A DNA stretch of 64,000 nucleotides, from NCBI GenBank assembly GCA_963699135.1, contig OY969415.1, forward strand, positions 1,355,450 through 1,419,449. The letters are read 5' to 3'. The position numbers were made by a program, and so were the translations under genes. The notes under the pieces were generated by a model. The model saw only the letters and a list, made by a program, of their open reading frames with translations. It was not told the origin of the DNA and did no database searches. The first letter of the stretch is position 1, and every line of letters starts with the position of its first letter. This document shows, one piece after another, positions 1-64,000 of this stretch. The DNA is from an uncultured Armatimonadetes bacterium. GTDB taxonomy: Bacteria; Armatimonadota; Hebobacteria; Hebobacterales; Hebobacteraceae.

Positions 1-1948
1 CTCTCCGGTCGGGGCGCTCGCCGGCACCGTAGATCGCCGACTCTTCGGCCACCTCGTCCACCAGCAGATCGCGGATCGCCTTGCGGATGGACTCCGGCGT
101 GATGCCGTGCTCCTCGTTGTACTCCACCTGCCGGCTGCGGCGGCGGTTGGTCTCGTCGATCGCCCGCCGCATGGAGTCGGTCACGTTGTCCGCGTACATG
201 ATGACCTGGCCGCTGCACGTGGCGGGCGGCGCGCCCCATCGTCTGGATCAGCGACATCTCGGAGCGCAGGAAGCCCTCCTTGTCCGCGTCCAGGATCGCC
301 ACCAGGCTGACCTCGGGCAGGTCGAGCCCCTCTCGCAGCAGGTTGATGCCGACCACCACGTCGTACACCCCGAGCCGCAGGTCGCGCAGGATCTCGACGC
401 GCACCAGCGTCTCCACCTCGGAGTGGAGGTAGTGCACCTTGATATCCATCTCCGCCAGGTACTCGGACAGGTCCTCCGCCATCTTCTTCGTGAGCGTGGT
501 GACCAGCGCTCGCTCGCCCCGCTCGACGCGCGCCCTGATCTCGCCGATCAGGTCGTCGATCTGGCCCTTCGTCGGGCCGGACGATGATCTCCGGGTCGAC
601 CAGGCCCGTCGGGCGGATGATCTGCTCGACCACCTGCTGCGGACTGGCGCGGCCTCGTAGGGCCCCGGCGTGGCCGAGGTGAAGATCACCTGGCTGACGC
701 GCTCCTCGAACTCGTCGAAGGTGAGCGGGCGGTTGTCATAGGCCGAAGGCAGCCGGAAGCCGTACTCGCACCAGCGTTATCCTTGCGGGAGCGGTCGCCG
801 CCGTGCTGGCCGGCGATCTGCGGGATCGTCTGGTGGCTCTCGTCGATGATCATCAGGAAGTCGTCCGGGAAGTAGTCCAGCAGCGTGTACGGCGGCTGCC
901 CCGGGCGCGCGGCCGTCGAAGTGCCGGGAGTAGTTCTCGATCCCCTGGCAGTAGCCGATCTCGCGGATCATCTCCATGTCGTAGCGGGTGCGCTGCTCCA
1001 GCCGCTGCGCCTCCAGCAGCATGCCGCGGTCGCTGGAAGTACTTCAGCCGCTCCTCCAGTTCCGCCTCGATGGTCGGCGAGCGCCTGCTCCTGCTGCTCC
1101 AGCGACGGTCACGTAGTGGGAGGCGGGGAAGATCATCGCCCGGTCGCGCTCGTCCTGCGCTTCACCGGTGACCGGGTCGACGGACGAGGATCCGCTCCAC
1201 CTCGTCGCCGAACATCTCGATGCGGGTGATCCGCTCCTCGTCCACCGGGAAGATCTCCAGCACGTCGCCGCGGACCCGGAACGTGCCGCGGGTCAGGTTG
1301 AGGTCGTTGCGCGTCGAACTGCATGTCCACCAGCCGCCGCAGCAGCCGGTCGCGGTCGTAACTCCCGCCGCTTGCTCGCACCTGGAAGGTGAATCGCTCG
1401 TACTCCTCCGGGGAGCCGAGCCCGTAGATGCAGGAGACGCTGGCGACGACGATCACATCCCGGCGCTCGAACAGCGCCTGCGTGGCGAAGTGGCGCAGCC
1501 GGTCGATCTCCTCGTTGATCGAGGAGTCCTTCTCGATGTAGGTGTCGGTCTGCGGGAGGTACGCCTCGGGCTGGTAGTAGTCGTAGTAGGACGACGAAGT
1601 AGTCGACCGCGTTGTCGGGGAAGAACTCGCGGAACTCCCCGCAGAGCTGGGCCGCGAGCGTCTTGTTGTGCGCGATCACCAGCGTCGGGCGCTGCACCCG
1701 CGCGATCACGTTGGCGATGCGTGAACGTCTTGCCCGAGCCGGTCACACCCAGCAGCGTCTGCCGCTTGTGGCCGTCGACGACCCCCTGGGTCAGCTTGCT
1801 CGATCGCCTGCGGCTGATCGCCCTTGGGCTGGTAATCGGAGACCAGCTCGAACTGCTGCGCCACGGCATCTCCCTGCGCGCAGCATCGCCCGCGCTGCGC
1901 CGCACTGCCGACACTATAACATACACACGGGCGTTTGCATAGACCCAT
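1..1948 (-). pseudogene. uvrB: Excinuclease ABC subunit B (UvrB). The C-terminus runs off the window start, and the gene is broken into at least 6 reading-frame segments.
   Basis: The minus-strand ORF fragments 1706-1948, 1453-1926, 1293-1709, 1133-1456, 777-1022 and 181-633 carry successive UvrB motifs in order: [19 protein letters not shown] (Walker A), [71 protein letters not shown] and [12 protein letters not shown]. Each fragment is in a different frame. Confidence 0.8.
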
Positions 1949-2236
1949 CGCGTGGCATGACCGCCACTCCTATGTCACCCCGAGGGAGGCGCTGCCACTG
2001 GGCAGCGGCGACCGTGGGGGTCTCGGCCTGGCCCTCTGAGGAGGGGGTGCCCGCCCGCAATGTCATTCCGAGCCGTCCGCCGAAGGCGGACGAGAGAGGA
2101 ATCCATTCCGGAAGTCGGCGTCCGCCGAGGCGGACGCCACTCCTGCCGTCCCGTAGCGTACCGCAGAGTGGGTCCGCGTGGGCCATTATAGCACGCTCAA
2201 CCGGGGAGAGAGTTCGCTGCGGGCGGCGTCCGGCTA

Positions 2237-4315
2237 CTACTGGCGCGGGGTCAGCTCGAACCAGTAGTGGCGGCCGCCGGAGTAGGTGTAGCCGTAGCCG
2301 AAGGGGCTCAGCCACGGCCGGTCCCCGAAGTCCCCCACGCCTTGCGGCGAGAAGCACAGAGAGGCTTGCATCCGCCCCAGCGCCCGTGCCAGCGAGAACT
2401 TCGTGTTCGCGGCGCCGAAGGACTCGAACCGGGAGAAGAAGTGGTTCATCTCCAGCGACCAGAGCGGCCGCCCCAAGATATCGCGCCCGAGCGGCAGCGG
2501 CTTGCTGAAGAACAGGGATCCGAATCGCCGTCGCCCCGCCAGGTCCTGCGACATGCTCAGGCGCATCACCGCGCCCTTCACCAGAGTGTGGCCGGAAAGG
2601 GTGAAGAGCTGGCGTCCGGTTCTGAAGAGAGAGCCCTGCATCAGGCTGCCGGAGGTGTAGGTGAAGGCGAGCGTGGCGAAGCTGTTCGTGTCGATCCGAT
2701 GATCGAGCAGGAAGCGTCCATCGAGCAGCCCGCGGGAGCCGGTTCCAAGATTCCAGGCATACCCGGTGGTCAGGCCCACGCTGAGGTGGGTGTCGCGCGT
2801 CAGCGTCTTGGTGGGGAAGCTGATGTTGACATCCACGCCGGGCGAGGTCGTGCGCTCCGTCTGCTGGGCGATCACGAGTGGCTCGCCGGTGTCCGGATCG
2901 ATGACCACACCGGAATCCTGGGAGAAGGTGACCGAGTTGCGGAAGCGGAGGGCCGGAGTAACGAGTGCGCCGCCCCCCGACCGAATGCTCTGCAAACGAT
3001 ATTCGGCATCGCTCAGGGTCTGCGCGGAGGCGCCGTAGTCGGAACGCGCTACGGTAAGGGAAAGCCGGCCACTGGACATGGGCCGATAGAAGCCGAAGGT
3101 GTTGGAGCGAAGGCGCGGACCCGATCCCTCGAACTGCACCGAGCTCGCGTCGGCATTCAGGCTCATGCCTCCGCCCAGATCGTGCCGGTGCTCCCACCTC
3201 ATTCCCCGGCCTGGTCGCATCAGGTCATCCAGCTCGAACGCGCCCTCGGTGCGCCCCTCCTGCATGTACTCTTCCCGCATCCCCAACGACCACCCGGGGC
3301 CCCACTGCGATCCGCCCAGAGTCCGGTTGCGACCGAGGTGGAGGGACCCGACGTGGTGGGCATTGGCGCGGTAGTACATGGGGAAATCCAGCGCCACCCC
3401 GGAGGTGGTGCTGAACGCGAGCACCTGGCCGAACACCGCTCCCCCATCCGAGGGATCGAGCACGTGCCGGCGCAGGCTCACCACCTTGGTGTCGTCGACG
3501 TAGAAGGTGGCGTGGTCGAGGATGATCTTCTCCCGGGGGTAGACGATCGCGCGCTTCGCCTTCACCCAAGTGCGCGTCTCCTCGGTCTTCAGTGGGTCCC
3601 ACAGAGCCGCGTCTTCCGACGCGTCGGGAGTCGTAGCAAGCTTCTCGCCCTCCACCGTGAGCCTCTCGGCCGGATCGGCCAGCTTCACCAGCCGGCCCCG
3701 GAGCGCGGTGAGATCGTAGCGCAACGCATCCGCCTGCAAGGTGTGCGCGCCCGACCTGAGAACGACGTTGCCCTGCGCGCATACCAGGCCTGAGTTCATA
3801 TCGTACTGAATGCCGTCGGCGTCGATCTCCATCGCCTGGTGCTTGAGGGCGGCGCGCCAGGTGGCGGCAAACACCTTCTTGTCGGCGCTATAGGCCACCT
3901 CATCGGCCGCCAGCTCGACCACCCGCGAGCCGCGGGCGGCGCTGCCAGGCTCGGCGAGGAATTCCACCTGAATCGTCCGCCTGACCCCGGCGGCGATGGC
4001 GGAGACGACTGCGGTGCCGGCGGCGTTGGAGGCGGTCAGAACTGTCTGGGCAATCCCGCCGACGGTCTGCACGGGCGAGGTGATCTCGCCGAGGGTAGTG
4101 GCGAGGTAGACGGGAGTGCCGTCGGGCGCCGGGCGCCCCATCGCGTCCGCCACCTCGACCAGCACCACGACCGTGCCCTTCCCATCCGCGGGTACGCGGT
4201 CCGGGTCCGCCCGAAGGCGCAGGTTCAGCCCTGGCGCGGCCCAGGCCGCGCCGGAGAAGCCCAGCGCGATGAGGGCGAGAACTGTGAAGGGCCAGCTTGC
4301 GCGGGAGATGCTCAT
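2237..4315 (-). CDS. LptD/OstA-family outer-membrane protein with an N-terminal Ig-like (Big) domain and a C-terminal beta-barrel
   Basis: This is an intact 692-aa ORF. It has an N-terminal signal peptide (FTVLALIALGFSGAAWA). It contains an OstA-N-like segment (AQGNVVLRSGAHTLQADALRYDLTALRG). The C-terminal part is long and Gly/Ser/Thr/aromatic-rich, typical of an OM barrel. Confidence 0.5.
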   Translation of the reverse strand: MSISRASWPFTVLALIALGFSGAAWAAPGLNLRLRADPDRVPADGKGTVVVLVEVADAMGRPAPDGTPVYLATTLGEITSPVQTVGGIAQTVLTASNAAGTAVVSAIAAGVRRTIQVEFLAEPGSAARGSRVVELAADEVAYSADKKVFAATWRAALKHQAMEIDADGIQYDMNSGLVCAQGNVVLRSGAHTLQADALRYDLTALRGRLVKLADPAERLTVEGEKLATTPDASEDAALWDPLKTEETRTWVKAKRAIVYPREKIILDHATFYVDDTKVVSLRRHVLDPSDGGAVFGQVLAFSTTSGVALDFPMYYRANAHHVGSLHLGRNRTLGGSQWGPGWSLGMREEYMQEGRTEGAFELDDLMRPGRGMRWEHRHDLGGGMSLNADASSVQFEGSGPRLRSNTFGFYRPMSSGRLSLTVARSDYGASAQTLSDAEYRLQSIRSGGGALVTPALRFRNSVTFSQDSGVVIDPDTGEPLVIAQQTERTTSPGVDVNISFPTKTLTRDTHLSVGLTTGYAWNLGTGSRGLLDGRFLLDHRIDTNSFATLAFTYTSGSLMQGSLFRTGRQLFTLSGHTLVKGAVMRLSMSQDLAGRRRFGSLFFSKPLPLGRDILGRPLWSLEMNHFFSRFESFGAANTKFSLARALGRMQASLCFSPQGVGDFGDRPWLSPFGYGYTYSGGRHYWFELTPRQ

Positions 4316-4375
4316 TTCGCTCGGGTCAAATGGGGAGACGGGGCCCCGAGGGGGGCCCCGTCAGTGTTCACGTTC

Positions 4376-6344
4376 TCAGTTGGCTCGTAACACCCGGTCT
4401 CCCGTCGGCCCAGGCCGGCTACTGCCGCGCCGTTTCCCGAGGGAGCCTAGTCGACTCACGTCCCTGCTTCGATGCTTGGCAGCATCGAACGTCTGGTTGC
4501 TGGCAAGAGGCAACGGGACCGGATCACCCATCCACACATAGCCATAGTCGTTGAGCAGGTCGAATGGGAAGGGTCGGGGCTGCGTCACATCGGACCGGTT
4601 CCGAAGCCCGATGCGCCACCAGATGAGGTTCGAGGCGGTGCCAGGAAGCTGCGCCTTGAACTCTTTCACCAGGTCGACGGTGAAGGTGTTCTTCCCCGGG
4701 ATCATGCCGGGCACGCGCTTCTCGAAGGTGCGATCTTTGGGGAAGGTTCTATCCGGATCGCGTGCCAACTGCACGATGGCCTCGTCGGCGCCGATTGGAT
4801 CGTAGAGAGAAAAGGTGGCGATATTGGTCGAGGAGACCGCAACGCTGACGGTCTTAGGCGGTGCGACGGCCGTCAGCTTCGCCGTCGGCGGCGAAAACTG
4901 AGTGTCGCGAGCCAGCCGCCACTCAGAGGCCCCGGTGGTCAGCTTGTACTGGAAAGCGACGACCGGCTTGATCTGGTAGTAGTAGGTAAACCCTGGTTGT
5001 AGCCCGCCGTCAAGGAAAGTCCACGTTATCGCCGTGTTCGAGACGACGATACCGAGCGTCCCAGTGCTCGTGGCTCTCGTGAAGGCGAACTGGGGGGAGG
5101 CTTCCGAGGGGTTCTCGATGGTGATGCCGACCGTGAACTGCACCGAGGGCGACATGTCGATGAAATGGTTCTGCGCCAGCAGCTCCATGCCCCCAATGAC
5201 GTTGGTCAGCTGACCGTTCCGGATCACCTCGTAGCCGGCCAGCCGGTTCTTCTCGGTGCCGCTGTATGGGATCCAACTGACGACGACCGCGGGCTGCGCC
5301 GGATCCGAGGAGGCGTATCTCGTGACGATACCGTTCGACAGGTTGCTCGCCTGGAAACCGGGGGCCGCGGTGTCGCCTTCCTTCAGGCCGCTGCTGGTCG
5401 AGGCCAGCTCGGCGACTCCCAGGATCGCGGCTGCGGTCAGGATCAGGTTGTGCGCGCTCTTCCGCTGGCGCTGCGTTCGCTGAGGAGTCGCGGCGGTCGT
5501 GCCGTTAGGGAGCTGGTAGACGGCCCTCAGATGGTCGCCCGTGCGAAGCGGCGGGCCCTGAACGATAGTGGCATAGGAGCCAATCGGGCTCGCCTCGGTG
5601 ATCTCGACCATGCCGATGCGCAGGTTGTCGCGCACCGCCACCATCTTCATGCCTGGCTCGACGCCGGCCCGGCCTCCCACATTGAGGAAGACCGTGGCGT
5701 CACGGGACCACAGCACCATCGCCGTGACCGTGGGCCGCGTCCTCATTTGCTGGACCGCGTCGAAGGCCGCCTGCTGCAAAGCCTTCGTAATCAGCGTATC
5801 ATCGCTCGCCTCGGTCGATGCGGGCCCGCGCGAGGTGATGAGGGCGCCGTTCGTCCCGGCCTGGGCGAGGCGATCGAAGAGCAGCACCGCCAGCGTCACT
5901 TCGCCGTAGCGGCCGTCCTTGCTCTGCACGACGCGCGCAACCCGCACCTGGCCCGTAACCGCCATATTCACTTCCAGCTCGGTGGCGAATCGCGCCAACT
6001 CCTGGTCGGAGAACGGAGGCTTGTATCCGAGGTTGCGAAGCCACATCTCGGAATCGGCCTTGGGGAGGACGTCGAGGTTGAGCCGGTCGCGCAACTCTGT
6101 CGATACCGCGTCGGCCGCCTCTTGCCCAAAGGTCTCCAGTCGGTATCCGCTTCTATTCTCGAACGGCACTACCGCGACAGACTGCGTGGCCGAGGGCCCG
6201 CGTTGACCCCATGCCTCCTGCGGTAGCGATCTGCGCACCTGCCGGTACCGCGCCCAGTGCTAGTAACGCCGCAGAGCAGAGGAAGGCCCCGGTCATGCCG
6301 GGCGCGATTGCTCGGGACACTGCCCCCAGTGAGAACATGCGCAT
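4376..6344 (-). CDS. Secreted/lipoprotein with a TolB-N/LpoB-like N-domain (VAVVPFENRSGY) and Ig/FN3-like C-terminal domains. A probable frameshift lies near 6200.
   Basis: The 620-aa ORF 4376-6238 has no signal peptide. The overlapping out-of-frame ORF 6153-6344 encodes a good signal peptide (MRMFSLGAVSRAIAPGMTGAFLCSAALLALGAVPAGA). I therefore infer a frameshift between the two. Confidence 0.45.
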
Positions 6345-6686
6345 AGTCGGTCGTCTCCTTCGATACGAACTCTAGACCGCCGACGCGAGAATCGAGTCGG
6401 AGGCACTGCCCCCGCTTGCGGCCAGCGATCCGGACGTAAGCCGCGCCCGCCTGCGCGGCTCTACCTCGCGCTTGAACAGCAGACCCCTAACCCTGGGACC
6501 ACCGAGCTAGATACGTCAGGCTGCGTCAAGACCCGCGCCACAGCGACTCGCCAACGCTGCCTCATTCTCGATGCCGTCTTGCAGCGACGGATTCTACCAC
6601 ACGCCCCTATCGTTGTAAAGCAAGCGTTTCGGCCGCCCCGCGGTCCCCGTAACTGCGGCCGGCAACGCGTGGCGCATGGCGCCAAA

Positions 6687-7313
6687 CTAGCGGCGGTCGG
6701 CCGCTAGGCAGCCGGCCGCTTTCTTCACCTCTTCCCAGATGCGATCGAGCTGCCGCTTCGCCGCCTCTAGCCCCTGGGTGGTGTCTACTACCCAGTCGGC
6801 CTGCGGCAACTGCGCGTCCGTGGGCATCTGCGCGGCGATCCGCTGCCTTACCTCCGATTCCGAGAGACCATCGCGAGCCACCACCCGCCGCACTCTCTCG
6901 TCCTCGCTGGCCCACACCACGACCAGGCGGTCGACCAGGCTGCGGCCGCCGACTTCCAGCAGCAGTGGAGCTACCACGCAGGCGATGTCGGTTCCTCCCT
7001 CGCTCCGCAGTCGCTCCAGCCGCTTTCGGACCTCGGCCATGATGGGAGGGTGAGTGAGGGCATTCAGCCTCGCCACCGCCTCGGGATCGCCAAAGACCAT
7101 CCCGGACAGCTTGCGGCGGTCGAGGCTGCCATCGGGCCGTAACACCTCCCGCCCGAAGGCCGTCGCCACCTCTCCCAAAAGAGGAGAGCCCGGGCCCATC
7201 AGATCCCGGGCTACCTCGTCTGCATCGATGACCGCCGCGCCGCGGCTGCGGAGGAACTCCGCCGCTACTGACTTTCCGCTTCCGATTCCGCCGGTGATTC
7301 CGAGGGTGACCAT
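6687..7313 (-). CDS. coaE: Dephospho-CoA kinase
   Basis: 208 aa. It starts with the CoaE P-loop MVTLGITGGIGSGKS and is CoaE-like over its whole length. Confidence 0.85.
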   Translation of the reverse strand: MVTLGITGGIGSGKSVAAEFLRSRGAAVIDADEVARDLMGPGSPLLGEVATAFGREVLRPDGSLDRRKLSGMVFGDPEAVARLNALTHPPIMAEVRKRLERLRSEGGTDIACVVAPLLLEVGGRSLVDRLVVVWASEDERVRRVVARDGLSESEVRQRIAAQMPTDAQLPQADWVVDTTQGLEAAKRQLDRIWEEVKKAAGCLAADRR

Positions 7314-8661
7314 TCCGCGCTCGCAGGCTCAGCCGTCTCGCCTTCGGATTCGCTCGTCTGCTCCAGGCCGGGCTCGCCGACGCCCGCCGCCGCCTGGTCT
7401 TCCTTCGCCCTGGCGTCGGCTTCCGCCGCCGCCTCCTCGAACATGTTGCCGACCAGGTCGCCGATGGTGACTCGGCCGCTGGCCTGCTCCCGATCCATGT
7501 AATCCTTCAGCTCGCGCCGCTCTTGCGCTTGCTGCACTTGTCGCAGGCTCAAGGTCATGCGCCGCTCGGCCGGCCGGATGCTCATGATCTTGGCCTCTAC
7601 CGTCCCGCCCGCGGCCAGCGCATCCTGCGCGCGCTGCCCCCGGCCCCCGGGCAGCTCCGAGTTCGGGATGATCCCCTCGATGCCGCTCTCGAGTCGGACG
7701 AAGGCGCCGAAAGGCACCACCCGCGTCACCGTTCCCGAGACCATCTGGCCGATCTTGAAGGTATCCCGTACCTGCTCCCATGGATCCGGCAGTATTTGCT
7801 TTAGACCGAGCGAGATGCGATTCTGTTCCTTGTCGTGCCGAAGCACGATGACGTCGATCTTGTCTCCGACTTTCACCACGTCGCTCGGGTGGTTGATTCG
7901 CGTCCACGACATCTCGGTGATGTGCAGCAGGCCGTCTACTCCCCCGATATCGACGAACGCGCCGTAATCGGTAAGGCGGCGTACCACGCCCTTGTAGATC
8001 CGGTTCTCTTCGAGGGTGGAGAGGGTCTGATCGCGGCGCTTGCGCCGCTCCTCCTCGACTGCGTCCTTCTGGGAGACGACCACTCGCTTGCGCGCCCGGT
8101 CGACTTCCACGATCTTCACCCGGAGCGACTGCCCCACGAACCGGTCGAGCGCATGCACGTTCTTGGCTCTCACGTGGGAGGCGGGCAGGAAACCACGCAT
8201 CCCCAGGTCGACCACCAGGCCGCCCTTGACGCGGTCGGTCACCATCGCGCTCATGACCTCACCGGTCTCGAACGCATTCGTGAGCCGCTGCCACACGCTC
8301 TCGTAGTCCGCCTTCTTCTTGGAGAGTACGGGGTTGCCCTCGTCGTCCTCCGGCCGGACCACGTAGACGGCGACGCGATCCCCAACCACCAGGGCCTTGC
8401 CCTCTTCGTTGGTGCCGCCGGCCAGCTCTGCGACCGAGATGTGGCCTTCGGATTTGGTGCCTACGTCCACCAGCGCGCCTTGCTCGTCGATGTGTACGAT
8501 CAGCCCTTCGACGATCTGCCCGGCGGCCAATGGGTTTGCGGGCGCTTCGAGCGACTGGGTATCAGGGGCTTCAGCGTTTGCTGTTGGTGTCTCTGGAGTG
8601 GTGTCGTCTGCGGCGGTCTGCTCGGGTCCCGGTGCTTCTTGCACGCTGTCGTGCTCGTCCA
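7265..8661 (-). CDS. rpsA: 30S ribosomal protein S1
   Basis: Contains repeated S1 domains (e.g. GQIVEGLIVHIDEQGALVDVG, GEVMSAMVTDRVKGGLVVDLG). The ORF track extends to 8794, but the likely start is the internal ATG at 8661 (MDEHDS), which is preceded by GAGGAAGG. The C-terminal tail is acidic. Confidence 0.85.
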
Positions 8662-8991
8662 TGATGCAGCCTAACCTTCCTCGCCGGGCCGCACCAGTGC
8701 GAAAAGCAGACCGGGCGCCGGTCCCGCTTCCCTGCCCCTGGAAGAGTCGTGCCTCTTCCCGCTGCCTGCGGCCAAGCATGTGGGAGCGCGGCAAACTACG
8801 GCCGCCTCACCACGCAAAGTCGTGGGCCCGTCAACGAGCCCAGTTTCACGGAACGGACCTCTCGGAAGCTGCTTGCCCCCAACCATCAACCGCTCAGCAG
8901 AACTGGGCGCCCTTCCGTCGGCTCATCCGTGCAGTGTCCCCTTGTTTCGACAGCGCCCTGCGCCTCACCTTCACCCCCCCCAGAGGCTACC

Positions 8992-11656
8992 CTACGCCAC
9001 AGGCGCCATTTGCAGCCAGTTGGAGCCGGCCTTGGTGTCTACCTTCAGGGGCACTTTCAGGTCATAGGCGCGCGACATGCACTCCTCGACGAGCGCCGCC
9101 GTCTGGCGCAGCTCCGGCTCCGGCACTTCCAGCAGCAGCTCATCGTGGACCTGGAGGATCATCTTCGCGCCGAGCCTTTGCGCGATTAGTTGCTCGCTCA
9201 CGCGCAGCATCGCCTGCTTGATGATGTCGGCCGCCGTGCCTTGCATAGGGGTGTTGATCGCCATCCGCTCGGCCGCCGCCCGCAGCGCCGCGTTGCGCGT
9301 GTTCAGCTCCGGCAGGCTTCGCCTGCGGCCGAACAGGGTGCGGACTTCGCCTGTCTCACGCGCCTGCTTGGGCATTTCCTCTATGTACTCACGCACCCTG
9401 GGGAAGCGGGCGAAGTACCGGCTGACATAGCGCGTCGCTTCCTCCCGCGGGAATGCCCATCTCCCGCGCCAGCCGGAAGTCGCTGATCCCGTAGGGGATG
9501 CCGAAGTTCACCATCTTGGCGAAGGCCCGCATCTCCCGCGTGACGTGGTCGCGGTCAACGCTGAAGATCTCCATCGCCGCGGCCAGGTGCAGATCCTCGT
9601 CCTCCTGGAAGACCTGGATCAGGTTCTCGTCGCCGGTGATGTGGGCGAGGATGCGCAGCTCGATCTGCGAGTAGTCGGCGGAGAGCAGCAGATGACCGGG
9701 CAGGCCGGGGACGAAGGCGCGGCGGATCTCCGATCCCAGCTCGCTGCGAATCGGGATGTTCTGAAGGTTCGGATCGCTGCTGCTCAGGCGCCCCGTCGCC
9801 GTCACCGCTTGGTTCAGCGATGTGTGCAGCCGGCCCGTCCCGGGGTTCACCAGCCGCGGCAGCGCGTCCACGTAGGTGGACTTGAGCTTCGTGATCTCCC
9901 GGTACTCCAGAATCCGGGCGACGATCTCCTGCTCCGACAGCCCCGCGAGCACATCGGCGTCTGTCGAGAACCCGGTCTTGGTGCGCTTGGTCTTGTCGGG
10001 CGGCAGCTTCAGCTTCTCGAACAATATCCGCTGGAGCTGCTTGGGCGAGCCGATGGTGAACTCCTCCCCCGCGAGCGCGTAGATGTCCCGCTCCAGCTCG
10101 GTGACTCTCCCGCCGAGGCGGGCCGACAGCGCCTCCAGCGCGGGCACGTCGATGGCGACGCCGATCTGCTCCATCTCCGCCAGCACGGTGACCAGGGGCA
10201 TCTCTAGATCGCCGAAGACACTTCGCAGTTCCAACTGGTCGAGCTGCGGCTGAAGCGTGCTCTGCAGCTCCCGGATCTCGCGCGCCTCGGCGGCCGCCCG
10301 GCTGGGCGCGGACCACTCGCCCAGCGATAGCTCCGCCTGTCCCCCGGTCTGTAGGTGATCGAACGCGGCGGAGTTGAGGTCATGCCTGCGGGCGGGATTC
10401 ACCAGGTAGGAGGCGATCATGGTATCGAAGCTCACGCCGCCGAGCGCTACCCCGCGCCGCGCCAGCAGGATGATGCTGCGCTTCAGGTCGTGGCCCACCT
10501 TGGAGATGGACGGCGACCCCAGCGCGGCCTTCAGCGGCGCCAGCAGCGCGTCGAGTTTGGTCTTGCCTCCGAGCACGATCGCAGGCTGGTCGCCCACCAG
10601 GAAGCAGAGGCCATGCAGTTCCGCCCGCATCGCCGACGCCGGGTCGGCCAGCGGATGCAGGATGAACTCCTGCGCCGTGCCCAGCTCGGCCGCCAGCTTC
10701 TTGGCCTGGTCGACGCGCTCGATCAGCCGGTGCTCTTCGCTCACTTCCACCCGCGCCGGCTCCAGCTTTGGGATCAGCGTGCGGAAGTCGAGGCGGCGGA
10801 AGATCTCCGCCAGGCGCGCCGCCTCCGGGGGACGTCGCCGCAGCGCCTCCTCATCCAGCTCGATTGGCAGATCACGCACGATGATCGTCAGGTCCTTCGA
10901 GCGCCGCGTCAGTTCGGTGTAGGCGGTCAGCGCATCGCCGATGCGCGGCGGCTTCACCTCGTCGGCATGGGCGAGGACGTTCTCCAGGTCGCCATACTTG
11001 ACGACCAGCGCGGCCGCGGTCTTCTCCCCTATCCCCGGCACGCCGGGGATGTTGTCGCTGGTGTCGCCCCGCAGCGCGCGGAAATCCGGCAGGCGCTCGG
11101 GCGGGAAGCCGTATCGCTTCATCACCGCCACGGGATCGTAGATCACGGTGTCGCTTATGCCGCGGCGAGTCATCATCACGGAGACGCGGTCGGACACGAG
11201 TTGGAGTTCGTCGAGATCGCCGGTGACGACCAGCACGCGGCAACCGGCCTGCTCCCCCTTTAGCGAGAGCGTGCCGATGATGTCGTCGGCCTCATAGCGC
11301 TCCATCGAGTAGATGGGGATGTGCATGGCTTCGAGAATCTCGTAGGCCATGCCGATCTGCGGCCCCAACTCCGCCGGCATCTGCTGGCGGGTGGCCTTGT
11401 ACTCGGGGTAGCTCTCGTGCCGGAAGGTGGGAGTGGGGAGATCGAAGGCCACCGCCACCAGATCGGGCTGCTCCTCCTCCAGAATCTTGAGGAGCATGGT
11501 GGTGAAACCATAGGCCCCGTTCGTCACCTCGCCCTTCGCGTTCGTCAGCGGGGGTAGGGCGAAGAACGCGCGGTAAAGCAGGCTGTTGCCGTCGATCAGC
11601 AGCAGCTTGCGAGGCGCGGCATCCGGCGCTGGGTTTTGCTCGGGCGGATCGATCAC
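8992..11656 (-). CDS. polA: DNA polymerase I (5'-3' exonuclease, 3'-5' exonuclease-like and polymerase domains), interrupted by one frameshift near 9415
   Basis: The 755-aa ORF 9389-11656 ends inside the palm domain (..FGIPYGISDFRLAREMGIP). The 134-aa ORF 8992-9396 carries the PolA C-terminus (RAAAERMAINTPMQGTAADIIK..QVHDELLLEV). At the junction the sequence ATTCCCGCGGGAGGAAGCG contains one extra C in a CCC run. Removing it gives an uninterrupted, PolA-like IPREEATRYVSRYFARFPRVREYIEEMPKQ. Confidence 0.85.
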
Positions 11657-12868
11657 CTGTCCGCCGACTCGACTTCGCGCTGCAGCGCGCCCTGGGCGAG
11701 CCGAGCTGCCAGTTCGTCGTAGAGCAGCCCGCCGCTCACCGTCACCTTGCTGCGGCTGCCGGGCCCCGCGTTTCCGAGTAGCCAGCGCAGCAGACCGGGC
11801 TGCCCGACTTCCTTCGCCTTCGCCCTGCCGGGGATGCCCCCCAGCCGGCCGGCCGCGGCGAGCGCGTCCTGCATCCCGCCGAGTTCGTCCACCAGCCCAT
11901 TCGCCTTCGCCTGCTGGCCGCTGTAGATGCGGCCGTCGGCGAGCTTGCGCACGCCTTCGAGCGTCAGGCCCTTGTCCTTGCGGCCGTCGGCGACGGCCTT
12001 GATGAACTGCTGGTGGGTTTCGGTCAGCAGCTTGTCCATCAGGGCGCGCACCTCGGGGGAGATCGGGCCGAAGGGCGACATCATGTCCTTGAACTTGCCC
12101 GCCTTCAGCGTCTCCATCTTGACGCCGATCTTGCCGAAAAGGCCGGAGATGTCCTGATGCTCGGAGATCACGCCGATGCTGCCGGTGATGGTGGCCGGGT
12201 CGGCCCAGATCTCGGTGGCGGGAGCGGAAATGTAGTAGCCACCGGAGGCCGCCACGTCGGCCATGGAGACTACGACGGGCTTGTGCTTACGGGCGCTCTG
12301 GACGGCAGCGTAGATCTTCTTGCGAGGCCGCGGCCGAGCCGCCGGGGCTGTTCACGCGAATCAGGATCGCCTTCGCCTCCCCGTCATCCGCGGCGTCCTG
12401 GATCTGCTGCACGATATCGTCCGACCCGCTGGCGGCGCCGCCGAAGGGCGAGTAGCCTCCCGGCCCGGCGATGATGATGCCGTCGACGCGCACCAGAGCC
12501 ACGCGGTCTCCGCCCACCTCCAGGCCCTTCATCCCGCCGGCGGTGCCGATGAGGCCCAGCACCCCTATCACCAGGATGATGATCACTAGCAGGCACCCGG
12601 CGAGGCCGCAACCGCAGCCCCAACGCCAGGCCGTGTTGCGCTTCTGGGGCGGGGGCGGCGGGTAGTAGTACGGAGGCGCGGCCGGCGGCGGGGGTGGTGG
12701 TGGCGGGACTGACCCGGCCGTTGGCGGCGGTGGCAGGGCCGCGGGCGGAGGTGGCGGCGGCGCCACGGGTGGGGCCGCGGTCTGCGTTGGCGCGGGGGCC
12801 TGCGCTTCCGGCGTCTCGGCAGCCTGATCTTCGGTTGGCGGTTGTGGCGGCTGTTCGGAGGTCACGTT
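11653..12868 (-). CDS. sppA: Signal peptide peptidase SppA (protease IV, 36K type). It has a Pro-rich N-terminal region and a TM helix. One frameshift lies near 12275.
   Basis: ORF 12287-13063 carries ..VALVRVDGIIIAG..IVQQIQDAADDGEAKAILIRVNSPGGS. ORF 11653-12264 carries MADVAASGGYYISAPA..GSIGV.. and the rest of the SppA domain. A plausible GTG start at about 12868 is preceded by GGAGAG. The gene overlaps the polA start by 4 nt (ATGA). Confidence 0.7.
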
Positions 12869-13005
12869 TCTCTCCTGGTGCGAGTGGGGCCGCTCGCCTT
12901 GACACGGCCAATCGACCGACATTATACTGCGTTTGCGTGAAATGCGTAGGGCAGGCCCGCCCCGAGATTGCCGAGGGGAGCGATTCTCCTGCCTGGCAGA
13001 GCCGT

Positions 13006-13091
13006 GCCGGTGTGGCGGAATGGCAGACGCGCCTGACTCAAAATCAGGTGTCCGCAAGGGCATGGAGGTTCGACTCCTCTCACCGGCACCA
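13006..13091 (+). tRNA. tRNA-Leu (anticodon CAA), class II with a long variable arm and an encoded 3' CCA
   Basis: The sequence is GCCGGTGTGGCGGAATGGCAGACGCGCCTGACTCAAAATCAGGTGTCCGCAAGGGCATGGAGGTTCGACTCCTCTCACCGGCACCA. It has a 7-bp acceptor stem and the anticodon loop CTCAAAA. The T-arm is GGTTCGACTCC. Confidence 0.85.
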
Positions 13092-13112
13092 GCACGAGGA
13101 ACCGCCTGCGAG

Positions 13113-13754
13113 TCAGTCGCTGCTCCCGCCTGCCCGGAGGTAACTCATCGGCTGGCGCCTGATCTTGTCAGCCCAGCGTTCGCCGCACTGCCTGCAGGTA
13201 ACCACCGTTGCGACTAGCGCGACTCTCCCCGGCTGTTGCTGACCCGGCACGACAGGCCTGCCGAGCACTTGCCGCTTCTTCGCCAGATCAGAGCTGCCGC
13301 AGTTGGGGCAGTTCTTCCGGCCCTCGAGCATCTTCAGCCCCGGTCTGTCCTTGGTTACAGGACGCTGCGTGGTGAGGTCCAGAGCATAGCCGCAGTTCCT
13401 GCACCGTAGCACTAGCGCCAGTAGCTTCGTTTTCCTGTCGACTGTCTGCCATTCCATGGTGACGTGGAGGCTGCCGCACTTGGCGCAGGCGCGGGCGAAG
13501 AGCTTGCTGCGCTGGGGCGGTCTGGATCCGCGAGTGGGCACTTGTGGGGACCGCCCCCGATCGACTAGCGACGGCAGCGCAGGCTGCGCCCCGCAGGAGC
13601 ATCCCTCTTGCCGCGCCGCGCGCGGCTGCGACTCCCCCAGCAACCGGTGGTGTCCGCGCAGAGGCCGGGCGTCCGGCCACAGGGCCAGCGCGAAGATGCT
13701 GATGAGCACTCCGGCGCAGAACACCCACTGGACACTTGCACAGAGGCGTGCCAT
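13113..13754 (-). CDS. Hypothetical protein with an N-terminal TM helix and two zinc-ribbon motifs
   Basis: 213 aa. The CxxC pairs are CAKCGS..CRNCG and CPNCGS..CRQCG. I recognise no conserved family. Confidence 0.4.
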   Translation of the reverse strand: MARLCASVQWVFCAGVLISIFALALWPDARPLRGHHRLLGESQPRAARQEGCSCGAQPALPSLVDRGRSPQVPTRGSRPPQRSKLFARACAKCGSLHVTMEWQTVDRKTKLLALVLRCRNCGYALDLTTQRPVTKDRPGLKMLEGRKNCPNCGSSDLAKKRQVLGRPVVPGQQQPGRVALVATVVTCRQCGERWADKIRRQPMSYLRAGGSSD

Positions 13755-13965
13755 CGGTTGACCTAGCCCCCTACGAAACGCGAGCTCCGACGTCTAGGTC
13801 TCAACGGCCAGCGGGGACACAAGAAGGGGAACCAAAACCGGCTCAACGGAGCGGCTGGATGGTGCAGCGATACTACTTCGAATCGGGCCGCAAAGCAAGC
13901 CCTGGGGGGTGAACGATGGCCTGGCCACAGACTGCCGGAGCAGCGGGAACAGCAGGAACAGCGGA

Positions 13966-14030
13966 GGGGCTTCGGCAGTAGAACTACCGAAGGAGCGTGA
14001 GGGAGGGGCTTCGGCAGTAGAACTACCGAA
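13966..14030. repeat. Two tandem copies of the hairpin unit GGGGCTTCGGCAGTAGAACTACCGAAG (internal GTAG)
   Basis: The copies lie at 13966-13992 and 14004-14030. Related units (..tagaactaccgaagcaacgg..) recur at about 19585. Confidence 0.8.
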
Positions 14031-14626
14031 GCAACGGGGAGCCGCGGAAATGCACGCATGAAAAGTGGCGTTTTCGCAGATGCGGCGCGATGTTCCACGT
14101 GGAACATTTCGGGGATTTCCGGGGTGTTCACATTGACGGAATCGGAGGGTCGGGTGGGAGGCGGGCGGGAGAGAGGGGGTGAGGGGGCGGAGGGTGGGAA
14201 TTGGCGTAAGTAAGCAAGGTATTGATAGTACAAGAGGCAAGCTGAAATGGAGTCGATTTCCGTACGCGGGGATTTCGCGATTTGCCCTAGAAGGCGGCTG
14301 GATGGGTCCAGGAGAGGGGCGCGAAATGCGTCTCTTTCGCGGGAACGCCGTATTATGAGCTTTTTCGGGGGAGGGCCGGACTATTTCACGTAGGGCAAGC
14401 CAGAGGGGTCAGAGGGGAAGATAGGGGCATTTCGGGGTCTGAGGGGAGGTGCGCGCAGGGGGGCATAGGAGTGCACGAGATGCGTGGTTCGCGGGGCGAG
14501 ATGTGCGTGTTTTCGGTGGCTTTGGGCCGTGCATTTCGGGGGTGGGAAGGGGGCGGAATCGGGGTGTACTAAGGGGTTAGTACAGTGGGTTTGGGCATAG
14601 GCATAAGTGGAGGGAACGGGAACAGC

Positions 14627-14690
14627 ACGGCAACGGCGGTAACCGCAGATTACGCAGATTGCGCAGATTGGCGCCCGCCGATGGCGGGCG
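14627..14690. repeat. Repeat unit acggcaacggcRgtaaccgcagattacgcagattgcgcagatt followed by a GC hairpin. A second copy lies at 17978-18041.
   Basis: The two copies match exactly or nearly so. Each contains a 3x gcagatt mini-repeat and a hairpin (cgcccgccGATggcgggcg, or ggcccgccTAACggcgggc in the second copy). Confidence 0.8.
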
Positions 14691-14768
14691 AAACGGCAAG
14701 GGCGCTCTTGGGGGGGCGGAGGTGGGGGACGCGGGATCGCCGCCCTCCCGGCGGCGGGCGGGCAGGGA

Positions 14769-16091
14769 GGGCGTGATTCATTGTAAAGTAGCAAGACCTC
14801 CTTGACAGTCGTCTAGCAGGACATGGTTGACACTTTTGATCTGGGTAGTCGCAGCGCCAGCGCGCTGGTATCGCGGGTGCGCAAGTCCAGCTCCCGGATC
14901 GCCATCGCCCGGTAGCTGACCACCACCAGGTGTTCCACCTCCTCCACGCACACCGGCTCGCCCGCCAGCGCCTCGCACACAAACCAGCGTCGGCCCCGCC
15001 ACTTCAGGCACCCCTGGCTGTTGAGACGTTGCACCACTCCGGTGTCATAGACCCAGGGCGCTGGCTGCTCCCGGTAGGGCCGGAGCTTCTGGAACGAGTA
15101 GACCTGGCTGGGACACCGCATCCCCAGCGCCTCGTGGGGACGCGCCTGGTTGTACTCCCGGCGGAACCGCGGCGCCCCTTGCCGCCAGCTCTCCAGGTCC
15201 GGCGGCAGCCCCTCATGCCAGGTGCGCGCTTTCAGGGTGCGGTGGAAGCGCTCCACCTTCCCCCGGGTCTGGGGGTGTGAGGGTCGGCCGTAGAGGAGCT
15301 CGATATCCTGGTTCAGCAGCCACACGCTCAGCCGGGTCAGCCCGTAACCGTTGGTGGTCGACCACCACGGCGCCCCCCGATCCATCAGCAGCGCCTCCGG
15401 CACTCCCGGCTCCCGAAAGAGCCCTCCCAGCGCCTCCTGGACCCCCTCCAGCGCGACGCTGGGCAAGGGCCAGCGCCCCACCAGATAGCGGGAGTGATCA
15501 TCGATCAGGCTCAGCGGGTAGCACCAGCCCTGCGCCAGCGCATACTCTCCCTTGAAGTCCATCTGGTGCAGCTGGTTGGGCGCCTCCCGCACAAACCGCC
15601 CCTGCGCCTGGCCCCGTACCGGCCCCGCCATCAGTCGCCCTTGCCGGCGCAGAATCCGGTTGATACTCCACTCCGCCAACGGCACCCCTTCGCGCGCCAG
15701 CAGCACCTGCAACTTCCGGGCTCCCCACCCATACGCCTCCCGCAACGCCACCACCCGCGCCTCCAGTGCCGCTGGGGTCTGCGTCGGCGAACGCCGGGGC
15801 CGGCGGGAGCGCTCCTGCAGCCCGCCGCAGGAGCCACCCTCCTCCAACCGTCTCCGCCAGCCGTAGCCGGTCTGCCGGGAGATCCCGTACTCCGCACACA
15901 ACTGCGCAAAGGGAGCCACCCGCTGCTTCGCCCGCACCAGGAACTCAATGCGTTGATCCATGACACGCGTATCCTTCCAGGGCATGGGCCTCACCTCGCT
16001 GCTAGCAGACCCTTCCGCCCTCCCAAGTGTCAAGGATGTCCTGCTATATCAGTGTCAAGGATCTCATGCTACCGTACAATGAATCACGCCC
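14769..16091 (-). mobile_element. IS481-family insertion sequence (about 1.3 kb) with roughly 55-bp imperfect terminal inverted repeats, inserted into a REP-like hairpin
   Basis: The left end is gggcgtgatTCATTGTAAAGTAGCAAGACCTCCTTGACAGTCGTCTAGCAGGACATGGTTGACAC. The reverse complement of the right end is ..GTGTCAAGGATGTCCTGCTATATCAGTGTCAAGGATCTCATGCTACCGTACAATGAatcacgccc. The flanking halves gggcgtgat / gaatcacgccc together reconstitute the hairpin that is seen intact at 29853-29872. Confidence 0.75.
14813..16033 (-). CDS. IS481-family transposase (DDE/rve integrase with an N-terminal HTH)
   Basis: Intact 406-aa ORF. It has an N-terminal HTH (FAQLCAEYGISRQTGYGWRRR) and a DDE integrase core (..HQMDFKGEY..LIDDHSRY..). 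It also carries the IS481-like C-terminus (FHRTLKARTWHEG..YNQARPHEALG). Confidence 0.8.
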   Translation of the reverse strand: MTLGRAEGSASSEVRPMPWKDTRVMDQRIEFLVRAKQRVAPFAQLCAEYGISRQTGYGWRRRLEEGGSCGGLQERSRRPRRSPTQTPAALEARVVALREAYGWGARKLQVLLAREGVPLAEWSINRILRRQGRLMAGPVRGQAQGRFVREAPNQLHQMDFKGEYALAQGWCYPLSLIDDHSRYLVGRWPLPSVALEGVQEALGGLFREPGVPEALLMDRGAPWWSTTNGYGLTRLSVWLLNQDIELLYGRPSHPQTRGKVERFHRTLKARTWHEGLPPDLESWRQGAPRFRREYNQARPHEALGMRCPSQVYSFQKLRPYREQPAPWVYDTGVVQRLNSQGCLKWRGRRWFVCEALAGEPVCVEEVEHLVVVSYRAMAIRELDLRTRDTSALALRLPRSKVSTMSC

Positions 16092-16210
16092 CTACGTACG
16101 GCGACGGAACAGGAACGACGAGATTGCCACGCGCGCCTCGGCTCCGGTTGGAGCCGAGGCGGCTCGCAATGACAGAGATGGGCGGCAACGGCCGCCCCTC
16201 GCACTGAGAG
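16092..16210. repeat. Composite repeat built from units gattgccacg-[hairpin]-ctcgcaatgaca. Variants recur at about 19627-19682, 25056-25110, 29906-29965 and 18048-18100.
   Basis: Contains cgacgagattgccacgcgcgcctcggctccggttggagccgaggcggctcgcaatgacagagatgggcggcaacggccgcccctcgcactgagagcgg. The inner hairpins GGCTCC-GGTT-GGAGCC and GGGGCGGC-AACG-GCCGCCCC are enclosed by ATTGC/GCAAT. Confidence 0.75.
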
Positions 16211-16215
16211 CGGAG

Positions 16216-17631
16216 CTAGGTCACTTGCACGGTGGTGAGGAGGTGCCAGCCGTCGTCGCAGACTTCCTTGATCGCCAGGCGGACGACGGGGGTGTTGGTG
16301 TCGTCGACGAGGCCGAGGCCGAACTGGGCGCCGCCGGGGCGGAGGGACTTGGGGATGGTGATCTTCTCGGCAAACCAGGAGTAGCCCGGCAGCCACTTGC
16401 GCACGTCCTGGCGCGATAGCACCACCTCTTCATCGGCGCCCTGGCGGAAGAGATACGCGAGTCGGTAGGGGCGGTAGATGGGCGCGACTCCGACGTTGTC
16501 GATCCACACCTCCAGGTCGATGCGCTTGCCGCGCTTGACCTCGATCGGCATCAGCACCTGCCTCAACACGAAGCGATAGCCGAGCTGCTTGTTGAACCGC
16601 TCGATCTTGTCGGCCCAGGCCTCGGGGATGTAGCACGACTTGGGCATGAAGACGGAGGGGTGGTACTTCAGCGCCTGGTCCAGAATCCAGTCGACGTCCC
16701 ATCCCTGCTCGTACCAGTGGCCGACGGTCCAGCAGGTTTCGAGGGTCACGGGGCCGGTGCGCCAGGCCTCCTGCACGCCGTCGGTGAAGATCTCCTTCGG
16801 GTAGGCGTCGTGCATGTGGTTCCAGCAAAGCCGGTCGGGCATGACGCCGCGGCCGTCGGCGCGGAGGTCGCCGATGCAGTCGGCGCGCCAGCCGATGCGG
16901 AGGCCCTTCTTCTTCGCGGCGTAGGCGCAGCCGGGGGTGCCGAGCATGGAGACGAGCTGGGTCTTCGAGAAGCTTCCGAGGTAAGCATCGACGAGGCGGG
17001 CGGCCGTCTCGGGGGTGGCATTCCCACCCATCTCCCCGCACGCGCCGCCATAGGCCACGTCGAAGCTCTCCAGATTCGAGTGGCCGTCGAAACGGGCGGC
17101 GAAGGCGCGGACAAAGTCGCTCCAGTGGTTGATGTAGAGGTCGTGGTTGTGCTCCGGTTCCTTGCGGCCGTTGTCGACGTCCTTCACCATCACCGGGCAG
17201 CCCATCCCCCACAGCCAGGCGGGGAGGTCGTCGTCGATGTAGGGCTGAACGCGAACCTGGAGGGTCTGGCCGCGCAGGCGCGCCGCCTCCAGCGCGCGGT
17301 CGATGATATCCCAGCGGAACTTGCCCTTCTCCGGCTCGATCACCGACCAGAGCCAGCGGCAATAGGAGAGGGTAGTATCGGGGTAGCGGTCATTCCTCCG
17401 GTTGCCATCGAAGGGCGGGAACTCCGTGGGGCCGACGCGGTCATCCCACTGCAAGCCCGGATAGAGCGGGTCGCCGTTGAAGCGCTGGAAGGTGGTCGTC
17501 CCTTTGTGAGGGTTCAGGAGGAAGGCATCGCTCTCGCGAGGCCGGATACGCTGGATGGACTGGTTGGGGGAGTAGCCGGCGGGCCAGCCAGTAACGGGCC
17601 GCTTGCGATCGCACTTCTCGTCAAAGGTCAT
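16216..17631 (-). CDS. Hypothetical protein, possibly glycoside-hydrolase-like (DUF4832/DUF4874-type)
   Basis: Intact 471-aa ORF with no signal peptide. The assignment rests on weak recall of family resemblance only. Confidence 0.35.
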   Translation of the reverse strand: MTFDEKCDRKRPVTGWPAGYSPNQSIQRIRPRESDAFLLNPHKGTTTFQRFNGDPLYPGLQWDDRVGPTEFPPFDGNRRNDRYPDTTLSYCRWLWSVIEPEKGKFRWDIIDRALEAARLRGQTLQVRVQPYIDDDLPAWLWGMGCPVMVKDVDNGRKEPEHNHDLYINHWSDFVRAFAARFDGHSNLESFDVAYGGACGEMGGNATPETAARLVDAYLGSFSKTQLVSMLGTPGCAYAAKKKGLRIGWRADCIGDLRADGRGVMPDRLCWNHMHDAYPKEIFTDGVQEAWRTGPVTLETCWTVGHWYEQGWDVDWILDQALKYHPSVFMPKSCYIPEAWADKIERFNKQLGYRFVLRQVLMPIEVKRGKRIDLEVWIDNVGVAPIYRPYRLAYLFRQGADEEVVLSRQDVRKWLPGYSWFAEKITIPKSLRPGGAQFGLGLVDDTNTPVVRLAIKEVCDDGWHLLTTVQVT

Positions 17632-17735
17632 GGGGGTCTCCTTGGCGCTGCGCGGGAGGTTCGCCGCGGGGAGGGCGGCTACCTAGTGGGGGGGCAACGG
17701 CAGGCCGGGCGCAGAGGGAAGACAACGGCTGGAGA

Positions 17736-17952
17736 TGACTGCCCGGCACGATTGTGCCGGGCAGGAGCCTGTTGGGGGACGACTGGCCGTTCGTCCCCCA
17801 AACCCCCTCACCGGCTTGTGGCGTCCTGACGAAAGCATGAGGTGGCAGCGAGGGGAGTGGGACGCCGCCCCTCGCAACGACAGCGGAGGAGGGAATGGCA
17901 GGACCAAGTCGCCGGAGGCGACCAAGGGTCCTGCCGAACGGGAACCTAGCCA
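17736..17952. repeat. About 215-bp composite repeat (copy 1 of 2; copy 2 at 29646-29847) made of several hairpin modules
   Basis: Modules: TGCCCGGCAC-GATT-GTGCCGGGCA, GGGGGACGA-ctggccg-TTCGTCCCCC and GGCAGGACC..AAGTCGCC-GGAG-GCGACT..GGTCCTGCC. The two copies are roughly 90% identical. Confidence 0.8.
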
Positions 17953-18178
17953 CCTGCGGCGGGAGAGTAACGGCGAAACGGCAACGGCAGTAACCGCAGA
18001 TTACGCAGATTGCGCAGATTAGGCCCGCCTAACGGCGGGCGGAGGGGTACGGTGAGATGGCCACGGGGCGGCAACGGCCGCCCGTCGCGATGCCACCCGC
18101 ACGCTGCGAGCGCGGGTGGCAGGCCGGGGTGATGGGTGTGGCGAAGACTGGGAGTATACCTTTGGGGACAGGGTGGCT

Positions 18179-19306
18179 ATGACTTCACGCGAGCGGTTGT
18201 TGACGGTGCTCAGGGGCGGGGTGCCGGATTGTGTTCCGGTGGCTCCGGATTTCTCGAACATGATCCCGGCGCGGCGAACGGGGAAGCCGTTCTGGGATCT
18301 CTATCTGTATCGCGACCCGCCGATCTGGGAGGCGTACCTCGACTGCGCGAAGCACTTCAACATCGACTCGCTGATGGATGGGTTCTTCCCACTGACTTTC
18401 GGCGACCAGGGAGATGACGGCTGGGAGCGGTATATCGTCGGCCGCACGCCGGAGCGGATCTATGTGCAGTCGTGCCGGATGGAGAACGGGGCGCGACGAT
18501 GGCAGCCGACGGTCACGGTGTACTACATCGCCGATCCGCCGACGGCAAACGTGCCGGTGGGGAAGATCGGGCTCCCGCCGGTGCCGGAGCGATGGGAGCC
18601 GATCGAAGGGATCAAGCCGAAGGACCTAGGGCCGGAGGGGTTCAAGCAGGTGAAGGCGATGATGGGCGACCAAGGGCTGGTCGGCACCGGTGTGGCGTCC
18701 ACGTTTGCGGTGAGCAGTGAGCAGGAGATCTATCGCTACTACGACCACCCGGAGGAGCACGCGCGGTGGGCGGAGCAGCGGATCGAGTGGATGGAGCGGC
18801 GGTTCGCGCAGATCATGACGATGGAGGTGAAGCCGGATTTCCTGTCGGTGGGAGGCTCGGGCACGTTGGTCTACCAGACGGTGGAGATGATGCGGAAGAT
18901 CGCGCTGCCGGCGGTGAAGAGGGCGATCGAGCTGGCGACGGCGGCGGGGCTTCCGACGCACATTCACTCCTGTGGGCCGGAGAAGGAACTCGTCAGGATC
19001 ATGGCCGAGGAGACGAGTCTGACGATCATCGATCCGCTGGAGACGCCGCCGATGGGGGACTGCGATCTGGCGGAGCTGAAGCGGAAGTACGGGCACAAGA
19101 TCACGCTGAAGGGGAATCTGCACACGACGGATGTGATGCTGCGGGGGTCGGTCGCGGAGGTGGTGCGGGCGAGCAAGAAGGCGATCGATGATGCGGCGGC
19201 GGGCGGGCGATTCGTGCTGTCGACGGGGGATCAGTGCGGGAGGGATACGCCGGAGGAGAATATCCACGCAGTGGTGGAGACGGCGCGGACGTATGGGAGG
19301 TATTGA
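18179..19306 (+). CDS. Uroporphyrinogen decarboxylase (URO-D)/MtaA-like family protein
   Basis: Intact ORF. The ORF track starts at 18116, but the likely start is ATG 18179 (MTSRERLL). It has URO-D-fold motifs and the C-terminal ..GRFVLSTGDQCG. Confidence 0.6.
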   Translation: MTSRERLLTVLRGGVPDCVPVAPDFSNMIPARRTGKPFWDLYLYRDPPIWEAYLDCAKHFNIDSLMDGFFPLTFGDQGDDGWERYIVGRTPERIYVQSCRMENGARRWQPTVTVYYIADPPTANVPVGKIGLPPVPERWEPIEGIKPKDLGPEGFKQVKAMMGDQGLVGTGVASTFAVSSEQEIYRYYDHPEEHARWAEQRIEWMERRFAQIMTMEVKPDFLSVGGSGTLVYQTVEMMRKIALPAVKRAIELATAAGLPTHIHSCGPEKELVRIMAEETSLTIIDPLETPPMGDCDLAELKRKYGHKITLKGNLHTTDVMLRGSVAEVVRASKKAIDDAAAGGRFVLSTGDQCGRDTPEENIHAVVETARTYGRY

Positions 19307-19309
19307 GGA

Positions 19310-19690
19310 GGGGAGGGAACGGCGTTCACCGCAGAGACGCAGAGGGCGCAGAGAACGGCAACGGCCTGCCCGCCAGTATCCTGGCGGGCAGAGCCCGCAA
19401 TTGGGGGCGACCGGCGATTCGCCCCCAAGCCCCCCACTCGCCTTTGGCGTTGCTGACAAGAGCGGAGGGTAGCAGCGAGAGAAGGTAGCAGAAGGCAAGT
19501 CACGGGAGGCGACGAGGGCTCCCGCCGAACGGGACCGCGGGGGCTTCGGCAGCCCCTAAGTCCGCCGTAGGCGGACCGGGGTGGCGGCACTTTGCCTAGC
19601 CATAGAACTACCGAAGCAACGGCAACGACGAGATTGCCACGGGGCAGCGGCAGGCCGCTGCCCCTCGCAATGACAGATAGGCGCGTTCAC
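19310..19690. repeat. Intergenic mosaic of hairpin repeats
   Basis: Contains CTGCCCGCCAG-tat-CCTGGCGGGCAG; GGGGGCGA-ccggcgat-TCGCCCCC (a compensatory variant of the 17775 module); GTCCGCC-GTAG-GCGGAC; and the unit gattgccacggggcagcggcaggccgctgcccctcgcaatgaca. Confidence 0.75.
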
Positions 19691-21364
19691 GTGGTCGGAG
19701 GCGGAAGGTGAGGGGGGTGGGGCCGACGGGGGAGCGGAGGGCGAGGCGGTTGGAGGAGGGTGAGGAGGTGTTGTCGGCGGTGTAGGAGTTGAAGGGGCTG
19801 ACGGGATACTCGATGGTGGTCTCGGGGCGAAAGGTCAGGCGGAGGCCGCGGTAGAGGAGGGCGCCGCGGTGTTCGCCGGGCGCGACGGTGAAGGGCTCGT
19901 CGCCGAGGGTGATCTCGCCCCGGCCTTCGATGGTGCAAGTCTCTCCGTGGGACACGGCCGGCACGAGGGTGAGGGTGACGGGGCGGGCGGCATCTGTGAC
20001 CGAGAAGGCGAGTTCGACGCCGCCATCGATGAGGCGAGAGGCCACTCTCGCGTTGAACCCGGAGTAGCGATAGGAAACCACTTCTTCCTCACCCCCCGCT
20101 GACACCAGTTTCGCCTCCAGCGGCATACACGAGGCCCCATCTCCGGCTTGCGAGAAGGTCGCCAGCTCGGGCTGGAACTTGGAGTTGCTGCCGTCGATGA
20201 CGAGGCCGGCCTGCTGATGCCAAACGCTGACGAGGGCCTGGCGGTCGAGGCAGAACTGGTTGTCGGGCCACGGTTCGGAGCACTGACCGGAGAGAGCCAC
20301 CACCCAGGGGTCCTGCTTGCGGAGGGCGGAGGCTCCGTCGAGGGTGGCGCGGTAGGAGGGCTGCTTCTGGGGGGGCGATGTTTCCTCACCTTCTTCCAGC
20401 AGCAGGAAGGCCTCGGCGACGCGGGCGACAGTCTCGCCGGACAGGCCATCGCGGTGGCGGCGAAGCTGCTCCAGCATAAAGCGAACGTAGCCGCGGCCAT
20501 CGGGCCAACGAGTGAAGCCGGCGAGGCCCCACATGAGTGGGCTTGAGAGGTGTTGCATGCGGCCATCGATGCATTCGACGGGGACGCCGTCGGGGTAGGT
20601 CCAGTGGGAGTGGAGGTCGAGCCCGCGGCGGAGGGCGGGGAGGCCGGTCGGGTCGCCGGACCAGATGGTGTACTGGCCGACGCCGTCGTAGGTGAGGAAG
20701 TTGTAGCCGAGGGCGGGGCCGTGGTGCTCCTCCCAATAACCGCCGGGCCGCTGGTCGGCGATGAGGCGTCGCATGAGATCGGCGGAGAGGTCGGCCCACT
20801 CGGGGCGGTCGAACTCGCGGCCGGCGAGCCAGAGCAGCGCGAGATAGAGTGCGAAATGGTTGGTGCCGGTGCCCACCTGGTGGGAGGTGAAGCGCGCGAC
20901 ATCGCGGTGGGGGAGCAGGTGGCGGTGGAGGAGCCAGTCGCAGGCGCGGATGATCTTGTCGCGCCAGGTGGCCTCGTCGGCCGCGGTAGTCGCTCCCGGA
21001 GGAGGCGGTAGGCCTGGAGCCAGGCGCAGGTAAGGCGCTGGCAGACGAAGGGGTGGCTGAGCGTCACGCCGCGCAAGCGCCAGGTCATGGTTCCGTCGTC
21101 GGCGATGCGGCTGGCGATGTGCTCGCCATTTCTCAGGATCGCCTGCCACAGCCGATCATTGCCGCGCCAAGGGTTGCCGGGGCGATCGGAGGTATGGAGC
21201 AGGGCGGCCGCGAGAATGTACTGCTGGTCGAAGAAGTTCCACTCGTTGGTTTCGTGCTCGCGCTCGGTGGAGAAGCGGCCATCGCTCCACTGGAGGTCGA
21301 GAAACTGCTCGGCGCTGCCAGCGACGAGGTCGAGGCTCAGGTCCCGCAAAGTGGGGTTCGGCAT
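19608..21364 (-). CDS. Hypothetical protein, possibly a heparinase II/III-like polysaccharide lyase, with one frameshift near 21030
   Basis: The N-terminal roughly 110 aa are in the frame of ORF 19835-21364 (MPNPTLRDLSLDL..WRLRGVTLSHPF). The rest is in the frame of ORF 19608-21149. The gene starts 10 nt downstream of the LmbE-like gene. The functional call is weak. Confidence 0.35.
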
Positions 21365-21373
21365 TCTCTGCTC

Positions 21374-22855
21374 CTATTGGGTGGCTGTCCGGGGGTCGGG
21401 TCTCAGCAGCACCCAGGCGGTGTGGTCGAGTCCGGTCTTGCCGCGGCGCGTGTCGAGAGCGAGCATGACGCCATCGGGGGGGACGCTGATGCCGCGCATC
21501 TCGATATCGAGGGAGCGGCCCGCGGCGCGGAAGATGACGTCGGGGGTCGGCTTCCCGAGTTGGAGGGTGTAGGTACGCGGCGCGGTGTTGCCGCCGGCGA
21601 GCGGGTAGAGCTGAACGCGGTACTGCACCTCCGGGGAGGGTTTCGCGGCGAGGTCGAGGCGGAGGAGCAGGTTGCCTGAGGAGGCGGCCGCGCGCAGGGC
21701 GAGGAGGTTGGCGGCAGGTGGGATCGGCTCACTGCCCGCGTCCTCGGCGAAGCGAACGATGGCGGTGGGGAGGCCACGCCAACTGGCCTGCGCCGGAGAC
21801 GGGCCGTTGAGCGCGATCTCGGGGAGTCGAGAGGGATCGATCTGGCCGTAGAGTTCGCGCTTTCGGGCGAAGTTGAGCAGGAAGTCGTGCATGAGCAGGA
21901 GTTGGGTGGCGTGCTTCTCGATCGCCTCGCGTTTGCGGCGGGCGGCGTCCTCGGTGAGGGCGAACGAACTCCAACGGGTCTTCACCTCGTCGGCATGCGC
22001 GGGCGGCGCGGTGGGGTCGAGCAGATGCCTGGCGGGCGAGAGCCACTTGCTGGAGGGATGCACGAGATAGAGCCAGAGAGGGACGCTCCCCAGCAGCCCG
22101 CGCTGGCTGAGCGCAGCGAGGGTGAAGCAGTAAAGAGCCCAGTGATCGACATGGGTATCGAGGGGGTGAGGGGCAAGGATCAGAGTGGGCCGAAACTCGG
22201 CGATCACGGCCCCGAGATCCTCGAGCAGGGCGAGGCCGGAATAGGGCCGGCCCGGCCGATAGGCGTTCGGATAGGGCCCATGATCGGTCTTGGTGTAGGG
22301 GCTGGAGTAGGGAGAGGACAGCTCCCAGTGCGACAGCCAGAGGCGGTCGAGGCCGCGATCGGGATAGCCAAGAAAGACGGCCTGGTCGTGGGATAGGCCA
22401 AGCACGGCGAGCGCGGCGAGAGCTTCCCGATGTCGCATCTCGGCCAGCCTCAGGTAATCGCGGCTGGGAACGACGGACTCGGAGAAGATCTTCTGGGCGG
22501 CGGTGCGGAAGGCGTCGCCGTAGGTAGCGTAGACGACTCGCACCTGGGCGCCGGCCGCAACGGCTTCGGAGATGAGGCCGCCGCAGGGGACGGACTCGTC
22601 GTCCGGGTGGGGGGCGAGCACCAGCACGCGGTCGCGACTGGTGGGAGCGAGCAGAGGGGGCGTCGGACGAGCAAAGCCCGGGGCAAGGAGCAGCCGCGGC
22701 GGGGCCGCGCCGAGACCAACCGCGGGAATAGACGCGGCCGCCAGGATCAGCAAGGCCCCGAGGAGGGGCCATCGGGTAGCGCGGTTTCGGCTGACGAGGG
22801 TGGGCCAGCCGGTAACGCGGTTTGGGCTAGCCTGGCTGTTGAGGATAGTCAACAA
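21374..22855 (-). CDS. LmbE/PIG-L family N-acetylglucosaminyl deacetylase with an N-terminal membrane anchor and a C-terminal extension
   Basis: It has the VLVLAPHPDDESV motif and HxxH downstream, plus an N-terminal TM helix (WPLLGALLILAAASIPAVG). At 493 aa it is larger than canonical LmbE proteins. Confidence 0.6.
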   Translation of the reverse strand: MLTILNSQASPNRVTGWPTLVSRNRATRWPLLGALLILAAASIPAVGLGAAPPRLLLAPGFARPTPPLLAPTSRDRVLVLAPHPDDESVPCGGLISEAVAAGAQVRVVYATYGDAFRTAAQKIFSESVVPSRDYLRLAEMRHREALAALAVLGLSHDQAVFLGYPDRGLDRLWLSHWELSSPYSSPYTKTDHGPYPNAYRPGRPYSGLALLEDLGAVIAEFRPTLILAPHPLDTHVDHWALYCFTLAALSQRGLLGSVPLWLYLVHPSSKWLSPARHLLDPTAPPAHADEVKTRWSSFALTEDAARRKREAIEKHATQLLLMHDFLLNFARKRELYGQIDPSRLPEIALNGPSPAQASWRGLPTAIVRFAEDAGSEPIPPAANLLALRAAASSGNLLLRLDLAAKPSPEVQYRVQLYPLAGGNTAPRTYTLQLGKPTPDVIFRAAGRSLDIEMRGISVPPDGVMLALDTRRGKTGLDHTAWVLLRPDPRTATQ

Positions 22856-23005
22856 CCTGCACCTGGAGGTTGCAGATCCAGTAAAGGTAGGCGGGCGAGC
22901 AGGCCACGGGGAGACTGATCGCGGCCAGGAAGATCAGCCATCCAACTGAGCCAGTGAATACCGGTCGGTAGACCTTCATGGGAGGCAACTCCTCTTCTTC
23001 TATGA

Positions 23006-23911
23006 TCAGAGGCCGCGTTGGGCGCCGGCGCGGCGGAGGCGGGCGCGGAGCCAGGCGCGTAGGGCAGGCCCATGCTCGGGGTCGGCGAGACCAAGCTCGG
23101 CGAAGGCCTGGAAGTAGCTGAGGAAGTTGCCGATGTCGAGGCGATGCTCGTTGGGGCGGAGCTTCACGCAGAGGATGTCGTGGCCCTCGGCGAGGAGGAT
23201 GCGGAAGGCATCAGTGAGCCAGAGTTCGCCGCCGATGCCGGGCTTGGTGCGGCGGATGGCATCGAAGACAACCGGCTCCAGCAGATAGCGGCCGGCGGCG
23301 GCGAGATTGCTGGGAGCGCGATCGGGCTTGGGCTTCTCGACGATGTCGCGGATGGCGAAGACGTCGCCCTCGGAGTCGCGGGGGGCGACGATTCCATACC
23401 TGCTGACGGCCTGCCTGGGAACGGCCTCGACGGCGATGGTGACGGCGGGCCGGTGGCGCGCGTGGGCCTCGATCATGCGGGTGAGGAGGGGCCGCTTGGC
23501 CTTCGACACGACGATGGAATCGCCGAGCGCGACCACGAAGGGCTCACCGGCGACGAAGGGCTCGGCAAGGCCGATGGCATCGGCGAGGCCCTTGGGCACG
23601 GTCTGGCGGGCGTGAAAGAACTGGAGCTTCGTCCAGGCCTCGGACTCCTCTCCGTTGGGACCGACCTCGCGGTCGAGATGGTCCTCGATGGCGCGCTTGC
23701 CCTGCCCAGAGATAACGAGGACCTCCTTGAGATCGGCGGCGGCGAGCTCCTCGACGACGTGCTGGATGGTGGGCTTGCGCCCGACGGGCAGCATTTCCTT
23801 GGGCTGGGATCGGGTGGCGGGAAGCAGACGCGTCCCGCGCCCGGCGGCCGGGACGACGGCCTTCACGATGAGAGGTCTTCGATCTGAAGTCTTGGGATCA
23901 GCGCGTTTCAT
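23006..23911 (-). CDS. Nucleotidyltransferase, UTP-glucose-1-phosphate uridylyltransferase (GalU)-like sugar-1-phosphate nucleotidylyltransferase
   Basis: Carries the signature AVVPAAGRGTRLLPATRSQPKEMLPV. It overlaps the upstream GHMP-kinase gene by 4 nt. Confidence 0.7.
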   Translation of the reverse strand: MKRADPKTSDRRPLIVKAVVPAAGRGTRLLPATRSQPKEMLPVGRKPTIQHVVEELAAADLKEVLVISGQGKRAIEDHLDREVGPNGEESEAWTKLQFFHARQTVPKGLADAIGLAEPFVAGEPFVVALGDSIVVSKAKRPLLTRMIEAHARHRPAVTIAVEAVPRQAVSRYGIVAPRDSEGDVFAIRDIVEKPKPDRAPSNLAAAGRYLLEPVVFDAIRRTKPGIGGELWLTDAFRILLAEGHDILCVKLRPNEHRLDIGNFLSYFQAFAELGLADPEHGPALRAWLRARLRRAGAQRGL

Positions 23912-24930
23912 TGGCCATGCACCACGGAGAATCGGTATCCCTTCGCTTCGTAGGCGGCGGCGAGGCCCGGCGGCGGGCGCGACCCGGTGAGCAGGATGAG
24001 GGCGGCCCCGCTGGAGCCGGGGAGTTTGGCCGGCAGCCCGGCGGCGCGCGCGATCTCGACCAGCGCGACGGTGTGGGCGCCGATGAGCTGGTCGCCGAAG
24101 AGACCGCGGCGGAGGTCGAAGTTGCGGTTCATGAGGCGGCCGAGTTCGGCGAAGTCGCGCCGCTGGATGGCGGCACGACCGGCCTCGGCGCAGGCGGCGA
24201 TCTCTCGCATCACCCGGGTAACCTCCGGGTCGCCCGCTTCCCAGCGGCTGCGGATGCCGGCGTGGATATGGCCCGACTCCTGAAGTCCGGTCTGCTCGGT
24301 AAGGTAGGCGATGGCGAACCGGGGCAGCAGGCCGACATCGAGGCGTTGGTAGCTGGGCTGCTCGCCGGAGAAGTCCATGTAGGTGAGCGCCCCAAAGGCC
24401 TGCACCACGCGGTCCTGGAGGCCGGCGGCGATGCCCAGCTCTTTGGATTCGACGCTAAGCGCGAGCGCGGCGAGTTCCTGGGGTGGGACGGCGGCGGCCG
24501 GAACGCGATGGAAGCGAAGCAGGGCGCGGAGGGCGGCGATGATCATGGCGCTGGATCCGCCGAGCCCGGACTGACGAGGAATGGTGGTCTCGTATTCGAG
24601 GGTGAAGTTGGCCTTGCGCAGGCGAAGGCTTCGCTCCTGGCAGTAGGCGACGAAGCGGGCGCAGGTGGCGAAGAGCAGGCGCTGCATGCCGTAGTAGCCA
24701 TGGCGGCGCACGGTGTTCACGAGGTCATCAAGATCGGCGAACTCGGAACGGTCGTGGTCGGGGTGGAGGCGGAAGGTGAGGCTGGGGCTCTCCCAGAGCC
24801 GGACCTGGGCGGCGAAGTCTCGGATGAGGAACGAGATCACCTTCCCGCCGTAGATGTCGGAGGGGTTGCCGAGCAGGCCGGCTCGCGCGTGGGCCTTGCT
24901 GCGTACGATCACGGCCGGCCGCCGGAGCAA
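23908..24930 (-). CDS. GHMP-family sugar kinase (galactokinase/glucuronokinase/heptose-phosphate kinase-like)
   Basis: 340 aa with the GHMP ATP-binding motif PRQSGLGGSSAMIIAAL. It is the first gene of a kinase plus nucleotidyltransferase pair. Confidence 0.65.
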   Translation of the reverse strand: MLRRPAVIVRSKAHARAGLLGNPSDIYGGKVISFLIRDFAAQVRLWESPSLTFRLHPDHDRSEFADLDDLVNTVRRHGYYGMQRLLFATCARFVAYCQERSLRLRKANFTLEYETTIPRQSGLGGSSAMIIAALRALLRFHRVPAAAVPPQELAALALSVESKELGIAAGLQDRVVQAFGALTYMDFSGEQPSYQRLDVGLLPRFAIAYLTEQTGLQESGHIHAGIRSRWEAGDPEVTRVMREIAACAEAGRAAIQRRDFAELGRLMNRNFDLRRGLFGDQLIGAHTVALVEIARAAGLPAKLPGSSGAALILLTGSRPPPGLAAAYEAKGYRFSVVHGQ

Positions 24931-25039
24931 GCCGATGGAACGATCATCCGACGTGCGAGGGGACTTGGCTGCGTCATGATCTCTCCCACGGCGACCTCAT
25001 TTCCGCGGAGAGGGCGGCTGGTCCTGCCGTCGGGGGGCA

Positions 25040-25150
25040 CAGAAACGGAGGGGGAGCACAACGGCGAGATTGCCACGGGGCGGCAACGGCCGCCCCTCGC
25101 AATGACAACTGGGGAAAGGCATGCCGGGGGCGTGCCTACGCGGGTTACCA
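25040..25150. repeat. Repeat units: gattgccacggggcggcaacggccgcccctcgcaatgacaactgggg, plus the hairpin GGCATGCC../GGCGTGCC-tacgcgggtt (related copy at 59825-59865)
   Basis: Direct sequence identity with the units at 16092-16210, 29906-29965 and 59825-59865. Confidence 0.75.
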
Positions 25151-25362
25151 CTCGCTGGCGCTCGTGGCAAATGCGCCAGAGGCGCACAAGCCCACGCCAC
25201 TGGCCGGCGGGAGGCCGCGCGGCGAGCGAGGGGGCCAGGGAAGGGGGGGGGGGAGCGACGTTGGGCAGGAACGGGTTCTGGAGCCGTGGTAGTTAGCCCT
25301 CAGTACCGGTGCGGCCCTCTTTCCATGGTCACACCCCTAGCACCGGCGTCAGCGAGGCAGCG

Positions 25363-27826
25363 ATGTCCACAGGCAGCAGGAAGAAGGGGAAGGCGAGCAA
25401 GAGCGCCGGCGGTCCCCAGAAGCAGCAGCCACAGAAGCAGCAACCGAGGAAGCCAGTCAGGAGCCGGGTCGAGTGGGTGCAGGTGGTGGGACAGGTGGTG
25501 ATAATCCTGCTCATCGTCGCGGTCCCGGTGGTGCTCAATATCAGGTCCAACAACGTGTGTGATGTGAAGGATGTCGTGTTGGGCCTCGGGGTGGCGGCAG
25601 GGCTGGGGTTGTGGCTGCTGGCATCCCTGGCGAAGGGCGAGAATCTCGTGGGCAAAGTCGCGGCTGAATACGGCGGTGCTGGCATTCGTGGCCTGGTCGG
25701 CGGTTAGCATCGTCTATGCTCGCTATCGCTATGTGACGGTCTCGGAACTGGGGAGGCTGGCGTCGAATCTGGCGTTGTTCTGGCTGGTGATCTTGTGCCT
25801 GCGCAGGCTGGCGCAGGTGAGGAGGGTGCTGGGGTGGGCGGCGATCGGCGCGGTGCCCGTACTCGGTTACGCCTTCTACCAGAAGAGTGGCCGGGACTTC
25901 ATCCCTTGGAGCGAGCCCGTCACGCGCGTTTTCTCGTTCCTGGCGAACCCCACGTACTTCGGCGGCTATCTGATGCTGCTGATCCCGGTAATGGTTGCCT
26001 GTGGGGTGATGTACCTCCAGACTGACGAGGAGCAGCCCGAGCGCCGGAAGTCCTGGGGGGCTTACGTGCTGGCCGGGGGCTTCTTCGCGCTGGCCGCGGC
26101 GATGCTGCTCTGCCTCTACCTGTCGGTGACCCTGTCGGGGATGATCGGTTTGGGACTGGCGCTGTTGGTGGCGTTCGTGTTGGTGATCGCCCGGGGCGGG
26201 CGCAGGGCGATCCGCTGGGCGATACCGGCGGCGGCGCTGTTGGCGGTGGTGGTGACGCCGCTGGGCTATCTCGGCTACAGCCATTTGGACGTGGCTCAGC
26301 AGCGGCGCGTGCAGCAGGTGATTCGATTCCAGGATCCCTTCGCGGAAGAGCGGCAACTGCACTGGCGTACGGCGCTGGGGATATTCCGCGAGCGACCCGC
26401 AGTCGGTGAGGGGTATGGCGCGTTCCGCGTCTACTCGCTGGAGAAGATGGCCACGGAGTGGTACGCGCAGGACACGAGGCGCGCACAGACGATGTTGGTC
26501 CCGGGGTACGCGCACAATGAATATCTTCAGATGCTGGCGGACACGGGGCTGATCGGCGGCGTGTTGTTCCTGGGGGTGGCGCTGGGGGCGCTAGGGCTGG
26601 CGGTGTGGCTGACGATACGGCACCCGAGTCGGCGCTGGGCGACACTGTGTCTGGCGATCAGCGCGGCGATGACGGCGTTCCTGTTCCAAAACTTCTTCGG
26701 GGTGACATTCCGGCAGGCGGGAGTGGTGACGTTCTACTGGCTGTGGTTGGGGCTGCTGGTTCTGGCGGCGGCCGCCATACCGCGGCCGGGGAAGGAGGAA
26801 ACTGGGGGCCTGCTCCTCCACTTGACCCGGTTCCGGCCAGTTCCGGCGTGGGGCTGGGCGCCCGCGGGAGCGGCGATCGCGGCGGTGTGGTGGTTCCTGC
26901 TGTGGCCAGTGGCGGTGGACCCGGTATATGCCTCCATGGACGTGCGGCTGGCGAAGCGCCTGGCGGGGCAGGGGGAGTACCGGGTGGCGGCTCAGTTGGC
27001 GGACCACGCGGTCTCGCTCTGTCCCTATTCCTTCGTGGGCTACTACACCTCGGGATTTGCGTGGGGTCAGACGGGCGACTACGAGAAGGCAGTGACGGCG
27101 AACAAGAAGGCGCTGGAGCTGATGCCGGGCAATGCCAGCGTGTACTACAACCTCGGAGTCGCTTACAAAGAGAAGGGTGATCTGGACCAGGCGCTCGCCA
27201 TCTTCAGGCGCGCGGTGGAGCTGATGCCGACCTCCTACAAGCATCAGGCGGCGATGGCGGAGACGCTCGCGAAGCAGGGCAAGCTGAAGGAGGCGCTCCC
27301 GTACGCGCAGGAGGCGGCCAGGCTGTCCCGTCGCAGCAAAGACGAGGCAAGCTGCTATCTGCTGGTGGCCGACATCTGCAACAAGCTGGGCCGGGTCACG
27401 GAGATGACGGCCGCGCTGAAACAGGCGTCGGAGCTGGACCCCAACAGCCCGAAGCTGAAGCAGCAATTGGCATTCCTCTACTTCAAGAACGGCGATGCGC
27501 CGATGGGCGCGAAGATGCTGCGCCAGTGGATCCAGCTGGAGCCGAATGCCGCGATGGCGCACAATGTGTTGGGGACGTACTACCTCGGACGGCAGCAGTA
27601 CCCGGAGGCGAAGGCGGAGTTCGAGCGGGCGGTGCAGATCGATCCCAACTACGCGGTGGCGCGGTTCAACCTGGGGCTGACCTATGGCCGCATGAAAGAC
27701 ATGGGAGCGGCGGTGGCGCAGTTCCGCGAGGTGGCGGCCCGGTCGCCGAGGTCGCCCGAAGCCCAGCGGGCACGGCAAGCGCTGGATAAGCTGGCGCGAC
27801 AGGCGCCGGTGGGGCGGAAGCGATAG
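25363..27826 (+). CDS. O-antigen ligase (Wzy_C) family membrane protein with C-terminal TPR repeats. One frameshift lies near 25660.
   Basis: ORF 25309-25707 gives the N-terminus with the first TM segments (VVIILLIVAVPVVL.., LGLGVAAGLGLWLLASLAKGEN). ORF 25571-27826 gives the remaining TM helices and the TPR region (YYNLGVAYKEKGDLDQALAIFRRAVEL.., NVLGTYYLGRQQYPEAKAEFERAVQIDP). Confidence 0.6.
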
Positions 27827-27879
27827 CCACCCCCCCGGCCCCGCTCGCGCCTACTCCTTACAGCCCCATCAAGAGGGGG

Positions 27880-28449
27880 TTGGACGTATTGGTATCCGGG
27901 GTCTGCCTGGCGCTTTCGCTGCCCTTCTGGGTAGCGATCAGCATCTCCATCCTTCTCTATGACGGCTGGCCGGTGCTCTACTGCCAGCGCCGAGTCGGCA
28001 AAGGGGGCCGCGTCTTCCTGGCCTACAAGTTTCGCTCGATGGTGAAGGAAGCGGAGAGGATGACGGGGGCGATGCTGGCGGTGAAGAATGACCCCAGGAT
28101 CACGCCTGTGGGACGGCTGCTGCGGAAGGCGGCGTTGGATGAGATCCCGCAGTTGCTGAACATCTTCAAGGGCGACATGAGCTGGGTGGGTCCGCGGCCG
28201 GAGCGGCCGGAGTTCGTGAGGCAGTTCCTGGGTCAGATCCCCGCCTATGGGAGGCGCCACCTGGTGACTCCCGGCTTGACGGGGGTGGCACAGGTGCAGG
28301 GGCGCTACCACACCGATCCGATTGACAAGCTGAGATACGATCTCTACTATGTGCGAAATCACAGCCTCCGGCTGGATTTTCGGCTTTTCGTGATGTCCTG
28401 GCTGATCACCGTCAAGGGCCGATGGGATAGCTCCGCCGCGAAGAGATAG
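27880..28449 (+). CDS. Bacterial sugar transferase (polyprenyl-phosphate hexose-1-phosphate transferase, WbaP/WcaJ C-terminal-domain type)
   Basis: 189 aa. It has an N-terminal TM helix and the motifs YKFRSM, KNDPRITPVGRLLRK..LDEIPQLLNIFKGDMSWVGPRP and LRLDFRLF. There is no ATG, so I infer a TTG start. Confidence 0.7.
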   Translation: MDVLVSGVCLALSLPFWVAISISILLYDGWPVLYCQRRVGKGGRVFLAYKFRSMVKEAERMTGAMLAVKNDPRITPVGRLLRKAALDEIPQLLNIFKGDMSWVGPRPERPEFVRQFLGQIPAYGRRHLVTPGLTGVAQVQGRYHTDPIDKLRYDLYYVRNHSLRLDFRLFVMSWLITVKGRWDSSAAKR

Positions 28450-28514
28450 CAGGGGTGTGACCACGGGGAGCGGGACGGCGGCGGAGCGCGACAAGCCCTG
28501 CGCGGAGGAAATCC

Positions 28515-29318
28515 GTGCTTTCCGTCGCAACCGGCGCGCATCCCGTGGGACGCGCCGCAGTGGGGGGGATGGCGCTGCTTGTCCTCGCCAGCGCTCCCGG
28601 CTGCGGAAGGCTGCGCGCCGCTCCAGGTCCGGCCCCACTTCGCAACTCCTCCTCAGTCGGGCAGATCGCGTGGCGCGTCCGGACCAGTAAGAAGGTGGTC
28701 GCGCTGACGCTGGATGACGGCCCGAACCCGAAGTACACGCCGGTCGCGCTGAAGATCGCGCGGGAACACAAGGCGAAGCTGACGTTCTTCGTGCTCGGCC
28801 GGGAGGTGGAGCAACACCCGGAGCTAGTGCGTCAGGCGGTCCGCGAGGGACATGCCATCGCCAACCACGGCTGGGATCACACGCTGCTGACGGAGCGGGG
28901 GTCGCGCAAGGGGACGGCCGGCGGGGGTACCCTCTCGGAGGTGGCGCGCAAGCAGATCCGGAGTTGCGAAGAGGCGGTGGCGAAGGCCTGCCAGGTCCAC
29001 ACCGATATCTTTCGCCCCCCGAAGGGGATGTGGGACAGCGAGACATCGCTGGCGGCGGAAAGCCTGGGTTACCGGATGGCGCTGTGGACGATCACGCTCG
29101 AACACCACTCGGCCCCTTCGCCCCAGGAAATGGCGGATCGCGTGATCGACAGGATCACCCCAGGCACGATCATCTTGGCGCACGATGGGGAGCCGAAGCC
29201 GCCCATCGACCGGCGCAAGACGATAGCGGCGCTGCCGCTGCTGATAGACGGTTTGCGCGAGAAGGGGTATGAGTTCGTGACAGCGCCGGAGCTACTGGCA
29301 CTAGCGAAGGGTGAGTGA
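28515..29318 (+). CDS. Polysaccharide deacetylase (NodB homology/CE4) lipoprotein
   Basis: Carries the motifs ALTLDDGPNP and HGWDH. There is a lipoprotein-like signal at MALLVLASAPGC, so the true start may be ATG 28569. Confidence 0.7.
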   Translation: MLSVATGAHPVGRAAVGGMALLVLASAPGCGRLRAAPGPAPLRNSSSVGQIAWRVRTSKKVVALTLDDGPNPKYTPVALKIAREHKAKLTFFVLGREVEQHPELVRQAVREGHAIANHGWDHTLLTERGSRKGTAGGGTLSEVARKQIRSCEEAVAKACQVHTDIFRPPKGMWDSETSLAAESLGYRMALWTITLEHHSAPSPQEMADRVIDRITPGTIILAHDGEPKPPIDRRKTIAALPLLIDGLREKGYEFVTAPELLALAKGE

Positions 29319-29560
29319 TGGTCAGATCTCTGATGTTGGCCGCGCTGATGGCTATCGGGTCAGTGGCCTCGGCCGCCGCTGGCGGGACGAACGCGCCGGC
29401 TGCGACACCGCTGCCGCAAACCGCGTCCCACCCGCCGGACGGGGCGCTGCTCGATGCCTTCTGGGCGCGGGCCATGGAGGAGACGTACAAGTCGCCGGCG
29501 GAACTGGTGGCGCAGGACCAGCGGGAGCAGCGAGAGGGTTACACTTCCAGACGGTGTCGG
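29318..29560 (+). CDS. Small secreted hypothetical protein (signal peptide MMVRSLMLAALMAIGSVASAAAG). Its 3' end is uncertain because the ORF reads into the repeats.
   Basis: Its start overlaps the deacetylase stop (GTGATGG). The ORF shows no stop until 29860, where it is already inside the REP-like repeats, so the true C-terminus is unclear. Confidence 0.25.
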
Positions 29561-29645
29561 AGATGGCGGCGGCTCAGGGGCTGCACTTGTAGAGCGGGCG
29601 GGGGAAACGGCACTCACCGCAGAGGGGGGCGGTACGGCTGGCACC

Positions 29646-29995
29646 CATTGCCCGGCACGATTGTGCCGGGCAGAAGCCTGCTGGGGGACGACTGGCCGTT
29701 CGTCCCCCAGACCCCCTCACCGGCTTCTGGCCTCCTGGCGGAAGTATGGGGTGGCAGCGGGAGCGATGAAGTAACGAGCGCAATGACAGTGAGGGGATGG
29801 CAGGACCAAGTCGCCGGAGGCGACTGGAGGTCCTGCCGAACGGGAGGAGGGAGGGCGTGATGAATCACGCCCCTACGGGAGGGGGTTCGGCAGCGAATTA
29901 CCGAAGCAGCCAACACCGAGATTGCCACGCACGCCCTGGCTCCGGTCGGAGCCAGGGCGGCTCGCAATGACAACTGGGGCGATGGGGAGAGTGCG
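29646..29995. repeat. Mosaic repeat block: copy 2 of the roughly 215-bp composite (29646-29847), an intact REP-like hairpin GGGCGTGAT-gaa-TCACGCCC-ctac (29853-29876), and gattgccacg..cgcaatgaca units (29906-29965)
   Basis: Direct identity with 17736-17952, with the IS flanks at 14769-14777 and 16081-16091, and with the unit at 16113-16160. Confidence 0.8.
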
Positions 29996-30002
29996 GACGG
30001 CG

Positions 30003-30965
30003 CTACGCGACGTAGTCGCGGATGAGCAGGAGGTTCTCGGGAGGGGTCTCGTAGGGGACGGCGCCGGTGCCGAGGAGGAGGTTGGGCTGCCCGGCGGCAA
30101 GGGCGACGACCTCGTCGACGGCGCGCAGTATCTCTGACTTCGTGCCTCGGGTGTACACCCTTGGGTCGAGGTTCACCCTAACCTTGACGTTGGGGTGAGA
30201 GGCCATCCGCCTGAGAAACTCCCGGCGGTCGGTTTCGGCGGGGCAGATCACGAAGTCGGTGCCGGTCTCGAGCATGGGTTCGATGATGGGCGCGGTGTCG
30301 CCGCCGATGATGCAGGGGACGGCGTGCCCGGCGGCGGTCCCCACCTGCTGCATGGTTGCCTTGAGCGAGGGCAACTCGACCTCGCGGAACTGAGTTGGCG
30401 AGAGCAGGGGCGGGGCGGCGGCGGATTCGAAGAAGGCGACGTCGAGTCCCGCGGCGATGACGGCCGCGGCGAAGGCGACTTGCCCGGGGACGAGTAGAAG
30501 CAGGAACTCGCGGGCGCGGGCGGGGTTAGCGCCACGGAAGTCAGAAGCTCATCCAGCCCGAGCAGGCTGGAGGCGATCGAGAAGGGGCCGCTCACCGGCA
30601 GTCGGACATCGGCCTCGGGGAACTCGTCCTTCAGTCGCCGGGCCACGCGGATGCCAGGGGGAGGCGGCCCGCGGTCGCCGGGTCGAAGGGCGCGAGGTGC
30701 AGCGCCTGCTCGAGGGAGTCGAACACCGGCTGGGTGACGGCAGGGATACCATTTCCCTTGGGTGATCGACGCGCGCCCCGTAGGCCTCGGCTTCGAGGTT
30801 GTAGATGTCGATCCCGATCACTACGGGGAAGTGGCGATAGCGCAGATAGGCCTCGCGGTGGGCCTGCACGAGCAGTTCCTCGCTGCGCGATACCTCCCAC
30901 GGCGTGCGGCCGATCAGGCGGGCGGCGTGCTCGTAGACTGAGATCGAGAAGGGGATCCTCGCCAC
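30003..30965 (-). pseudogene. URO-D/MtaA-like family protein (second paralog), broken by at least 3 frameshifts
   Basis: The fragments 30549-30980, 30631-30978, 30248-30646 and 30003-30374 carry consecutive URO-D-fold segments. These run MARIPFSISVYEHAARLIG.., ..ARRLKDEFPEADVRLPVSGPFSIASSLLGLDELL.. and ..AGHAVPCIIGGDTAPIIEPMLETGTDFVICPAETD.. Confidence 0.55.
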
Positions 30966-31207
30966 ACTGAACCTCCACAAGAGATTACTGCGCGGGGTCG
31001 CGTCCTCCCTCGCTCCCGCCGCCTGTCTGACTAATGATACGCGGCGGGGATCGATGTGCCTCTATTGTCACAGGAGTCGAGGCATCGTCGCCTAACCTGC
31101 CGCTTGCCTGTAGCAATATTGCCGCGGAGTGAGCACGCTGGGCGCGGAAGAGCGCTCTCTGACATGCGAGAGCCAGCACCCGGCGCCGCGAGACCAGGAG
31201 GAAACAG

Positions 31208-31588
31208 ATGCCAGCGTTTCTCGATCCGTTCCCGGGGCTGGTTCCCCGGAAGATGACGAAGTCGGAGTTGGTCAGGGCCCTGCGGCTGAACCTCGCGGCG
31301 GAACTGGAGGCGGTGCACCTCTACACCTCGCACGCGGAGGCCGCGGATGATCCGCTGACCAAGAAGATGCTGCTGGACGTGGCCGACGAGGAGAGGGTGC
31401 ACGCGGGTGAGTTCCTGGAGCTGATCCGGAGGCTGGCGCCGGAGGAGCAACAGCTTCTCGACGAAGGCAGCCAGGAAGTGCAGGCGATGGCGGCGGGCAT
31501 GGCGGCGGAGCCGCCGCCGGCCGCGACGATGCCCGACCTGACGATGACAGTCGGCAGCCTGCGAGAGGCGCCGAAGGAGGGTGAGTGA
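31208..31588 (+). CDS. Encapsulin cargo: ferritin-like protein (EncFtn/Flp type) with a C-terminal encapsulin targeting peptide
   Basis: 126 aa. It has two E-x-x-H motifs (EAVHLY, EERVHAGE) typical of encapsulated ferritins. It has a flexible Ala/Pro linker and the C-terminal TVGSLREAP, which matches the TVGSL/GSL cargo-loading consensus. Confidence 0.75.
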   Translation: MPAFLDPFPGLVPRKMTKSELVRALRLNLAAELEAVHLYTSHAEAADDPLTKKMLLDVADEERVHAGEFLELIRRLAPEEQQLLDEGSQEVQAMAAGMAAEPPPAATMPDLTMTVGSLREAPKEGE

Positions 31589-31589
31589 G

Positions 31590-32411
31590 ATGCGCTACCT
31601 ACCACGCGAAGCCGCGCCCATCGGCGACGCAACCTGGGGGATGATCGAAGAGGCGGTGGTGGGGCCGGCGAAGATGCAGCTCGCGGGCCGACGGCTGCTC
31701 GACATCCAGGGGCCGTTCGGGCTCGGGATGAGAGTGCTGGACCACAAGGAACGGGAGACGGCGGCCGAGGCGAGCTTCGGCGACGCGAAGGCGAGGATGT
31801 CGGCGCCGGAGACGACGCCGATTCCGTTGATCTACTCGGAATTCACGCTGTCCATCCGCGAGATCGCGGCGGCGGAAGAGCGGGGCAGCCTGCTAGACCT
31901 CGATGCTCCCGCGAAGGCCGCCATCGCTTGCTCGCGGCTCGAAGACAATCTGATCTTCGGCGGCAACAAGGAGCTGCGGATCGATGGCCTGATGACCGCG
32001 CCGAAGGCGTCGAAGGTGAAGCTCGGCGACTGGGAGCAGATGGGCCAGCCGATGGAGGACCTGATCAAGGCCGCGAACGCGCTGGACGCGGCCGGCTTCC
32101 CGGGCCCCTACAGCGCGGCACTCGCGCCGTCGCTGTTCAACGCGCTCTACCGGCGGTATGAGGAGGCGAGCCTGACCCAGCTCGAGCACGCCCGGCAGTT
32201 GATCACGGGAGGCCTGGTGAAGGCGCCGACGCTGGCGTCGGGCGGTGTGGTGCTGGCGTCGCTGCGGCACTTCGCCTCGCTGGTGATCGGCCTGGACATG
32301 ACGCCGGCGTTCGTCGGGCCGACACCGACAGGCTACCAGTTCGTGATCATGGAGAGCATCACGCCCAGGATCACGGTGCCGGAAGCGATCTGCGTGCTGA
32401 CTGGGAAGTAG
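31590..32411 (+). CDS. Family 1 encapsulin nanocompartment shell protein (linocin M18-like, HK97 fold)
   Basis: 273 aa. It matches the Thermotoga encapsulin pattern: GRRLLDIQGPFGLG versus GRKFVDVEGPYGW, IPLIYSEFTLSIREI versus LPLIELRATFTL, EDNLIFGG versus EDEVIFRG, and GPYSAAL versus GPYTLV. An AAGGAGG ribosome-binding site lies 9 nt upstream of ATG 31590. The stop of the cargo gene overlaps this start region. Confidence 0.8.
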   Translation: MRYLPREAAPIGDATWGMIEEAVVGPAKMQLAGRRLLDIQGPFGLGMRVLDHKERETAAEASFGDAKARMSAPETTPIPLIYSEFTLSIREIAAAEERGSLLDLDAPAKAAIACSRLEDNLIFGGNKELRIDGLMTAPKASKVKLGDWEQMGQPMEDLIKAANALDAAGFPGPYSAALAPSLFNALYRRYEEASLTQLEHARQLITGGLVKAPTLASGGVVLASLRHFASLVIGLDMTPAFVGPTPTGYQFVIMESITPRITVPEAICVLTGK

Positions 32412-32434
32412 CGAGCGAACACGGAGAGGACGAG

Positions 32435-32776
32435 ATGGCAGACACCATCACTCGCGAGGAGCTGAAGCGGAAGATAGAGGCGGGGGAGGACTTCCTGCTG
32501 ATCGACGTGCTGCTGACCGATTCCTATCCGCGGGAGCACCTTCCGGGCGCGATCAACCTCCCGCTGTACGAGATCGGTGACGCAACCACGGCGTCGATCC
32601 CGAAGGACAAGGAAGTCATCGTCTACTGCGGGAGCTTTGCGTGCCAGGCGAGTCCGGCGGCGGCCGCGAAGCTGAGAGAGATGGGGTTCACGCGCGTGCT
32701 CGACTTCGAGGGCGGGCTCGCGGACTGGAAGGATGCCGGCTACCCGATGGAGCGAGCGGAGGCGGCGAAGCGCTGA
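32435..32776 (+). CDS. Single-domain rhodanese-like sulfurtransferase
   Basis: 113 aa with the active-site loop VIVYCGSFACQAS (the Cys in CGS is catalytic). Confidence 0.75.
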   Translation: MADTITREELKRKIEAGEDFLLIDVLLTDSYPREHLPGAINLPLYEIGDATTASIPKDKEVIVYCGSFACQASPAAAAKLREMGFTRVLDFEGGLADWKDAGYPMERAEAAKR

Positions 32777-32794
32777 GGAGGAAAGGGGAGGGCG

Positions 32795-33123
32795 ATGCCG
32801 GCGGTGATGGAGATCAGCGTGTTCCCGGCGGGCAAGCAGGGCGCCAGCTTGGGAGACGTGATGGTCGAGGTGCTGAAGGTCGCGGAGAAGCACGGCGCGA
32901 ACTATGAGCTGACGGCGATGGGGACTTGCCTGGAGGGCGAGCTCAGACGCGCTGTTCGCGATCGCGCGGGAGATGCACGAGGTGTGCTTCGAGCTGGGCT
33001 ACCCGCGGGTGCTGACGACGATCCGGGTGGACGACCGGCGGGACAAGGCGCTGACGATGAAGCACAAAGTGGATTCGGTGAAGGAGAAGCTGGCGAAGTC
33101 GGCGCTGCATATCAGTGAGAGTT
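32795..33123 (+). CDS. MTH1187/YkoF-family (DUF77) protein with one frameshift near 32945
   Basis: ORF 32795-33118 starts [42 protein letters not shown]. The +1 frame continues [50 protein letters not shown] and reaches a stop at 33121-33123. Confidence 0.6.
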
Positions 33124-33135
33124 GAGGTATCTGAA

Positions 33136-33186
33136 GCGAAAAGAGCCGGAGCGCGCGATGCGCGCTCCCGGCTTCGTCGTTTGTTG
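33136..33186. terminator. Bidirectional rho-independent terminator between the convergent YkoF-like and amidohydrolase genes
   Basis: The hairpin is GCCGGAGCGCGC-GAT-GCGCGCTCCCGGC with one bulge. It is followed by TTCGTCGTTTGTT on the + strand and preceded by AAAAGAG (which reads CTCTTTTCGCTTC on the - strand). Confidence 0.55.
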
Positions 33187-33210
33187 CTGCGGGTCGTGGA
33201 GCAGCGGCCG

Positions 33211-33991
33211 CTACTTCAGCCCGAAGAGTTTGGTGGCGTTGCCGCGGTTGACTCTCTCGCGGATCGCCGGGGAGGCGCCGACGGCGTCGAAGAGGGCGTC
33301 GTAGAACTTGAAGTAGGGCTGGAAGCCCTCGTTGTCTGTCTGAAGACACTGACGTCGCTGGCGAAGAGGAGCTTTGTTCAGGCTGGACTCGTCGAGGTTG
33401 CCGTTGGGGGCGAACATCTCTCGCCCACATCATGAGGGAGCGTTGGTAGGCGGTGCCGCCGCTGAGTTCGGCGTAGACGTTGGGCACGGACCACGTGATC
33501 TTCCAGGCTTCCTCCCACCAGGGGTTGCCGAAGTGGGCCATGAGGATCTTGAGGTCCGGGTGGCGGCGGCTCATGCAGTCGATGGCGGCCGGGGCGCATG
33601 AGGGTGATGTCGGTGTGGGCGGGCGGGCTCGAAGACGCCGATCCCCAGGTAGCCGGTGTGGAACATGGCGACTTTGCCCTTGGTCGGAGATGGCGGCGTA
33701 GAGCGGATCGTAGCGGGTGTCGCCGTAGGAGAACTGAGGGTCGATGAACTTGATGCCGGCGGCGCCGCCGTCGAGGATCTCGTTGATCTCCTTGACCGTG
33801 ATCTTGTCGATGTCGATCCAGGGAACGGGGATGATGAAGTCGGGCAGGGCCCGATAGGCCTCCATCGTCGGCTCGGGGTCCTGGATGAGGAGCACCCTTT
33901 CCACGCCCCGGTCGCGGCATTTCTTGACGTAATCCTGGGGCGATCCCTGGAGCTTCGAGAAGTCACCATGTACGTGCGCGTCGATTCGCAT
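33211..33991 (-). pseudogene. Amidohydrolase-2 family metal-dependent hydrolase (copy 1 of a tandem pair), with at least 3 frameshifts
   Basis: The N-terminus MRIDAHVHGDFSKLQGSPQDYVKKCRDRGVERVLLIQDPEPT..GIKFIDPQFSYGDTRYDPLYAAISDQG lies in ORF 32999-34102. The middle and C-terminal parts (KVAMFHTGYL.., PAAIDCMSRRHPDLKILMAHFGNPWWEEAWKITWSVPNVYAELSGGTAY.., ..NRGNATKLFGLK) lie in other frames. Confidence 0.6.
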
Positions 33992-34047
33992 TTCTGTCTC
34001 CCTGTATGAGTCACTAGGGGGCCCGAAGTGGGCCCGCGGCTTGTCGG

Positions 34048-34825
34048 TCAGGCGAGTCCGAACAGCTTGAGAGCAGTGCCCCGGTTGATCCGCTCCCGCC
34101 ACTCCGGCGAGGCGCCGATGGCATCGTAGACAGCGTCATAGAACTCGAAGTAATCCTCGAAGCCCTCGTGCTCCCTGAAGACGCTCATGTCGCTGGCGAA
34201 GAGGAGCTTCTTGAGGCTGTCCTCGTCGAGCACGCCATTGGGGGCGAAGGTCTCGGCCCACATGGAGATCGACCGCTTGTAGGCAGTGCCGCCGCTGAGC
34301 TCGGCGTAGACGTTGGGGACGGACCACATGATCTTCCAGGCCTCTTCCCACCAGGGGTTGCCGAAATGGGCCATGAGGATCCTGAGGTCGGGGTGACGGC
34401 GGCTCATGCAGTCGATGGCGGCGGGTCGCATGAGGGCGATATCGGTGGGGCGCGGCGGGCTCGGAGCGGCGGGCGAGGTAGCCGGTGTGGAACATGGCGA
34501 CTTTGCCCTTGGCGGAAATGGCGGCATAGAGTGGGTCGTAGCGCGTATCGCCATAGGAGAACTGGGGGTCGATGAACTTGATGCCGAGGGCGCCGGCGTC
34601 GATGATCTCGTTGATCTCGCGCACGGTGACCTTGTCGATGTCGACCCGCGGCACCGGGATGATGAAGTCGGGCAGGGCTTTGAAAGCGGCGAGGGTTGAG
34701 TCCGGCTCGGAGATCAGGACGACCTTCTCGATCCCCTGGGCGCGGCATTTCTTCACGTACTCCGCGGGCACGCCCTGGAACTTGCTGAAGTCGCCGTGAA
34801 TGTGGGCGTCGATACGCATATCCAT
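34048..34825 (-). CDS. Amidohydrolase-2 family metal-dependent hydrolase (copy 2, a paralog of 33211-33991), with 1-2 frameshifts near 34450-34500
   Basis: ORF 34136-34825 (MDMRIDAHIHGDFSKFQGVPAEYVKKCRAQGIEKVVLISEPDST..KGKVAMFHTGYLA) and ORF 34048-34554 (..ALMRPAAIDCMSRRHPDLRILMAHFGNPWWEEAWKIMWSVPNVYAELSGGTAYKRS..RINRGTALKLFGLA). It is roughly 80% identical to copy 1. Confidence 0.6.
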
Positions 34826-36201
34826 CTCAGCACCTCCGGAGTGAGATCAAACCGCGCGAGTAAATCGAATCCGGTCCCGCGCAACAACCTGTCAGGGATG
34901 GTTCCGCCCGCGCAGGGGTTTCCCTTTGTGGCGAAGGCGCTACTCGGCGTCGCGCAGGCCGGGGCGCGCCACCAGGAAACGGCGGCGGCGACGAGACAGA
35001 TGGCGCCGTCGATGGCGACGGCCCATCGCGGCCCCAGCCACTGGGCGGCGGCCCCGATCTGGAGGTTGCCCAGGGGTGACATGCCGGCGAAGACGAAGGC
35101 GCGCAGGCCCATCACTCTCCCGCGAAGCTCATCGGGAGGGGATTTCTGCAGGATGGTGTTCGAGGTGGTGTTGAACGACATCATGCCGAGGCCGACGAAG
35201 AAGAGAAAGGCGACGGCGATGGAGTAGGAGGAGGCGCTGGCGAGGAGCATGAGGCCGATGGGGAAGACGAAGGAGCCGAGGACGGTGATGGCGCCGATGC
35301 GGAAGCGGTGCCCGATGGCGGTCATAGTCATGGCGGCGAGGAGGGAGCCGAAGGCCGGGGCGGACATGAGGAACCCGTATCCCCGGGGGCCGGTGTGGAA
35401 GACTTCCTGGGCGAAGAGGGGCATGAGGGTGGCGTAGGGCATGGCGAAGAGGCTGGAGAACCCGGTGAGGATGAGCAGGGCCTTGGCGACAGGCTGGCTG
35501 CGCACCCACTTCACGCCGCCGCCGATGTGCTCGAACATGGAGCCGGACATGCGGGGGCGAGGGGGCCGGGGGGTGATGGTGGTGAGGATGACGATCAGGG
35601 GCAGGAAAGAGATGGCGTTGATGAGGAAGCAGCCGGCCATCCCGGCGGCGGCGAGCAGGATCCCCGCGACCGAAGGCCCGATTACCCGGCCGGAGTTGAA
35701 GGCGGACGAGTTGAGGGCGACGGCGTTGAAAATGTCCTCTCGCTCCACCAGGTCCATCACCATGGACTGACGGGTGGGCATGTCGAAGGCGTTGATGACG
35801 CCGAGGAGGGCGGCAAGGGTCATCACGTGCCAGACGCGCACCGTGTCGGTGTAGACGAGGAGCGCGAGGACGCCCGCCTGGAGGGCGGCCAGGCTCTGGG
35901 TGATGAAGACGATGCGGTGCTTGCTGAAGCGATCGGCAACGACCCCGGCAGGAAGGGAGAGCAGCAGAATGGGAAACGCGCCGCAGGCGCCGACGAGGCC
36001 GAGGTAGAGGGGTGACTTAGTGAGCTGGTAGACCAGCCACCCCTGGGCCGCGTTCTGCATCCAGGTGCCGGTGACGGAGAGGACGAGGCCGATCCAGAAT
36101 CGGCGGAAGTCGCGATGGCGCAGCGAACGCAGGGCCATCGGCCACCGCGTCTGGCGCGCTTCCTCTGCGATCTCCGGAGGGACCTGGAACTCGTCAGCCA
36201 C
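34753..36201 (-). CDS. MFS transporter (EntS/YbdA-like 12-TM)
   Basis: Mostly hydrophobic 12-TM protein with ..DFRRFWIGLVLSVTGTWM.. and ..AGVVADRFSKHRI... The last roughly 70 aa overlap the adjacent amidohydrolase gene. They may be a frameshift artefact. Confidence 0.65.
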   Translation of the reverse strand: MADEFQVPPEIAEEARQTRWPMALRSLRHRDFRRFWIGLVLSVTGTWMQNAAQGWLVYQLTKSPLYLGLVGACGAFPILLLSLPAGVVADRFSKHRIVFITQSLAALQAGVLALLVYTDTVRVWHVMTLAALLGVINAFDMPTRQSMVMDLVEREDIFNAVALNSSAFNSGRVIGPSVAGILLAAAGMAGCFLINAISFLPLIVILTTITPRPPRPRMSGSMFEHIGGGVKWVRSQPVAKALLILTGFSSLFAMPYATLMPLFAQEVFHTGPRGYGFLMSAPAFGSLLAAMTMTAIGHRFRIGAITVLGSFVFPIGLMLLASASSYSIAVAFLFFVGLGMMSFNTTSNTILQKSPPDELRGRVMGLRAFVFAGMSPLGNLQIGAAAQWLGPRWAVAIDGAICLVAAAVSWWRAPACATPSSAFATKGNPCAGGTIPDRLLRGTGFDLLARFDLTPEVLRWICVSTPTFTATSASSRACPRST

Positions 36202-36265
36202 CGCGGACCTCGGCCGATGGCGGGCCGGTCGACTCCGAGGGGATCACGTCAACACCGCGCGCCCG

Positions 36266-37078
36266 CTAGCTCGGCTTCAGTCCCGCTTTCCGCAGGGCTT
36301 CTTTCCCTTCCTCTCCGGTCAGGAAATCGACGAAAGCGCGAGCGACCGGTTGCTGAGGTCCGGCGCCAAGGGCGGCGGCGCGATAGGGGACGGGAGGGTA
36401 GAGATCGAGTGGCATCTCGCCCGCGATGCGGATGGTCTTGGGGGGCGATCCACCCTCGAGCAGGCAGTCTCGGAAGACGACGGCGGCGTCGGCCTTCTTC
36501 TCCACGATGTCGCTGAGAACCATGACGCCGGACTTGGGGGCGGCGACCCTAGCTCGCACCTTCTCCCACAGCCCCAGCTTCTCGAAGGCCTGCTTGGCGG
36601 CGGCGCCGAGGCTGCTCTTCGCCGGATCGTCGATGAGGAGGCGCTTCACCGCGGGCTTCGCCAGATCGTCGAGCGACTTGAGGCCGACTCCGCCCTCGGC
36701 GGCGGTGACGACGGCCAAGGGGTAGGTGTTGATGGCGAACGTCTTCGCGTCGTCGCGGTTCACGACGCCGGCGCGGACGAGGGAGGCCATCTCGATATCG
36801 CCGGCGGTGATGACTATCGTCGGGCCCTTGCTGGTGGCGGGGAGTTCGGAGGGCTTGTAGGTCTGGAACGCGAACTGGACCTTGGGGTGCTTGGCCTCAT
36901 AGGTGGCGATCACTTTCCTGAAGGGGCCGCCGAGCACGCAGGGGGTGTAGAGTGCGACGGTCACTGGCTCGGCGGGTTCGGGCGGCGGGGCTGGGGGTTT
37001 GCTCGCGCCGCCGCAGCCCCCCAGGAGGAGGGCTGCGGCGAGCAGAACTGCAAAGCCGACCAGCGCGGCCAGGCGCAT
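36266..37078 (-). CDS. modA: Molybdate/tungstate ABC-transporter periplasmic substrate-binding lipoprotein (ModA/WtpA family)
   Basis: It has a lipoprotein signal (..LLLGGCGG) and ModA-family architecture along its length (PVTVALYTP.., TIVITAGDIEMASL.., DAAVVFRD). No modB or modC gene lies adjacent. Confidence 0.65.
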   Translation of the reverse strand: MRLAALVGFAVLLAAALLLGGCGGASKPPAPPPEPAEPVTVALYTPCVLGGPFRKVIATYEAKHPKVQFAFQTYKPSELPATSKGPTIVITAGDIEMASLVRAGVVNRDDAKTFAINTYPLAVVTAAEGGVGLKSLDDLAKPAVKRLLIDDPAKSSLGAAAKQAFEKLGLWEKVRARVAAPKSGVMVLSDIVEKKADAAVVFRDCLLEGGSPPKTIRIAGEMPLDLYPPVPYRAAALGAGPQQPVARAFVDFLTGEEGKEALRKAGLKPS

Positions 37079-37560
37079 TACTTCGCCTTTGCCTTCGCCT
37101 TAGTCTTCGACTCGGCGACGATCTGCTTCACGACTGTCTCGAAGTCCTGGCGCGACCAGTAGACGTCCATGCGCTTCAGAAAATCGACGCTCTCGGTCTT
37201 GCCGTTCGCCCGCTTGATGTCCCACTTCGTCTTGCCATTGACGAAGACGCCGGAGCAACTCAGGCCCGGTCTTCATCCAGGCCTTGCGTCCCTCGGGCGT
37301 CTGCTGATCGTAGAGCTCGAGGGTGACGTCTTTGGCATGGGCCTTCTGGTACTTCTTCAGGTAGTCGGCGATGAACTTGTGCTGGGAGCTGAACGGGTAG
37401 TAGGCCTGCACAAGCACGGGGGTCTTCTGCTGAGCCTTCGCGACGGTGGCCTTGGGGGCCGACTTCTGCCTGGCATCGGCGCCAGCGAACGCAACCTGCA
37501 CGGCGACCGCCATGATGATGCAGGCGCAGAACAGGGACAGTCTCGACTTCATCCGCATCC
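37078..37560 (-). CDS. Thioredoxin-fold/DsbA-like secreted protein with one frameshift near 37265
   Basis: ORF 37100-37948 contains MRMKSRLSLFCACIIMAVAVQVAFAGADA..YYPFSSQHKFIADYLKKYQKAHAKDVTLELYDQQTPEGRKAWMKTG. The shifted frame continues LSCSGVFVNGKTKWDIKRANGKTESVDFLKRMDVYWSRQDFETVVKQIV..* and ends with TAATG overlapping the modA start. Confidence 0.4.
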
Positions 37561-37587
37561 TTCTTCCTCCTCGTGAGGTGCTACTTG

Positions 37588-38390
37588 CTATATTCGACGC
37601 GGGCGGAGTGGGTCCACCCGTTCCCAGTTGCTCTTCTGTCCACAGGCCGGACAATCGGGGTTCTTGGCGATGGGATAGGTATCGAACTCGGTATCGGCGC
37701 CGCTCCAGACGAGGAGCTTGCCCTTCAGGTTTTCGCCCACGCCGGCGAGGTACTTCAGCGCCTCGATTGCCTGGAGGCAGCCGATCACGCCCGGGGTGGC
37801 GCCGAGCACGGGGAAGAGGGCGGGCGGGGGCGCGCTGGGGAAGAGGCAGCGCAGGCATGGGGTTTCGGGGGAGTGGATGAAAGTGAGCCGGCCCTCCAAA
37901 CCCCAGACGCTGGCGTGAACGAAGGGGAGGTGCTTGCGGATCGCGCACTCGTTCAGCAGGTAGCGGGTGGGGTAGTTGTCCATGCAGTCGAGGATGAGCT
38001 GGGCGTCGCCGACCAGGTCATCGACGTTGTTGGCCTCGATGCGGGTGGAGATGGCGGTCACGTTGATGGTGGGGTTCAGCTCGCGGAGGGTAAGCTGCCC
38101 GGAGACGGCCTTATTCATCCCGATGCGAGAGTCGCTGTGCAGGATCTGGCGGTTCAGGTTCGATAGCTCCGGCTTGTCGAAGTCGCAGAGGGTGAGGTTG
38201 CCGACGCCGGCCACCGCGAGGTAGATGGAGGCCGGGGATCCCAGGCCACCGGCTCCCGCGACGAAGATGCGGGAGGCCTTGATCTTGGCCTGGCCGGATT
38301 CGCCCCAGCCGCCGATCATCATCTGCCGGTGGTATCTCTTCAGGTCGATCTCGGTGAGTGCAGCCACTACGTTGTCCTTTGCGTGCGGTC
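37588..38390 (-). CDS. moeB: ThiF/MoeB-family E1-like adenylyltransferase (molybdopterin-synthase or sulfur-carrier adenylyltransferase)
   Basis: It has LKRYHRQMMIGGWGESGQAKIKASRIFVAGAGGLGSPASIYLAVAGVG (a nucleotide-binding GxGxxG) and a C-terminal zinc motif CLRC..CPAC. The upstream part of the track ORF (to 38544) overlaps the porin gene and is probably not translated. Confidence 0.7.
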
Positions 38391-38399
38391 TGTCGTAGC

Positions 38400-39789
38400 C
38401 TAGTAGACGACCTGCAACTGCACGATAGCGGAGTTCCCATCCCACTTCGTGAACTCGGAGAATTTCGGCTCCGCGTCGCGCTTCTCGAAGGCGAAGGTCA
38501 GCCGGGTGGCCTTGTCCAGGTTGTACCAGTAGCCGAAGCTCCATCGCTTGAACAGGTCATTGGGCGCGGCGCGATTCTCATCGTAAGTATCGTATTTCGC
38601 GAAGAGCAGGTTCGGCTGCTTCTTCGCGATGGGATGACCGACCTGGCCGTACCAGCCGCGGACGTCTCTGCCTTTGTCGTTGCCGGTGACGAATTCGCCC
38701 AGGAACTGGGTGCCGCCCCAGTGATAGCGGGCGCTCACGGCGTTGCGGTCCTGGCGGGTGCGGGCGGTGCCCTCGTTGTTGGTGCCGGTGTAGCCGGAGA
38801 GGGCGACGGAGCCGCTCTTCAGGGGGAAGTCAACGCGGGCCATCAGGTTCTGGTGGTTGTTGTTGTCGGTCACGTCGATGCCGGTGCCGTTGAACGCGCC
38901 AACATCGAGCTTCGGTGCCTTCGGCGACTGACGGTAGTTGAGATCCAGCCCCAGGTCCCGCTGATCGGGGAAGAGCCGGTCCATGAAGAATGCCGCGCTC
39001 GCCCGACCACAGTTCCTGCGTCGGCTCCTCCAGCTCGTACCCCCAGGGAAGCGTCATTTGTCCCATGCGAACGCGGGACTCGGGGGTGGCCTGATAGTCG
39101 ATGTAGGCGCTTCGCAGTTGAGCCTTGCTGCCGGGGCCTTTGCCGGTCTCTTTCGAGTCGAACTGCATCTCGATGCGGTAGGAGGTGCGGTCGCTGACCG
39201 GTCCGCGAACGTTCACGCGAGCGGTTCGGACCAGGAACTCCTTCCGGCCGAGAGTCGCCTTGTCGTCGCGGAAGCGCAACTGCATGTAGCCGTCGATCTG
39301 GTGCTGCTTGCGCTCGGCCTCGACTTTGGCGAGGCGCTGCTGCGTATCCTTGAGGGCGGTGGCGAGGTCGTCGACGCGGGCGCCCATGGTCACGAGTTCG
39401 GTGCGGAACTCCTGGATCAGCTTCTCGACGCGGGCCACATCCTCTAGCGTCGCGCCGGCAGGAACAACGGGCGCGGCGGCGGTCCCTTCCTCGGCGGGGA
39501 GGGTCTCGGCGCGGGCGATCTGCTGGAGAGCCTGCCCCTGCTCCTGATAGGCTTTGCCCAATCCTTCGACGGCGCGCAGGGTCAGCGAGGCGGCCTCGAA
39601 CCGGGTGAGCTGCTGGGTCCAATCAGCGAGAGCTCCCTTGGGATGCCCGATCAGCAGGCCTGCGCGCGCGAGCGCGTCGAGGTCCTGGAACTGCCAGTCC
39701 GCCGGCCCGATGACCGGAGCCGCGGCCCAGGCCGAGCCGAAGCACAAGAGGATAAGCAGTACATTGATTGCGATCTGTCGCTTCAGCAT
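38400..39789 (-). CDS. Outer-membrane porin with an N-terminal SLH-like domain, a coiled coil and a C-terminal beta-barrel (OprB/SlpA-like). One frameshift lies near 38950.
   Basis: ORF 38830-39789 has a signal peptide, a segment WQFQDLDALARAGLLIGHP and heptad-rich coil. ORF 38400-38984 has alternating beta-strand sequence ending ..NSAIVQLQVVY. Confidence 0.5.
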
Positions 39790-39898
39790 CGAGACATTCT
39801 TCCTCGCCCGGATGATGATTGCTCCATTGCATCAGCTTGGCGGACAGACGTGAATCGGCGATGGCGGAAGCCGGAAGCTTATGTTAACCGCCAGGCGG

Positions 39899-41210
39899 TT
39901 ACTCCAGAGTGAGTGTGAGGGCGTTCTGCCCGCCGCTGACAAGATCCATCTCCTTGGTCACAGACCGGTCGCCGACGGTGGCGACGACGCGGTAGTGGCC
40001 GAGGAAGCCGCGGAAGTGAGCGACGCCGCTGCTGTCGGCCTGGGCGTCGAGGCGGGTCCACCACTTGCCCTTGACCAGAGCCATCAGGCGCTGATAGGCC
40101 GGCTTGGGGGTGAGGTCGGCGCGGACCAGGCCGGCGGGCGCGCCCTGCCATTCGCCATCGTTGAAGTCCCACCAGGTGATGGCGCGGACGGCGGGGTGGG
40201 AGAAGAGGACGGTGTAAAGCCGCTCGACGTACTGGGCCTGGGCGGCCTCGCCCTCGGGGGTGCTGGGCCACGGCTGGGGCCGCTCCCAGCCGTGCTCGCC
40301 GGAGAGCACGGTGACCTCGGTGAAGTGCAGCGGGCGGCCGAACCGCGAGTAGGTTTCGCAGGCTTCCCAGAGCTTCGTGATGGGCCATTCCTCGCGATGC
40401 ATGTGGCTCTGAATGCCGAAGACGTCGACGGTGTTCGCCTTCACCAGCTCGGCGGCGAGGCGTTCGTAATCCTCGCCGAGGTTGTATTCGTTGTAGATGA
40501 GCGTCGCTCTCGGGTTGGCGGCCCGCGCCCAGGAAAGGGCTTCGATCACCATGGCGGCCGCGCGCCTTCTCCTTGGCCCAGTGGCCAACACCGTTGTCGA
40601 CTCCGGCGGAAACGGTGGCCTCGTTCACGACATCCCAGGTGTCGATGAGGCCCGCGAGCTTCGACACGATCTCGCCGACGCGGGCGCGCAGCTTCCCGCG
40701 GGTCTCCTCGACGCCGGAGGGAGCCCAGGCGGGATACACCTCATGCCAGACGAGGGGATGGCCTTTGACCGTGATCCCGTGGTCGCGGCACCACTGGGCC
40801 TGACGGCGGAGATGCTTCTCGAGGGTGCGACCGGGCTCGGGCTCGTAGGCGGCCCAGTAGAAGCCGAGGGTGGCGTAGTTGAAGAGGTCGGCGAACTCAC
40901 GCTCGTAGCGGGCCTCCATGGTAGCGTCATCGGAGCGGAGCACGGGGAAGGCGTTGCAGCCGAAAAGGAAGGCGTGACGCGTCTGCTCGATGCGCAGGCC
41001 GGCGTTGGGCACAGGCTGCCCCTTGGCGTCGACCACGCGCAGGGCGGCATCGCCCTTCCGGTATTGCTCGATGCGAGTACCGGCCGTGGTGAGGATAGCC
41101 TCTTCGCTCATTCCGCGCCTTTCGTCGCTGCGGCCGGGAGCGCCAGAGGCGAGGGCTGCGAGCAGGAGGGCCGCGAGCAGCGGTCGCGGCGCGCGCAGAC
41201 GCCCGAGCAT
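39899..41210 (-). CDS. Glycoside hydrolase family 10 endo-1,4-beta-xylanase (secreted), with one frameshift near 40580
   Basis: ORF 39879-41510 has a signal peptide (MLGRLRAPRPLLAALLLAALASG) and the GH10 N-half (..HPLVWHEVYPAWAP.., DTWDVVNEAT). ORF 39899-40591 has the GH10 C-half (..IYNEYNLGEDYERL..VDVFGIQSHMH..ITEVTV..TWWDFNDGEWQG). Confidence 0.7.
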
Positions 41211-41304
41211 AGTGGATGCGCCCCCTTCACGATGGTCGCAGTTGGCGACGAGCATGGTTTTCGCTTTCGTTGGCGCAACGTCCTGCCGGCCGGAGAGGGC
41301 GGCG

Positions 41305-43347
41305 TCAGGCCGGCGGCACAGCCGCTGCCGAGACCCGGTCGCGGCCGCGGCGGGGGTGGAGAGACAGGCCACAAGCGGCGCAACGTTCGAGTTCGGCCAG
41401 CTTGTCGACGTAGTCGAGAACGGCGGTGGAGTATTCGGCGTGGCTCCAGGTGAGGGGGGAGACGCTGAGCGGCTGGTCGCTGTAAGGGTGGACCTGCTCG
41501 GCGAGGACACCGCTGGGGAGGGCGCGAGAGACGATCCATTCGAGGATCTCCCGCGCGGGTTTCAGCTCGTCCACCGTTCGGGCGCGGGCGATGTACCACT
41601 GGGCGAGCCAGGCGGTGCAGACGAACCACGGGTTGCCGGGCACATTGGCAAGGTCGCGGCTGATCTGGAAGTAGTTGTCGTCCTCGTGGCGGGCGAGGCC
41701 GCCGACATCGGTCTTCACCCAGAGCCGGTCTCGCATCGCGGTGAGCGTGGAGACGACGCGCTCCTCATCGGGCGGGAACATCCCGAACCGATAGAGGCCG
41801 CAGAGGGAGGAGTCGAGCACGAGGTCGGGCTCAAGCACGTCCCCCGATCTGCGATAGAGGGTCCTGGCAAACCGGCCGGCGGAGTCGAGCCAGAGGTGCC
41901 GGCAGGCGGCCTCGCGGAGAGAGATGGCGGTGGCGGCGTAGCGGTCGGCGAGATCGGTTTCGCCGAAGGCGCGGGCGAAGTTGGCGGCGCCCATCAGCCC
42001 GCCAAACACGGCGCCGATGGTGAAGGCGTGGATGCCATAGCGCACTTCCCAGAGATCGTAGGAGGGGCGAGGCAGGCCGGTCTGCTCATCCCGGTAGTCG
42101 CACAGCCAGTTGGCGGCGCGGGTGACGAGAGGGCGATAGAGGGGCTTGATGACCTCGACATCGCGGAAGCGGTCGAAGTGTTCCCAGAGAGCCCAGATCA
42201 CCAGCGCGGTCTCATCCTCCTGAACGGGCAGGTCGCCATCCTCCGGGTAGACCCAGGGGTGCCAGGAGCTGCCGAGGCTGCCGTCGGCGTTGTACTTGTG
42301 GAGGAAGAAGCCCTCCTTGGTGATGATCTCGCCGCAGAACTCGAAAAAGCGAGCGGTGGGCTGAGAGAACCCGGCGAGGTCGAGGGCGTGAGCGACGAGG
42401 GCGCCGTCGCGGGGCCACATGTAGGAGTAAGTGTCGCGGCCGAACTGCTCGATGTCGCTGTCGTTGGCGGCGATGATGGCGCCGGTCTCGTCGACCTGGG
42501 TGCGCATGAGCAGGAGGCTGCGCTTGTGCAGGTCGATCGCGTCGGCCGGCAGGTCCCCGTAGGTGTCCTCTTCTTTGTTGACCCAGAGCCGCCAGTAGTT
42601 GGCGGTGCGGCGAATCAGCTCGGCGGGGGTCTTGGCGACGACGAGCTGATTGAGCAGGCGCACCGCGTCATAGGTGATTCCAGCGGCGATCCAATAGTGG
42701 ACGTCGGCCCGGCCCTGCGGAGGCACGGTGACATGCACGGCGACGGCGGAGTCGACAGATCCCTGGGCGATGGGGTTCGACTGCAGCACTCCGTCCTCGG
42801 CGTCGCGCCAGGTGCCCTCGAACCCGGCGATCTCCTTGTTGCCGGTGGTGTACTGGTCGAGGCCGCAGGCGCGCTCGGTGCAGGCATTGATGGCGAAGTA
42901 GCGCGGACCTTTGTAGTGGATCAGCAGGCGTTCCCAGGGCCGGAAGTAGGCGGTGTCGCCGAGGGCCGACTCGGAGATGTGGAAGTCGTGACAGAAGAAC
43001 AGCCGGACTTCTCGCTCGCGGTCGGCCAGGTTCTCTGCCTGCACGTGGCGGAGGTAGACGTCCTCATGGAAGTCGACGGCATCGCAGCAACGAAGCCGGA
43101 GGCCCAGCTTCTGGTTGGTGAGGACAGCTTCGGACGCCAGGGTCTCGGAGCGGTAGCGCAGGTCGCGCTGCCAGTCGTCGCTCTCGATCCAGGAGATAGC
43201 GCCCTCACACCAGACACCGAACCGGAAGGGATGGCCGGCGGTGTGGTTCTCTTTGCCAACGTGAGGATAGGAGAAATCCCGCAGGCGATAGCTGCTGTCG
43301 AAGTTGACCAGCAGGCGGCCGTTCCCGAGCGGCAAGTCTCGCGGCAT
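41305..43347 (-). CDS. Glycoside hydrolase family 15 (glucoamylase/glucodextranase/trehalase-like)
   Basis: Intact 680 aa. It has an N-terminal beta-sandwich domain followed by an (alpha/alpha)6 catalytic domain with ..YSYMWPRDGALVAHAL.. and ..PLTWSHAEY... Confidence 0.7.
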   Translation of the reverse strand: MPRDLPLGNGRLLVNFDSSYRLRDFSYPHVGKENHTAGHPFRFGVWCEGAISWIESDDWQRDLRYRSETLASEAVLTNQKLGLRLRCCDAVDFHEDVYLRHVQAENLADREREVRLFFCHDFHISESALGDTAYFRPWERLLIHYKGPRYFAINACTERACGLDQYTTGNKEIAGFEGTWRDAEDGVLQSNPIAQGSVDSAVAVHVTVPPQGRADVHYWIAAGITYDAVRLLNQLVVAKTPAELIRRTANYWRLWVNKEEDTYGDLPADAIDLHKRSLLLMRTQVDETGAIIAANDSDIEQFGRDTYSYMWPRDGALVAHALDLAGFSQPTARFFEFCGEIITKEGFFLHKYNADGSLGSSWHPWVYPEDGDLPVQEDETALVIWALWEHFDRFRDVEVIKPLYRPLVTRAANWLCDYRDEQTGLPRPSYDLWEVRYGIHAFTIGAVFGGLMGAANFARAFGETDLADRYAATAISLREAACRHLWLDSAGRFARTLYRRSGDVLEPDLVLDSSLCGLYRFGMFPPDEERVVSTLTAMRDRLWVKTDVGGLARHEDDNYFQISRDLANVPGNPWFVCTAWLAQWYIARARTVDELKPAREILEWIVSRALPSGVLAEQVHPYSDQPLSVSPLTWSHAEYSTAVLDYVDKLAELERCAACGLSLHPRRGRDRVSAAAVPPA

Positions 43348-43457
43348 CTGTGTGCGCCCCCGAACCTGGAGTGCCTCGCTGAGGAGATCACTACTGGGTT
43401 CGGAGCCGAAGCAGCGAAACCCTCAGCCGCTTTGTGCGGTTCACCTGACGCGTCGGG

Positions 43458-44344
43458 CTAGGTGAGGGGCTTCGACCACTCGTTGAGGTTGTGCTTGCGG
43501 CGGAAGCCGGCCCTCTCGTAGGCGCGGAGGGCCGGGACGTTCTCGAAGCCGGTACTGATGAGGACGAGGCCCGCGCCCCACTCCCGCAGGCGGTGGAGGG
43601 CGCGGGAGACGAGGGCGGTCGCCAGGCCCTTGCCGCGGTGGGCTTGGTCGGTACCGACGAAACCGAGCTGGCCGATGGGCTTGTCGGCGGCGCGTAGATC
43701 GGGATAGAGGCGGCCGCCGCAGGTGGCGGCTTCCTTGCCCTGGGAGAGCGCGACGAGCCGGAACACGCGCGCCTTGAACTCCGGATCGGCGTTGGCGTCG
43801 GCGATCTCGTAGCCGGCCGGGGCGCGAACTGCGGCGGATCGGCCGACAGGTCGGCGACCAGGAACGCCTCCGACTGGGTCATGACGAAGCCGGACTGGAC
43901 GAAGGCGTTGGTGGCATCGGCCGCCCAATGGGGGTGATAGGGCTCGAGGCCGAGGAGGTACCCTCCATAGAACGCGCCGGAGGAGCAAGTGGGACCGCAG
44001 ATACCCTTGGCTCCGGCGGCGCGGGCGCGGCACTCGATTTCGGTGAGCAGGGCCACTCCCTCAGCTACCGCGCCGGGGGCGAGCGCGAGGAGATGCACGA
44101 AGAACTCCCGGCCGCGGCTCTCGCCGTGGGCGAAGGCGAGAGGTCTGCCCGCGGCGTAGGCGATGAGCATGTTCTCGGGCTGATATCTGTCGCCGAGGGT
44201 GGGCCAGTGGGCGAGCAGCGCGGCGTCGATGGGCCGCGTGTAGGGCCAGCCGCGGGTGTAGGCGTTGACGAGGGCCGCCATATCGGCCTCGGTGGCGGGG
44301 GAGACGGAGGCGATTGTCAGGTCGCTCGCGGTCACGATCCGCTC
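43458..44344 (-). CDS. GNAT family N-acetyltransferase with one frameshift near 43800
   Basis: The C-terminal frame carries the acetyl-CoA motif QLGFVGTDQAHRGKGLATALVSRALHRL..ENVPALRAYERAGF. The N-terminal part lies in the frame of ORF 43391-44449, with a GTG start at about 44344. Confidence 0.55.
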
Positions 44345-45394
44345 ACGAATAGCGCCCGACCTTCCAGCCCTCGTCGAGCATGGCGAGGTAGTTGGCGACG
44401 GGAATGTAGTTGGCGACGGTGTTGCCGGAGCCGAGGGCGTAGCCGCCACCGGGGGCGCAGCCTTCGATGCAGCGGCGGGTGTAGGCGCGGACCTGGTCTT
44501 CGCTGCCGCGGGCGAGCACGTCCATGTCCACGCCGCCGAGGAGGGCGCATGCGGTCGGCCCCACTGGCCTTCGCCTCCCAGACCGGCATGATGACGTCCT
44601 CGAAGGAGTGCTTGGCGTCGATGCCAACGTCGTCGATGAGGTCGTCGATGATCTCGTCGAGCTTGCCGCAGGAGTGCAGCAGCACGGGCTTGCCGCGGCG
44701 GTGGGCGATCTCGCAGATCCGCTTCTGCGTCGGGAAGACGTACTTGCCGAGCGCCTCCGGGGAGGCCATGGGTCCGCCCTTGAACCCCATGTCATCGTTG
44801 AGCCACTGGGCGCCGACGCAGTCCATCGCCGAAGTGATCTCGACCAGATCGCAGAGCGACCTGGCCGACCTTATGAGCGATGGCGGCAACGAGGTCGGGC
44901 TGGTCGACGAGGGCGTAGCTGAAGGCCTCGAAGCCCATGAGGAAGGTGAGGTTCTCGAATGGCCCGCCAGGAATGGTGGCGCAGATCTTCATGCCATCGG
45001 GGAGATGGCGGGAAAGGGTCTCGATGGAGCGGACGGCGCCGGGGGTCACCTCGGGCCAGGGGTAGTTCTCGAAGTCCTCCCAGGTCGTGATCGGCCCGGT
45101 GGATTCGTTCTGCCAACCGCGCTCGCCATGGGAGAGGGGAGCGGTGTCGGCGACCCGGAGGCTGGTGGTGGGGAAGCCGATGTCGGTTCCCTGGGTGATG
45201 TAGTCATAGCCGAGGTCGCGCCAGAACTTCGCGCGCCAGGCGGCCGCGCTATCGGGGTCGGAGGGCGAGGGGCCCTGAATGGCGGCCATGATCTCGTAAT
45301 CGTGGGAGAACTCGGCGAAGGGGACGCGTTCCGGCTCTCCCTGGCGGCGCACGACCCTGAGGAATCGCTCGAAGTTGGGATCGGGCTTTCTCAT
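44343..45394 (-). CDS. URO-D/MtaA-like family protein (third paralog), with about 2 frameshifts
   Basis: ATG 45394 begins MRKPDPNFERFLRVVRRQGEPERVPFAEF..KICATIPGGPFENLTFLMGFEAF. The rest lies in ORF 44332-44889 (..LLHSCGKLDEIIDDLIDDVGIDAKHSFEDVIMPV) and ORF 44343-44795 (..CIEGCAPGGGYALGSGNTVANYIPVANYLAMLDEG..). Confidence 0.55.
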
Positions 45395-46852
45395 GTTGAC
45401 TCCCGGATGACGATGACGCTGTCGATGCCGAGGGCGTCGGCGATCTTCTGAATGGTCCCGGCGTGGTGGCCCAGACCCAGGGCGAAGTGATGGGTCGGGC
45501 CCTCCGCGATCCAGCGCTTCAGGAACGTCTTGACGTCGGGCTGGAAGAAGCCGCGGGTGTTGGTGTTGCCAGTGGCGGGGATGGGGCCGGCGACAGATTC
45601 GCCCTCGGCGATGACGAACTTGAACCGGCCGTCGTGGGTCTGGGTGAGGCCGAGCATGGTGATGGGGCCTTCCTTGATCTTGAACTCGACGGAGGCTCCC
45701 GATCCGGGCTTGCCGTGGTACTTGGTGAGGCTGCGCAGCACGGGCCGGCCCTCCGCGATGCTGATGTGGTGGGGCCCGTCGTGGCCGACGAGCACGAAGC
45801 CCTCGGCGAAGTCGACGGGATGGAACTCGGCGAAGCTGCCGCCGATGTCGAGTCGGTCCAGGATGAGCATGGCGACGCAGGTCTTGAGATCGCACTCACC
45901 GCACATCGGGAAGCCGGCGGCGGTGAGGAGGGAGTTGCCGACGATGAGGTTGCTGACGACCTGCCGCATCTCGCTGCCCTCCTCCGCCTCGTAGTAGTAG
46001 GCGAGGCCGTCGAGCTTCTGCGTGGCTACGAACTTGTCGAGGGCAACGGCCACCCGGGCCGCGGTCCGCAGGTCATCGTCGGTGAGCTTCCGCGTCACCG
46101 GGTCTGCTCTGGGGTCGGGGGTGTCGAAAAAGCCAAGGATTTCCTGGCTCTTCGCGGCGATCTCCGGGTCGGTGACGGCGCGGTATTGCCGCAGAATCTC
46201 ATCGGGTTCGGTCTGGACGACGTGGAGGCCGAAGTGAGCAGTGAAAGCAGTGGGGTCGCTGTGCATGTCGAGCATGGCTTCGAGCACGTGGCCCATCTGG
46301 CCGATGCGAGCGCCGCGGAGATCGTGCAGCACCTTGGCGACGTCGCACCAGTCGGCGATCTCACCCCGCGCTCCGGCGTCATCGTGCAGGGTGCCGATGA
46401 CGAGGGCGGCGGGCGCTTGCCGAGGCGGACGGCGACGCCGGAGAACTCCGGGAGGGAGCAGATGTTGTCGTTGGCGAGCTGCATGCAGGTGGTGGCGCGG
46501 GCGTAGTCCATGGCACCGAGAGGCTGGAGCGCGACCAGTACGATGGGGACGGTAAGCTCGCGGCACGATCAGGCCGAAGGTGGAGCTGGTGGCGTAGGTG
46601 AGCATGTCGCAGAAGACCAGGTCGAGGTCGGCCGCCTTCAGGCGCTTGAGGGCGGATTGCGCGGACTCGGCCTCATCCACCAGGCCGACGTTGACGACCT
46701 CGACGTCGTTCGCCCAGACCATCTCCTCGAAGAGGTCGAGGTAGCCGAGCAGCTCCTCCCGGAGGCCGGCGAACTGGTCCCAATAGGTGTGGTGGCCGAC
46801 GCCGAAGACGCCGACTCTGGCGGTGCGCGGTTTGCGTCGCGGGACTTGCATA
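45391..46852 (-). pseudogene. L-arabinose/L-fucose isomerase-family sugar isomerase with at least 3 frameshifts
   Basis: MQVPRRKPRTARVGVFGVGHHTYWDQFAGL..DLDLVFCDMLTYATSSTFG lies in the frame of ORF 45391-47577. MDYARATTCMQLANDNICSLPEFSGV lies in ORF 46095-46511. The C-terminal two thirds (..IGQMGHVLEAMLDMHSD..GFPMCGECDLKTCVAMLILDRL..) are back in the first frame. Confidence 0.5.
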
Positions 46853-47040
46853 TCTCGTCTCTGCCACTCCGGCGAAGAGAGTTCGCGGCTCTCTCTTCCA
46901 CTGGGGCGGGCGGGAACCTGCCCCGCGCCGGGGAGGAGGGCCCTGCCGCCGCGTTGAAGAGACGACATGGCCCGGTGGGCGCAAGGTATGCGGTCCACTC
47001 TCAGGTCGATGGGCAACCTCCCGAAGGTAGAGCCTTCTCG

Positions 47041-48999
47041 GTGAAACTGACTCCCCGCGCGCTGATCGTCGGTCTGGTCGGCATCGTCCTGGTATCGCTG
47101 GTGGTCGCGTGGGCGGAGCTGGTGTACGGGCAGATCATGATCGGCCTGCTCCAGATGCCGCCCATGGTGGTGTTCTGCGCTGTTTGCCCTGGTGCTGCTG
47201 AACAAGGGGGCGAAGCGCGTCTCGCCGCGGCTGGTCGCTGCAGCCGGGCGAGATCGCGGTGGTGTACTGCATGCTGGTGGTGGCGGCGATGCTGTCGTCG
47301 CACGGGCTGATGCAGCGGCTGATGCCCGACGCTGGTGGGGGTGAACTACTATGCCGACCCCGGCAACCGGTGGGACCGACTGTTCTTCCCGAACGTCCAT
47401 CCCTGGATGGTGCCGTGGGACCCAGGCAGCGGCGCGCACCAATGGACGGCGACTGCTTTCTATGAGGGGTTGAGGGAAGGCGAGAAGCTCCCGTGGCTGC
47501 GTGTGGCTGAAGCCGCTGGGCGCGTGGATGATCCTGGCGATTGCGATCTTCGGGGCCTTCTTCTGCTTCGCGACCATCGTCCGCCGGCAGTGGAGCGAGA
47601 ACGAGCGGCTGTCCTATCCGCTGGTGCAGCTCCCCGTGGAGCTGATCCGGGAGCAGCCGGGGCGATCTTTCCTCAGCAACCCGCTGACCTGGATCGGGTT
47701 CGCCGTCCCCACCATCGTGTACGGGATCAACGGGCTGCACAACTGGGATCCGTCGCTGCCGCAGATCAACCTGGCGATCTACATCAACGACTACCTGACG
47801 GATCGCGCCCTGGTCCGACATCTCGTGGTTCACGGCCTACATCTCGCCGGGGGCGGTCGGCTTCTTCTACCTGTTGCCGCTGGAGCTGCTGCTGAGCTTC
47901 TGGGTGTTCCTGCTGCTGGCGAAGGCGCAGGATGTGGTGGTGTCGGCGCTGGCGCTGCCCCCGATGGACGCCCAGCACGCGGGCGCCAACGGCTACATGG
48001 CCTACCAGACGACGGGCGCCTACTTCATGCTGGTGATCTACCTCGGGCGCGGTGGCGTGGCCGCACCTGAAGAGCATCCTGCGGCGGGCGGTCGGGCTGG
48101 GCGGGCCGGATGGGCAAGCAGGAGATGATCTCCTACCGGGCTGCTTTCTGGGGCCTGGTCGCGGCGCTGGTCGATTGCGGTGGTCTGGCTGCTCCAGTCG
48201 GGAATGACCATCGGCTACGCGGTGTTGGTGCTGCTGATCTACGTCTTCGTCGAGGCGGTGGTGATGGCGAGGGGCGTGCGCGGAGGGCGGGCTGCCGATG
48301 ACGGAGGGGTGCTTCATCCCGATGGACGTCGTGGCGCTGGGGGTGCCGCAGATCAGCCTGGGGCCGAGCAACCTGACGAGTTCGGCCTTCTTCGACGCCA
48401 TGTTCACCCGCGACCTGCGGGGCATGCTGCTCCCCGCCTTCCTCGACGGGCAGAAGCTCGGCGACGAGATCGGCGTGCAGCGGCGCACCCTGGCCGCGGT
48501 GTTCGCCATCGCGGTGCTGGTGACGATTCCGGTGGCGGCCTTCATCCAGCTCTCGCTGCCCTATCACCGCGGCGCGCCTCGACGCTGGGTCGCTCCTATA
48601 TGCTGCAGGCACCAGAACATTCAGTTCTTCCGGGAGAACTCGGCCTGGCTGCAGGGGCGAGAGTCCGCACCTCTCCGGGCGCGCTGATCTAGCTTCCTCG
48701 CGGGCGGCGCGGTCGACGGCGCTGCTGGCCTTCCTGCGGGTGCGCTACGTGGGGTGGCCCTTCCATCCCATCGGGTACGTGCTCTGCACCTCCTGGACGG
48801 TGCTTAGCTACTGGTTCCCGATGCTGGTGGCCTGGGTGATCAAGTCACTCGTCGTGCACTACGGCGGGATGCGGCTTTACGGACCAGGCTGCGGCCGCTA
48901 TTCCTGGGGCTGATCTTCGGCGAGTTCACATCGGCGGTGATGTGGACGCTGATCACGGTGTTCTGGCACGTTCGCGCGCCGTTCTTCCCGTGGACGTAG
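47041..48999 (+). pseudogene. Large polytopic membrane protein of unknown family, broken into at least 8 frame segments
   Basis: The hydrophobic and coding-like fragments on + lie in ORFs 46510-47310 (tail), 47335-47895, 47501-48070, 47874-48128, 48110-48301, 48180-48692 and 48298-48687. A further terminal segment ends ..FFPWT*. Confidence 0.35.
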
Positions 49000-49038
49000 A
49001 GAGGGCCGCGGAGCGCGCTCAGGACTGCGAGGCTCTTC

Positions 49039-49620
49039 CTAGACGCGGTGGAACGCGGCGTAGTCTGGCTTGTCGTACGGCGTACCCAGGCCGGTGACGA
49101 AGCTTGGCACACCAATCGGCGGACGGCCCGCCAGCAGATCGCGGGCGAGCGCTCTCAGTTCGCAGGGAAACAGCGGCTCCTCCTCGATCTGTTCGAGAGG
49201 CACCCATTCCGCTGACTCGCCGACGCCGTCCATGAGGCCGGGCCGGATGGAATCCTGCTCGCACAGGTCTGCGCGCAGGTAGACCTCCAGGCCGTAGGCA
49301 TGACCAGGGAGATCATCCTCCTGCTTGAACCCCCAGGCTTCGAGGCTCGGCCTGATCTCGGCAATCGAAACCATCTTCGGCACAATCCACTCGCGCAGGA
49401 ACGCAACTGACCGAACCTCCACATGCAGTCCAGTCTCCTCGAACACCTCTCGCTCGCCGGCCTCGTACAGGCTCTCATTGGGTTCCAGGCCCCCGCCTGG
49501 CAGGCAGCGGTAAGGCGGCAGCCCACGTTCATCGGAGCAGGGGGCGTGGAGCAGCATCTTGCCCTTGTGGACGACGATCACTCGCGTCCGGATGTTGCGG
49601 TAGATGTTGTGGGTGAACAT
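49039..49620 (-). CDS. NUDIX hydrolase
   Basis: Intact 193 aa with the Nudix box GGGLEPNESLYEAGEREVFEETGL. Confidence 0.8.
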   Translation of the reverse strand: MFTHNIYRNIRTRVIVVHKGKMLLHAPCSDERGLPPYRCLPGGGLEPNESLYEAGEREVFEETGLHVEVRSVAFLREWIVPKMVSIAEIRPSLEAWGFKQEDDLPGHAYGLEVYLRADLCEQDSIRPGLMDGVGESAEWVPLEQIEEEPLFPCELRALARDLLAGRPPIGVPSFVTGLGTPYDKPDYAAFHRV

Positions 49621-49712
49621 GGTCGCTCCCTCCCGTGGCGCCTAGCGCGACAGGCGCGTGTCCTTCGCCCTGCAGGCGCTATCGAACCAGCGCCGCCAGC
49701 CCCAACGCGCGC

Positions 49713-50800
49713 TCAGCACCCCTCGTTGTAGAACACGTACAGCCCGTCCTTGCCGGGGGCGACGATGTCGAGGCGGCCGGTGCCGCGCAGGTCGGCGATG
49801 GCGAAGTGGATGCCGCAGCCGGTGCCGACGCGGGTCGGGCCGTAGTCGATCACCTGCTTGGCGAACGACTCGCCGGTCCACTTGAAGTAGTAGATGCCGA
49901 CGTCGTCGTACTCGCCGGGGTCGTTGCCGCAGTGGGCGCGGTAGCGCTTGCCGGTGACCAGTTCGCAGGCGCCGTCGCCGTCGATGTCCACCCACTGCAG
50001 GTCGTGGTACTGCGCGTTGTAGGGGTCGATGGGATGCTTGGTCCAGGTGCGGCTGCCGGCGGCGTCGCGGCCCTGCTCCCACCAGTCCAGGCCGTAGTCG
50101 TGGGCCTGCCCGACGATGAGGTCGTTCAGCCCGTCGCCGTTGACGTCGACGACGAGGATGGGGATGCTGGCGCTGGCCGAGGTCGAAGTCCTGGTGGAAG
50201 CGTCCACTCGCCGCCGAGGGGATCGTCGGGCGCCTCCAGCCAGCCGTGCGCGAGGACGAAGTCGCCGCGGCCGTTGCCGGTGATGTCGCCGAAGCCGAGG
50301 CCGTGCCCCTGGGGCTCGGTCGCAGATCGTGTGGCTGGCGAAGGTCCCGTGCCCTTGCCCGCCGCGTCGGTGACGAGCTTGTAAGCGACGAGCGGCCCAC
50401 CGGGCGTGTTGGGGACGATCTCGAGCTGGCCGTCGCCATCCACGTCCCAGGCGCGGGTGGTCTCGACGTTGCCGACCTCGGCGATGACGTGCTCCGGCCA
50501 CTCCTCGCCCGTCGGCGCCGGGGTTCTCGCGCCAGCGGAGCGTGTTGCCCCACCAGCCGCCGGTGATGAAGTCCAGGTAGCCGTCGCCGTTGACGTCCAT
50601 GGGGATGGTGGAGAAGTCGTCGAAGTACTCGCCGGCCGCCAGCACCTCGCCGATGCGAGTGCTGCCTGCCGGAAGTCCGGCCCTTGGTACCAGTAGGCGC
50701 CGGAGACGATGTCGAGCACGCCGTCGTTGTTGACGTCGAACACGCCCGCGGACTCGTAGCGCTCGTCGGCGATGAGGGTCTTGCGGAACTTCAGCGGCAT
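49713..50800 (-). pseudogene. FG-GAP/VCBS-repeat (ASPIC/UnbV-like) beta-propeller protein with at least 4 frameshifts
   Basis: Repeated DxDGDG-type motifs lie in three frames. These are FDVNNDGVLDIVSGAYW, MDVNGDGYLDFITGGWW, WDVDGDGQLEIV, GDITGNGRGDFVLAHGW, VVDVNGDGLNDLIVGQ and VDIDGDGACELVTG. The C-terminus is ..DIVAPGKDGLYVFYNEGC*. Confidence 0.5.
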
Positions 50801-50822
50801 AGCTGCTCCCGGAGAACTGTGG

Positions 50823-51383
50823 CTACTTCGCGGCCAGGAACTGGACCTCGAAGATGAGGGTGGAGTTGGGCGGGATGGGGCCGACGGCGCGGGGGCCGTA
50901 ACCGAGGGTGGGAGGCACGATCAGCTTGCGCACGCCGCCCGGCTTCATGCCGGCGACGCCTTCATCCCATCCCTTGATAACCTGGCCGGCGCCGAGGCCG
51001 AAGCTGAAGGGCTGGCCGCGGTCGACGGAGCTGTCGAACTTGTTGCCGTTTACGAGCCATCCGGTGTAGTGGACGGAGACCATCTGGCCGGCCTTCGCGG
51101 CGGCGCCGTCGCCGACCTTCACGTCGATGTACTCGAGCCCGGAGGGGGTCTTCACCACCGGGTTGGTGGACGGCGTGCCGAGCTTACGGGCGGCGGCAAC
51201 GGCCTCGCTCTCGGGGGCCTTGGCTTCTGGCGCGACCGGCTTCTCGGCCGGGGGTTGAGTCACAGTCGTCTCCTTTGGTGGGGCAGGGGTAGTCGTGGTC
51301 GCCTGCTGCTTCTCACAGCCGAGGAAGGCGAGGGCCGCGATCAGCAGAAGGGCGAGGATGAGGTACCGGGTTGCGTCTTTCAT
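50823..51383 (-). CDS. FKBP-type peptidyl-prolyl cis-trans isomerase lipoprotein
   Basis: The likely start is MKDATRYLILALLLIAALAFLGC (lipobox). The FKBP domain is GLEYIDVKVGDGAAAKAGQMVSVHYTGWLVNGNKFDSS..PFSFGLGAGQVIKGWDEGVAGMKPGGVRKLIVPP. Confidence 0.8.
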   Translation of the reverse strand: MKDATRYLILALLLIAALAFLGCEKQQATTTTPAPPKETTVTQPPAEKPVAPEAKAPESEAVAAARKLGTPSTNPVVKTPSGLEYIDVKVGDGAAAKAGQMVSVHYTGWLVNGNKFDSSVDRGQPFSFGLGAGQVIKGWDEGVAGMKPGGVRKLIVPPTLGYGPRAVGPIPPNSTLIFEVQFLAAK

Positions 51384-51595
51384 GGGTGGTTCACCTCCAC
51401 GGGAATCCGAGTCGAGATGATAGCACGGGGAGGGGAGAGGGGCAAGGAGGGGGGGCGGGAACCCAGCAATGCACCCAGGCGCGCCTTTCCGTTGACACCC
51501 CTGCACCCCTTCTGGTATACTCCTTGCACCACAGCGGGCCTGGGGCCGGTTGCAGTGGCCTGGGCGCGCTACTTGTCTGTGGAGGTGATCGGGAC

Positions 51596-52444
51596 ATCGA
51601 ACGTGAGGTCAGGGTGAACGAGCGCATACGCGCTCGGGAGGTGCGTGTCATCGATGAGAATGGCGCGCAATTGGGGGTTTTTCCCACCCGCGATGCGGTG
51701 AGGATTGCTCGCGAGCGGGAACTCGACCTGATCGAAGTGGCCCCGAACTCGCAGCCGCCGGTTTGCCGGATCATGGATTACGGCAAGCACAAGTATCAGC
51801 AGGCGAGGCGAGAGCGGGAGCAGCACAAGCGAAGCAAGGCGACGGAAGTCCGTCTGCTTCGCCTGAAGCCACAGATCGGGCCGCACGACCTGGATATCAA
51901 GATCAAGAAGCTCCGGGAGCTTCTCGCGGAAGGCAACAAGGTTCGCATTCAGTTGCGGTTCCGGGGACGGGAGCTGAGTCACCCGGAGTTGGGGACAAAG
52001 CTCCTCAACAGGATCGCGGAGGCGCTGGTCGAGGTCTCGCAGGTCGAGTCGTCGCCCCGGTTCGAGGGGCGGATGATGAACATGCTGCTGACGCCGAAGG
52101 TGCGGCCGAAGGCGGCGGCGCCGGCGACAGGTCCGGCGCAACCGGCCGCGGCGAAGCCAGCCGCTCCTGCGAAGGCGGAGGCTCCAGTCGCGAGCCAGCC
52201 GCAGCCAGCGGCCGCGGCGGCTCCGGCCGCAGTCGCAACGCCGGTAGCGGCAGCGCCCGCGCAGCCGGCGGCAGCGGGGCCTGTCGCCCCGCAACAGGCG
52301 GTAGCAACTGGGCCTACGAGCCCACAGACGGCGAAGACAGCGGGGCCTGCGGGTTCCGAAGGGATGGTTTCTGATGGCAAACAGCAAGTCCAGCGGCCGC
52401 GGGCCGAAAATGCGGACGCAGAAGACAGCGGCGAAGCGGGTTAA
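51596..52444 (+). CDS. infC: Translation initiation factor IF-3. It has a probable non-AUG (ATC) start and an unusual roughly 115-aa Ala/Pro/Gln-rich C-terminal extension.
   Basis: The IF3 core is ..VNERIRAREVRVIDENGAQLGVF..ELDLIEVAPNSQPPVCRIMDYGKHKY..KIKKLRELLAEGNKVRIQLRFRGRE..RMMNMLLTPK. The only in-frame start with a ribosome-binding site is GGAGGTGA-N7-ATC at 51596 (GTG 51614 is the alternative). The ORF reads on to 52444 and overlaps rpmI. Confidence 0.7.
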   Translation: MEREVRVNERIRAREVRVIDENGAQLGVFPTRDAVRIARERELDLIEVAPNSQPPVCRIMDYGKHKYQQARREREQHKRSKATEVRLLRLKPQIGPHDLDIKIKKLRELLAEGNKVRIQLRFRGRELSHPELGTKLLNRIAEALVEVSQVESSPRFEGRMMNMLLTPKVRPKAAAPATGPAQPAAAKPAAPAKAEAPVASQPQPAAAAAPAAVATPVAAAPAQPAAAGPVAPQQAVATGPTSPQTAKTAGPAGSEGMVSDGKQQVQRPRAENADAEDSGEAG

Positions 52445-52604
52445 GCGCACGGGGACGGGGAAGTTGCGAATCCGCCACGCCTGTAAGAGCCACCTGCTGA
52501 CGCGGAAGGGCACGGAGCGGTTGCGGCGGCTGCGTAAGCCGGGCCTGGTTTCGGCCAGCGACATCAAGCAGTTCAACCGTCTGGTTCCGCCGGCACATAG
52601 CTGA
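52374..52604 (+). CDS. rpmI: 50S ribosomal protein L35
   Basis: ..PKMRTQKTAAKRVKRTGTGKLRIRHACKSHLL..KRLRKPGLVSASD.. aligns to L35 (MPKIKT..AAKRFKKTG..). The start is ATG 52374 or the internal ATG 52409. Confidence 0.75.
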   Translation: MANSKSSGRGPKMRTQKTAAKRVKRTGTGKLRIRHACKSHLLTRKGTERLRRLRKPGLVSASDIKQFNRLVPPAHS

Positions 52605-52683
52605 TTCCGGGGCAGTTGCACGCCCGATCACATCGTAGGGCCAGGGCGCTCGATGCGCCCTGCCTTATTCAGGGAGCTGTAGG

Positions 52684-53043
52684 ATGCCACGCGTAAAACG
52701 AGGGACGATGACGCACAAGCGGCACAAGGCGGTGCTGAAGGAGGCCGCGGGGTTTGTGGGCGGCCGGCGCCGTCTGTTCAAGTCCGCCAAAGAAACCTTG
52801 ATGCGGGCGAAGCGGTACGCTTACCGCGACCGCAAGGTGCGCAAGCGGGAGTTCCGCAATCTGTGGATTGCCCGGATCAACGCCGCGGTGCGCGAGCAGG
52901 GCATCACCTACAGCCGATTCATGAACGCGCTGAAGACGGCGGGCATCGCGCTCGATCGCCGTTCGCTGGCCGACCTGGCGGTGAAGGATCGGGCCGCCTT
53001 CGATCAGGTAGTGGCAACGGCGAAGGCGGCGATGGAGGGGTAG
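52684..53043 (+). CDS. rplT: 50S ribosomal protein L20
   Basis: [68 protein letters not shown].. Confidence 0.9.
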
Positions 53044-53072
53044 GCGTCCGGCCCTGCCGAACGGATACAGAT

Positions 53073-53106
53073 GCGGCGAGCGGAGATCCGCTCGCCGCTT
53101 GCTTTT
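53073..53106 (+). terminator. Rho-independent terminator after rplT
   Basis: GCGGCGAGCGG-AGAT-CCGCTCGCCGC (11-bp stem) followed by TTGCTTTT. Confidence 0.7.
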
Positions 53107-53166
53107 GGCCGGAATGCAGGCGCGGCGAGTCACGTTCGGGCGAACGCCAGCCCTGCGCAGACGGCG

Positions 53167-53409
53167 TTACGCGCTCGGGGGGCCGGTCTCCCCCGGCGGG
53201 GGCGAAGGGAGTTCAACGATGGGCGGCTCTTCGTTGCCGGCGCGCAGTTCGCTGAGCCCGAAAACGAAGATGCCAAGGCCGATGATGATCGCCATGATCA
53301 CCACCGCGGCCTTGATGAACGCCACCACATCCGAGCGCCAGGCGATGACGCCCCAGACGCCCAAGGCAATCAGAATGAGCCCAATCAGGATGGACAGAGC
53401 TTTACCCAT
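53167..53409 (-). CDS. Small membrane protein (2 TM), hypothetical
   Basis: 80 aa with two hydrophobic helices (ILIGLILIALGVWGVIAW; VVIMAIIIGLGIFVFGL) and a Pro-rich tail. Its coding status is uncertain. Confidence 0.35.
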   Translation of the reverse strand: MGKALSILIGLILIALGVWGVIAWRSDVVAFIKAAVVIMAIIIGLGIFVFGLSELRAGNEEPPIVELPSPPPGETGPPSA

Positions 53410-53567
53410 GTGTCGCGCCTCCCACTCCCAGGCCTGACGGCCAGCATTGCAGCCAGCGATTCATTCCGCGCTTGCTTGTTGATTCCTCTTACCTTGTGGC
53501 CAGGTTCTGTTCGCATGGGGAGCTGTCGGTCCCCGCACGCTTCGGCTCCGCCGAGACGCGCGGGAGT

Positions 53568-53597
53568 TTGACACCACTGTCGCGGCGTTGCTATACT
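53568..53597 (+). promoter_or_regulatory. Sigma-70-like promoter for the TauE-like gene
   Basis: TTGACA (53568-53573), an 18-nt spacer, then TATACT (53592-53597). Downstream lie AGGAGG and the GTG start at 53657. Confidence 0.5.
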
Positions 53598-53656
53598 GCC
53601 GCGCGGCCGGTACTACGCTTCGGGCGCAGCCTATTGCTCTCCCAGGAGGTTTCCGC

Positions 53657-54100
53657 GTGAAAGCATTTCCGCTCAGATATGGTGTGTTCGCGCTTGTCGG
53701 CGTCGTGGTGGGCGTGTTCGCGGGTCTGTTCGGGGTCGGTGGGGGGATCATCATGGTGCCGGTGCTGGTGGTGCTGGCAGGATACACGCAGCACATGGCG
53801 CAGGGCATCTCCCTCGCGGTGATCATCCCGACGTCGCTGGTGGCGGCGTTCGGCTACTTCAAGAAGGGCAACCTGGACCTGGCGGTCGCGATCGCGCTCG
53901 CGGTGGGGTCGATCCCCGGCGCCTATGTGGGTCAGGATATCGCCCAGCGCCTGCCGCAGTCGACCTTACGCACGCTGTTTGCGCTCTTCATGGTGGCGAT
54001 GGCCGCGCGTATCATGCCGTCGGCCAGCCTGCGCTCGATGAGCCTGCTGCTGGGGATGTCGCTGGTGGCGGTGGGGGTGAGGCTGATGCTGGTGAAGTAG
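53657..54100 (+). CDS. TSUP (TauE/SafE, DUF81) family membrane transporter, half-size
   Basis: It has the GTG start VKAFPLRYGVFALVGVVVGVFAGLFGVGGGIIMVPVLV. There are four TM helices with the conserved G-rich helix-1 motif. The track ORF begins earlier, at 53588. Confidence 0.55.
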   Translation: MKAFPLRYGVFALVGVVVGVFAGLFGVGGGIIMVPVLVVLAGYTQHMAQGISLAVIIPTSLVAAFGYFKKGNLDLAVAIALAVGSIPGAYVGQDIAQRLPQSTLRTLFALFMVAMAARIMPSASLRSMSLLLGMSLVAVGVRLMLVK

Positions 54101-54132
54101 GGCCCACTTGAGGATCTGGGGAAAGCATGATG

Positions 54133-54169
54133 AACGGGCCCCGCTGCGGCGGGGTCCGTTCCTTTTGGG
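54133..54169 (+). terminator. Rho-independent terminator after the TauE-like gene
   Basis: GAACGGGCCCCGC-TGCG-GCGGGGTCCGTTC (13-bp stem with one G-U pair) followed by CTTTTGG. Confidence 0.65.
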
Positions 54170-54346
54170 ATGAACCGGGTCCGCCGGCCTATAGGCAGAT
54201 ATGGGCAGGAGCACTCCGGCTGCGCCGAAGTGCGAGCCGTCGTGGATAGGCCAAGACAAAATGAACCGGCTTCGCCAGAGGCGAAGCCGGTTCATAAGAT
54301 CCTCACGCAGCCACGCGGTGAAGAACTCTTTCGGTGAGGCTATTCC

Positions 54347-55051
54347 CTATTTCGCGTTGAAGGTGTAGCTGGCGCCAACCCAGGTGTGGCCGCCGTAGGT
54401 GCCGCCCTTGATGGTGGGCCAGGTCGGCTCGTGGGTGTAGGTGAGGGCGGTGATGATGTCGTTGCCGTCATAGAGGGCGACGACGCCGACCTGCGGGAAG
54501 GTAGGCTTCGCCAGCACCTGGAGGCCTCCGAAGAGACCCTCATGCCGACCCTCGCCGAAGAGGGTGTTGTCCTCGGTGCCGAGGCTGAGGTGCAGCCGGT
54601 AGATGGGGCCGGTGGGAGGGCCGCCGACGGGCGGATTCAGGGTCTTGGCGGCAGACACGAAGTAGGAGGCGTGTCCGAAGACGCGGGAGATGTCGCGGCC
54701 GCCGACGACGATGATCGGGCGCTTCAGATCCTCGGGCTGAACGACGACGGTGGTGTTGAAGATGGTGTCGGCGCCGACCTTGTCCACGTCATAGCGATGG
54801 ACATCCAGCTCGATCCGGTTGGTGAGCCCGGCATAGAGCGTCTGGGCGCGCACGAACCCGATGTCGAACGGGCGCAGGGGAGCGATCAGCGCTTCGTTGT
54901 CCACGCTGATGTAGTACACAGCAACGTCGGTCTCGCCAGCCTTGACCTGGTTCGCAGTCGGGACGGTGACGATGTCTCCCGCCACTGCCGCGCCCGCCAG
55001 GATGGCCATCAGGGCCAGGGCCAGCAACATGGGTAGATAAGGCCTTCGCAT
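54347..55051 (-). CDS. Exported hypothetical protein (signal peptide MRRPYLPMLLALALMAILAGAAVA)
   Basis: Roughly 234 aa mature region. I recognise no family. The track ORF extends to 55192. Confidence 0.4.
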   Translation of the reverse strand: MRRPYLPMLLALALMAILAGAAVAGDIVTVPTANQVKAGETDVAVYYISVDNEALIAPLRPFDIGFVRAQTLYAGLTNRIELDVHRYDVDKVGADTIFNTTVVVQPEDLKRPIIVVGGRDISRVFGHASYFVSAAKTLNPPVGGPPTGPIYRLHLSLGTEDNTLFGEGRHEGLFGGLQVLAKPTFPQVGVVALYDGNDIITALTYTHEPTWPTIKGGTYGGHTWVGASYTFNAK

Positions 55052-55263
55052 TGCGTTTTTCCTCGCCACTTGGATTCGCTTCGAGCCTGGTCGGAGGAGG
55101 GGCGACAGATGCGGGCACGGGCCGACGACCCACCCGTCAGAAGGTCGTGGGTCTCCCGCCCTCTCGATCTTCCCCAGCCGCAGGTGAAGCAAGCGGGGGC
55201 ACTATAGCAGGGGGGCGCGGGAATGTCAAACCGCCGCGAAGGGCGCCCCGCGGGCGCGTACGG

Positions 55264-56340
55264 CTACGGATGGAAGCGCACGAGAACGACGTCGCCCTCT
55301 TGCACCTGGTAGTCCTTGCCCTCGGTGCGCACCGCGCCGAGCTTGTGGGCCTGCTGCCAGGAGCCGGCCGCGGTCAGGCTATCGAAGTCGATGACCTCGG
55401 CGCGGATGAAGCCGCGCTCCATGTCGGTATGGATGCGGCCGGCAGCGGTAGTGAGAAGGGTGCCGCGGGGGACGGTCCAGGCGCGGGCTTCGGCGCCGAC
55501 GCCGGTGAAGAACGTCACCAGTCCGAGCGCCTGGTAGCAGGCGTGGATCACCTGCTCCAGACCGGTCTCGCCTCCTTCCATCTCGGCCGCGAAGTCCTCC
55601 CGATCCGCCTCGTCCAGTTCCGCGAGATCGGCCTCGAGCTTGGCGGGGACCGCGACCACTGGACCGTGGAGCTTCCCCTCGGCCTGCGTGACGGCGCGGC
55701 CGGCTTCCCCCCGCGCTTCTCCGGTGTTCAGCAGATACACCTCGGGCTTAGCGGTGAGCAGGAAGAGCTGCGCCTGGGGCAGCACCTCGTCCCTCTGGGG
55801 AAGCACGCGGGCGGGGCGCTGCGCGTCGAGATGCCGCTCGAGAAGCTCTAGGGCTTCGGCCTCGCGCAGCGCTTCGGCGGCGCGCGCCTTGAGCCCGGCA
55901 GCGAGACGCTCGCGGCGTCGCTGCACGCTCCCGAGGTCGGCGAGGATGAGTTCGAGTTCGACGATCCCGGCGTCGCGGACGGGATCGGTGCTGCCCTCGG
56001 AGTATGGCACCTGCGGGTTCTCGAAAGCCCTGAGGACATGCAGGATGGCGTCGACCTCGCGGATGGCAGCGAGGAACTGATTGCCGAGCCCCTCGCCGCG
56101 GCTGGCGCCCTTGACGAGGCCGGCGACATCAACGAACTCGATGGTGGCGGGGGTGGCCTGAGACTGCTCGAAGATGGCCGCGACTCGGGCCAACCGCGGG
56201 TCCGGAACGGCGACCACGCCGTGGTTAGGCTCGATGGTGCAGAAGGCGTAGTTGGAGACCTTGGCCCCGCCCCGGCAAAGCGCGTTGAAGACAGTCGACT
56301 TGCCTGCGTTGGGCAGTCCGACGATGCCTACGCTCAGCAT
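55264..56340 (-). CDS. ychF: Ribosome-binding ATPase YchF (Obg-family GTPase)
   Basis: MLSVGIVGLPNAGKSTVFNAL..NYAFCTIEPNHGVVAVPDPRL..EFVDVAGLVKGAS.GEGLGNQFL.. and the C-terminal TGS domain ..GKIHTDMERGFIRAEV.. Confidence 0.9.
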   Translation of the reverse strand: MLSVGIVGLPNAGKSTVFNALCRGGAKVSNYAFCTIEPNHGVVAVPDPRLARVAAIFEQSQATPATIEFVDVAGLVKGASRGEGLGNQFLAAIREVDAILHVLRAFENPQVPYSEGSTDPVRDAGIVELELILADLGSVQRRRERLAAGLKARAAEALREAEALELLERHLDAQRPARVLPQRDEVLPQAQLFLLTAKPEVYLLNTGEARGEAGRAVTQAEGKLHGPVVAVPAKLEADLAELDEADREDFAAEMEGGETGLEQVIHACYQALGLVTFFTGVGAEARAWTVPRGTLLTTAAGRIHTDMERGFIRAEVIDFDSLTAAGSWQQAHKLGAVRTEGKDYQVQEGDVVLVRFHP

Positions 56341-56363
56341 GGCGTCGCCCGAGTCACCCGCGC

Positions 56364-56978
56364 TCAGAGCGCGGGTGAATTGAGGTTATCCAGCTTGGCC
56401 TCGGCCTGCTCGATGAGCGAGGCCAGCCGCAGGCAGGCGCGGGCGTCTTCCTCCAACAGCAACTGGCCGGCCATCACCCGGTCGGCCATCCGAGAGAGCC
56501 ATTCGAGACCGGTGTAGAGATCGAGCAGCCGCTGACGGTCCTTGACCTTGGGCAGTTGCTCGCGGATCCGGCCGCCGAGCCCGTCGAGCATATCGGCCTG
56601 CTCGGTGAGGAAGTCGTCTCGCTTCTGCTCGATGGAGGTGGCGAGATCATCGGCGCGGCGGCGGCGGGCCGAGAGGTGCTGCTCCACTTCCTTGGCCGCT
56701 CGCCGCAGGCCGGGCGTGTGCTTGAGCGCCTGCTGGATCAGGAGCACGCGATGGAGCGAATCAAAGTCATAGGAGCGGCGGGCCGCGTCGTCGGAATCGT
56801 CCTCGTCCTCGCTCTCCAGAGATGCTACTATCCCGGTGTCGGTCCAGTAGCAGAGTTGCCGGCGGGATACCCCGCAGAATTGCGCTGCCTTGCCTGTAGT
56901 AAGCTTGAGTTGTTGTAAGAGGGTGGCGGGCTCAACCGGCTCCAGTACGTCCTTCTCCTCGCCCTGCTTGTCAGCCAT
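56364..56978 (-). CDS. MerR-family transcriptional regulator
   Basis: The N-terminal HTH is LKLTTGKAAQFCGVSRRQLCYWTDTGIV. It is followed by an acidic linker and a coiled-coil C-terminus. Confidence 0.65.
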   Translation of the reverse strand: MADKQGEEKDVLEPVEPATLLQQLKLTTGKAAQFCGVSRRQLCYWTDTGIVASLESEDEDDSDDAARRSYDFDSLHRVLLIQQALKHTPGLRRAAKEVEQHLSARRRRADDLATSIEQKRDDFLTEQADMLDGLGGRIREQLPKVKDRQRLLDLYTGLEWLSRMADRVMAGQLLLEEDARACLRLASLIEQAEAKLDNLNSPAL

Positions 56979-57176
56979 TCAGCCTCCCCTTTGTCTCGGC
57001 ACGCCCCAAGAGAGACACTATTGGTCCCATGTCGCGACACGATGGGCCGCTGCCTCAGACTGGCACGATCATTGTAGCCGGTATTATACGGACAGCTCCC
57101 GAAAACGTCAAGCTAGTCGTACAGAAAAGTCCGCGCCACCGGAGACCAAGGGACAATTCCCCCCGCCGGGCCACGG

Positions 57177-58776
57177 CTAGCCTCGCTGATCCAGCATCGC
57201 CAGTATCTGCTGCCGTCGCTCCTGAATCCACGCCTCAGACCGCGGGAACTCGGCGTAGTCCTGGATCTCCGAGAGCATCGCGTCAGACGGATCGATGCCG
57301 GCCGCCTGCAGCAGCGCGTAGTCCTGGAGGCTCTCGGCCCAGACTTCCCACCGGATCGAGTCCACGGGGCCGGCCTCGCCGGGGTAGACTACGAACGTGT
57401 CCCCGTAAGGGAGATCGGGGTCCTTCCCATCGCCCGACTGGTAGGGGTCGAGCAGCTCGGAGGTCTGGAATCGGTACCAGTAGTTGTGGCCCCAGTGGAG
57501 GAAGCCGCGGGCGCGATTCCTGTAGAAGAGCCAGCCCGCCATGCGAGTCTTCACCAGAAGGGTGTCCATCAGGCGGTTCAGGTAACGGCGGCGCGGCTCC
57601 AGACAGAAGTAGGCCCAGGCCGGGAAGCCTTCGCTCACGAACTGAGGGGCCTCGCTGATGACCGCGATGGGGACGTCGGTCAGGCCCTCCCGGGCGAACT
57701 CGATCTGAGAGAGCGCGTCCATCACCTTCATCCAGGGCGCGACCTCGCGGAGCATCTGACGCGGCGAGGCGGTAGTTGGCGCGATGCTCGTCACCGTGGG
57801 GCTCATCGGAGAGGTGGAAGAAGCTGGCCTCGAAGATGCCCTCGGCATCGAGGAACCGCTTGAACTCCGGCAGGTACTGGGCGAGGAAGTCGCGGTAGAT
57901 CGGGGAGACGCCGAGGGTCTCGGGATCCCAGAGCAGCTTCTTGGTCTCGCCGTGGCCCTCGTAGACGCGGATGGCGAACTTGGCGCCCCACTGGGTGAAG
58001 AGATGGTTCCACTCGTAGCGGGTGAGGCCGGCCGCCTGCGCGGTCTTGATCCAGCGCTTCACCAGCGTCCAGTCGAAGGTATAGCGATCCCCCTGCTTGC
58101 CGACGCCGAGAAGCTGGGTCGGGCGCTTCACGCCGTCGGTCGGGGGCGTGAAGGCGGGGACATGGGTGGTGTCGTGATAATGGGAGGACAGGTTCTTCAG
58201 GTACGCCTCCAGCAGCGGCCAGAAGGACTCCTGCCAGAGTTCCGTGTGGTACCAGTCACAGAGCGCGTCGGCATAGAACCAGTGAGTGACAGGGAAGTCG
58301 CGGCGCGGCGCGGCCATCGCCTTGTGCACGACCACGGTTGCAGCCAGACTGACAGGCTCCAGCTTCCCGGCGGTGAGCGTCACCACCGCCTTGCGCCGGC
58401 CCGGCCTGGCGTCGACGGGGACGCGCACGGTGATCCAGAAAGCGTTGGTGGCGTAGGGCCCGCTCATGATCTCGGAACCCGGAAGCAGAGGGTCGGGCAC
58501 GAGGCCGGGCAGATGGCCGACCCCATCGAGTTCGTCGACCGGCGTGTCGGTCGAAACGTGGCGGAACGGCACGAAGCCGACATGGCGCACCTGGACGGAG
58601 AGGCCGGCGGAGGCCTCGGCGGACGCCTGCACCTTCGCGGCCTCGGCCTCGGTGCGGAAGCACACCTGGAAGGAGACGGTCTCGCCGCGGGCGGCGTGAA
58701 GCACGAGCGTCCTGCGCTTCTGGGCGCGCGACGTCGGGTAGTTGCGAACCAGGGAACTCGCAAGCCAAGATTGCAT
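57177..58776 (-). CDS. Hypothetical protein, possibly DUF4091/glycoside-hydrolase-like, with one frameshift near 57800
   Basis: ORF 57283-58776 gives the N-terminal roughly 330 aa (..THWFYADALCDWYHTELWQESFWPLLEAYLKNL..FFHLSDEPHGDEH). ORF 57177-57848 gives the C-terminus (..GFLHWGHNYWYRFQTSELLDPYQ..). Confidence 0.35.
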
Positions 58777-58904
58777 GTCTGTGCCTCCGACGCAGAGTTC
58801 GGGGCAGTCGAGAGGCGGTCCTGCCGGCGATCCCGGCCAACGCGGGCCACGGGAAGAGGGAAGCGCAGCCGGATTGGGGAAGCCTCGGCGCGGGAGGAAA
58901 TGAC

Positions 58905-59741
58905 ATGAGACTTGGCGGGCCGGTGTTCATAGACTCGGAGGATCCGGAGCAAATCGCGCAGGCGCATCGCGCGCTGGGCTACCGGGGTGGCTACTGCCCA
59001 CACGTGGAGTTGGAGGACAAGGAGCACATTCGCGCCATTCGCGAGGCGTTCGCGAAGCACGACGTCACCATCGCCGAGGTGGGGGTTTGGAACAACCTGC
59101 TGGAGGCGGACGCGGCGAAGCGGAAGGCGAACATGACGGCGATGAAGCGGGCGCTGGCCTTGGCGGACGAAGTGGGCGCGCTCTGCTGCACGAACATCGC
59201 CGGCTCGCGCAATCCGCAGCTCTGGGCCGGGCTGGACGCGGAGAACCTGACCCAGGGGAGCTTCGACGCGATCGTGGCGAACGCGCGAGAGATCATCGAC
59301 GAAGTGAAGCCGAAGCGAGCAAAGCTGACCTTTGAGATGATGCCCTGGTGCTTCCCAGACACGGCCGATTCATACCTGGATCTGATGAAGGCGATAGACC
59401 GCAAGGGATTCGCGGTGCATCTCGATATCGTGAACGTCATCAACAGCCCGCGGCGGTACTTCGATACCACCTCGATCATCCGCGAGTGCTTCGCCAAGCT
59501 CGGCCCGCATATCCTCGCTTGCCACCTCAAGGACATCCGCCTGCAGGGCGAACTGACCACGCACCTGGACGAGGTGCTGGTGGGGGAGGGCGGATTCGAC
59601 ATCGCCACCTACCTGCGGGAGGCGGACAAGCTGCCGCAGCAGCCGCCGATGCTGCTGGAGCACCTGCAGACCGCGGAGCAGTACGAGCAAGCGCGGCAGT
59701 ACGTCGTGAAGCTGGCGGCGAAGATCGGCGTAGGGCTGTAG
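58905..59741 (+). CDS. Sugar phosphate isomerase/epimerase (xylose-isomerase-like TIM barrel)
   Basis: Intact 278 aa. It has AP-endonuclease-2/TIM-barrel hallmarks (..FEMMPW..HLDIVNV..ACHLKD..LLEHLQ). Confidence 0.6.
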   Translation: MRLGGPVFIDSEDPEQIAQAHRALGYRGGYCPHVELEDKEHIRAIREAFAKHDVTIAEVGVWNNLLEADAAKRKANMTAMKRALALADEVGALCCTNIAGSRNPQLWAGLDAENLTQGSFDAIVANAREIIDEVKPKRAKLTFEMMPWCFPDTADSYLDLMKAIDRKGFAVHLDIVNVINSPRRYFDTTSIIRECFAKLGPHILACHLKDIRLQGELTTHLDEVLVGEGGFDIATYLREADKLPQQPPMLLEHLQTAEQYEQARQYVVKLAAKIGVGL

Positions 59742-59789
59742 GGGTTCCGGGAAGGCGCGGGTTCGGGGTCGGAGATCCCGGGGTAGGGG

Positions 59790-59870
59790 CGCAACTGGTT
59801 GAATCACGCCCCTACGTACGGAGGGAGAGGCACGCCGTGGGCGTGCCTACGCGGGTTGCGGCGGTGCCCG
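59790..59870. repeat. REP-like units: gaatcacgcccctacgtacgg (identical to the IS right flank at 16081-16101) and the hairpin GGCACGCC-GTG-GGCGTGCC-tacgcgggtt (copy of 25123-25150)
   Basis: Exact 21-nt match to 16081-16101, and near-identity to 25123-25150. Confidence 0.75.
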
Positions 59871-60401
59871 CCGCGAACCCACGCCACTGGACGGCGGGGG
59901 GTTGCACGGCGAAGGCAGACGCCAGACGCGAGCAAGGTGCGGTACCTGGGTTCACGTCCAGGCGTAGGCGATCACTGGATGCAGAGCGCAGCTCAGTGGC
60001 GTGGGCTTGCCCGCCGGCCTTGAGGAGGGTTTGCGGCGGGAACCGCTGTAACCCGCGTTCGCCCCGGAGGGGCAGATTGGGAGGGACGGTGCGGAGGTGG
60101 AGGACAGGAGGCAGGGTGCAGGGCGCGTAGGGCAGGAAGCAAGCCGGACGTGGGGAACCCAGGCCACGAGGGATGCTCCCGCTCTGAGTTCCATTCGCAG
60201 TCCCAGCGGCAGATCATGTGCTGCAGCGCGAGGAGGCGGGGGGAATGAGCAGCGGGGATGGTCACGGTGTTTCCGGGAGGGGGAGCTATCCTCGGAAGGC
60301 GCGGCGGACCAGCGACTCGGCTTCGGGTGGGGGGTTCTCTGGATCATCGCTGCGTTCTTTCAGGGAGGGATAGCGTTAGTCTTCGGGTTCGGGCTAGGGA
60401 T

Positions 60402-60645
60402 GAGGACGGAGTACTTACCCAACAGGCCTTTCAGTCTTTTTCTGGGCTTGGCCTTGGTGGGATCGGCTTACGGCCTACTGAAGCGCAGGAGATACGGGCT
60501 GTACCTGGCACAGGCACTGGCCACTTTCGCGGTCCTGACGGGAATCGCGGGGGCAGTGCTAGGGCATCTCATCAGCATCGTGAGCGCCTTCGCGGGGAGT
60601 TTGTGGCTGGCGTACTTCTACAAACGTCGCGACTGGTTCGCGTAG
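60402..60645 (+). CDS. Small hypothetical membrane protein
   Basis: Hydrophobic segments (FSLFLGLALVGSAYGLL; FAVLTGIAGAVLGHLISIVSAF). The track ORF starts earlier, at 60097, so the start is uncertain. Confidence 0.25.
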
Positions 60646-60700
60646 GGCATGGAGGGCGGGCGGTTGGCGGGGAGAGGGCGGCGCCAAGGAGCGAGGGCCA

Positions 60701-61000
60701 ATGGGTAGAGGCAAGTGGGCCCCGGTGACTCTCGGGCTCCTGACCTGCACGGCGCTCACAGTGGCATTCTTGTTGAACCAGCAAGCGAAGATTACTTCCA
60801 CGCAGGTAGAGTGGTTACTCGGGATATGGGCAGCCGCGCTCATCCCGTGCGCCGCGCTCGTGTTCCAGGCTGTGATGGGAAGACCCCGGGGTGCGAGGCT
60901 CCGGTGGGCGGTGTTCGTCGTGGTGGAGCTGGCGCTGGCCGTCTGCATCTGGCTCGCCGCGTGCTTCGTTCTGACCTGTCGCTTGCTACTCGCCGGCTGA
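60701..61000 (+). CDS. Small hypothetical membrane protein (3 TM)
   Basis: 99 aa with three hydrophobic helices. I recognise no family. Confidence 0.3.
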   Translation: MGRGKWAPVTLGLLTCTALTVAFLLNQQAKITSTQVEWLLGIWAAALIPCAALVFQAVMGRPRGARLRWAVFVVVELALAVCIWLAACFVLTCRLLLAG

Positions 61001-61147
61001 CCCGGACCTTAGGCAGTCAGATGCGGGGTTGCGTCGTCGGGTTGCTGCCGGAAGAAGGCGGGCAAGCCCCCACCCTATGTGAGGTTGGAGGATAGAGATA
61101 GATCCCCCCCACCCGGGGTGGGCGCAGGGCGGGAAGGGTGGCGTTAG

Positions 61148-61175
61148 CCCGTAGGGCAGGAGCTTGTCTCCTGCC
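61148..61175 (+). repeat. REP element, 5' copy flanking the RAYT gene: GTAG tetranucleotide plus hairpin GGCAGGAG-cttgt-CTCCTGCC
   Basis: cccGTAGggcaggagcttgtctcctgcc. The exact reverse complement occurs at 61690-61717. Confidence 0.8.
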
Positions 61176-61192
61176 ACTGAACCTGAGACGCT

Positions 61193-61675
61193 ATGCTCTA
61201 CCGAAGGCTTCCTCGGTTCGATCTGCCGAACGCAACGTACTTCATCACCTCCTGCACCGAAAGGCGCCGCAAGCTTCTCTCACGCCCTGACTTCACCGAT
61301 CTGTTGGTCAGCCTCTACGCGGACCTGCGCGATCGCGGTGACATCGCGCTCCATGGCTACGTCATCATGCCGGACCACTACCACGTCGTCTTCGCGCTCC
61401 GAGAGGAGAGGTTGGTGAGCATGGCGGTCCGGAAGGTTCACGGTCCCTTTGCGCGTCACTACCGCCGCGCGGTCGGCCCGACAGATCGGGTGTGGCAGCG
61501 ACGTTTCCGGGATCATGTGGTGCGGGACGATGCAGACTGGCGCACGAAGATGGAGTACCTTCACGCCAATCCGGTGCGGGCCGGATTGGTGGAGGATCCG
61601 ATCGAGTACCGGTGGTCGAGCGCGCGTTTCTGGCTGACTGGCACCGGGCCGGTGGCGTGCGACCCGGCGTGGTGA
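61193..61675 (+). CDS. REP-associated tyrosine transposase (RAYT), IS200/IS605-like TnpA
   Basis: 160 aa. The HuH motif is MPDHYHVV. The catalytic-Tyr region is near the C-terminus (IEYRWSSARF). The size and the flanking inverted REPs are typical of RAYTs. Confidence 0.75.
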   Translation: MLYRRLPRFDLPNATYFITSCTERRRKLLSRPDFTDLLVSLYADLRDRGDIALHGYVIMPDHYHVVFALREERLVSMAVRKVHGPFARHYRRAVGPTDRVWQRRFRDHVVRDDADWRTKMEYLHANPVRAGLVEDPIEYRWSSARFWLTGTGPVACDPAW

Positions 61676-61689
61676 GGGGAAGGAGGGAT

Positions 61690-61717
61690 GGCAGGAGACA
61701 AGCTCCTGCCCTACGGG
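61690..61717 (-). repeat. REP element, 3' copy flanking the RAYT gene (inverted relative to 61148-61175)
   Basis: ggcaggagacaagctcctgccctacggg is the exact reverse complement of 61148-61175. Confidence 0.8.
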
Positions 61718-61786
61718 CCTATGCGCAGGCCGCCATCCCGGCCGCCGATGGTGGCCTAGGGACTCCTGCCCAACGGGCTCACCCCC

Positions 61787-62032
61787 CTACGGCTTGCACA
61801 CCTTGCACGCCGTGTACCCCTTCTTGACGGCGTCCTGCCGGGTGATTTCGGTCTTCTTGCTCTTCTTGATGGTCCGGCAGGTGGTGCGGTGGTACTTCTT
61901 TCCGCTCTTGGTGATGTAGACGATGTCTTTGACGGGCTTGGTGGTGGGGCGCGGCGGGGCGGAGTGGCCGAGTGACGCAAAGGCGAGCATCGCGAGCATC
62001 ACCAGGACCAGGGCCAGTACTAGTTGCTTCAC
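61787..62032 (-). CDS. Small secreted Lys/Cys-rich protein (signal peptide plus a KKYH..C..C..CKVCKP motif)
   Basis: 81 aa. The signal is MKQLVLALVLVMLAMLAFASLG. The mature part has 4 Cys and is Lys-rich. Confidence 0.45.
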   Translation of the reverse strand: MKQLVLALVLVMLAMLAFASLGHSAPPRPTTKPVKDIVYITKSGKKYHRTTCRTIKKSKKTEITRQDAVKKGYTACKVCKP

Positions 62033-62050
62033 AGCCCCCTCTTTCCGAGG

Positions 62051-63040
62051 CGATTAGGCCTCCACGAAGTGCCCGAACCCTCTCAGCTTCTGGTATCTCG
62101 CGGCAACCAGCTCGTCGACGGGCAGGGCCCGCAGGCGCGCGAGGTTGCGGGTGATGGCTTCCTTGAGCGTCTGGGCAGCGGCCGCGGAGTCTTTGTGGGC
62201 GCCGCCGAGGGGTTCGGGGACGATCTCGTCGACCGCGCCGAGCGAGAGGGTCTGCTTCGCCGAGAGCCGCAGGGCTTCGGCCGCCTCGGGGCCGCGGCTC
62301 GGCGTCGCGGCCGAAGGCGTTGAGGATGACCGCGCACGACTCCGGCGGGATGACGGAGTAGATGGCGTGCTCCAGCATCATCACGTGGTCGCCCGACGGC
62401 GAGCCCGATGGCGCCGCCGCTGCCGCCCTCGCCGATGATGGTGACGACGATCGGGGTGCGGAGCGCGGACATCAGCATCCATGTTCTCGGCGATGGCGTT
62501 GGCGATGCCCCGCTCTTCCGCCTCCAGGCGCGACTCGGCCGCGGGGGTGTCCACGAAGCTGATCACGGGACAGCCGCATCTTCTCCGCCAGCTTCATCAC
62601 GCGGGCCGCCTTGCGGTAGCCCTCGGGCCGGGCGCTGCCGAAGTTGCGGAACTGCCGCTCCTTCACGTCCCGGCCCTTCTGGTGGCCGACGACCGCCACC
62701 GCGCTGCCCATCCAGCGGAGGCCAGTCCGGCCACGATCGCGGGGTCGTCGCCGAAGCGCCGGTCGCCGTGCAGCTCGACGAAGTCGCTCGAACATGGCGC
62801 CGATGTAGTCCAGCGTGTAGGGCCGGTCCTGGTGACGGGCGAGCAGCACGTTATCCCATGGCGGTTAGCATCGTGAAGACCTCACGCGTGACCTGCTCCT
62901 GCCGTGCGCTTGAGCGTCGTTCGACCTGCGCCTCGAGCCGAGCCCGCCGCTCGTCGCTGATGCTCGGCGGCGGTCAGCAGGCGCTCCATTTTCTGGATGT
63001 CCGCGTCCACCTCGCGCAATTGCCGGTCGAAGTGGAAGCC
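62051..63040 (-). pseudogene. accA: Acetyl-CoA carboxylase carboxyltransferase alpha subunit (AccA) with at least 3 frameshifts
   Basis: The fragments carry these motifs. ..FHFDRQLREVDADIQKMERLL.. and ..[17 protein letters not shown].. are one set. ..[38 protein letters not shown].. is another. ..[27 protein letters not shown].. and ..SALRTPIVVTIIGEGGSGGA..MMLEHAIYSVIPPESCAVIL.. follow. The C-terminus is ..GFGHFVEA*. They lie in several frames. Confidence 0.65.
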
Positions 63041-63042
63041 AC

Positions 63043-63902
63043 CTACCCATCGGCTCGTCCCTCCTCGTCGGCCTGCCGCTCGCCGTCGAGCGAGAGGATG
63101 CGGAGCAGACGGACCAGCAGCGGGCGCAACTCCTCGCGGTTGACGACGGTGTCGATCATCCCGTGCTGGTGCTGGAACTCGGTGGTGTGACTGCCGGGCG
63201 GCAGCTTGATCTTGAAGGCTTTCTCGATCACCCGGGGGCCGGCGAACCCGACCAGCGCGTTCTGCTCGGCGATCGTCACGTCGCCCAGGGAGGCGAAGCT
63301 GGCGAAGACGCCGGCGGTGAGGGGATCGGTGGCGACGATGAGGAACGGGATGCCCGCCTGGTGCAGGCGGCCGACGACGGCCGCGGTCTTCGCCATCTGC
63401 AGCAGCGAGACGATGCCCTCCTGCATGCGGGCGCCGCCGGAGCAGGCGAAGGTCAGCAGGGGCACGCCCCGCGCGATGGCGCGCTCGGCGGCGCGAGCGA
63501 ACTTCTCGCCCATCACCGCGCCCATGCTGCCGCCCAGGAAGCGGAAGTCCATGACCGCCAGCACCACGGGGAGGCCGTCGAGGGCGCAGTCTCCGCAGAC
63601 CAGCGAGTCGGAGAGGCCGCTGCGGCCCTCGTCGTCGGACAGCTTCTCGGGGTAGCCGGGGAAGTGCAGCGGGTCGCTCGACCTCAGTCCGCGGTCATGC
63701 TCCTGGAAAGTGCCGCTGTCGGCGGTGATGGCGATCCGCTCCCGCGCTGCAGGCGGCGGTGGTGGCCGCAGTGGCGGCAGACGTACAGATCCTCCTCCAG
63801 CTCCCGCTGGTAGAGCATCTCGCCGCACTTCTGGCACTTGGCCCAGAGTCCGTCGGGCACGCCATTGGGGAGCGGCGATCTGTTAGCGCGCTGTTCGCTC
63901 AA
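63043..63902 (-). CDS. accD: Acetyl-CoA carboxylase carboxyltransferase beta subunit (AccD) with one frameshift near 63800
   Basis: ORF 63684-63902 carries the N-terminal zinc ribbon (CQKCGEMLY..CRHCGHH). ORF 63043-63837 carries the CT domain (..MDFRFLGGSMGAVMGEKF..FACSGGARMQEGIVSLLQMAKT..GFAGPRVIEKA..). Confidence 0.75.
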
Positions 63903-64000
63903 AGTGTGTCTCCTCGTTCCTGGTGCGTCCTGTCTGGTTCGACTGCTGCTTCTGGGAGGATCGGGGGACGGCGTTCCCGGCCGGCGCCCAGAGGTGAGAG

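Follow-up and report, generated by a model that had tools for sequence, protein, structure and literature searches.

Gene-fragmenting indel errors in long-read assemblies were reportedly described by Watson and Warr in 2019. A second setting in which many genes of one genome are found frameshifted is genome decay, as in the pseudogene-rich genomes of Mycobacterium leprae and of recent host-restricted symbionts, in which deletions vary in size, nonsense mutations occur, substitution patterns are relaxed and isolates have pseudogenes in common. Gene-fragmenting indels are documented for long-read assemblies (PMC12007338, the Kastor paper; PMC9262707, Sereika et al. 2022), and Nanopore assembly errors are reported to be mostly homopolymer-associated and deletion-biased (PMC12007338). 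The DNA considered here is a stretch of 64 kb, referred to below as the window, with a GC content of 67% and a single tRNA-Leu gene. Like long-read (Nanopore or PacBio) assemblies of bacteria and MAGs, it contains conserved genes split by one-base indels into adjacent ORFs beside intact neighbours; the breaks vanish in assemblies made from accurate reads, and the source is one very long contig. It differs from the errors reported for such assemblies in that insertions outnumber deletions (61 net insertions vs 10 net deletions), homopolymers are avoided, and the errors are packed into patches of 0.35-2 kb that leave the remainder nearly clean. Like M. leprae and the symbionts, the window has many frameshifted genes, repair genes included, but it shows none of the other features of those genomes, and five of its indels are missing from a separate, independent assembly of this strain. 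We conclude, with a probability of about 0.9, that the frameshifts are one-base consensus errors in the deposited assembly, belonging to two superimposed classes, and not mutations of the organism.

Frameshifted genes in the window

Close relatives of the window, at about 90-94% nucleotide identity (~91%), are available as short-read MEGAHIT (k141) or JGI contigs. L001 covers window positions 2.2-12.3 kb, L013 covers 16.2-21.7 kb, L005 and L009 (one 32.7-kb contig) with L010-L012 cover 25.5-51.4 kb, L006-L008 cover 50.4-54.1 kb, and L094, a JGI contig, covers 61.8-64.0 kb with L095; a relative of 84% identity, L002, was used for uvrB. Sites were counted by DNA alignment to the MEGAHIT contigs L001, L005, L009, L006 and L013, to the JGI contig L094 and, for uvrB, to L002. 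Over the 39.6 kb of coding sequence compared base by base, the reading frame is disrupted at 71 sites, or about 1.8 per kb, and in these relatives the genes are all intact. A codon-usage Viterbi pass over the six frames returned 59 frame switches, part of them mere gene overlaps; the switches at 7314, 11657, 23010 and 56380 are ordinary gene boundaries or overlaps and were discarded as frameshifts. The aligned set comprises 21 broken genes, from which we set aside hyp655 (site at 6198) and BacTransf202 (28448) as doubtful gene-end cases, leaving 19; the addition of sppA and GH123 brings the tally to at least 21 of the roughly 55 genes in the window (~38% mis-called). An earlier note, made from the sequence alone, had put the number at 20 or more, and that estimate holds.

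Many of the affected genes carry a single lesion. In polA (8993-11656, minus strand), whose product has its best matches among Armatimonadota MAGs, the sole gap in 2,614 nt aligned to L001 is one C too many in the minus-strand sequence ATTCC[C]GCGGGAGG, which turns CC into CCC; both L001 and L002 read CC at this site. The earlier note had recognised the surplus C, and was right in substance, but it placed the base about 35 nt away, at 9415 instead of 9447-9449. The neighbouring sppA gene (peptidase S49; 11653-12865, minus strand) has one inserted base near 12318, and tblastn with P0307 and P0310 changes frame at 12317-12321, which bears out the break proposed there. Single-base insertions also interrupt three genes of the minus strand, encoding a porin (38400-39789, near 38995), a GH10 xylanase-like protein (39899-41210, at 40564) and a GH123 glycoside hydrolase (57177-58776, near 57759). 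In the last of these the Pfam catalytic domain lies on two ORFs, as residues 1-171 and 173-323 of the model, and the stitched protein matches positions 1-323 with 277 bits. On the plus strand, a T is inserted at 25642, close to the 5' end of a gene for a Wzy_C/TPR protein (25339-27826), and a base is inserted at 32944 in a thiamine-binding protein gene (32795-33125).

Other lesions on the minus strand alter short runs or remove a base. A surplus C at 34457 (CC to CCC) breaks an amidohydrolase gene (258 aa; 34048-34825), and a G added at 37263-37265 (GG to GGG) does the same to the gene for a 159-aa hypothetical protein (37078-37558). Loss of a C at 34960 (C5 to C4) lengthens the ORF of an MFS transporter (34940-36201) to 482 aa. 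A gene for a 559-aa hypothetical protein (19688-21364) has a 1-nt deletion at 20987, a GNAT acetyltransferase gene (43458-44335) has lost a base at 43820, and single bases are missing at 30521 (C5 to C4), 30652 and 30756 from a URO-D-like gene (30003-30965; 321 aa in relatives). Two neighbouring genes combine lesions of both signs: a second URO-D-like gene (349 aa; 44343-45394) has gained bases at 44547, 44556 and 44859 and lost one at 44566 (net +2), and in a fucose/arabinose-isomerase-like gene (45397-46851) a deletion at 46401 is offset by an insertion at 46562, with 160 nt out of frame between the two.

A few genes are broken many times over. Against L002, uvrB (18-1876, minus strand) has 17-20 inserted bases, net +18, with no uncompensated deletion. 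The gene for a DUF6785/DUF6784 membrane protein (47041-48999, plus strand; 645 aa in relatives) has 23 single-base insertions, net +22, and forms the densest patch; in nearly all of them the inserted base differs from both its neighbours. A homologue search for DUF6785 returned no relative above 70% identity, and the contigs L003 and L004 from that search are not syntenic with the window. An amidohydrolase gene paralogous to that at 34048-34825 (33211-33991, minus strand; 257 aa in relatives) has a 2-nt insertion at 33338 and further insertions at 33373, 33421, 33596, 33616 and 33684. An FG-GAP repeat protein gene (360 aa; 49713-50800, minus strand) has a deletion at 50344 and, from 50177 to 50667, six insertions that are not compensated (net +5). 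In accA (62057-63040, minus strand), comparison with L094 and L095 places 10-13 insertions, each of one base, in the interval 62300-63033 and shows no net deletion, while the adjacent accD (63045-63917, minus strand) has a net 1-nt deletion within 63741-63749. The breaks that had been noticed in uvrB, in the gene at 47041-48999 and across accA/accD are thus real, but the minimum numbers given for them (five, eight and five, respectively) were too low.

Not every suspected gene is damaged, and not every supposedly sound one is beyond doubt. The break tentatively assigned to infC is absent: the gene has no indel against L006 and is intact. Among the long neighbours listed as uninterrupted, the S1 gene runs from 7265 to 8662, one position past the end first given for it (8661), and an insertion near 6198 may have cut off the 5' end of the gene at 4376-6238.

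Spectrum and clustering of the indels

The disruptions are 1 nt in size throughout, rarely 2 nt, and no larger out-of-frame indels were found in the compared coding sequence. The isolated events comprise 43 insertions and 8 deletions of one base, together with 2 two-base insertions. The earlier note had attributed the breaks to homopolymer indel error; under that reading, ordinary long-read errors in homopolymer length would account for nearly all of them. For a minority of sites this explanation is apt. The changes in polA and at 34457 (both CC to CCC), 37265 (GG to GGG), 33373, and 34960 and 30521 (both C5 to C4) are changes in run length. For most sites it fails: 33 of the 43 isolated insertions extend no run, and the 10 that do are fewer than the 20.7 +/- 3.3 expected from random insertion into the same genes, with none of 2,000 simulations falling to 10 or fewer. 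The runs involved in the length changes are also just 2-5 nt long, and the dense patches consist almost wholly of insertions outside runs.

Because BLAST gap placement is ambiguous beside mismatches, we repeated the comparison on sites with six matching bases on either side, a subset of 20 insertions and 3 deletions. Run extensions again fell short of expectation (4 of 20 insertions, against 9.8 expected; P = 0.009). The deletions in this subset do favour a run-length origin, two of the three lying in C5 runs and the third in a GG pair. On this evidence it is very improbable that homopolymer-length errors explain essentially all of the breaks. The breaks instead form two classes, a scattered minority of length errors in short runs and a clustered majority of stray bases unlike both of their neighbours. 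We also considered whether the inserted bases might be merged SNP alleles; judged by eye, the share matching a neighbour's transition partner is near chance.

The unevenness of the break density, which had already been remarked upon, is pronounced (chi2 = 222, df = 80, p = 2e-15), with 51 of the 81 500-nt bins empty. Density reaches 10.2 sites per kb in accA, 7.7 in both the DUF6785 gene and one amidohydrolase gene, 7.0 in uvrB and 5.5 in the FG-GAP gene, and is zero at 2.2-4.3 kb, 7.3-8.7 kb, 16.2-19.3 kb and 50.8-54.1 kb. Within these five dense patches, each of 0.35-2 kb, a stray base occurs about every 75-150 nt. The genes flanking the DUF6785 gene, with its 23 insertions in 2 kb, carry none or two.

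An independent assembly and the pattern of selection

Evidence on the nature of the breaks comes from a second assembly of the same strain. A 9,872-bp contig in the Logan assembly of run ERR15459707 encodes a protein identical to the window's 680-aa GH15, and the neighbouring genes on this contig are full length (GNAT, 292 aa; GH10, 436 aa; porin, 462 aa; ThiF, 259 aa; hypothetical, 159 aa; SBP, 270 aa; MFS, 420 aa). All 16 gene boundaries on the contig coincide with start or stop codons of the window, but only once the one-base indels at 43820, 40564, 38995, 37265 and 34960 have been reversed. The strain thus also occurs free of those five frameshifts, and the indel is absent at each of the five sites that the contig covers. 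The comparison was made by gene boundaries and not by DNA letters, and on that basis it revealed no further difference in length over 9.4 kb; it takes in five isolated indels and no dense patch, so that for the dense patches the evidence is indirect. Contig look-ups with Big1, FKBP, rhodanese and S1 yielded no second same-strain contig, whether over a dense patch or elsewhere.

The absence of a dense patch from the Logan contig lends some room to the view that the pseudogenes are real, and that this is a decaying or mutator lineage in which frameshifts have knocked out uvrB, polA, accA and many metabolic genes. The deposited genome does carry the frameshifts, and two of the genes affected, uvrB and polA, serve DNA repair. 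Against this stand the five sites missing from the independent assembly, the integrity of the genes in all close relatives, and the fact that accA and accD are normally essential. The substitutions in the broken genes point the same way. Mismatches at codon positions 1, 2 and 3 amount to 7.8, 4.6 and 18.0% in the DUF6785 gene, 5.8, 3.3 and 20.1% in the FG-GAP gene, 5.6, 2.2 and 16.5% in accA and 8.0, 5.8 and 30.3% in uvrB, as compared with 4.6, 2.9 and 16.7% in the intact Big1 gene. Third-position substitutions thus far exceed those at the first and second positions, as in intact neighbours, which is the signature of purifying selection. The identity of the broken genes to their relatives (~90-94%) makes them no more diverged than those neighbours. 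Shifts of frame alone restore each broken gene, with no nonsense codon to repair.

The indels themselves also argue against decay. Pseudogene decay in bacteria is naturally deletion-biased, so the excess of insertions is unlike neutral decay, and 23 one-base insertions in a single 2-kb gene beside genes with none or two are not an outcome of that process; they would call for an unknown, local and insertion-only one. Relaxed constraint, nonsense codons and varied, deletion-biased indels, by which a decaying genome would be recognised, were not found in the broken genes. We therefore regard real pseudogenisation as highly unlikely. The earlier note had favoured artefacts over pseudogenes, and the same-strain assembly and the retained selection pattern support it in this; it had also allowed that a few loci might be genuinely decaying, and of that there is no sign at any locus.

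A third possibility is that the frames are restored by programmed recoding, through ribosomal frameshifting, transcriptional slippage or RNA editing. The k-mers CAGCG, AGCG and CGCGC are about twofold enriched within 10 nt of the insertions, a weak effect that is borderline after correction for multiple tests and not specific to recoding. The insertion sites have no slippery motif in common, some genes would require up to 23 events, and in the relatives at ~91% identity no site is out of frame, so that the shift is not conserved there. The other assembly of the same strain, moreover, lacks five of the indels altogether. The probability of recoding is accordingly negligible.

Probable origin of the breaks and use of the genome

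Several of the altered proteins are present in public collections in exactly the form predicted from the window. Exact look-up retrieved the truncated products of polA (755 aa), the porin gene (319 aa), the 159-aa hypothetical gene (152 aa) and sppA (203 aa), as well as the over-long MFS protein (482 aa), and all of these records derive from one NCBI/ENA contig of 4,657,420 bp. The frameshifts therefore sit in the deposited genome. Fragments of dense-patch ORFs (numbers 5-10) had no exact match in the public protein collection, probably due to differences in the start codons chosen by the depositor. Ten frame-corrected proteins (two versions of GH10, four of the porin, and the 159-aa hypothetical, MFS, GNAT and polA proteins) likewise had no exact public match; we judge this look-up uninformative, since the collection lists GH15 from NCBI and ENA only, and so appears to lack the proteins of the Logan run, although the Logan contig carries GH15 too.

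An assembly consisting of a single 4.66-Mb contig is most likely, on that ground, a long-read product. In a scan of GTDB representatives, which did not return the genome itself, the nearest species representative on accD is OY970296.1 (MFD04408.bin.1.1), at 78% identity. The MFD MAG catalogue, a related one to which this genome may or may not belong, was built solely from Nanopore reads and polished in a single Medaka round (PMC12313526).

Consensus error in the deposited assembly remains the reading that we prefer, and it involves two superimposed classes of error. The first consists of occasional length changes in short runs of G or C (C5 to C4, CC to CCC, GG to GGG), spread over the window. 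The second consists of the patches of 0.35-2 kb, in which spurious bases recur about every 75-150 nt and are usually unlike both neighbours. The patches most likely represent stretches of locally inadequate polishing or read support, for which shallow long-read coverage, a mixture of strains or a gap in the depth of the polishing data may be responsible. Alternatively, the dense patches might be real, as the product of an insertion-only, locally targeted mutational process, or of a mosaic population, in a lineage with damaged uvrB and polA; on a milder reading, to which the weak association with CAGCG and CGCGC could belong, they would reflect a so far undescribed, context-dependent insertion error of a basecaller or polisher. 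We think it extremely unlikely that either of these holds. On the preferred reading of consensus error, uvrB, polA, accA, accD and the remaining genes are almost certainly intact in the organism.

On this reading the frameshifts have no biological significance and are not a feature of the organism's biology. They do matter to those who work with its genome. At about 1.8 sites per kb of coding sequence, the whole 4.66-Mb genome may hold thousands of frame-disrupting sites, and such errors would give rise to false signals of pseudogenes or genome decay. They would also lower completeness scores, and we speculate that the absence of this genome from the GTDB representatives may be due to this. 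Since the errors are insertion-biased and lie outside homopolymers, correction tools that focus on homopolymers would miss most of them. The window is thus a practical caution for users of this genome, and it illustrates a spectrum of errors beyond the reach of correction aimed at homopolymers.

Fragmented and possibly shortened reading frames

Gene fragmentation was also seen elsewhere. On the contig of an unrelated relative (L003; ENA ERZ25039462 contig_6889), a GH2 gene at 5624-8064 is called as four consecutive fragments of 244, 149, 134, and 147 aa. The contig_N style of naming in this source looks like that of a long-read assembler, and errors like those that break genes in the window have probably split this gene too, in a different public assembly. 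Within the window, the earlier note had listed the ORF at 4376-6238 as intact; it does read through 620 aa, but approximately 35-50 N-terminal codons may be missing when compared with the 655-aa homologue on L001, a relative's contig. The 5' end may have been lost through a one-base insertion near 6198, where the alignment is ambiguous. An exact look-up of the 620-aa product in a public protein collection returned no match.

Gene content and gene order

We also identified several differences in gene content between the window and its 91%-identical relatives. The relatives carry a second polysaccharide-deacetylase gene (277 aa; 16580-17413 on the relative's contig L009) that the window lacks at positions 29322-30003, an interval that is approximately 600 nt shorter than theirs and in which REP-like repeats occupy the place of the gene. 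A URO-D (uroporphyrinogen-decarboxylase-like) gene carried by L001 between polA and rpsA is likewise absent from the window (8977-8993). Conversely, an extra NUDIX gene lies at 49039-49620, between the FG-GAP and DUF6785 genes, and the GH15 gene at 41305-43347 is found in the window and on the same-strain Logan contig, an independent assembly, but is absent from L009. Paralogues are a further feature of the region, with at least three URO-D genes in the 64-kb window (18116-19306, 30003-30965, and 44343-45394), more on relatives' contigs, and a tandem pair of amidohydrolase genes at 33211-34825 that are 80% identical to each other. At 31208-32411, an intact encapsulin (Linocin_M18) gene is preceded by an equally intact gene for an EncFtn/rubrerythrin-like cargo protein; beyond the pair lie genes for rhodanese and a thiamine-binding protein.

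Five relatives that are more distant (L002, L014, L099, L108, and L116) have accD-accA 1-2 kb from the tRNA-Leu/sppA/polA group. The two groups are separated by 48.7 kb in the window (13006-13098 versus 61784-62059), with the housekeeping genes infC-rpmI-rplT inside the intervening block, and either the genome has really been rearranged here or the long contig has been misjoined. GC skew is sustained and unusually strong across 18001-36000 (+0.13 to +0.24 in 2-kb windows), whereas over the first 12 kb it ranges from about 0 to -0.12.

Mobile elements and intergenic repeats

The IS481-family transposase gene at 14813-16033 is intact and lies between 67-nt inverted repeats that are 84% complementary, and the element as a whole (14769-16091) coincides with a break in synteny relative to L013, another relative's contig. 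Families of GC-rich intergenic repeats are present at 16114-16215, 17725-17943, 17978-18095, 25050-25113, and 29634-29972, and several copies also occur on L013. Comparison of these repeats with Rfam families gave no match, and they look as though they could fold into hairpins (e.g., GAGATTGCCACG...GGCGGCAACGGCCGCCCCTCGCAATGACA). Together with the RAYT-like gene at 61193-61675, which encodes an IS200-like Y1 transposase, the repeats look like a REP/RAYT system.

Follow-up and report, generated by a model that had tools for sequence, protein, structure and literature searches.

A predicted chromosomal parS site in a gene-free, repeat-rich spacer of an Armatimonadota-related genome

In the 64-kb stretch of DNA analysed here (hereafter the window), a perfect 18-bp palindrome at 14090-14107 is, with a probability of roughly 0.8 judged from sequence, a chromosomal parS, the short DNA site that is gripped by ParB to separate bacterial chromosome copies. 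The site shares a repeat-rich spacer with a promoter, hairpin repeats and an insertion sequence (IS). The gene-free kilobase that holds it (13755-14777) is a composite intergenic spacer and not one device, and the chromosomal parS is its single clearly functional DNA element. As an element the parS is of an ordinary type, and the spacer around it is untidy.

In length the palindrome exceeded every other perfect palindrome of the 64 kb, and palindromes of 14 bp or more arose in only 2.4% of local dinucleotide shuffles. The initial annotation of this DNA had singled it out, rightly as regards its existence and salience, but placed it at 14092-14109, off by 2. Its core, TGTTCCACGTGGAACA (14091-14106), occurred once in the window, matched parS at 16 of 16 positions and is the predicted site of ParB nucleation and loading. 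The 16-mer is identical over all 16 positions to the experimentally defined parS2 and parS3 of P. aeruginosa (PMC4368675); it is also the P. putida parS and fits the general consensus TGTTNCACGTGAAACA (PMC7022226). As a 16-bp palindrome it conforms to the parS pattern tGTTNCACGTGAAACa, and it departs from the B. subtilis-type consensus solely at the position that gives full symmetry. By our own arithmetic from base composition, the 16-mer is expected by chance about 6e-6 times per 64 kb, and no match to the 18-mer with up to 3 mismatches appeared in 100 shuffles. Half-parS sites (GTTCCAC) were not enriched in the window.

The exact 23-mer GTTCCACGTGGAACATTTCGGGG, which contains parS, was found in 22 metagenome stretches. 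Searches by tblastn with Soj/Spo0J revealed parA-parB downstream of the 23-mer in at least 11 of the 22, at a distance of 48-277 nt in 10 loci and 1.1 kb in one more. These loci (L089, L091-L095, L102 and L104-L107) carry the same 23-mer as the window, including the flank TTTCGGGG, and some have longer palindromes of the form CCCCGAAAT-parS-ATTTCGGGG. Unlike them, the window and its close relatives have parS alone in a repeat-rich spacer, with no adjacent parA or parB. A cognate ParB is assumed, because tblastn with Spo0J and Soj queries detected no ParA or ParB gene within the window, which covers 64 kb of a 4.66-Mb genome. The conservation of the palindrome in relatives holds by construction, as these were retrieved with an exact pattern containing it. 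Among characterised sites, the chromosomal parS of P. aeruginosa and P. putida is the same 16-bp perfect palindrome, and P. aeruginosa parS3 and parS4 are likewise intergenic; the single parS in 64 kb here differs from the clusters of many species. None of the papers searched treats parS in this lineage.

If the site works as in characterised ParABS systems, its 16 bp would be recognised by the helix-turn-helix domains of a ParB dimer. The parS-bound ParB would take CTP, close as a clamp and slide onto the flanking DNA, and the partition complex would be moved by ParA and load SMC, with 14091-14106 thus serving as the chromosome's centromere. This organism's ParB would be expected to bind 14091-14106, with consequences for segregation. 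The parS identity makes the odd spacer a landmark, namely an expected spot of ParB nucleation and SMC loading, and a target for ChIP-seq or fluorescent ParB/parS tagging. Sites of this class usually lie in the origin-proximal domain, and the one here probably flags that domain in the genome of a poorly characterised lineage.

Among the four suggestions made initially for the region, that of an origin-like element came closest, in that the parS class is usually origin-proximal; the region itself is not an origin. A DnaA box (TTATCCACA, up to one mismatch) was found 0 times in the whole window against 3 expected, neither dnaA nor dnaN was present there, and the GC skew was uniformly positive across the window without a switch. 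An oriC would combine a cluster of DnaA boxes with AT-rich DNA for unwinding, as a rule close to dnaA, and the region did not have this make-up. That replication starts in the region, or that it holds a gene which has decayed or is frameshifted, is in our view a negligible prospect, even with a spacer this large and AT-richer, a GC skew that is the strongest in the window (up to +0.46), and frameshifted polA, accA and accD elsewhere in the assembly. GC by codon phase showed no periodicity in 13760-14840 (spread at most 0.14, against 0.3-0.57 in the flanking genes), and the homologous stretch of a short-read metagenome contig (L096, 601-1440) likewise lacked coding periodicity, which makes a frameshifted gene across the region unlikely. 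The two long minus-strand ORFs (13763-14233 and 14381-14794) are Pro-rich and of low complexity and had no Pfam match; the first, a spurious ORF of 156 aa, had zero homologs among 5.8 billion proteins, and a six-frame reading of the region found no hidden gene. The codon-phase GC of both genomes and the absence of protein homologs thus speak against a decayed or frameshifted gene, and the proposed decayed remnant is not supported. The region is accordingly gene-free, as had been claimed, and it is locally less GC-rich as well (0.58-0.64 against 0.667 for the window).

It is improbable that the palindrome is instead a parS or operator from a foreign element (an integrated plasmid, a phage-plasmid or an island at the tRNA-Leu gene), or that it serves an unrelated dimeric regulator as operator. 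A foreign origin has a small probability, given that a tRNA gene and a rare zinc-ribbon gene are neighbours of the segment. The tRNA-Leu(CAA) gene (13006-13091, plus strand; detected by ARAGORN and by the Rfam tRNA model at 58.7 bits) is the left anchor of the locus and lies about 1 kb off, with the IS adjacent to the spacer. However, there was no integrase, and the 3' end of tRNA-Leu was not directly repeated elsewhere in the window, on which ground an integration module at this gene was rejected. The adjoining zinc-ribbon gene is rare, with weak Lar-like similarity and an atypical codon signal; against this, no plasmid similarity was found beyond one trivial 52-nt match, and the corresponding segment in relatives lies among housekeeping genes (accA/accD, pheA). 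A 20-mer was also present in 10 viral contigs, but these matches were non-homologous beyond the motif and without ParB, and scans of viral contigs for three conserved blocks gave no match. The sequence itself is of the canonical chromosomal type and not a plasmid-specific centromere.

We also considered a large structured non-coding RNA, with the palindrome and the G-rich motifs as parts of its fold. The plus strand folded better than shuffles (z=-4.2; minus strand, z=-2.2), about 700 nt were alignable between relatives, and several one-sided G-C/G-U changes between the window and L096 keep predicted pairs. Double changes, however, were seen in 7 of 146 predicted pairs from two sequences, and RNAalifold selects such pairs. 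Only tRNA-Leu passed the Rfam gathering threshold in the whole window, and within the region at E<=10 the sole match was a spurious one to a plant miRNA model (23 bits, with a threshold of 60 bits). Neither a conserved promoter nor a conserved terminator could be made out convincingly, the relatives are about 10% diverged with the segment changing at approximately the synonymous rate, and a 16/16 match to parS would be unexpected from an RNA hairpin. A structured RNA, also among the initial suggestions, is therefore about as improbable as a foreign element, if not slightly more so; the Rfam searches, the moderate folding scores and the divergence all fail to bear it out.

The motif CATTTCGGGG was present in exactly three copies on the plus strand (14105-14114, where it shares bases with the palindrome's right-hand end, 14428-14437 and 14532-14541), all in the region and none elsewhere in the window. 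Some 10-mer was present three times in 5.2% of dinucleotide shuffles of the region, and with one mismatch allowed the motif was not above chance (3 in the window, 5.0 expected). Copies 2 and 3 were altered in the closest relative, L096, to GTATTTGGGGG and GAATTTCGGGG. From these three results, the reiteration described initially is correct as a count, but its enrichment over a shuffled background is just marginal. No larger degenerate internal duplication underlay the three copies, local alignments being no better than those of shuffles. The middle of the spacer (approximately 14040-14610) is G-rich and single-copy within the window. A regular expression found 20 G-quadruplex-type motifs on the plus strand of the window, and 6 of them lay in a cluster of G-runs at 14147-14771 (G = 44%), against 1.7 expected in local shuffles (p ~0.001). 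In L096 just one of the six motifs was retained, with G-richness kept at 43%; a G-quadruplex function was rejected, as the motifs are clustered in the window yet not conserved in L096. In the doubtful cassette reading given below, the clustering of G-runs might affect how ParB slides, or how replication and transcription pass through the site. The clustering of G-runs above the composition expectation and the plus-strand folding score are unaccounted for by the parS model.

The segment around parS was alignable with related genomes. Its 14002-14707 stretch, non-coding and found at other loci in these genomes, matched L096 (646-1363) at 80.7% identity. Taken as 14002-14714, the segment was 78% identical to L096, and the third codon positions of flanking genes were 81-87% identical. 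Because the 700-nt segment diverges at about this synonymous rate, selection on it was rejected. In the comparison of the window with L096, only the run at a REP hairpin (41 nt) exceeded the 95th percentile of shuffled runs, and the run at the parS block (29 nt) was just below it. These results suggest caution, in that local composition and close relatedness account for the reiteration of the motif and the apparent conservation over about 700 nt. The G-rich middle is spacer DNA under weak or no constraint.

The left part of the spacer belongs to the neighbouring gene. A zinc-ribbon protein of 213 aa is encoded on the minus strand at 13113-13754, with weak zinc-ribbon/Lar-like Pfam matches that were all below cut-off and one homolog family at 41% identity (P0002); its GC3 signal was weaker than that of neighbouring genes. 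Nucleotides 13755-13908 showed 72% identity with the region upstream of the zinc-ribbon homolog in L081-L086, so that upstream homology reaches about 155 nt past the ATG. Conservation pointed to a sigma-70-type promoter on the minus strand (13870-13898), with a predicted -35 hexamer TTGCTT (13898-13893), a 17-nt spacer and a -10 hexamer TAGTAT (13875-13870). Hexamers and spacing were conserved in the homologous upstream region, where L082 has TTGACT ... TAGTAT. Within the minus-strand 5'UTR (13755-13862) lie CCGTTGAGACCTAGAYGTCG, which is a conserved block, and a putative hairpin over the start codon; the fold was no better than that of shuffles (z=+0.8). The zinc-ribbon gene, which is divergently placed, thus has its predicted promoter and its 5'UTR in the left 145 nt or so (13755-13898), the promoter function being read from sequence comparison. 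The idea of a regulatory hub holds just in this trivial sense, through upstream homology and conserved hexamers in the left 145 nt.

Dispersed repeats make up the ends of the remainder. Tandem Repeats Finder reported a short tandem repeat, GGAACAGCA, in 2.9 copies at 13937-13962. It is followed on the plus strand (13963-14036) by two tandem copies of a hairpin repeat of family C, GGAGGGGCTTCGGCAGTAGAACTACCGAAG, at 13963-13997 and 14002-14036, which are 94% identical to each other. Further family C copies lie at 29877-29908 and, in part, at 19603-19622, and the relative L098 has 100%-identical copies at three sites. Family D occupies 14613-14705 (plus strand), shares 81% identity with 17978-18052, has a further relation in 19315-19352, and contains three tandem copies of CGCAGATTG (14644-14670) and the hairpin GCCCGCC-GAT-GGCGGGC (14673-14689). 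Beyond the IS, the rest of the original spacer (16092-16215) holds family A, CGAGATTGCCACG-hairpin-CTCGCAATGACA, at 16114-16174, with 87% identity to 29912-29972 and related copies at 19612-19685. Other spacers, at 17.6-18.1, 19.3-19.7 and 29.8-30.0 kb, also have members of families C, D, E and A. As short palindromic units in intergenic mosaics, families A-E, including the copies at 16.1 kb, have the character of REP sequences, and they also occur in relatives.

A RAYT ORF was present at 61193-61675 (Y1_Tnp, PF01797 on record; the L096 ortholog scored 1e-8). It is flanked by inverted repeats of 31-32 nt (61146-61177 and 61688-61718), which are copies of a GTAG-headed palindrome. GTAG adjoins the palindrome both in the repeat that flanks the RAYT ORF (CCCGTAGGGCAGGAGC...) and in family E, there on the strand opposite to GGGCGTGATGAATCACGCCCCTAC; families A, C and D showed no clear head of this kind. 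REP/BIME and RAYT systems likewise show short imperfect palindromes of several families, intergenic mosaics and a RAYT gene between inverted REPs. Unlike known REP/BIME, the repeat families here are lineage-specific sequences, and the action of RAYT on them is putative. The ends of the remaining spacer are thus short, hairpin-forming, REP-like dispersed repeats in a genome encoding a RAYT transposase.

In related genomes the parS-bearing segment was found at different loci, an apparent relocation of modest interest. These relatives stem from the sediment metagenomes Ga0315273, Ga0315284 and Ga0315288. In L096 and L088 the segment lies between a small-protein gene and a RAYT gene, and their flanks map to 62427-61784 and 61718-61146 of the window at 88-91% identity. 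The orthologous site of the window (61719-61783) has just 65 nt instead of the segment. Partial copies in L098, L099 and L119 have yet other left flanks, giving two further left contexts (L098; L099/L119), and orthologs of the L099 neighbour (69-76% identity) were without such a segment. The shared homology begins at the family C hairpin and ends at the family D repeat. One possible, tentative extension of the parS explanation, which does not replace it, is that parS travels on a non-coding cassette, about 0.7 kb long and with REP-like repeats at its borders, which is moved or exchanged between intergenic sites, possibly by REP/RAYT-associated recombination. Four contexts in four lineages and one empty orthologous site suggest that the position of parS is plastic, and it may be reshuffled by REP/RAYT-associated recombination. 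Only four lineages are involved, however, three of them on contigs that break inside the segment, and neither a target-site duplication nor terminal inverted repeats were found at the junctions. The pattern would look the same if paralogous parS regions had been lost differentially, or if spacers rich in repeats had undergone ordinary indels, and the segment identity of 78-81%, lower than that of the flanks, fits old paralogs as well as mobility. It is more doubtful still that an Armatimonadota-related lineage carries its centromere on a G-rich, REP-bounded cassette of about 0.7 kb that changes its intergenic address between genomes about 10% diverged. If confirmed in complete genomes, relocation of the predicted parS would bear on how freely bacterial centromeres move. 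Exact-protein matches of window genes came only from short Logan contigs with an identical arrangement, and a synteny attempt with PolA in GTDB genomes found the best relatives to be Armatimonadota MAGs at about 61%, on short contigs.

The right flank of the spacer is an IS481-family IS (14778-16082, minus strand). Both flanks named initially were confirmed, the zinc-ribbon gene as a minus-strand ORF and the IS as one with an rve/HTH transposase. The transposase ORF (14813-16033) matched Pfam rve, rve_3 and HTH_32/28/23 and, weakly, LZ_Tnp_IS481. A DDE transposase of rve type, an N-terminal HTH and terminal inverted repeats, as found here, are the marks of the IS481 family. The ends are imperfect terminal inverted repeats starting TCATTGTA...TACAATGA, and the inverted repeat as a whole (14769-14835 and 16025-16091) has 67-nt arms that are 84% complementary. 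The IS splits a REP palindrome, with the left half GGGCGTGAT at 14769-14777 and the right half ATCACGCCC plus CTAC at 16083-16095; an unbroken copy, GGGCGTGATGAATCACGCCCCTAC, lies at 29852-29876. The insertion thus fell within the loop of this palindrome. On comparison with the empty REP copy, the duplicated bases of the target site were ambiguous. IS1397 and ISKpn1 are insertion sequences that target REP palindromes in enterobacterial BIMEs. Like them, the IS here has one arm of a REP palindrome on either side, as a single instance from which a target preference is not inferable. It belongs to the IS481 family (rve DDE), whereas IS1397 and ISKpn1 are IS3-family elements.

We found that the centrepiece of the gene-free stretch between the zinc-ribbon gene and the IS481-family element (13755-14777) is a predicted canonical parS, a site of a well-known kind, within a composite, repeat-rich spacer. 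The perfect 18-bp palindrome described in the initial annotation, ATGTTCCACGTGGAACAT, is present, at 14090-14107 rather than 14092-14109, and is the longest perfect palindrome within the 64 kb. Judged by sequence identity, its core TGTTCCACGTGGAACA (14091-14106) is a canonical chromosomal parS. The P. putida parS has this very sequence, as do the Pseudomonas aeruginosa sites parS2 and parS3, one of which alone is enough for segregation in that species (PMC4368675). The core also lies 1 base from the Myxococcus consensus and agrees with the general parS consensus TGTTNCACGTGAAACA (PMC7022226). Given the base composition, the 16-mer would occur by chance in 64 kb with a probability of ~6e-6, and the window contains exactly 1 parS site with up to three mismatches allowed. 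The reiterated motif CATTTCGGGG, claimed alongside the palindrome, occurs in exactly 3 copies (14105, 14428, and 14532), with none in the rest of the window; its enrichment is marginal because 5.2% of dinucleotide-shuffled versions of the region also had some 10-mer three times and no larger duplication was found behind the three copies. The palindrome is far beyond chance, unlike this reiteration.

The exact 23-mer GTTCCACGTGGAACATTTCGGGG was detected in 22 stretches of public metagenome contigs, far above the expectation for a private sequence. Soj and Spo0J of B. subtilis, used only as tblastn probes, revealed parA-parB in at least 11 of these 22 loci, directly downstream of the 23-mer and at a distance of 48-277 nt in 10 of them. 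Several parAB-linked loci carried 2 or 3 parS copies, or the extended palindrome CCCCGAAAT-parS-ATTTCGGGG. The same probes found no parA or parB in the 64-kb window. In L094, a contig from unrelated bacteria, parS lies inside a 32-bp perfect palindrome, CACCCCGAAAT-GTTCCACGTGGAAC-ATTTCGGGGTG (4668-4699). This and four other contigs from unrelated bacteria (L092, L093, L104, and L105) have the 32-bp palindrome, or 2-3 parS within ~100 nt upstream of parA; thus, the flank ATTTCG(GGG) recurs outside the 16-bp core.

ParB is predicted to act at 14091-14106, as expected from established ParABS biology. The clamp-and-slide step of ParB is CTP-dependent. By analogy with reviewed ParABS systems, ParB dimers would nucleate on the palindrome and then spread over flanking DNA, the resulting partition complex would be acted on by ParA, and SMC would be loaded at parS in a ParB-dependent manner (PMC7022226). 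ParB on a parS between genes can also reduce the activity of adjacent promoters (PMC7022226), and such damping could extend to the zinc-ribbon promoter, 190 nt from parS.

Other readings had been suggested for this region. An Rfam search of the window detected tRNA-Leu(CAA) (13006-13091) only, and inside the region just a spurious plant-miRNA match far below threshold; with no relevant family there, a structured ncRNA was not supported. An origin-like element fared no better, and oriC was rejected: the whole window holds 0 DnaA boxes with at most 1 mismatch, against ~3 expected, and no GC-skew switch. Neither a repeat of the tRNA-Leu 3' end nor plasmid similarity was found.

As had been proposed, there is no credible ORF between the zinc-ribbon gene (13113-13754, minus strand), which forms the left flank, and the IS. 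Codon-phase GC was flat over 13760-14840, with a spread of at most 0.14 compared to 0.3-0.57 in neighbouring genes. The two long minus-strand ORFs of the region are proline-rich artefacts of the C-rich strand; neither matched Pfam, and the longer one (13763-14233) had 0 homologs among 5.8 billion proteins. With a flat codon phase and empty Pfam and protein searches, a decayed gene was not supported. The region is indeed less GC-rich (0.58-0.64) than the window (66.7%), and its GC skew is the strongest in the window, up to +0.46.

The left part of the spacer, 13755-13908, aligned at 72% with the upstream region of zinc-ribbon homologs (contigs L081-L086), which belong to the sole homolog family of this protein (41% amino-acid identity), and is the gene's predicted promoter and 5'UTR. 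A -35 TTGCTT (13898-13893) and a -10 TAGTAT (13875-13870), both on the minus strand and separated by a 17-nt spacer, are conserved in the homolog upstream region. Compared with L082 (1108-1347), the promoter and ~108-nt leader are 72% identical in DNA, and much of the coding sequence is less conserved (41% aa). The conserved leader block CCGTTGAGACCTAGAYGTCG is able to pair with the start-codon region; a hairpin at the start codon is possible, yet no better than in shuffles.

The G-rich middle (about 14040-14610) has true homologs in four metagenome contigs (L088, L096, L098, and L099, the last extended by L119), with L088 and L096 representing one organism (99.9% overlap). L096 was 80.7% identical to window 14002-14707, the parS-bearing segment, and is likewise non-coding there; the L088/L096 flanks were 88-91% identical to window 61146-63999. 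The four shared genes were 81-87% identical at third codon positions, against 78% for the segment, gaps included, indicating divergence at about the synonymous rate, and a conserved 700-nt element was rejected. Only the REP hairpin (41 nt) formed a run of identical columns above the 95th percentile of shuffled runs; two other runs (30 and 27 nt) and the parS block (29 nt) did not exceed it, parS being conserved among these relatives by construction since they were fetched by an exact pattern containing it. G4-type motifs are truly clustered in the window's copy (6 vs 1.7 expected, p ~0.001); 1 of the 6 is retained in L096, as is the G content (43%). The folding z-score of -4.2 on the plus strand (-2.2 on the minus strand) would fit a middle that encodes RNA, but RNAalifold on two sequences revealed few double changes, and this explanation has a low probability. 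Together with the synonymous-rate divergence and the unconserved G4 motifs, the few double changes led us to regard the middle as spacer DNA that surrounds parS under weak constraint. Across the whole window, G-quadruplex-type motifs (four runs of G3+ with N1-7) numbered 20 on the plus strand vs 1 on the minus strand, the latter within the IS; plus-strand G-richness also occurs in other intergenic spacers, regardless of gene orientation.

Short hairpin-forming repeats surround the middle. A small tandem repeat followed by two family C copies occupies 13937-14036, family D, which includes three CGCAGATTG units and a GC hairpin, lies at 14613-14705, and the spacer remainder with family A at 16092-16215. 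The IS481-family element (14778-16082) encodes an rve/HTH transposase, and its terminal inverted repeats are long and imperfect. It lies precisely between two arms, GGGCGTGAT (14769-14777) and ATCACGCCC-CTAC (16083-16095), of a GTAG-headed REP palindrome that is also present uninterrupted at 29852-29876; the insertion may be REP-targeted. At the IS left end, a promoter-like site facing the parS spacer (CTGTCA-17 nt-TACAAT, 14780-14808, minus strand) is the sole sigma-70-like match in 13600-14900. Families A-E reappear in spacers at 17.6-18.1, 19.3-19.7, and 29.8-30.0 kb, and related metagenome contigs carry them too. At 61193-61675 the window encodes a RAYT-type Y1 transposase (PF01797 on record), whose gene is flanked by inverted 31-32-nt GTAG-headed palindrome copies (61146-61177 and 61688-61718). 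Dispersed repeats and a RAYT gene with inverted palindromes are the signature of REP/RAYT systems, and this locus (61146-61718) is the likely source of the window's dispersed spacer hairpin repeats.

The address of the parS segment varies among close relatives, which is the sole part that could prove novel; a literature search turned up no report that connects parS to REP/RAYT or deals with parS in Armatimonadetes. In L096, the parS segment is preceded by the reverse complement of window 62427-61784 and followed by that of window 61718-61146, and so has a small-protein gene on one side and the RAYT gene on the other. At the equivalent site, the window has just 65 nt of REP-like sequence, and its own segment is 48 kb off. 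To the left of the segment, L098 and L099/L119 showed two more neighbours, one an unannotated protein and the other resembling a sugar-phosphate isomerase; downstream of orthologs of the latter (69-76% identity), the segment was not found. Family C and family D repeats lie right at the ends of the homologous stretch, and no target-site duplication was seen there. Relocation, differential loss of paralogs, or indels in repeat-rich spacers may alike account for these differences. L088, L098, and L099, three short-read contigs independent of one another, end 40-110 nt right of parS within the G-rich tract, and only L096 reads through; these ends could reflect assembly breaks at repeats or short-read dropout in G-rich DNA.

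Frameshifts break several conserved housekeeping genes in the window. polA is split at ~9390 (ORFs 9389-11656 and 8992-9396), accD is split, and accA runs over at least 4 frames with 25 indel columns against its L088 ortholog (accA/accD stretches 62066-63050 and 63043-63902). These genes are essential, and the breaks look less like true pseudogenes than like indel errors in an assembly of long reads; therefore, G-run lengths should not be over-read. Two adjacent URO-D-like ORFs (30003-30980) also look split. The 258-aa ORF at 12287-13063, upstream of SppA (peptidase S49, 11653-12264), overlaps tRNA-Leu and loses codon periodicity from ~12560; probably just a part of it is real, or sppA, too, is frameshifted. 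The lineage was assigned from PolA, which was ~61% similar to Armatimonadota MAGs. A small ferritin-like protein with the tail ...LTMTVGSLRE... overlaps the start of a Linocin_M18 (encapsulin) gene, and the two (31208-32411) look like an ordinary encapsulin cargo-shell pair.

Follow-up and report, generated by a model that had tools for sequence, protein, structure and literature searches.

Intergenic mosaics of REP-like hairpin repeats in an Armatimonadota-like genome

Repeat units and genes of the window

The stretch of DNA analysed (the window, 64 kb) is from an Armatimonadota-like genome in which the gaps between genes are packed with small hairpin repeats of the REP kind. The window was compared with itself by BLAST, and all of the units named in a preliminary description were located where described or close by, repeated far beyond chance. 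Matches were found between 17740-17943 and 29649-29845 (83% over 205 nt, E = 2e-53), 14627-14690 and 17978-18041 (91%, E = 2e-16), 16119-16174 and 29917-29972 (89%), 25112-25146 and 59823-59857 (91%) and, inverted, 61147-61176 and 61718-61689 (100%). The only remaining long repeat in the 64 kb was a gene duplication at 33.2-34.8 kb. The features are as follows.

13966-14032, + strand: two tandem copies of unit D, GCTTCGGCAG-TAGAA-CTACCGAAGC (35 nt, 94% identical; DNA fold z −4.0)
14627-14700, + strand: unit B, three 9-mers CGCAGATT-N and then a GC hairpin (91% to 17978-18041)
14768-16100, − strand: IS481-like element in the loop of palindrome G (Pfam, NCBIfam, terminal inverted repeats)
16119-16210, + strand: unit A copy 1 (16119-16176), then a partial unit A made of the inner hairpin and a degenerate right arm (z −4.6)
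17690-17952, + strand: composite copy 1 (self-BLAST; folds z −4.6 to −7.2)
17953-18110, + strand: unit B with hairpin (17978-18043), degenerate unit A (18048-18092) and a further hairpin (alignment with relatives)
19310-19690, + strand: composite copy 2 (alignment, folds)
25065-25215, + strand: unit A copy 3 (25065-25109), GTAG-type hairpin E (25118-25146) and E extension (self-BLAST, folds)
29596-29985, + strand: composite copy 3 (self-BLAST, folds)
59795-60062, no strand assigned: G variant (59795-59822), hairpin E (59829-59857) and inverted E extensions (59849-59898 and 60010-60058) (folds; 80% inverted match, E = 5e-4)
61147-61718, + strand: REPtron, inverted REPs flanking a RAYT gene (profile and PDB matches)

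Unit A has the form GATTGCCACG-hairpin-CTCGCAATGAC. Its arms GAGATTGCCACG and CTCGCAATGACA each occurred exactly four times in the window, all on the + strand (16120, 19630, 25066 and 29918), and degenerate copies were present at 18054, 17871, 16198 and 29777. The tandem GGGGCTTCGGCAGTAGAACTACCGAAG of unit D lies at 13966 and 14004, with GTAG spanning the stem-loop junction of the hairpin; this unit was also found in contigs L124-L127 and in the related contigs L377/L375. The E extension reads TACGCGGGTT-(variable hairpin)-CCCACGCCACTGG.

The blocks had been taken for free assortments of units; three of them are colinear copies of one composite of ~380 nt. In copy 1, a B'-like head is followed by C1 (17739-17764), C2 (17772-17802), a decayed unit A (17843-17885) and C3 (17897-17945), a REP-like hairpin with the tail GAACGGGA. 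Copy 2 consists of a B'-like head, C1, C2, a decayed C3, a unit D split by a 50-nt insert (19543-19616) and unit A copy 2 (19629-19677). Copy 3 comprises the head, C1-C2-A'-C3 (29646-29847), an intact G (29851-29880), a D variant (29877-29905) and unit A copy 4 (29917-29974). Whole mosaics of ~220-380 nt are themselves repeated.

As a correction to the first reading, 14813-16033 encodes an IS481-like transposase (Pfam rve/HTH; NCBIfam IS481 at 216 bits, below the cutoff of 224). The element (~14782-16078) carries 67-nt terminal inverted repeats (84% by self-BLAST) and separates the two halves of palindrome G (14768-14781 and 16079-16100). The uninterrupted palindrome, GGGCGTGATGAATCACGCCCCTACG, was found at the orthologous empty site in L377 and again in the window at 29851-29880. 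The target of the element was the loop of a palindrome of the GTAG type, and the only duplication readable at the junction was 2 bp (AT). Among known insertion sequences, IS1397, ISKpn1 and ISPpu9/10 target REP palindromes. As with these, the insertion is exactly in the loop of a repeated palindrome, seen here from the intact palindrome at the relative's empty site; they belong, however, to the IS3 or IS110 families, whereas the present element is IS481-like.

A second segment, 61193-61675, had been counted as non-coding but is a RAYT (TnpAREP) gene. It lies between a REP, cGTAGGGCAGGAGCTTGTCTCCTGCC (61147-61176), and an inverted REP (61688-61718), which gave a perfect 30-nt inverted repeat on both sides of the gene by self-BLAST; half a REP follows at ~61745-61780. 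The protein matched Pfam Y1_Tnp (E = 3.7e-8) and the NCBIfam equivalog REP_Tyr_transpos (126 bits, cutoff 80). Its best PDB match was E. coli TnpAREP (4ER8, E = 4e-11), to which the HUH motif, the Tyr in EYLHANPV and the GTAG-contact residues WQ..DH..R all aligned. Homologs of 57-60% identity were present in metagenome contigs L121-L125, bordered by the same REP as in the window, with further REP copies in the vicinity, as well as two RAYT remnants that carry internal deletions and lie between REP pairs. The REP family flanking the RAYT gene, GTAGGGCAGGAG..CTCCTGCC, has only two intact copies within the window. These comparisons identify the GTAG + GGCAGGAG..CTCCTGCC family as the cognate substrate-type repeat of the window's RAYT/TnpAREP HUH-tyrosine enzyme.

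With the known GTAG REPtrons of E. coli, Pseudomonas and Stenotrophomonas (PMC2817692, PMC3479197, PMC6006769, PMC8266576), this locus shares a Y1 HUH RAYT between inverted hairpins with GTAG at the 5' foot, a basal stem with three G-C pairs, and one REP recurring around diverged homologs with more copies nearby. The RAYT also has the E100-to-D change reported for subclasses 2.5 and 2.7 (PMC6006769). It differs in its Armatimonadota-like host, in the presence of only two intact REPs in 64 kb and in a REP that is nearly unchanged between RAYTs just 57-60% identical. REPtrons appear not to move or be copied as units (PMC6006769); in contrast, the internally deleted copies left by a REP-RAYT-REP unit in L124 suggest that this unit was itself moved or copied.

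Hairpin folding and module turnover

When folded as DNA, 17 of 20 units scored at z −2.3 to −7.2 against dinucleotide shuffles. The description of the units as hairpins stands for these, and not for the degenerate copy at 18045 (z −0.6); for hairpin E at 25118 the value was marginal (z −1.2), and 18011-18043, the hairpin that follows the second unit B, reached only z −2.0. The compensatory stem change noted earlier was borne out as a paired deletion of one base pair, GGGGGACGA/TCGTCCCCC at 17775 versus GGGGGCGA/TCGCCCCC at 19401, and hairpin C1 added two double substitutions (GCCCGCCAG/CTGGCGGGC versus GCCCGGCAC/GTGCCGGGC). The compensation persisted with more copies: across 117 distinct copies of unit A, the inner stem covaried with a score of 0.39, compared to 0.11 for shuffles and at most 0.11 with a slid pairing partner. 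Its three best-paired positions were paired in ~79-86% of the 117 rows, with all four Watson-Crick pair types represented. Since the search pattern prescribed the arms, ascertainment accounts for part of their invariance; the inner stem and flanks were unconstrained. The proposal of selection on secondary structure, with GTAG next to the stems, was supported, including by the inverted GTAG-tagged hairpins around the RAYT gene.

Gene DNA is ~92-93% identical between the window and its close relatives (L377/L375), and more distant relatives show 81-83% protein identity. In two of the latter (L370/L371, Armatimonadota), orthologous gaps of 144, 84 and 194 nt were free of modules, compared to 541, ~390 and ~400 nt in the window. 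Relatives carry the units at the same and at other loci, contrary to their being confined to the window. Composite copy 1 was at its orthologous site in L377/L375 (~93% identical); within 17953-18110, alignment with these relatives gave ~165 nt (B + A') present only in the window and 46 nt present only in the relatives. The ~165-nt insert begins right after the C3 tail ..CCGAACGGGA, and no target duplication was visible there in that alignment. The unit D split by 50 nt at 19543-19616 was intact in L377/L375, with GGCTTCGGCAG joined to TAGAACTACCGAAGC, and the 19310-19690 site of these relatives had the same final unit A with different modules upstream. In L377, the unit A orthologous to 16119-16176 kept its arms around an unrelated inner hairpin. 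The intergenic region of L375 orthologous to 25065-25215 contained other modules, and the E extension was found at a different locus in L377. In the comparison of L368 with L373, ~225 nt were inserted in the loop of an A-like hairpin. From these alignments, modules evidently come and go at orthologous sites of close relatives, and the mosaics were built by new modules landing beside, or inside the loops of, existing hairpins. Some of the swaps could be due to gene conversion or recombination between dispersed copies.

Distribution and nature of units A and B

Modular units do recur as a small vocabulary, but that vocabulary is partly common to many bacterial phyla and is not private to this genome. 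Units A and B were dispersed over many genomes and metagenomes. Unit A is not lineage-specific: at least 120 genome stretches, drawn from more than 20 phyla (GC 31-68%), contain its exact arms, as do at least 120 viral contigs. Across phyla and phages the arms stay constant and keep two conserved unpaired positions; the central hairpin, a 12-60 nt palindrome lacking sequence conservation, can change freely and was even exchanged at one orthologous site. In L167/L220, a unit A cluster lies in frame inside an SPP1-type phage portal gene and is absent from five homologs, resembling the Rickettsia RPEs, copies of which lie in frame inside genes. No gene family was common to the ORFs neighbouring unit A across 240 loci, no RAYT was found in the unit A loci, and no mobilising enzyme was linked to units A, B, D or E. 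A second widespread family is unit B (CGCAGATT three times), which occurs in at least 120 metagenome contigs and frequently forms inverted pairs.

On the other strand, unit A reads YGTC-ATTGCGAG-(variable hairpin)-CGTGGCAAT-C. In this it resembles the CGTC/TGTC-tagged REP superfamily, of which it may be a member or a long bipartite-stem relative. According to Di Nocera et al. (2013, PMC3733652), this is an orphan superfamily that includes Neisseria dRS3, placed in CGTC-1, and Rickettsia RPE-4/RPE-6. The likeness extends to the start of the other strand (TGTC in 56% and CGTC in 36% of unit A), a stem opening with A-T and T-A pairs, a short pyrimidine-rich tail, the lack of an associated transposase gene and coexistence with GTAG REPs; CGTC and GTAG REPs are also described there inside coding regions (PMC3733652). 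Stems of 8-9 bp and loops of 4-5 nt characterise the families described there, whereas in unit A a basal stem of 5 bp is followed by a conserved internal loop or bulge and then by a second stem that is free in sequence and length (35-75 nt for the whole unit). Unit A spans more than 20 phyla plus phage contigs, compared to the 5 phyla given there for the superfamily in 2013. Set apart from these families by their description and not by their consensus sequences, unit A may still be identical to CGTC-3/4.

Mobile DNA and alternative explanations

The intergenic blocks are likely mosaics of several independent, non-autonomous, hairpin-forming mobile families of the REP class, accumulated at few permissive intergenic sites. 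The label BIME-like was largely right for such mosaics of REP-class palindromic elements, which are nevertheless not strict E. coli BIMEs. As in BIMEs and NIME/RIME, differing short repeats are clustered in particular intergenic regions with strain-variable content. BIMEs, however, alternate the orientation of a single REP type and have defined linkers, whereas here several unrelated families follow one another head to tail, all in one orientation, and the cluster as a whole acts as a repeat unit. Because the contigs of syntenic relatives gain, lose, nest and swap modules at the same sites, the modules are best read as mobile DNA rather than fixed regulatory structures. Movement would follow the route of IS200/IS608 and E. 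coli TnpAREP, in which folded single-stranded DNA is cut and rejoined and the target is not duplicated. A hairpin plus a short tag would be what the enzyme recognises, which would explain why the stems are preserved by compensatory change. The preserved structure is more likely the single-stranded DNA seen by recombination and transposition enzymes than RNA, and effects on mRNA stability or nucleoid organisation, if any, would be secondary.

It is very unlikely that the hairpins are primarily RNA elements of gene regulation, such as 3'-end stabilisers, Rho-dependent or unusual terminators, attenuators or small RNAs. They are very stable when folded, E. coli REPs stabilise mRNA and cause termination (PMC6006769, PMC12306157), and several blocks lie downstream of convergent genes (19310-19690, 29596-29985); divergent promoter gaps are, however, filled as well (17640-18110, 24990-25400). 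None of the eight terminator-like sites in a simple scan of 13.7-30.1 kb overlapped a unit, and no Rfam 15 family matched the units. The gain, lack and swapping of modules between relatives with 92-93% identical genes, and the in-frame cluster in the portal gene, also speak against an RNA role. By crude ORF calls, unit A was more often antisense than sense to genes in phages (42 versus 22, p = 0.017), which could reflect RNA-level or coding constraint, but without preference in bacteria (28:28). An alternative for unit A, considered quite unlikely, is an attC-like site recombined as a folded single strand by a tyrosine recombinase or IS110-type enzyme and not a HUH transposase, with the exchange of the central hairpin being site-specific recombination. 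Conserved outer boxes and unpaired bases around a variable central palindrome are common to unit A and integron attC, so function as a folded single strand is a possible analogy. Other elements insert into the loop, and Neisseria dRS3 serves an IS110-like recombinase of filamentous prophages as an integration site. Against this, the arms do not match the attC R''/R' boxes (RYYYAAC/GTTRRRY), no IntI, other integrase or shared gene was near the copies, these are not in cassette arrays of one ORF per site, and short-patch gene conversion between dispersed copies could also produce the swap.

For one block, 13760-14812, a replication-origin or partition region or a rearrangement scar, in place of a repeat mosaic, is an unlikely but more substantial alternative. 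GC skew changes from negative to positive at ~14 kb, synteny with L377/L376 stops at ~14.6 kb, and short G-rich direct repeats (e.g. GCATTTCGGGG three times) are present together with a parS-like palindrome, TGTTCCACGTGGAACA (14091-14106; 0.01 expected by chance). The assignment of 13960-14777 to the repeat blocks is qualified by this palindrome, although units D (twice) and B and a G half are clearly within the block. Furthermore, the whole window has no DnaA box within one mismatch, no dnaA, dnaN or parAB was among the genes scanned, and the other seven blocks would be left unexplained. There is next to no probability that the repeats are artefacts of assembly or binning, or matches arising by chance in GC-rich DNA. 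Many comparison sequences are MAGs or short metagenome contigs, but the same modules occupy orthologous positions in independent ENA and JGI assemblies, and E-values within the window go down to 2e-53. For unit A (a 21-base pattern with 26 gap lengths), ~7 chance matches were calculated for the 596 Gb collection, compared to at least 120 stretches (at least 151 matches) with self-complementary centres.

Beyond the presence of mobile REP-class mosaics in this genome, it was unexpected that at least two families besides the RAYT-linked one are common to very diverse bacteria, the fixed part being the outer arms in unit A and the repeat motif in unit B, and that unit A is additionally shared with phages.

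Architecture of the repeat blocks

A sensitive BLAST search of the window against itself returned 14 non-trivial matches with E values down to 2e-53. All except three connected blocks that the preliminary description had named, so that the units it listed are real and repeated; the exceptions were a duplicated gene, an isolated palindrome (54261-54295) and the fourth copy of unit A (a unit in which fixed arms surround a variable hairpin), whose stem is complementary to itself. Based on third-position GC and Pfam gene calls, most of the blocks in this sequence of approximately 67% GC are non-coding, as had been stated, with the exception of two stretches that carry genes:

14813-16033, minus strand, IS481-like transposase
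61193-61675, plus strand, Y1 HUH transposase-like protein (RAYT)

The product of 18179-19306, which lies between two repeat blocks, shared 81-83% identity with Armatimonadota-labelled proteins, with gene order conserved, so that the sequence most likely derives from an Armatimonadota bacterium. Unrelated to the hairpin repeats, a coding segment is duplicated in tandem (33218-34000 and 34055-34828; 80% over 784 nt). DNA polymerase I (8992-11656, minus strand) is divided into two overlapping ORFs (9389-11656 and 8992-9396) by an apparent +1 frameshift near 9440, at the run cgcgggagg. This reflects an error in sequencing or a pseudogene, or else the frameshift is genuine.

Folding of the units as single-stranded DNA bore out their description as hairpin-forming, with z values of -2.3 to -7.2 in 17 of 20 units. 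The weaker folds were those of a degenerate unit A at 18045 (z -0.6), of unit E, a GTAG-type hairpin with an extension, at 25118 (z -1.2) and of the hairpin after the second copy of unit B, which combines a triple 9-mer with a GC hairpin (z -2.0). The proposed small vocabulary of units was correct in that modules recur; part of this recurrence is a single composite of approximately 380 nt that has itself been copied. The copies at 17690-18100, 19310-19690 and 29596-29985 could be aligned over their full length and share an identical module order:

1, head of the CACCGCAGAG type
2, hairpin C1
3, hairpin C2
4, spacer with a decayed unit A
5, hairpin C3, REP-like and terminating in CCGAACGGGA
6, variable stretch (palindrome G, the GTAG-bearing hairpin unit D, or unit B)
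7, final unit A

The compensatory stem change originally quoted as an example is not a paired substitution but a paired deletion of one base pair, and the alignment of the composites revealed two double substitutions in hairpin C1.

Each unit A arm occurs exactly four times in the window, on the plus strand only, and approximately eight copies are present when degenerate ones are counted. The window modules in general lie on the plus strand regardless of the direction of the neighbouring genes, with inverted pairs limited to 59849/60010 and the surroundings of the RAYT gene. The comparison with BIMEs therefore holds for the presence of modular, REP-class hairpins and fails for BIMEs in the strict sense, as the modules are heterogeneous and in one orientation; a single REP family in regular alternation with conserved linker motifs was not found in the window. 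At the gathering score, Rfam 15 matched a tRNA-Leu alone in the window, and at E values up to 5 nothing relevant was matched in the window blocks or in four loci rich in unit A. Another hairpin family with a variable centre between the fixed arms (T)ACGCGGGTT and (A)ACCCACGCCACTGG was seen at 25133-25215, 59844-59900 and, on the minus strand, 60010-60058; it is also present in the close relative L377 (approximately 11400-11470), at a different locus from those in the window. The hairpin repeats yield many spurious small ORFs, with peptides such as DCHVASLLAMT and SLRGAQRRSNL, and these, together with repeats that lie in frame inside real genes, are relevant to genome annotation.

The REP-RAYT locus and the IS481-like element

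Most of what is known about REP elements and RAYT enzymes comes from Proteobacteria, and their role for the cell is debated. The protein of 160 aa encoded at 61193-61675 matched the NCBIfam equivalog for REP-associated tyrosine transposases (NF047646) with 126 bits against a cutoff of 80, and its closest solved structure was E. coli TnpAREP (4ER8, E 4e-11). The alignment to 4ER8 covers the HUH motif (HYH), the Tyr within EYLHANPV and the signature WQ..DH..R, the residues of which contact GTAG (PMC6006769). The same source describes Y1 HUH subclasses 2.1, 2.3 and 2.6 as lacking canonical GTAG REPs. A perfect inverted repeat of 30 nt, cGTAGGGCAGGAGCTTGTCTCCTGCC and its complement (61147-61176 versus 61718-61689, 100%), encloses the gene and contains the REP hairpin cccGTAGGGCAGGAGCTTGTCTCCTGCC at 61150; as a single strand, the RAYT-type REP reads GTAGGGCAGGAGCTTGTCTCCTGCC. 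Judged by its sequence, the layout is that of a canonical REPtron, a REP together with its RAYT gene, and a clean one in an Armatimonadota-like genome.

RAYT homologs with 57-60% identity were found in five metagenome contigs, each bracketed by inverted copies of nearly the same hairpin, with more copies within a few kb; the hairpin itself was seen in L121-L127. The window holds two intact copies of this REP plus C3-like relatives, and six copies lie within 3 kb in contig L124. The composites carry, as hairpin C3, a relative of the RAYT-type REP in which the tag is mutated (GAAC tail). In L124, two elements of approximately 230 nt (7637-7867 and 8902-9145) consist of a REP pair enclosing the first RAYT codons; they are internally deleted REP-RAYT-REP copies, which suggests that the whole REPtron was copied. 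Contig L122 carries a second, longer RAYT-like gene (16152-16811) flanked by a different GTAG hairpin, with the REP GTAGCGCAAACTGTCAGTTTGCGC. The RAYT gene with its REPs lies between gyrB and gyrA in L122 (9959-10512) and L123 (7067-7620).

Palindrome G, of the GTAG type, has the sequence GGGCGTGATGAATCACGCCC-CTAC. An intact copy lies at 29851-29880; the copy at 14768-16100 is split into two halves with the IS481-like element between them, and at the orthologous site in the close relative L377 the palindrome is uninterrupted, so the element was inserted into the palindrome loop with at most a duplication of AT. Among NCBIfam models the transposase matched IS481 best, its 216 bits falling slightly short of the cutoff (224), and Pfam identified rve, rve_3 and HTH domains. 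The inverted repeats of the element measure 67 nt (84%), and the only apparent duplication is AT. Both repeats contain outward-facing, sigma-70-like hexamers (xTGTCA-17-TACAAT; 14780-14808 on the minus strand and 16052-16080 on the plus strand), which could drive transcription into the DNA flanking the element.

Units A and B in other genomes, with unit A also in phages

The repeat units are not confined to the window: they were found in contigs of its relatives, and units A and B in many other bacteria. A scan of species-representative genomes with the unit A pattern GATTGCCACG-N15-40-CTCGCAATGAC matched at least 120 genome stretches, and the pattern was also present in at least 120 IMG/VR viral contigs; by our own calculation chance alone would give approximately seven matches across all 596 Gb of the collection. 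Among the matches listed, GC content ranged from 31 to 68% and more than 20 phyla were represented, including classes of Proteobacteria, Campylobacterota, Bacillota, Bacteroidota, Chloroflexota, Patescibacteria, Planctomycetota, Actinomycetota, Armatimonadota, Spirochaetota, Nitrospirota, Elusimicrobiota and others. The centre of the unit differs everywhere and tracks the GC content of the host, yet it is self-complementary.

Covariation was scored over the arms plus the six innermost-flanking bases on each side, in 117 distinct rows. Pairing was present in 87.8% of cells compared to 70.9% in shuffles, and the covariation score was 0.391 against 0.106 when shuffled; none of 500 shuffles reached 0.391, and sliding the partner gave at most 0.106. 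At the three best inner stem positions, approximately 79-86% of the 117 rows were paired and all four Watson-Crick pairs were used. The compensatory change noted in the window thus persists when more copies are aligned. While the arms are set by the search pattern, the centre and flanks are unconstrained, and a purine stood on either side of the unit in 96% and 91% of copies.

No family other than ordinary phage structural genes was shared among the ORFs within 250-400 nt of unit A, at 120 genome loci and then at 240 genome and viral loci, and a RAYT profile search of the unit A loci gave no match. Relative to flanking genes, as judged from crude ORF calls, the sense:antisense ratio was 28:28 in bacterial loci; by the same crude calls, the phage loci L128-L247 had 42 antisense and 22 sense copies between genes, and 35 and 10, respectively, inside long ORFs. 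A TGA stop, which arises when GCAATGAC is read in sense, is a possible cause of this phage bias. In two related phage contigs (L167 and L220) a unit A cluster of approximately 100 nt lies in frame in an SPP1-type portal gene, adding approximately 34 residues that are missing from five homologs. Rickettsia palindromic elements likewise sit in frame inside genes.

Empty sites sought among the unit A loci were mostly tandem arrays. Two candidate pairs were rejected: L234 and L157, with left flanks too diverged to place a junction, and L128 and L011, where a GTAG hairpin was inserted beside unit A (a segment of approximately 50 nt at about 5600-5660 of the phage contig L128, absent from about 7545-7580 of L011, an Oscillospiraceae MAG). 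A sister form of unit A with the arms GGATCC...AGGATGAC(A) was seen in L373 (11215-11245), L368 (11215-11470) and L248; a broader scheme G-AT-y-C-y ... r-G-r-AT-GAC, which would also take in the ATTCCC/GGGAAT type, is suggested. In the Clostridia MAG contig L091 (400-600 and 2270-2460), facing unit A pairs approximately 90 nt apart form inverted-repeat elements of approximately 230 nt that adjoin GTAGGGGAGCCATTCATGGCTCCC hairpins, in the format of palindrome G of the window. The triple CGCAGATT motif of unit B was found in at least 120 metagenome contigs, of 34-74% GC among the matches listed, often as inverted pairs that form small palindromic elements; inverted pairs in other organisms were thus seen for both units. 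Outside the window lineage A and B hardly ever occur at one locus, which indicates that they are independent families.

Unit A resembles the CGTC/TGTC-tagged REP superfamily. As characterized by Di Nocera et al. (PMC3733652), its members have an unpaired CGTC, TGTC or CCTC tag, an 8-9-bp stem with A-T at the first two positions, a loop of 4-5 nt, a short tail near CCA and no transposase. Read on the other strand, unit A consists of TGTC or CGTC, ATTGCGAG, the hairpin, CGTGGCAAT and a C-Y tail: GCAATGAC was followed by A in 117 of 210 copies and by G in 75, corresponding to TGTC in 56% and CGTC in 36%, and the tail began with C and continued with Y (96%) and, at the next position, C (52%) or A (28%). 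Unit A shares with the REPs described there the tag, the A-T pairs at the first two stem positions (ATTGC/GCAAT is invariant, being partly fixed by the search pattern) and the lack of a flanking transposase (240 loci; negative RAYT profile). It differs from those described REPs in its 5-bp basal stem, internal loop, second stem and centre of 12-60 nt. The unit A strings were absent from the PMC3733652 supplements; overlap with the CGTC-3/4 families of that paper is possible, the comparison being with the described traits. Literal sequence and peptide searches of the searched open-access literature found no paper printing the repeat sequences, only primers and unrelated text.

Turnover, mechanism and rival readings

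In L370 and L371, relatives with 81-83% protein identity, three orthologous gaps of 144, 84 and 194 nt contain no modules; the same gaps measure 541, approximately 390 and approximately 400 nt in the window. In the close relatives L375 and L377, whose gene DNA is approximately 92-93% identical to that of the window, composite C occupies the same site, and approximately 165 nt found only in the window (unit B, its hairpin and a degenerate A) begin right after the C3 tail; another 46 nt are found only in the relatives. Of the units that follow the same gene, only the last D and A are common to all three, and the sequence upstream of them is replaced by other copies of A, B, D and E. Unit D, whole in L375 and L377, is split in the window between CAG and TAGAA by a hairpin-bearing insert of 50 nt without target duplication; at a third gap the module sets differ again. 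Unit A at 16119 and its L377 ortholog have the same arms and flanks around unrelated central hairpins. Between L368 and L373, with near-identical flanks, approximately 225 nt lie within an A-like hairpin loop, at GGATCCTTCGCTG^CGCTCAGGATGACAG. No target duplication was visible at three filled/empty junctions. Modules are thus gained, lost, nested and exchanged on a short evolutionary scale, as would suit DNA that moves or recombines; regulatory structures that stay fixed are less compatible with such turnover. From the filled and empty sites, mosaics are seen to grow as new modules enter next to hairpins already present or into them.

Alongside the observed REPtron anatomy, hairpins, covariation and filled and empty sites, the best reading is that the repeats are non-autonomous elements of the REP class, and a single cognate RAYT is seen among them. 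By analogy with IS608 and E. coli TnpAREP, they would move as folded single strands without target duplication, the window RAYT cleaving and rejoining the single-stranded REP; the stems would be conserved because the enzyme reads hairpin and tag. A simple MITE lacks support in that no target duplication was visible at those three junctions, and a CRISPR in that there are no cas genes or regular spacing. Integron attC sites proper were rejected, as the arms GATTGCCACG/CTCGCAATGAC are not RYYYAAC...GTTRRRY boxes and no integrase (intI) or cassette arrays were seen at the loci; for units A and B, a model of attC-like recombination sites is a live alternative. An RNA-regulatory role is unlikely as the primary explanation: no terminator-like site from the scan overlaps any unit, the blocks fill divergent gaps also, the bacterial unit A copies have no strand preference and the modules turn over rapidly.

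The block at 13760-14812 is mixed, containing units D, B and half of G plus a parS-like site. It coincides with a turn of the GC skew from negative to positive at approximately 14 kb, and the perfect palindrome TGTTCCACGTGGAACA (14091-14106) is one mismatch from the parS consensus, with 0.01 such sites expected by chance. The idea of a replication origin at this block was rejected, as it yielded this parS-like site only and no DnaA box was found in the window. The block also coincides with the end of synteny with L376/L377 (CSD - DUF981 - DUF4832) at approximately 14.6 kb, just left of unit B, and the region of approximately 12000-15000 could be origin-proximal or a rearrangement breakpoint.

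REP/RAYT systems, intergenic mosaics and IS insertion into REPs are already known. What is new is the lineage, the fact that nesting and hairpin exchange can be seen directly between near relatives and, chiefly, the breadth of units A and B across phyla, with A also in phages, and the fixed arms, bipartite stem and free centre of A. It is proposed, tentatively and with considerable doubt, that units A and, separately, B are phage-carried, cross-phylum families of structured DNA, with arms constant across 31-68% GC and an exchangeable central hairpin, that would serve as substrates of a very widespread recombination or transposition activity and as landing pads for other hairpin elements. If true, orphan CGTC-tagged REPs would extend from a few phyla to most Bacteria and their viruses. 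If unit A represents a longer version of these REPs, the question of what mobilises the orphan superfamily would become testable, as co-occurring genes could be compared across thousands of genomes and phages with and without the unit.

Follow-up and report, generated by a model that had tools for sequence, protein, structure and literature searches.

An IS481-like insertion sequence within a GTAG REP hairpin of an uncultured Armatimonadetes bacterium, and the insertion sites of its relatives

The insertion sequence and the hairpin that it splits

The stretch of 64,000 nucleotides analysed here (the window) carries an insertion sequence (IS) that separates the two halves of a REP hairpin ≈ 120 nt downstream of a DUF4832 gene. 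The features of the locus and the other REP copies in the window are listed in the Table.

Table. The split REP, its insertion sequence and the other REP copies in the window
Feature	Position	Strand	Description
Insertion sequence, 1297 bp	14782..16078	-	+ strand ends 5'-TGTAAAG...CCGTACA-3'; transposase on - strand
Transposase CDS	14813..15985	-	390 aa from the probable start, ATG at 15985; public protein P0001 is 100% identical
Terminal inverted repeat, gene 3' end, 54 nt	14782..14835	+	Two 19-nt subterminal repeats of the form TAGCAnGAnnTCCTTGACA
Terminal inverted repeat, gene 5' end, 54 nt	16025..16078	-	Same two 19-nt subterminal repeats, TAGCAnGAnnTCCTTGACA
Foot-proximal REP half	16079..16095	-	ATGAAT (native loop and closing pair) + CACGCCC arm + CTAC (GTAG foot on - strand)
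Foot-distal REP half	14769..14781	-	GGGCGTG arm + ATTCAT; ATTCAT is the extra copy, reverse complement of the expected ATGAAT
Unoccupied REP, same subfamily	29853..29876	-	GTAG-GGGCGTG-ATTCAT-CACGCCC; 8-bp stem, tetraloop TTCA (predicted)
Third REP-like copy	59783..59815	-	21-nt GAATCACGCCCCTACGTACGG (59795-59815) with a different partner arm: GTAGGGGCG-15 nt-CGCCCCTAC

The borders of the IS were placed at the point where similarity to independent copies (L001, L002, L003 and L083 to L086) ends exactly. A contig that consists only of G followed by TGTACGG...CTTTACA (L112) agrees with TGT...ACA ends. Alternative borders, tried by hand as symmetric shifts of 1 to 6 nt and as asymmetric ones, gave a direct repeat of at most AT, or TGA/TCA with absurd ends, and were rejected. 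The element (67.4% GC; window, 66.7%) is intact, as the sequence-only reading had noted. That reading gave the transposase 406 aa, which corresponds to the TTG start at 16033 called by the ORF program, whereas comparison with P0001 makes the ATG start and a length of 390 aa more likely. The single ORF contains HTH domains (HTH_23/28/29/32) at approximately residues 26-128 and an rve/rve_3 domain at 150-308. The putative DDE residues D143, D202 and E245, assigned by motif position and not from a structure, are invariant in 9 homologues, with K252 seven residues beyond. The terminal inverted repeats match at 43 of 54 positions, in keeping with the ≈ 55-bp imperfect repeats first described, and the subterminal repeats occupy positions 8-26 and 33-51. 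A repeat search returned a longer inverted repeat of 67 nt at 84% (arms 14769-14835 and 16025-16091), which includes the target: each arm is made up of 13 nt of perfectly palindromic target and the 54-nt IS repeat.

The transposase is best matched by the IS481 type, the family to which it had first been assigned. The NF033577 (IS481) profile aligned over positions 1-284 of 284 with an E-value of 6.7e-64 and a score of 216.1 bits, 8 bits below its curated cut-off of 224; the next-best family, IS3, scored 109.5 bits. Homologues at 55% and 37-40% identity carry the NCBI name "IS481 family transposase", and the amino-acid identity to annotated IS481-family members in plasmids is at most ≈ 42%. The organization of the element, a single ORF with an N-terminal HTH and an rve DDE core but not the orfA/orfB frameshift of the IS3 type, agrees with that of the IS481 family, as do the TGT-starting inverted repeats (TGTAAAG..., TGTACGG...) and the length of 1297 bp (≈ 1-1.3 kb in the family). 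A single-protein search of the genome contigs for further copies of the transposase yielded none, and an alignment-based search of the same contigs returned only relatives at ≤ 55% identity.

The REP hallmarks are a GTAG foot and an imperfect palindrome (PMC3333891, PMC2817692), and GTAG repeats have been reported in Planctomycetes and Chloroflexi (PMC3733652). The strings on which the sequence-only reading was based were all located where it had placed them: GGGCGTGAT at 14769-14777, GAATCACGCCC at 16081-16091, the uninterrupted 20-nt GGGCGTGATGAATCACGCCC at 29853-29872 and the recurrence at 59795-59815. Its REP-like hairpin followed by ctac (the GTAG foot) was confirmed both at 16079..16095 and at the unoccupied copy, 29853..29876. 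As in REPs of this class, whose imperfect palindromes measure 20-40 nt, the window hairpin combines a 5' GTAG foot with a palindrome able to form a stem-loop, and its format matches that of published REPs such as GTAGGGTGGGTCTTGACCCACC. The foot-proximal half is identical to 29859-29876 and, on the other strand, to L113:2334-2350. For the - strand of the unoccupied copy, GTAG-GGGCGTGA-TTCA-TCACGCCC, the predicted folding energy was -9.7 kcal/mol (z -4.6), and 0 of 200 shuffles folded equally well; for the third copy it was -11.5 kcal/mol (z -2.95). The 15-mer GAATCACGCCCCTAC occurs exactly three times in the window, and the 9-mer GGGCGTGAT seven times versus 0.99 expected. Two matches of the 9-mer, at 32358 and 37784, were rejected as REP halves; they look like chance because they lie inside long ORFs and have no partner arm. 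All three REP copies in the 64 kb are outside long ORFs, and homologous copies are also present in L002/L111. An Rfam search of the hairpins gave no family match, only a tRNA. The intergenic regions of the window are mosaics of several hairpin families.

Occupied and empty sites

At the orthologous locus of a close relative (L113), the hairpin GTAGGGGCGTGATTCATCACGCCC is uninterrupted and contains no IS; it sits in a 360-nt gap between called genes. The window matches this locus at 88.8% nucleotide identity over 1915 nt, the match ending within the REP loop. Homology resumes further left, between 14627-14705 and L113:2414-2491, which makes both flanks of the window IS contiguous in this relative. 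Likewise, both flanks of the copy in L002 are homologous to one continuous element that is empty in L113 and at 29776-29877 of the window. In a four-way alignment, each of the two occupied sites (window and L002) corresponds to the empty sites with exactly 6 nt added: joined, the window flanks (GGGCGTG-ATTCAT and ATGAAT-CACGCCC) amount to 26 nt, that is, the 20-nt hairpin and 6 nt more. This comparison of occupied with empty sites, which the sequence-only reading had proposed, also served to recount the IS ends as 14782 and 16078. Its placement of the IS inside a REP hairpin stands; its exact ends do not, TCAT (14778-14781) and AT (16079-16080) being outside the IS, and the flanks do not rejoin into an intact hairpin without leftover.

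The orientation of the IS with respect to the asymmetric REP is opposite in L002 and in the window: the GGGAGGG-side arm adjoins the gene 5' end in the former and the gene 3' end in the latter. The arms themselves differ between the two (GGGCGTG versus GGGCGGG and CACGCCC versus CCTGCCC), while the adjacent 28-50 nt of the IS are identical. Judged by these alignments, the palindromic flanks are target DNA and not part of the IS. Given the empty sites, both orthologous and paralogous, and the reversed orientation in L002, the case belongs to the type 1 REP-IS association of Tobes & Pareja (2006).

On the + strand, the junctions read ATTCAT-IS-ATGAAT. The two 6-mers are identical at 4 of 6 positions and are reverse complements, not a direct repeat; it is the copy away from the GTAG foot that is reversed relative to expectation. 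Simple staggered-cut integration does not predict such junctions. They are identical in the window and L002/L111, similar flipped copies are seen in L013 and L094, and in L001/L082 the sequence after TACA is GTTCAT, not ATGAAT. We think it unlikely that the flipped loop copy is a genuine product of integration and not a later change, formed in at least three insertions (window, L002/L111, L013 and possibly L094); for the first three, both flanks match a single locus. If it were, this IS481 lineage would be joined to its hairpin target in an unusual manner, which would bear on target-gap repair. One option is that 5' flaps of donor-derived spacer pair with the target gap and are sealed in by ligation, in which case each insertion would carry 6 nt of the previous REP. 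Alternatively, the transposase might prefer a mismatched or extruded loop, whose two strands would give different copies. To our knowledge, neither has been described for IS481-family transposases.

Other sources of the flipped copy were rejected by reasoning only. Cuts with a 3' stagger would give no duplication, attack on extruded cruciform loops would involve the same bonds as in B-DNA and yield a direct repeat, and attack by both IS ends on one strand of a single-stranded hairpin would leave a broken strand. Fold-back priming or a primer swap between two identical arms would produce hairpin-ended chromosome arms; the copies would be direct after cruciform resolution with symmetric hairpin opening and would stay direct after inversion between the 7-bp arms. 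After reciprocal recombination between two ISs, or in a chimeric assembly, both sides would carry GTAG or neither would; for the window, the contiguous flanks in L113 exclude these as well. A protein search for further junctions, with an ORF that continues from the IS into the flanking DNA as query, gave no candidates.

Insertion sites of the relatives

The window shows one IS copy and three REP copies in 64 kb, and the data on specificity come from relatives of the element, which were found in Acidobacteriota and Chloroflexota (Anaerolineales) MAGs. Among relatives at 46% to 91% amino-acid identity, insertions again lie at this position of a GTAG hairpin, in one orientation or the other. The Bryobacterales chromosome OZ253444.1 has 10 copies of a relative that is 46% identical; a GTAG REP half is present at the junction in 9 of them, and the GTAG foot never flanks both ends of a copy, being upstream in five copies and downstream in five. 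Empty REPs are found near these copies (L100:3375 and L098:2941), and the duplicated target is either the 6-bp GCATGC or the 8-bp CCCCTGTG.

The counts cover 44 related loci, many of which are short-read metagenome contigs, where chimeras across a repeat are possible. The distance between the IS end and a GT[AG]GG foot is 16-21 nt in 27 of the 44, from several phyla, and in 35 of 88 flanks versus 3.9% of background windows. Perfect complementarity of at least 6 nt between the paired flanks was seen at 35 of the loci versus 20 of 193 controls. The direct repeats of the relatives are perfect, measure 6-10 bp and differ between sites. In 16 reconstructed empty sites, these duplicated base pairs cover the predicted hairpin loop and are centred on the apex in 14; the exceptions are L085, where the centre is shifted by 1 bp, and L100, whose duplication is at the 5' end of a loop predicted to have 12 nt. 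An identical 23-nt empty site was reconstructed for L085 and L086, in which 8 bp and 7 bp, respectively, are duplicated. The closest relative (L001/L082, 91%) is 14 nt beside a complete REP and may be inserted within a second hairpin; its other flank is known for 3 nt only. The remaining 17 of the 44 loci have no GT[AG]GG foot, and some of the targets are hairpins of other kinds, for example a terminator-like one in L042 and, in L013, one of the GAGATTGCCAC family. What is recognised may therefore be short GC-rich palindromes in general and not REPs specifically.

The borders of the IS, the orthologous empty site, the addition of 6 bp, the independence of orientation and the clade-wide position are established. 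In our view, an intact IS481-family IS very probably transposed into the apex of a GTAG REP hairpin, and placement at the apex is a property of the transposase lineage. The first reading had left open whether the element targets the REP or was captured within it; the orthologous empty site and the relatives at the same position in both orientations favour targeting.

Three other explanations were considered. Short-homology recombination or gene conversion between REPs could carry an arm-loop-IS-loop'-arm cassette without any target choice by the transposase, and such a cassette could move in either orientation because its arms are palindromic. This would account for the identical non-direct junction in opposite orientations in the window and L002, and REP-REP recombination is documented in E. 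coli by work that PMC1525189 cites. We nevertheless hold it to be very unlikely: the homology is just ≈ 7-17 nt per side, the site-specific clean repeats of the relatives are a signature of transposition, L085 and L086 have duplications of unequal length in an identical target sequence, and the origin of the first palindromic junction is left unexplained.

Still less probable is that an IS without target preference fell by chance into one of the many intergenic hairpins of a repeat-rich genome. Intergenic hairpin mosaics do form a sizeable share of the non-essential DNA in the window, in which a single IS copy is visible. However, the insertion is at the exact apex, a position shared by 27 of 44 related loci in several phyla, with the foot at 17-18 nt, and by 9 of 10 copies on one chromosome; two independent insertions (window and L002) chose the same bond in the same REP subfamily, and L085 and L086 share their empty site.

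We give almost no credence to the third explanation, that the palindromic arms belong to the IS, as a true 67-nt inverted repeat or in a 1309-bp unit that includes ATTCAT/ATGAAT, the intact hairpin being what remains where two IS ends abutted, whether a footprint, a pair of solo ends or a very small MITE. It draws on the inverted repeat that runs through the 13-nt flanks without a mismatch, on the junctions shared with L002/L111 and on L022, L025 and L029 of another lineage, whose inverted flanks GGATTCGGCACCTGAGG are identical over 15-17 nt (17 in L025/L029, 15 in L022) and which may truly include them, but it is opposed by the hairpin without IS at L113 and its neighbour gene, by arms that differ between the window and L002 next to identical IS sequence, by asymmetric outer flanks that change sides relative to the gene, by GTTCAT in L001/L082, by the contig L112 that stops at TGT...ACA, and by other relatives with very different flanks and clean direct repeats.

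In the reading that we prefer, transposition into the hairpin apex, the 6 bp added at the window site consist of the tetraloop and its closing base pair. Relatives with as little as ≈ 46% identity use the dyad axis of short GC-rich hairpins, for the most part REPs of the GTAG type, whichever way the IS faces, and duplicate the loop and 1-3 closing pairs (6-10 bp). A two-fold symmetric transpososome could align on the palindrome, in the form of either B-DNA or an extruded hairpin, and cut it with a stagger that is symmetric around the dyad, in the manner of IS481 on NCTAGN. REPs may thereby serve as harmless landing sites.

REP targeting in known systems

A 2006 survey listed REP-targeting ISs of the IS3, IS110, IS4, IS256 and IS5 families (PMC1525189). 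The behaviour is thus already known in other IS families; for the IS481 family and this host group, we found no earlier report. Specifically, the literature searched, in which papers naming both an IS481-family element and REPs were judged mainly from titles and abstracts, yielded no report of such an element using REPs. With the present element, the IS481 family would join those that use REP hairpins as landing sites, and REP targeting is seen across a whole transposase clade whose hosts include Acidobacteriota and Chloroflexota (Anaerolineales). For annotation of these GC-rich genomes, the rule would be that the IS ends at TGT...ACA and that palindromic bases outside belong to the host REP. 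The occupied and empty sites form a natural set with which to study the recognition of hairpins or palindromes by a DDE transposase.

The ISs ISPsy8, IS1397 and ISKpn1 (IS3 family) split a REP in every copy, in P. syringae, E. coli and Klebsiella, respectively; ISPsy8 enters REPs of either orientation at the hairpin symmetry axis, makes a short direct repeat and has IS repeats that do not include the REP pieces (PMC1525189). The window element resembles these three in having a DDE (rve) transposase, IS3 being the sister family of IS481. They have two ORFs and a frameshift, 3-4 bp duplications and proteobacterial hosts, whereas the window element has a single 390-aa ORF and adds 6 bp (6-10 bp in relatives). 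REP occupancy of near 100% specificity is described for ISPpu9, ISPpu10, ISPa11, ISRm19 and IS621 of the IS110 family (PMC1525189, PMC12288879). These elements differ in their DEDD recombinase, lack of terminal inverted repeats, off-centre insertion and repeats of 0-2 bp.

ISRm22 (IS4 family) inserts at the palindrome axis of Sinorhizobium meliloti REPs with 6-bp direct repeats, which are imperfect in 3 of 9 copies, and the imperfect repeats were attributed to recombination between copies (PMC1525189). It shares the 6 bp and the axis insertion with the window IS, although its transposase family is unrelated, and for the window copy the contiguity of the two flanks in L113 excludes recombination between copies.

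Within its own family, the element is closest in form to IS481 of Bordetella pertussis and ISLxc2 of Leifsonia, which duplicate a 6-bp target with the palindromic core NCTAGN (PMC3053399, PMC2516522). It shares with them a single-ORF DDE transposase, TGT-starting inverted repeats (TGTGTTT in ISLxc2) and a length of ≈ 1.0-1.3 kb. Unlike these two, it has as its target the apex of a 20-24-nt hairpin and not a 6-bp motif, and it carries paired 19-nt subterminal repeats at each end.

Ends of the element and its transposase

The borders of the IS481-type insertion sequence (IS) were set by comparison with independent copies from metagenomes, at amino acid identities of 91% (loci L001 and L082), 86% (L002 and L111), 80% (L085 and L086), 78% (L083 and L084), 76% (L112) and 69% (L003). 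In all of them, likeness to the window ends at TGTACGG... on the 5' side of the gene and at ...CTTTACA on its 3' side; contig L112 consists of exactly this unit plus one base. The 67-nt inverted repeat is made up of a 54-nt repeat of the IS (43 of 54 positions matching) and 13 nt of perfectly palindromic flank per side. Each IS end carries two 19-nt subterminal repeats, TAGCAnGAnnTCCTTGACA.

One long ORF fills the space between the hairpin strings quoted in the sequence-only reading, all of which were found again (table below). Its best NCBIfam match is the IS481 family model, covered over the whole profile (E 6.7e-64, 216 bits, 8 bits below the curated cut-off), with IS3 as runner-up (109 bits). 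The public protein collection lists a 390-aa version starting at ATG 15985 (record P0001). Residues D143, D202, E245 and K252 show the usual DD(35)E-K pattern and are invariant across nine homologues; the first three are presumably the DDE residues. The transposase shares no more than 42% identity with its closest annotated relatives on plasmids.

Features of the window discussed in the text
Feature	Position	Strand	Remarks
IS	14782-16078	-	1297 bp; borders from independent copies
Transposase ORF	14813-16033	-	mechanical call
HTH domains	transposase residues 26-128		profile match
rve/rve_3 integrase core	transposase residues 150-308		profile match
Quoted hairpin strings beside the IS	14769-14777, 16081-16091
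Quoted string, uninterrupted copy	29853-29872
Quoted string, recurring flank	59795-59815
GAGATTGCCAC/CTCGCAATGAC repeats	16120-16174, 19630-19675, 25066-25107, 29918-29972	+	all four
~205-nt block	17740-17943, 29649-29845		several hairpin modules; 83% identity
CGCAGATT(A/G) arrays	14644-14670, 17995-18021		three tandem 9-mers; 91% identity; conserved in L113 and L002
65-nt repeat with these arrays	14627-14690, 17978-18041		
tRNA gene	13006-13088		sole Rfam match in window at gathering threshold
Adjacent 780-nt segments	33218-34000, 34055-34828	-	80% identity; probably tandem paralogous genes
30-nt inverted repeat	61147-61176, 61689-61718		perfect; ~510 nt between; L085 matches both arms over 26-29 nt

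Occupied and empty hairpins

Read from its GTAG foot, the hairpin is GTAG-GGGCGTGA-TTCA-TCACGCCC, with an 8-bp stem and a tetraloop (predicted -9.7 kcal/mol, z -4.6). As modelled, it matches the published REP format, in which an imperfect palindrome comes after a conserved 5' GTAG (PMC3333891, PMC2817692). GTAG repeats are already known from Planctomycetes and Chloroflexi (PMC3733652); close homologues of the neighbouring DUF4832 gene are named Planctomycetota, and L001 carries DUF1559/N-methyl genes, both of which make a planctomycete the probable host. The REP subfamily has three copies in the 64 kb, and in each of them the foot lies on the - strand. The 15-mer GAATCACGCCCCTAC occurs exactly three times in the window and the 9-mer GGGCGTGAT seven times, against about one expected. 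The 9-mer matches at 32358 and 37784 were rejected as REP halves: they lie within long ORFs, lack a partner arm and are probably due to chance.

Four lines of sequence comparison indicate that the IS flanks are target rather than part of the IS. First, the flanks become asymmetric beyond 13 nt, with GGGAGGG facing CCCCTAC (the foot, other strand) across the IS, and the foot adjoins the 5' end of the gene in the window and its 3' end in L002. Second, contig L113 carries an orthologue of the neighbouring DUF4832 gene (93% identity), and the contig's alignment to the window (88.8% over 1915 nt) reaches mid-hairpin; there the hairpin is uninterrupted (CGTAGGGGCGTG-ATTCAT-CACGCCCTCCC), and past it homology picks up again at 14705-14627. 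Third, we aligned the flanks of the window IS and of L002 with L113 and the second window copy (29776-29930): the occupied sites equal the empty ones plus exactly six bases, and the two flanks of L002 are parts of one continuous composite element. Fourth, window and L002 have different arm sequences next to identical IS ends. The earlier proposal that the joined flanks restore an intact hairpin stands in that both flanks match one empty site, but six extra bases remain; the IS ends at 14782 and 16078 were recounted in the occupied/empty alignment, also suggested in that reading.

The REP is missing from this locus in the more distant relatives L114-L117, in line with expectation for a mobile repeat. 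In L113 the REP is followed by a gene for a hydrophobic fragment of 163 aa (L113:2589-3077) that is missing from the whole window, which marks a synteny break beside the IS; the ~1 kb on the left of the element (13763-14768) contains no convincing ORF. The L002 IS is 89.6% identical to ours at the DNA level, versus 76.6% for the DUF4832 gene of L117 from the same sample (Ga0315288). Should the two come from a single organism, the IS would be better conserved than the gene of its host, a hint of transfer between relatives.

Other repeats surround the site. A second intergenic family has the form GAGATTGCCAC(G) - variable GC-rich hairpin - CTCGCAATGAC(A), with members also in L002 and L113; in L013, a 53%-identical IS relative occupies the apex of one such hairpin. 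Since the second copy of the ~205-nt block adjoins the empty REP, the intergenic regions are BIME-like mosaics. The CGCAGATT array looks like a putative protein-binding array.

Target choice among relatives and the flipped loop copy

One IS copy of the source genome is visible within the 64-kb window. A second genome scan turned up a Bryobacterales MAG chromosome in which a relative with 46% identity is present ten times, eight of these copies within GGGCACG-GCATGC/IS/GCATGC-CGTGCCC. Over the ten copies the foot is single-sided and lies upstream of the gene in five and downstream in five. The duplication is the 6-bp GCATGC, because an empty GTAGGGGCACGGCATGCCGTGCCC lies close by; one copy occupies a variant REP and has duplicated 8 bp, and this variant, too, has an empty specimen close by.

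Flank statistics covered 44 loci with both junctions, most comparison loci being short metagenome contigs. GT[AG]GG stands 16-21 nt from the IS end in 35 of 88 flanks (mode 17-18) versus 3.9% of background windows, and the paired flanks are perfectly complementary over 6 nt or more in 35/44 pairs versus 20/193 controls. Direct repeats without mismatch, 6-10 bp long, are seen at L007, L020, L033, L034, L042, L046, L085, L086 and L089; L085 and L086 are separate events, since they share a 23-nt reconstructed empty site and carry 8-bp and 7-bp duplications, respectively. When empty sites were reconstructed and folded, the duplicated bases spanned the predicted hairpin loop in 16 of 16 and were centred on the apex in 14, covering a loop of 3-5 nt and 1-3 closing pairs per side. 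In the two remaining sites the duplicated bases are shifted by a single base pair (L085) or occupy the 5' end of a loop predicted to have 12 nt (L100).

From this pattern we infer structure-guided targeting. Some targets are not GTAG REPs, namely a terminator-like hairpin (L042) and a GAGATTGCCAC-family hairpin (L013), so recognition may extend to short GC-rich palindromes of any kind. In the proposed mechanism, a transposition complex with two-fold symmetry would align on the dyad and cut symmetrically; by analogy, this idea would extend the 6-bp duplication of NCTAGN made by IS481 (PMC3053399, PMC2516522). A related IS at three metagenome loci has inverted flanks, GGATTCGGCACCTGAGG, identical over 15-17 nt (all 17 in L025 and L029, 15 of them in L022), and no direct repeat at these flanks; in this lineage either the true ends lie further out or one very uniform palindrome is occupied.

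On the + strand, the empty REP loop reads ATGAAT and the occupied site ATTCAT/IS/ATGAAT. The foot-side copy is native. Across the IS stands its reverse complement, which differs from it at the two middle bases. L002 and L111, from two assemblies, show this junction too, with the IS in the other orientation than in the window, and loop-flipped flanks recur at L013 (AC-TCC-GT/IS/AC-GGA-GT) and L094. Candidate origins are ligation of a 5' flap from the donor that anneals in the gap, insertion into a target with a mismatched loop, or a short conversion tract off another REP::IS copy. Inversion of a copy cannot come from staggered cuts and gap filling, and none of several hairpin and cruciform geometries that we reasoned through yields it. 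Recombination between IS copies or assembly error in the window is excluded by the contiguous orthologue L113.

Comparison with known REP-occupying elements

IS elements that occupy REPs have been described in the IS3 (IS1397, ISKpn1, ISPsy8), IS110 (IS621, ISPpu9/10, ISPa11, ISRm19) and IS4 (ISRm22) families, with looser association for IS256 and IS5 members; IS481 is absent from these five families (PMC1525189). A literature text search linked 'IS481 family' and 'extragenic' nowhere, and no paper on IS481 together with REPs appeared, mainly from its title and abstract, to report REP targeting. Insertion on the REP symmetry axis is known for ISPsy8 and ISRm22 (PMC1525189). The evidence gives good support to an ordinary instance of a known phenomenon, here in a family and a host range that are new for it; the case offers a clean pair of occupied and empty sites and a single anomaly that is reproducible, the flipped copy.
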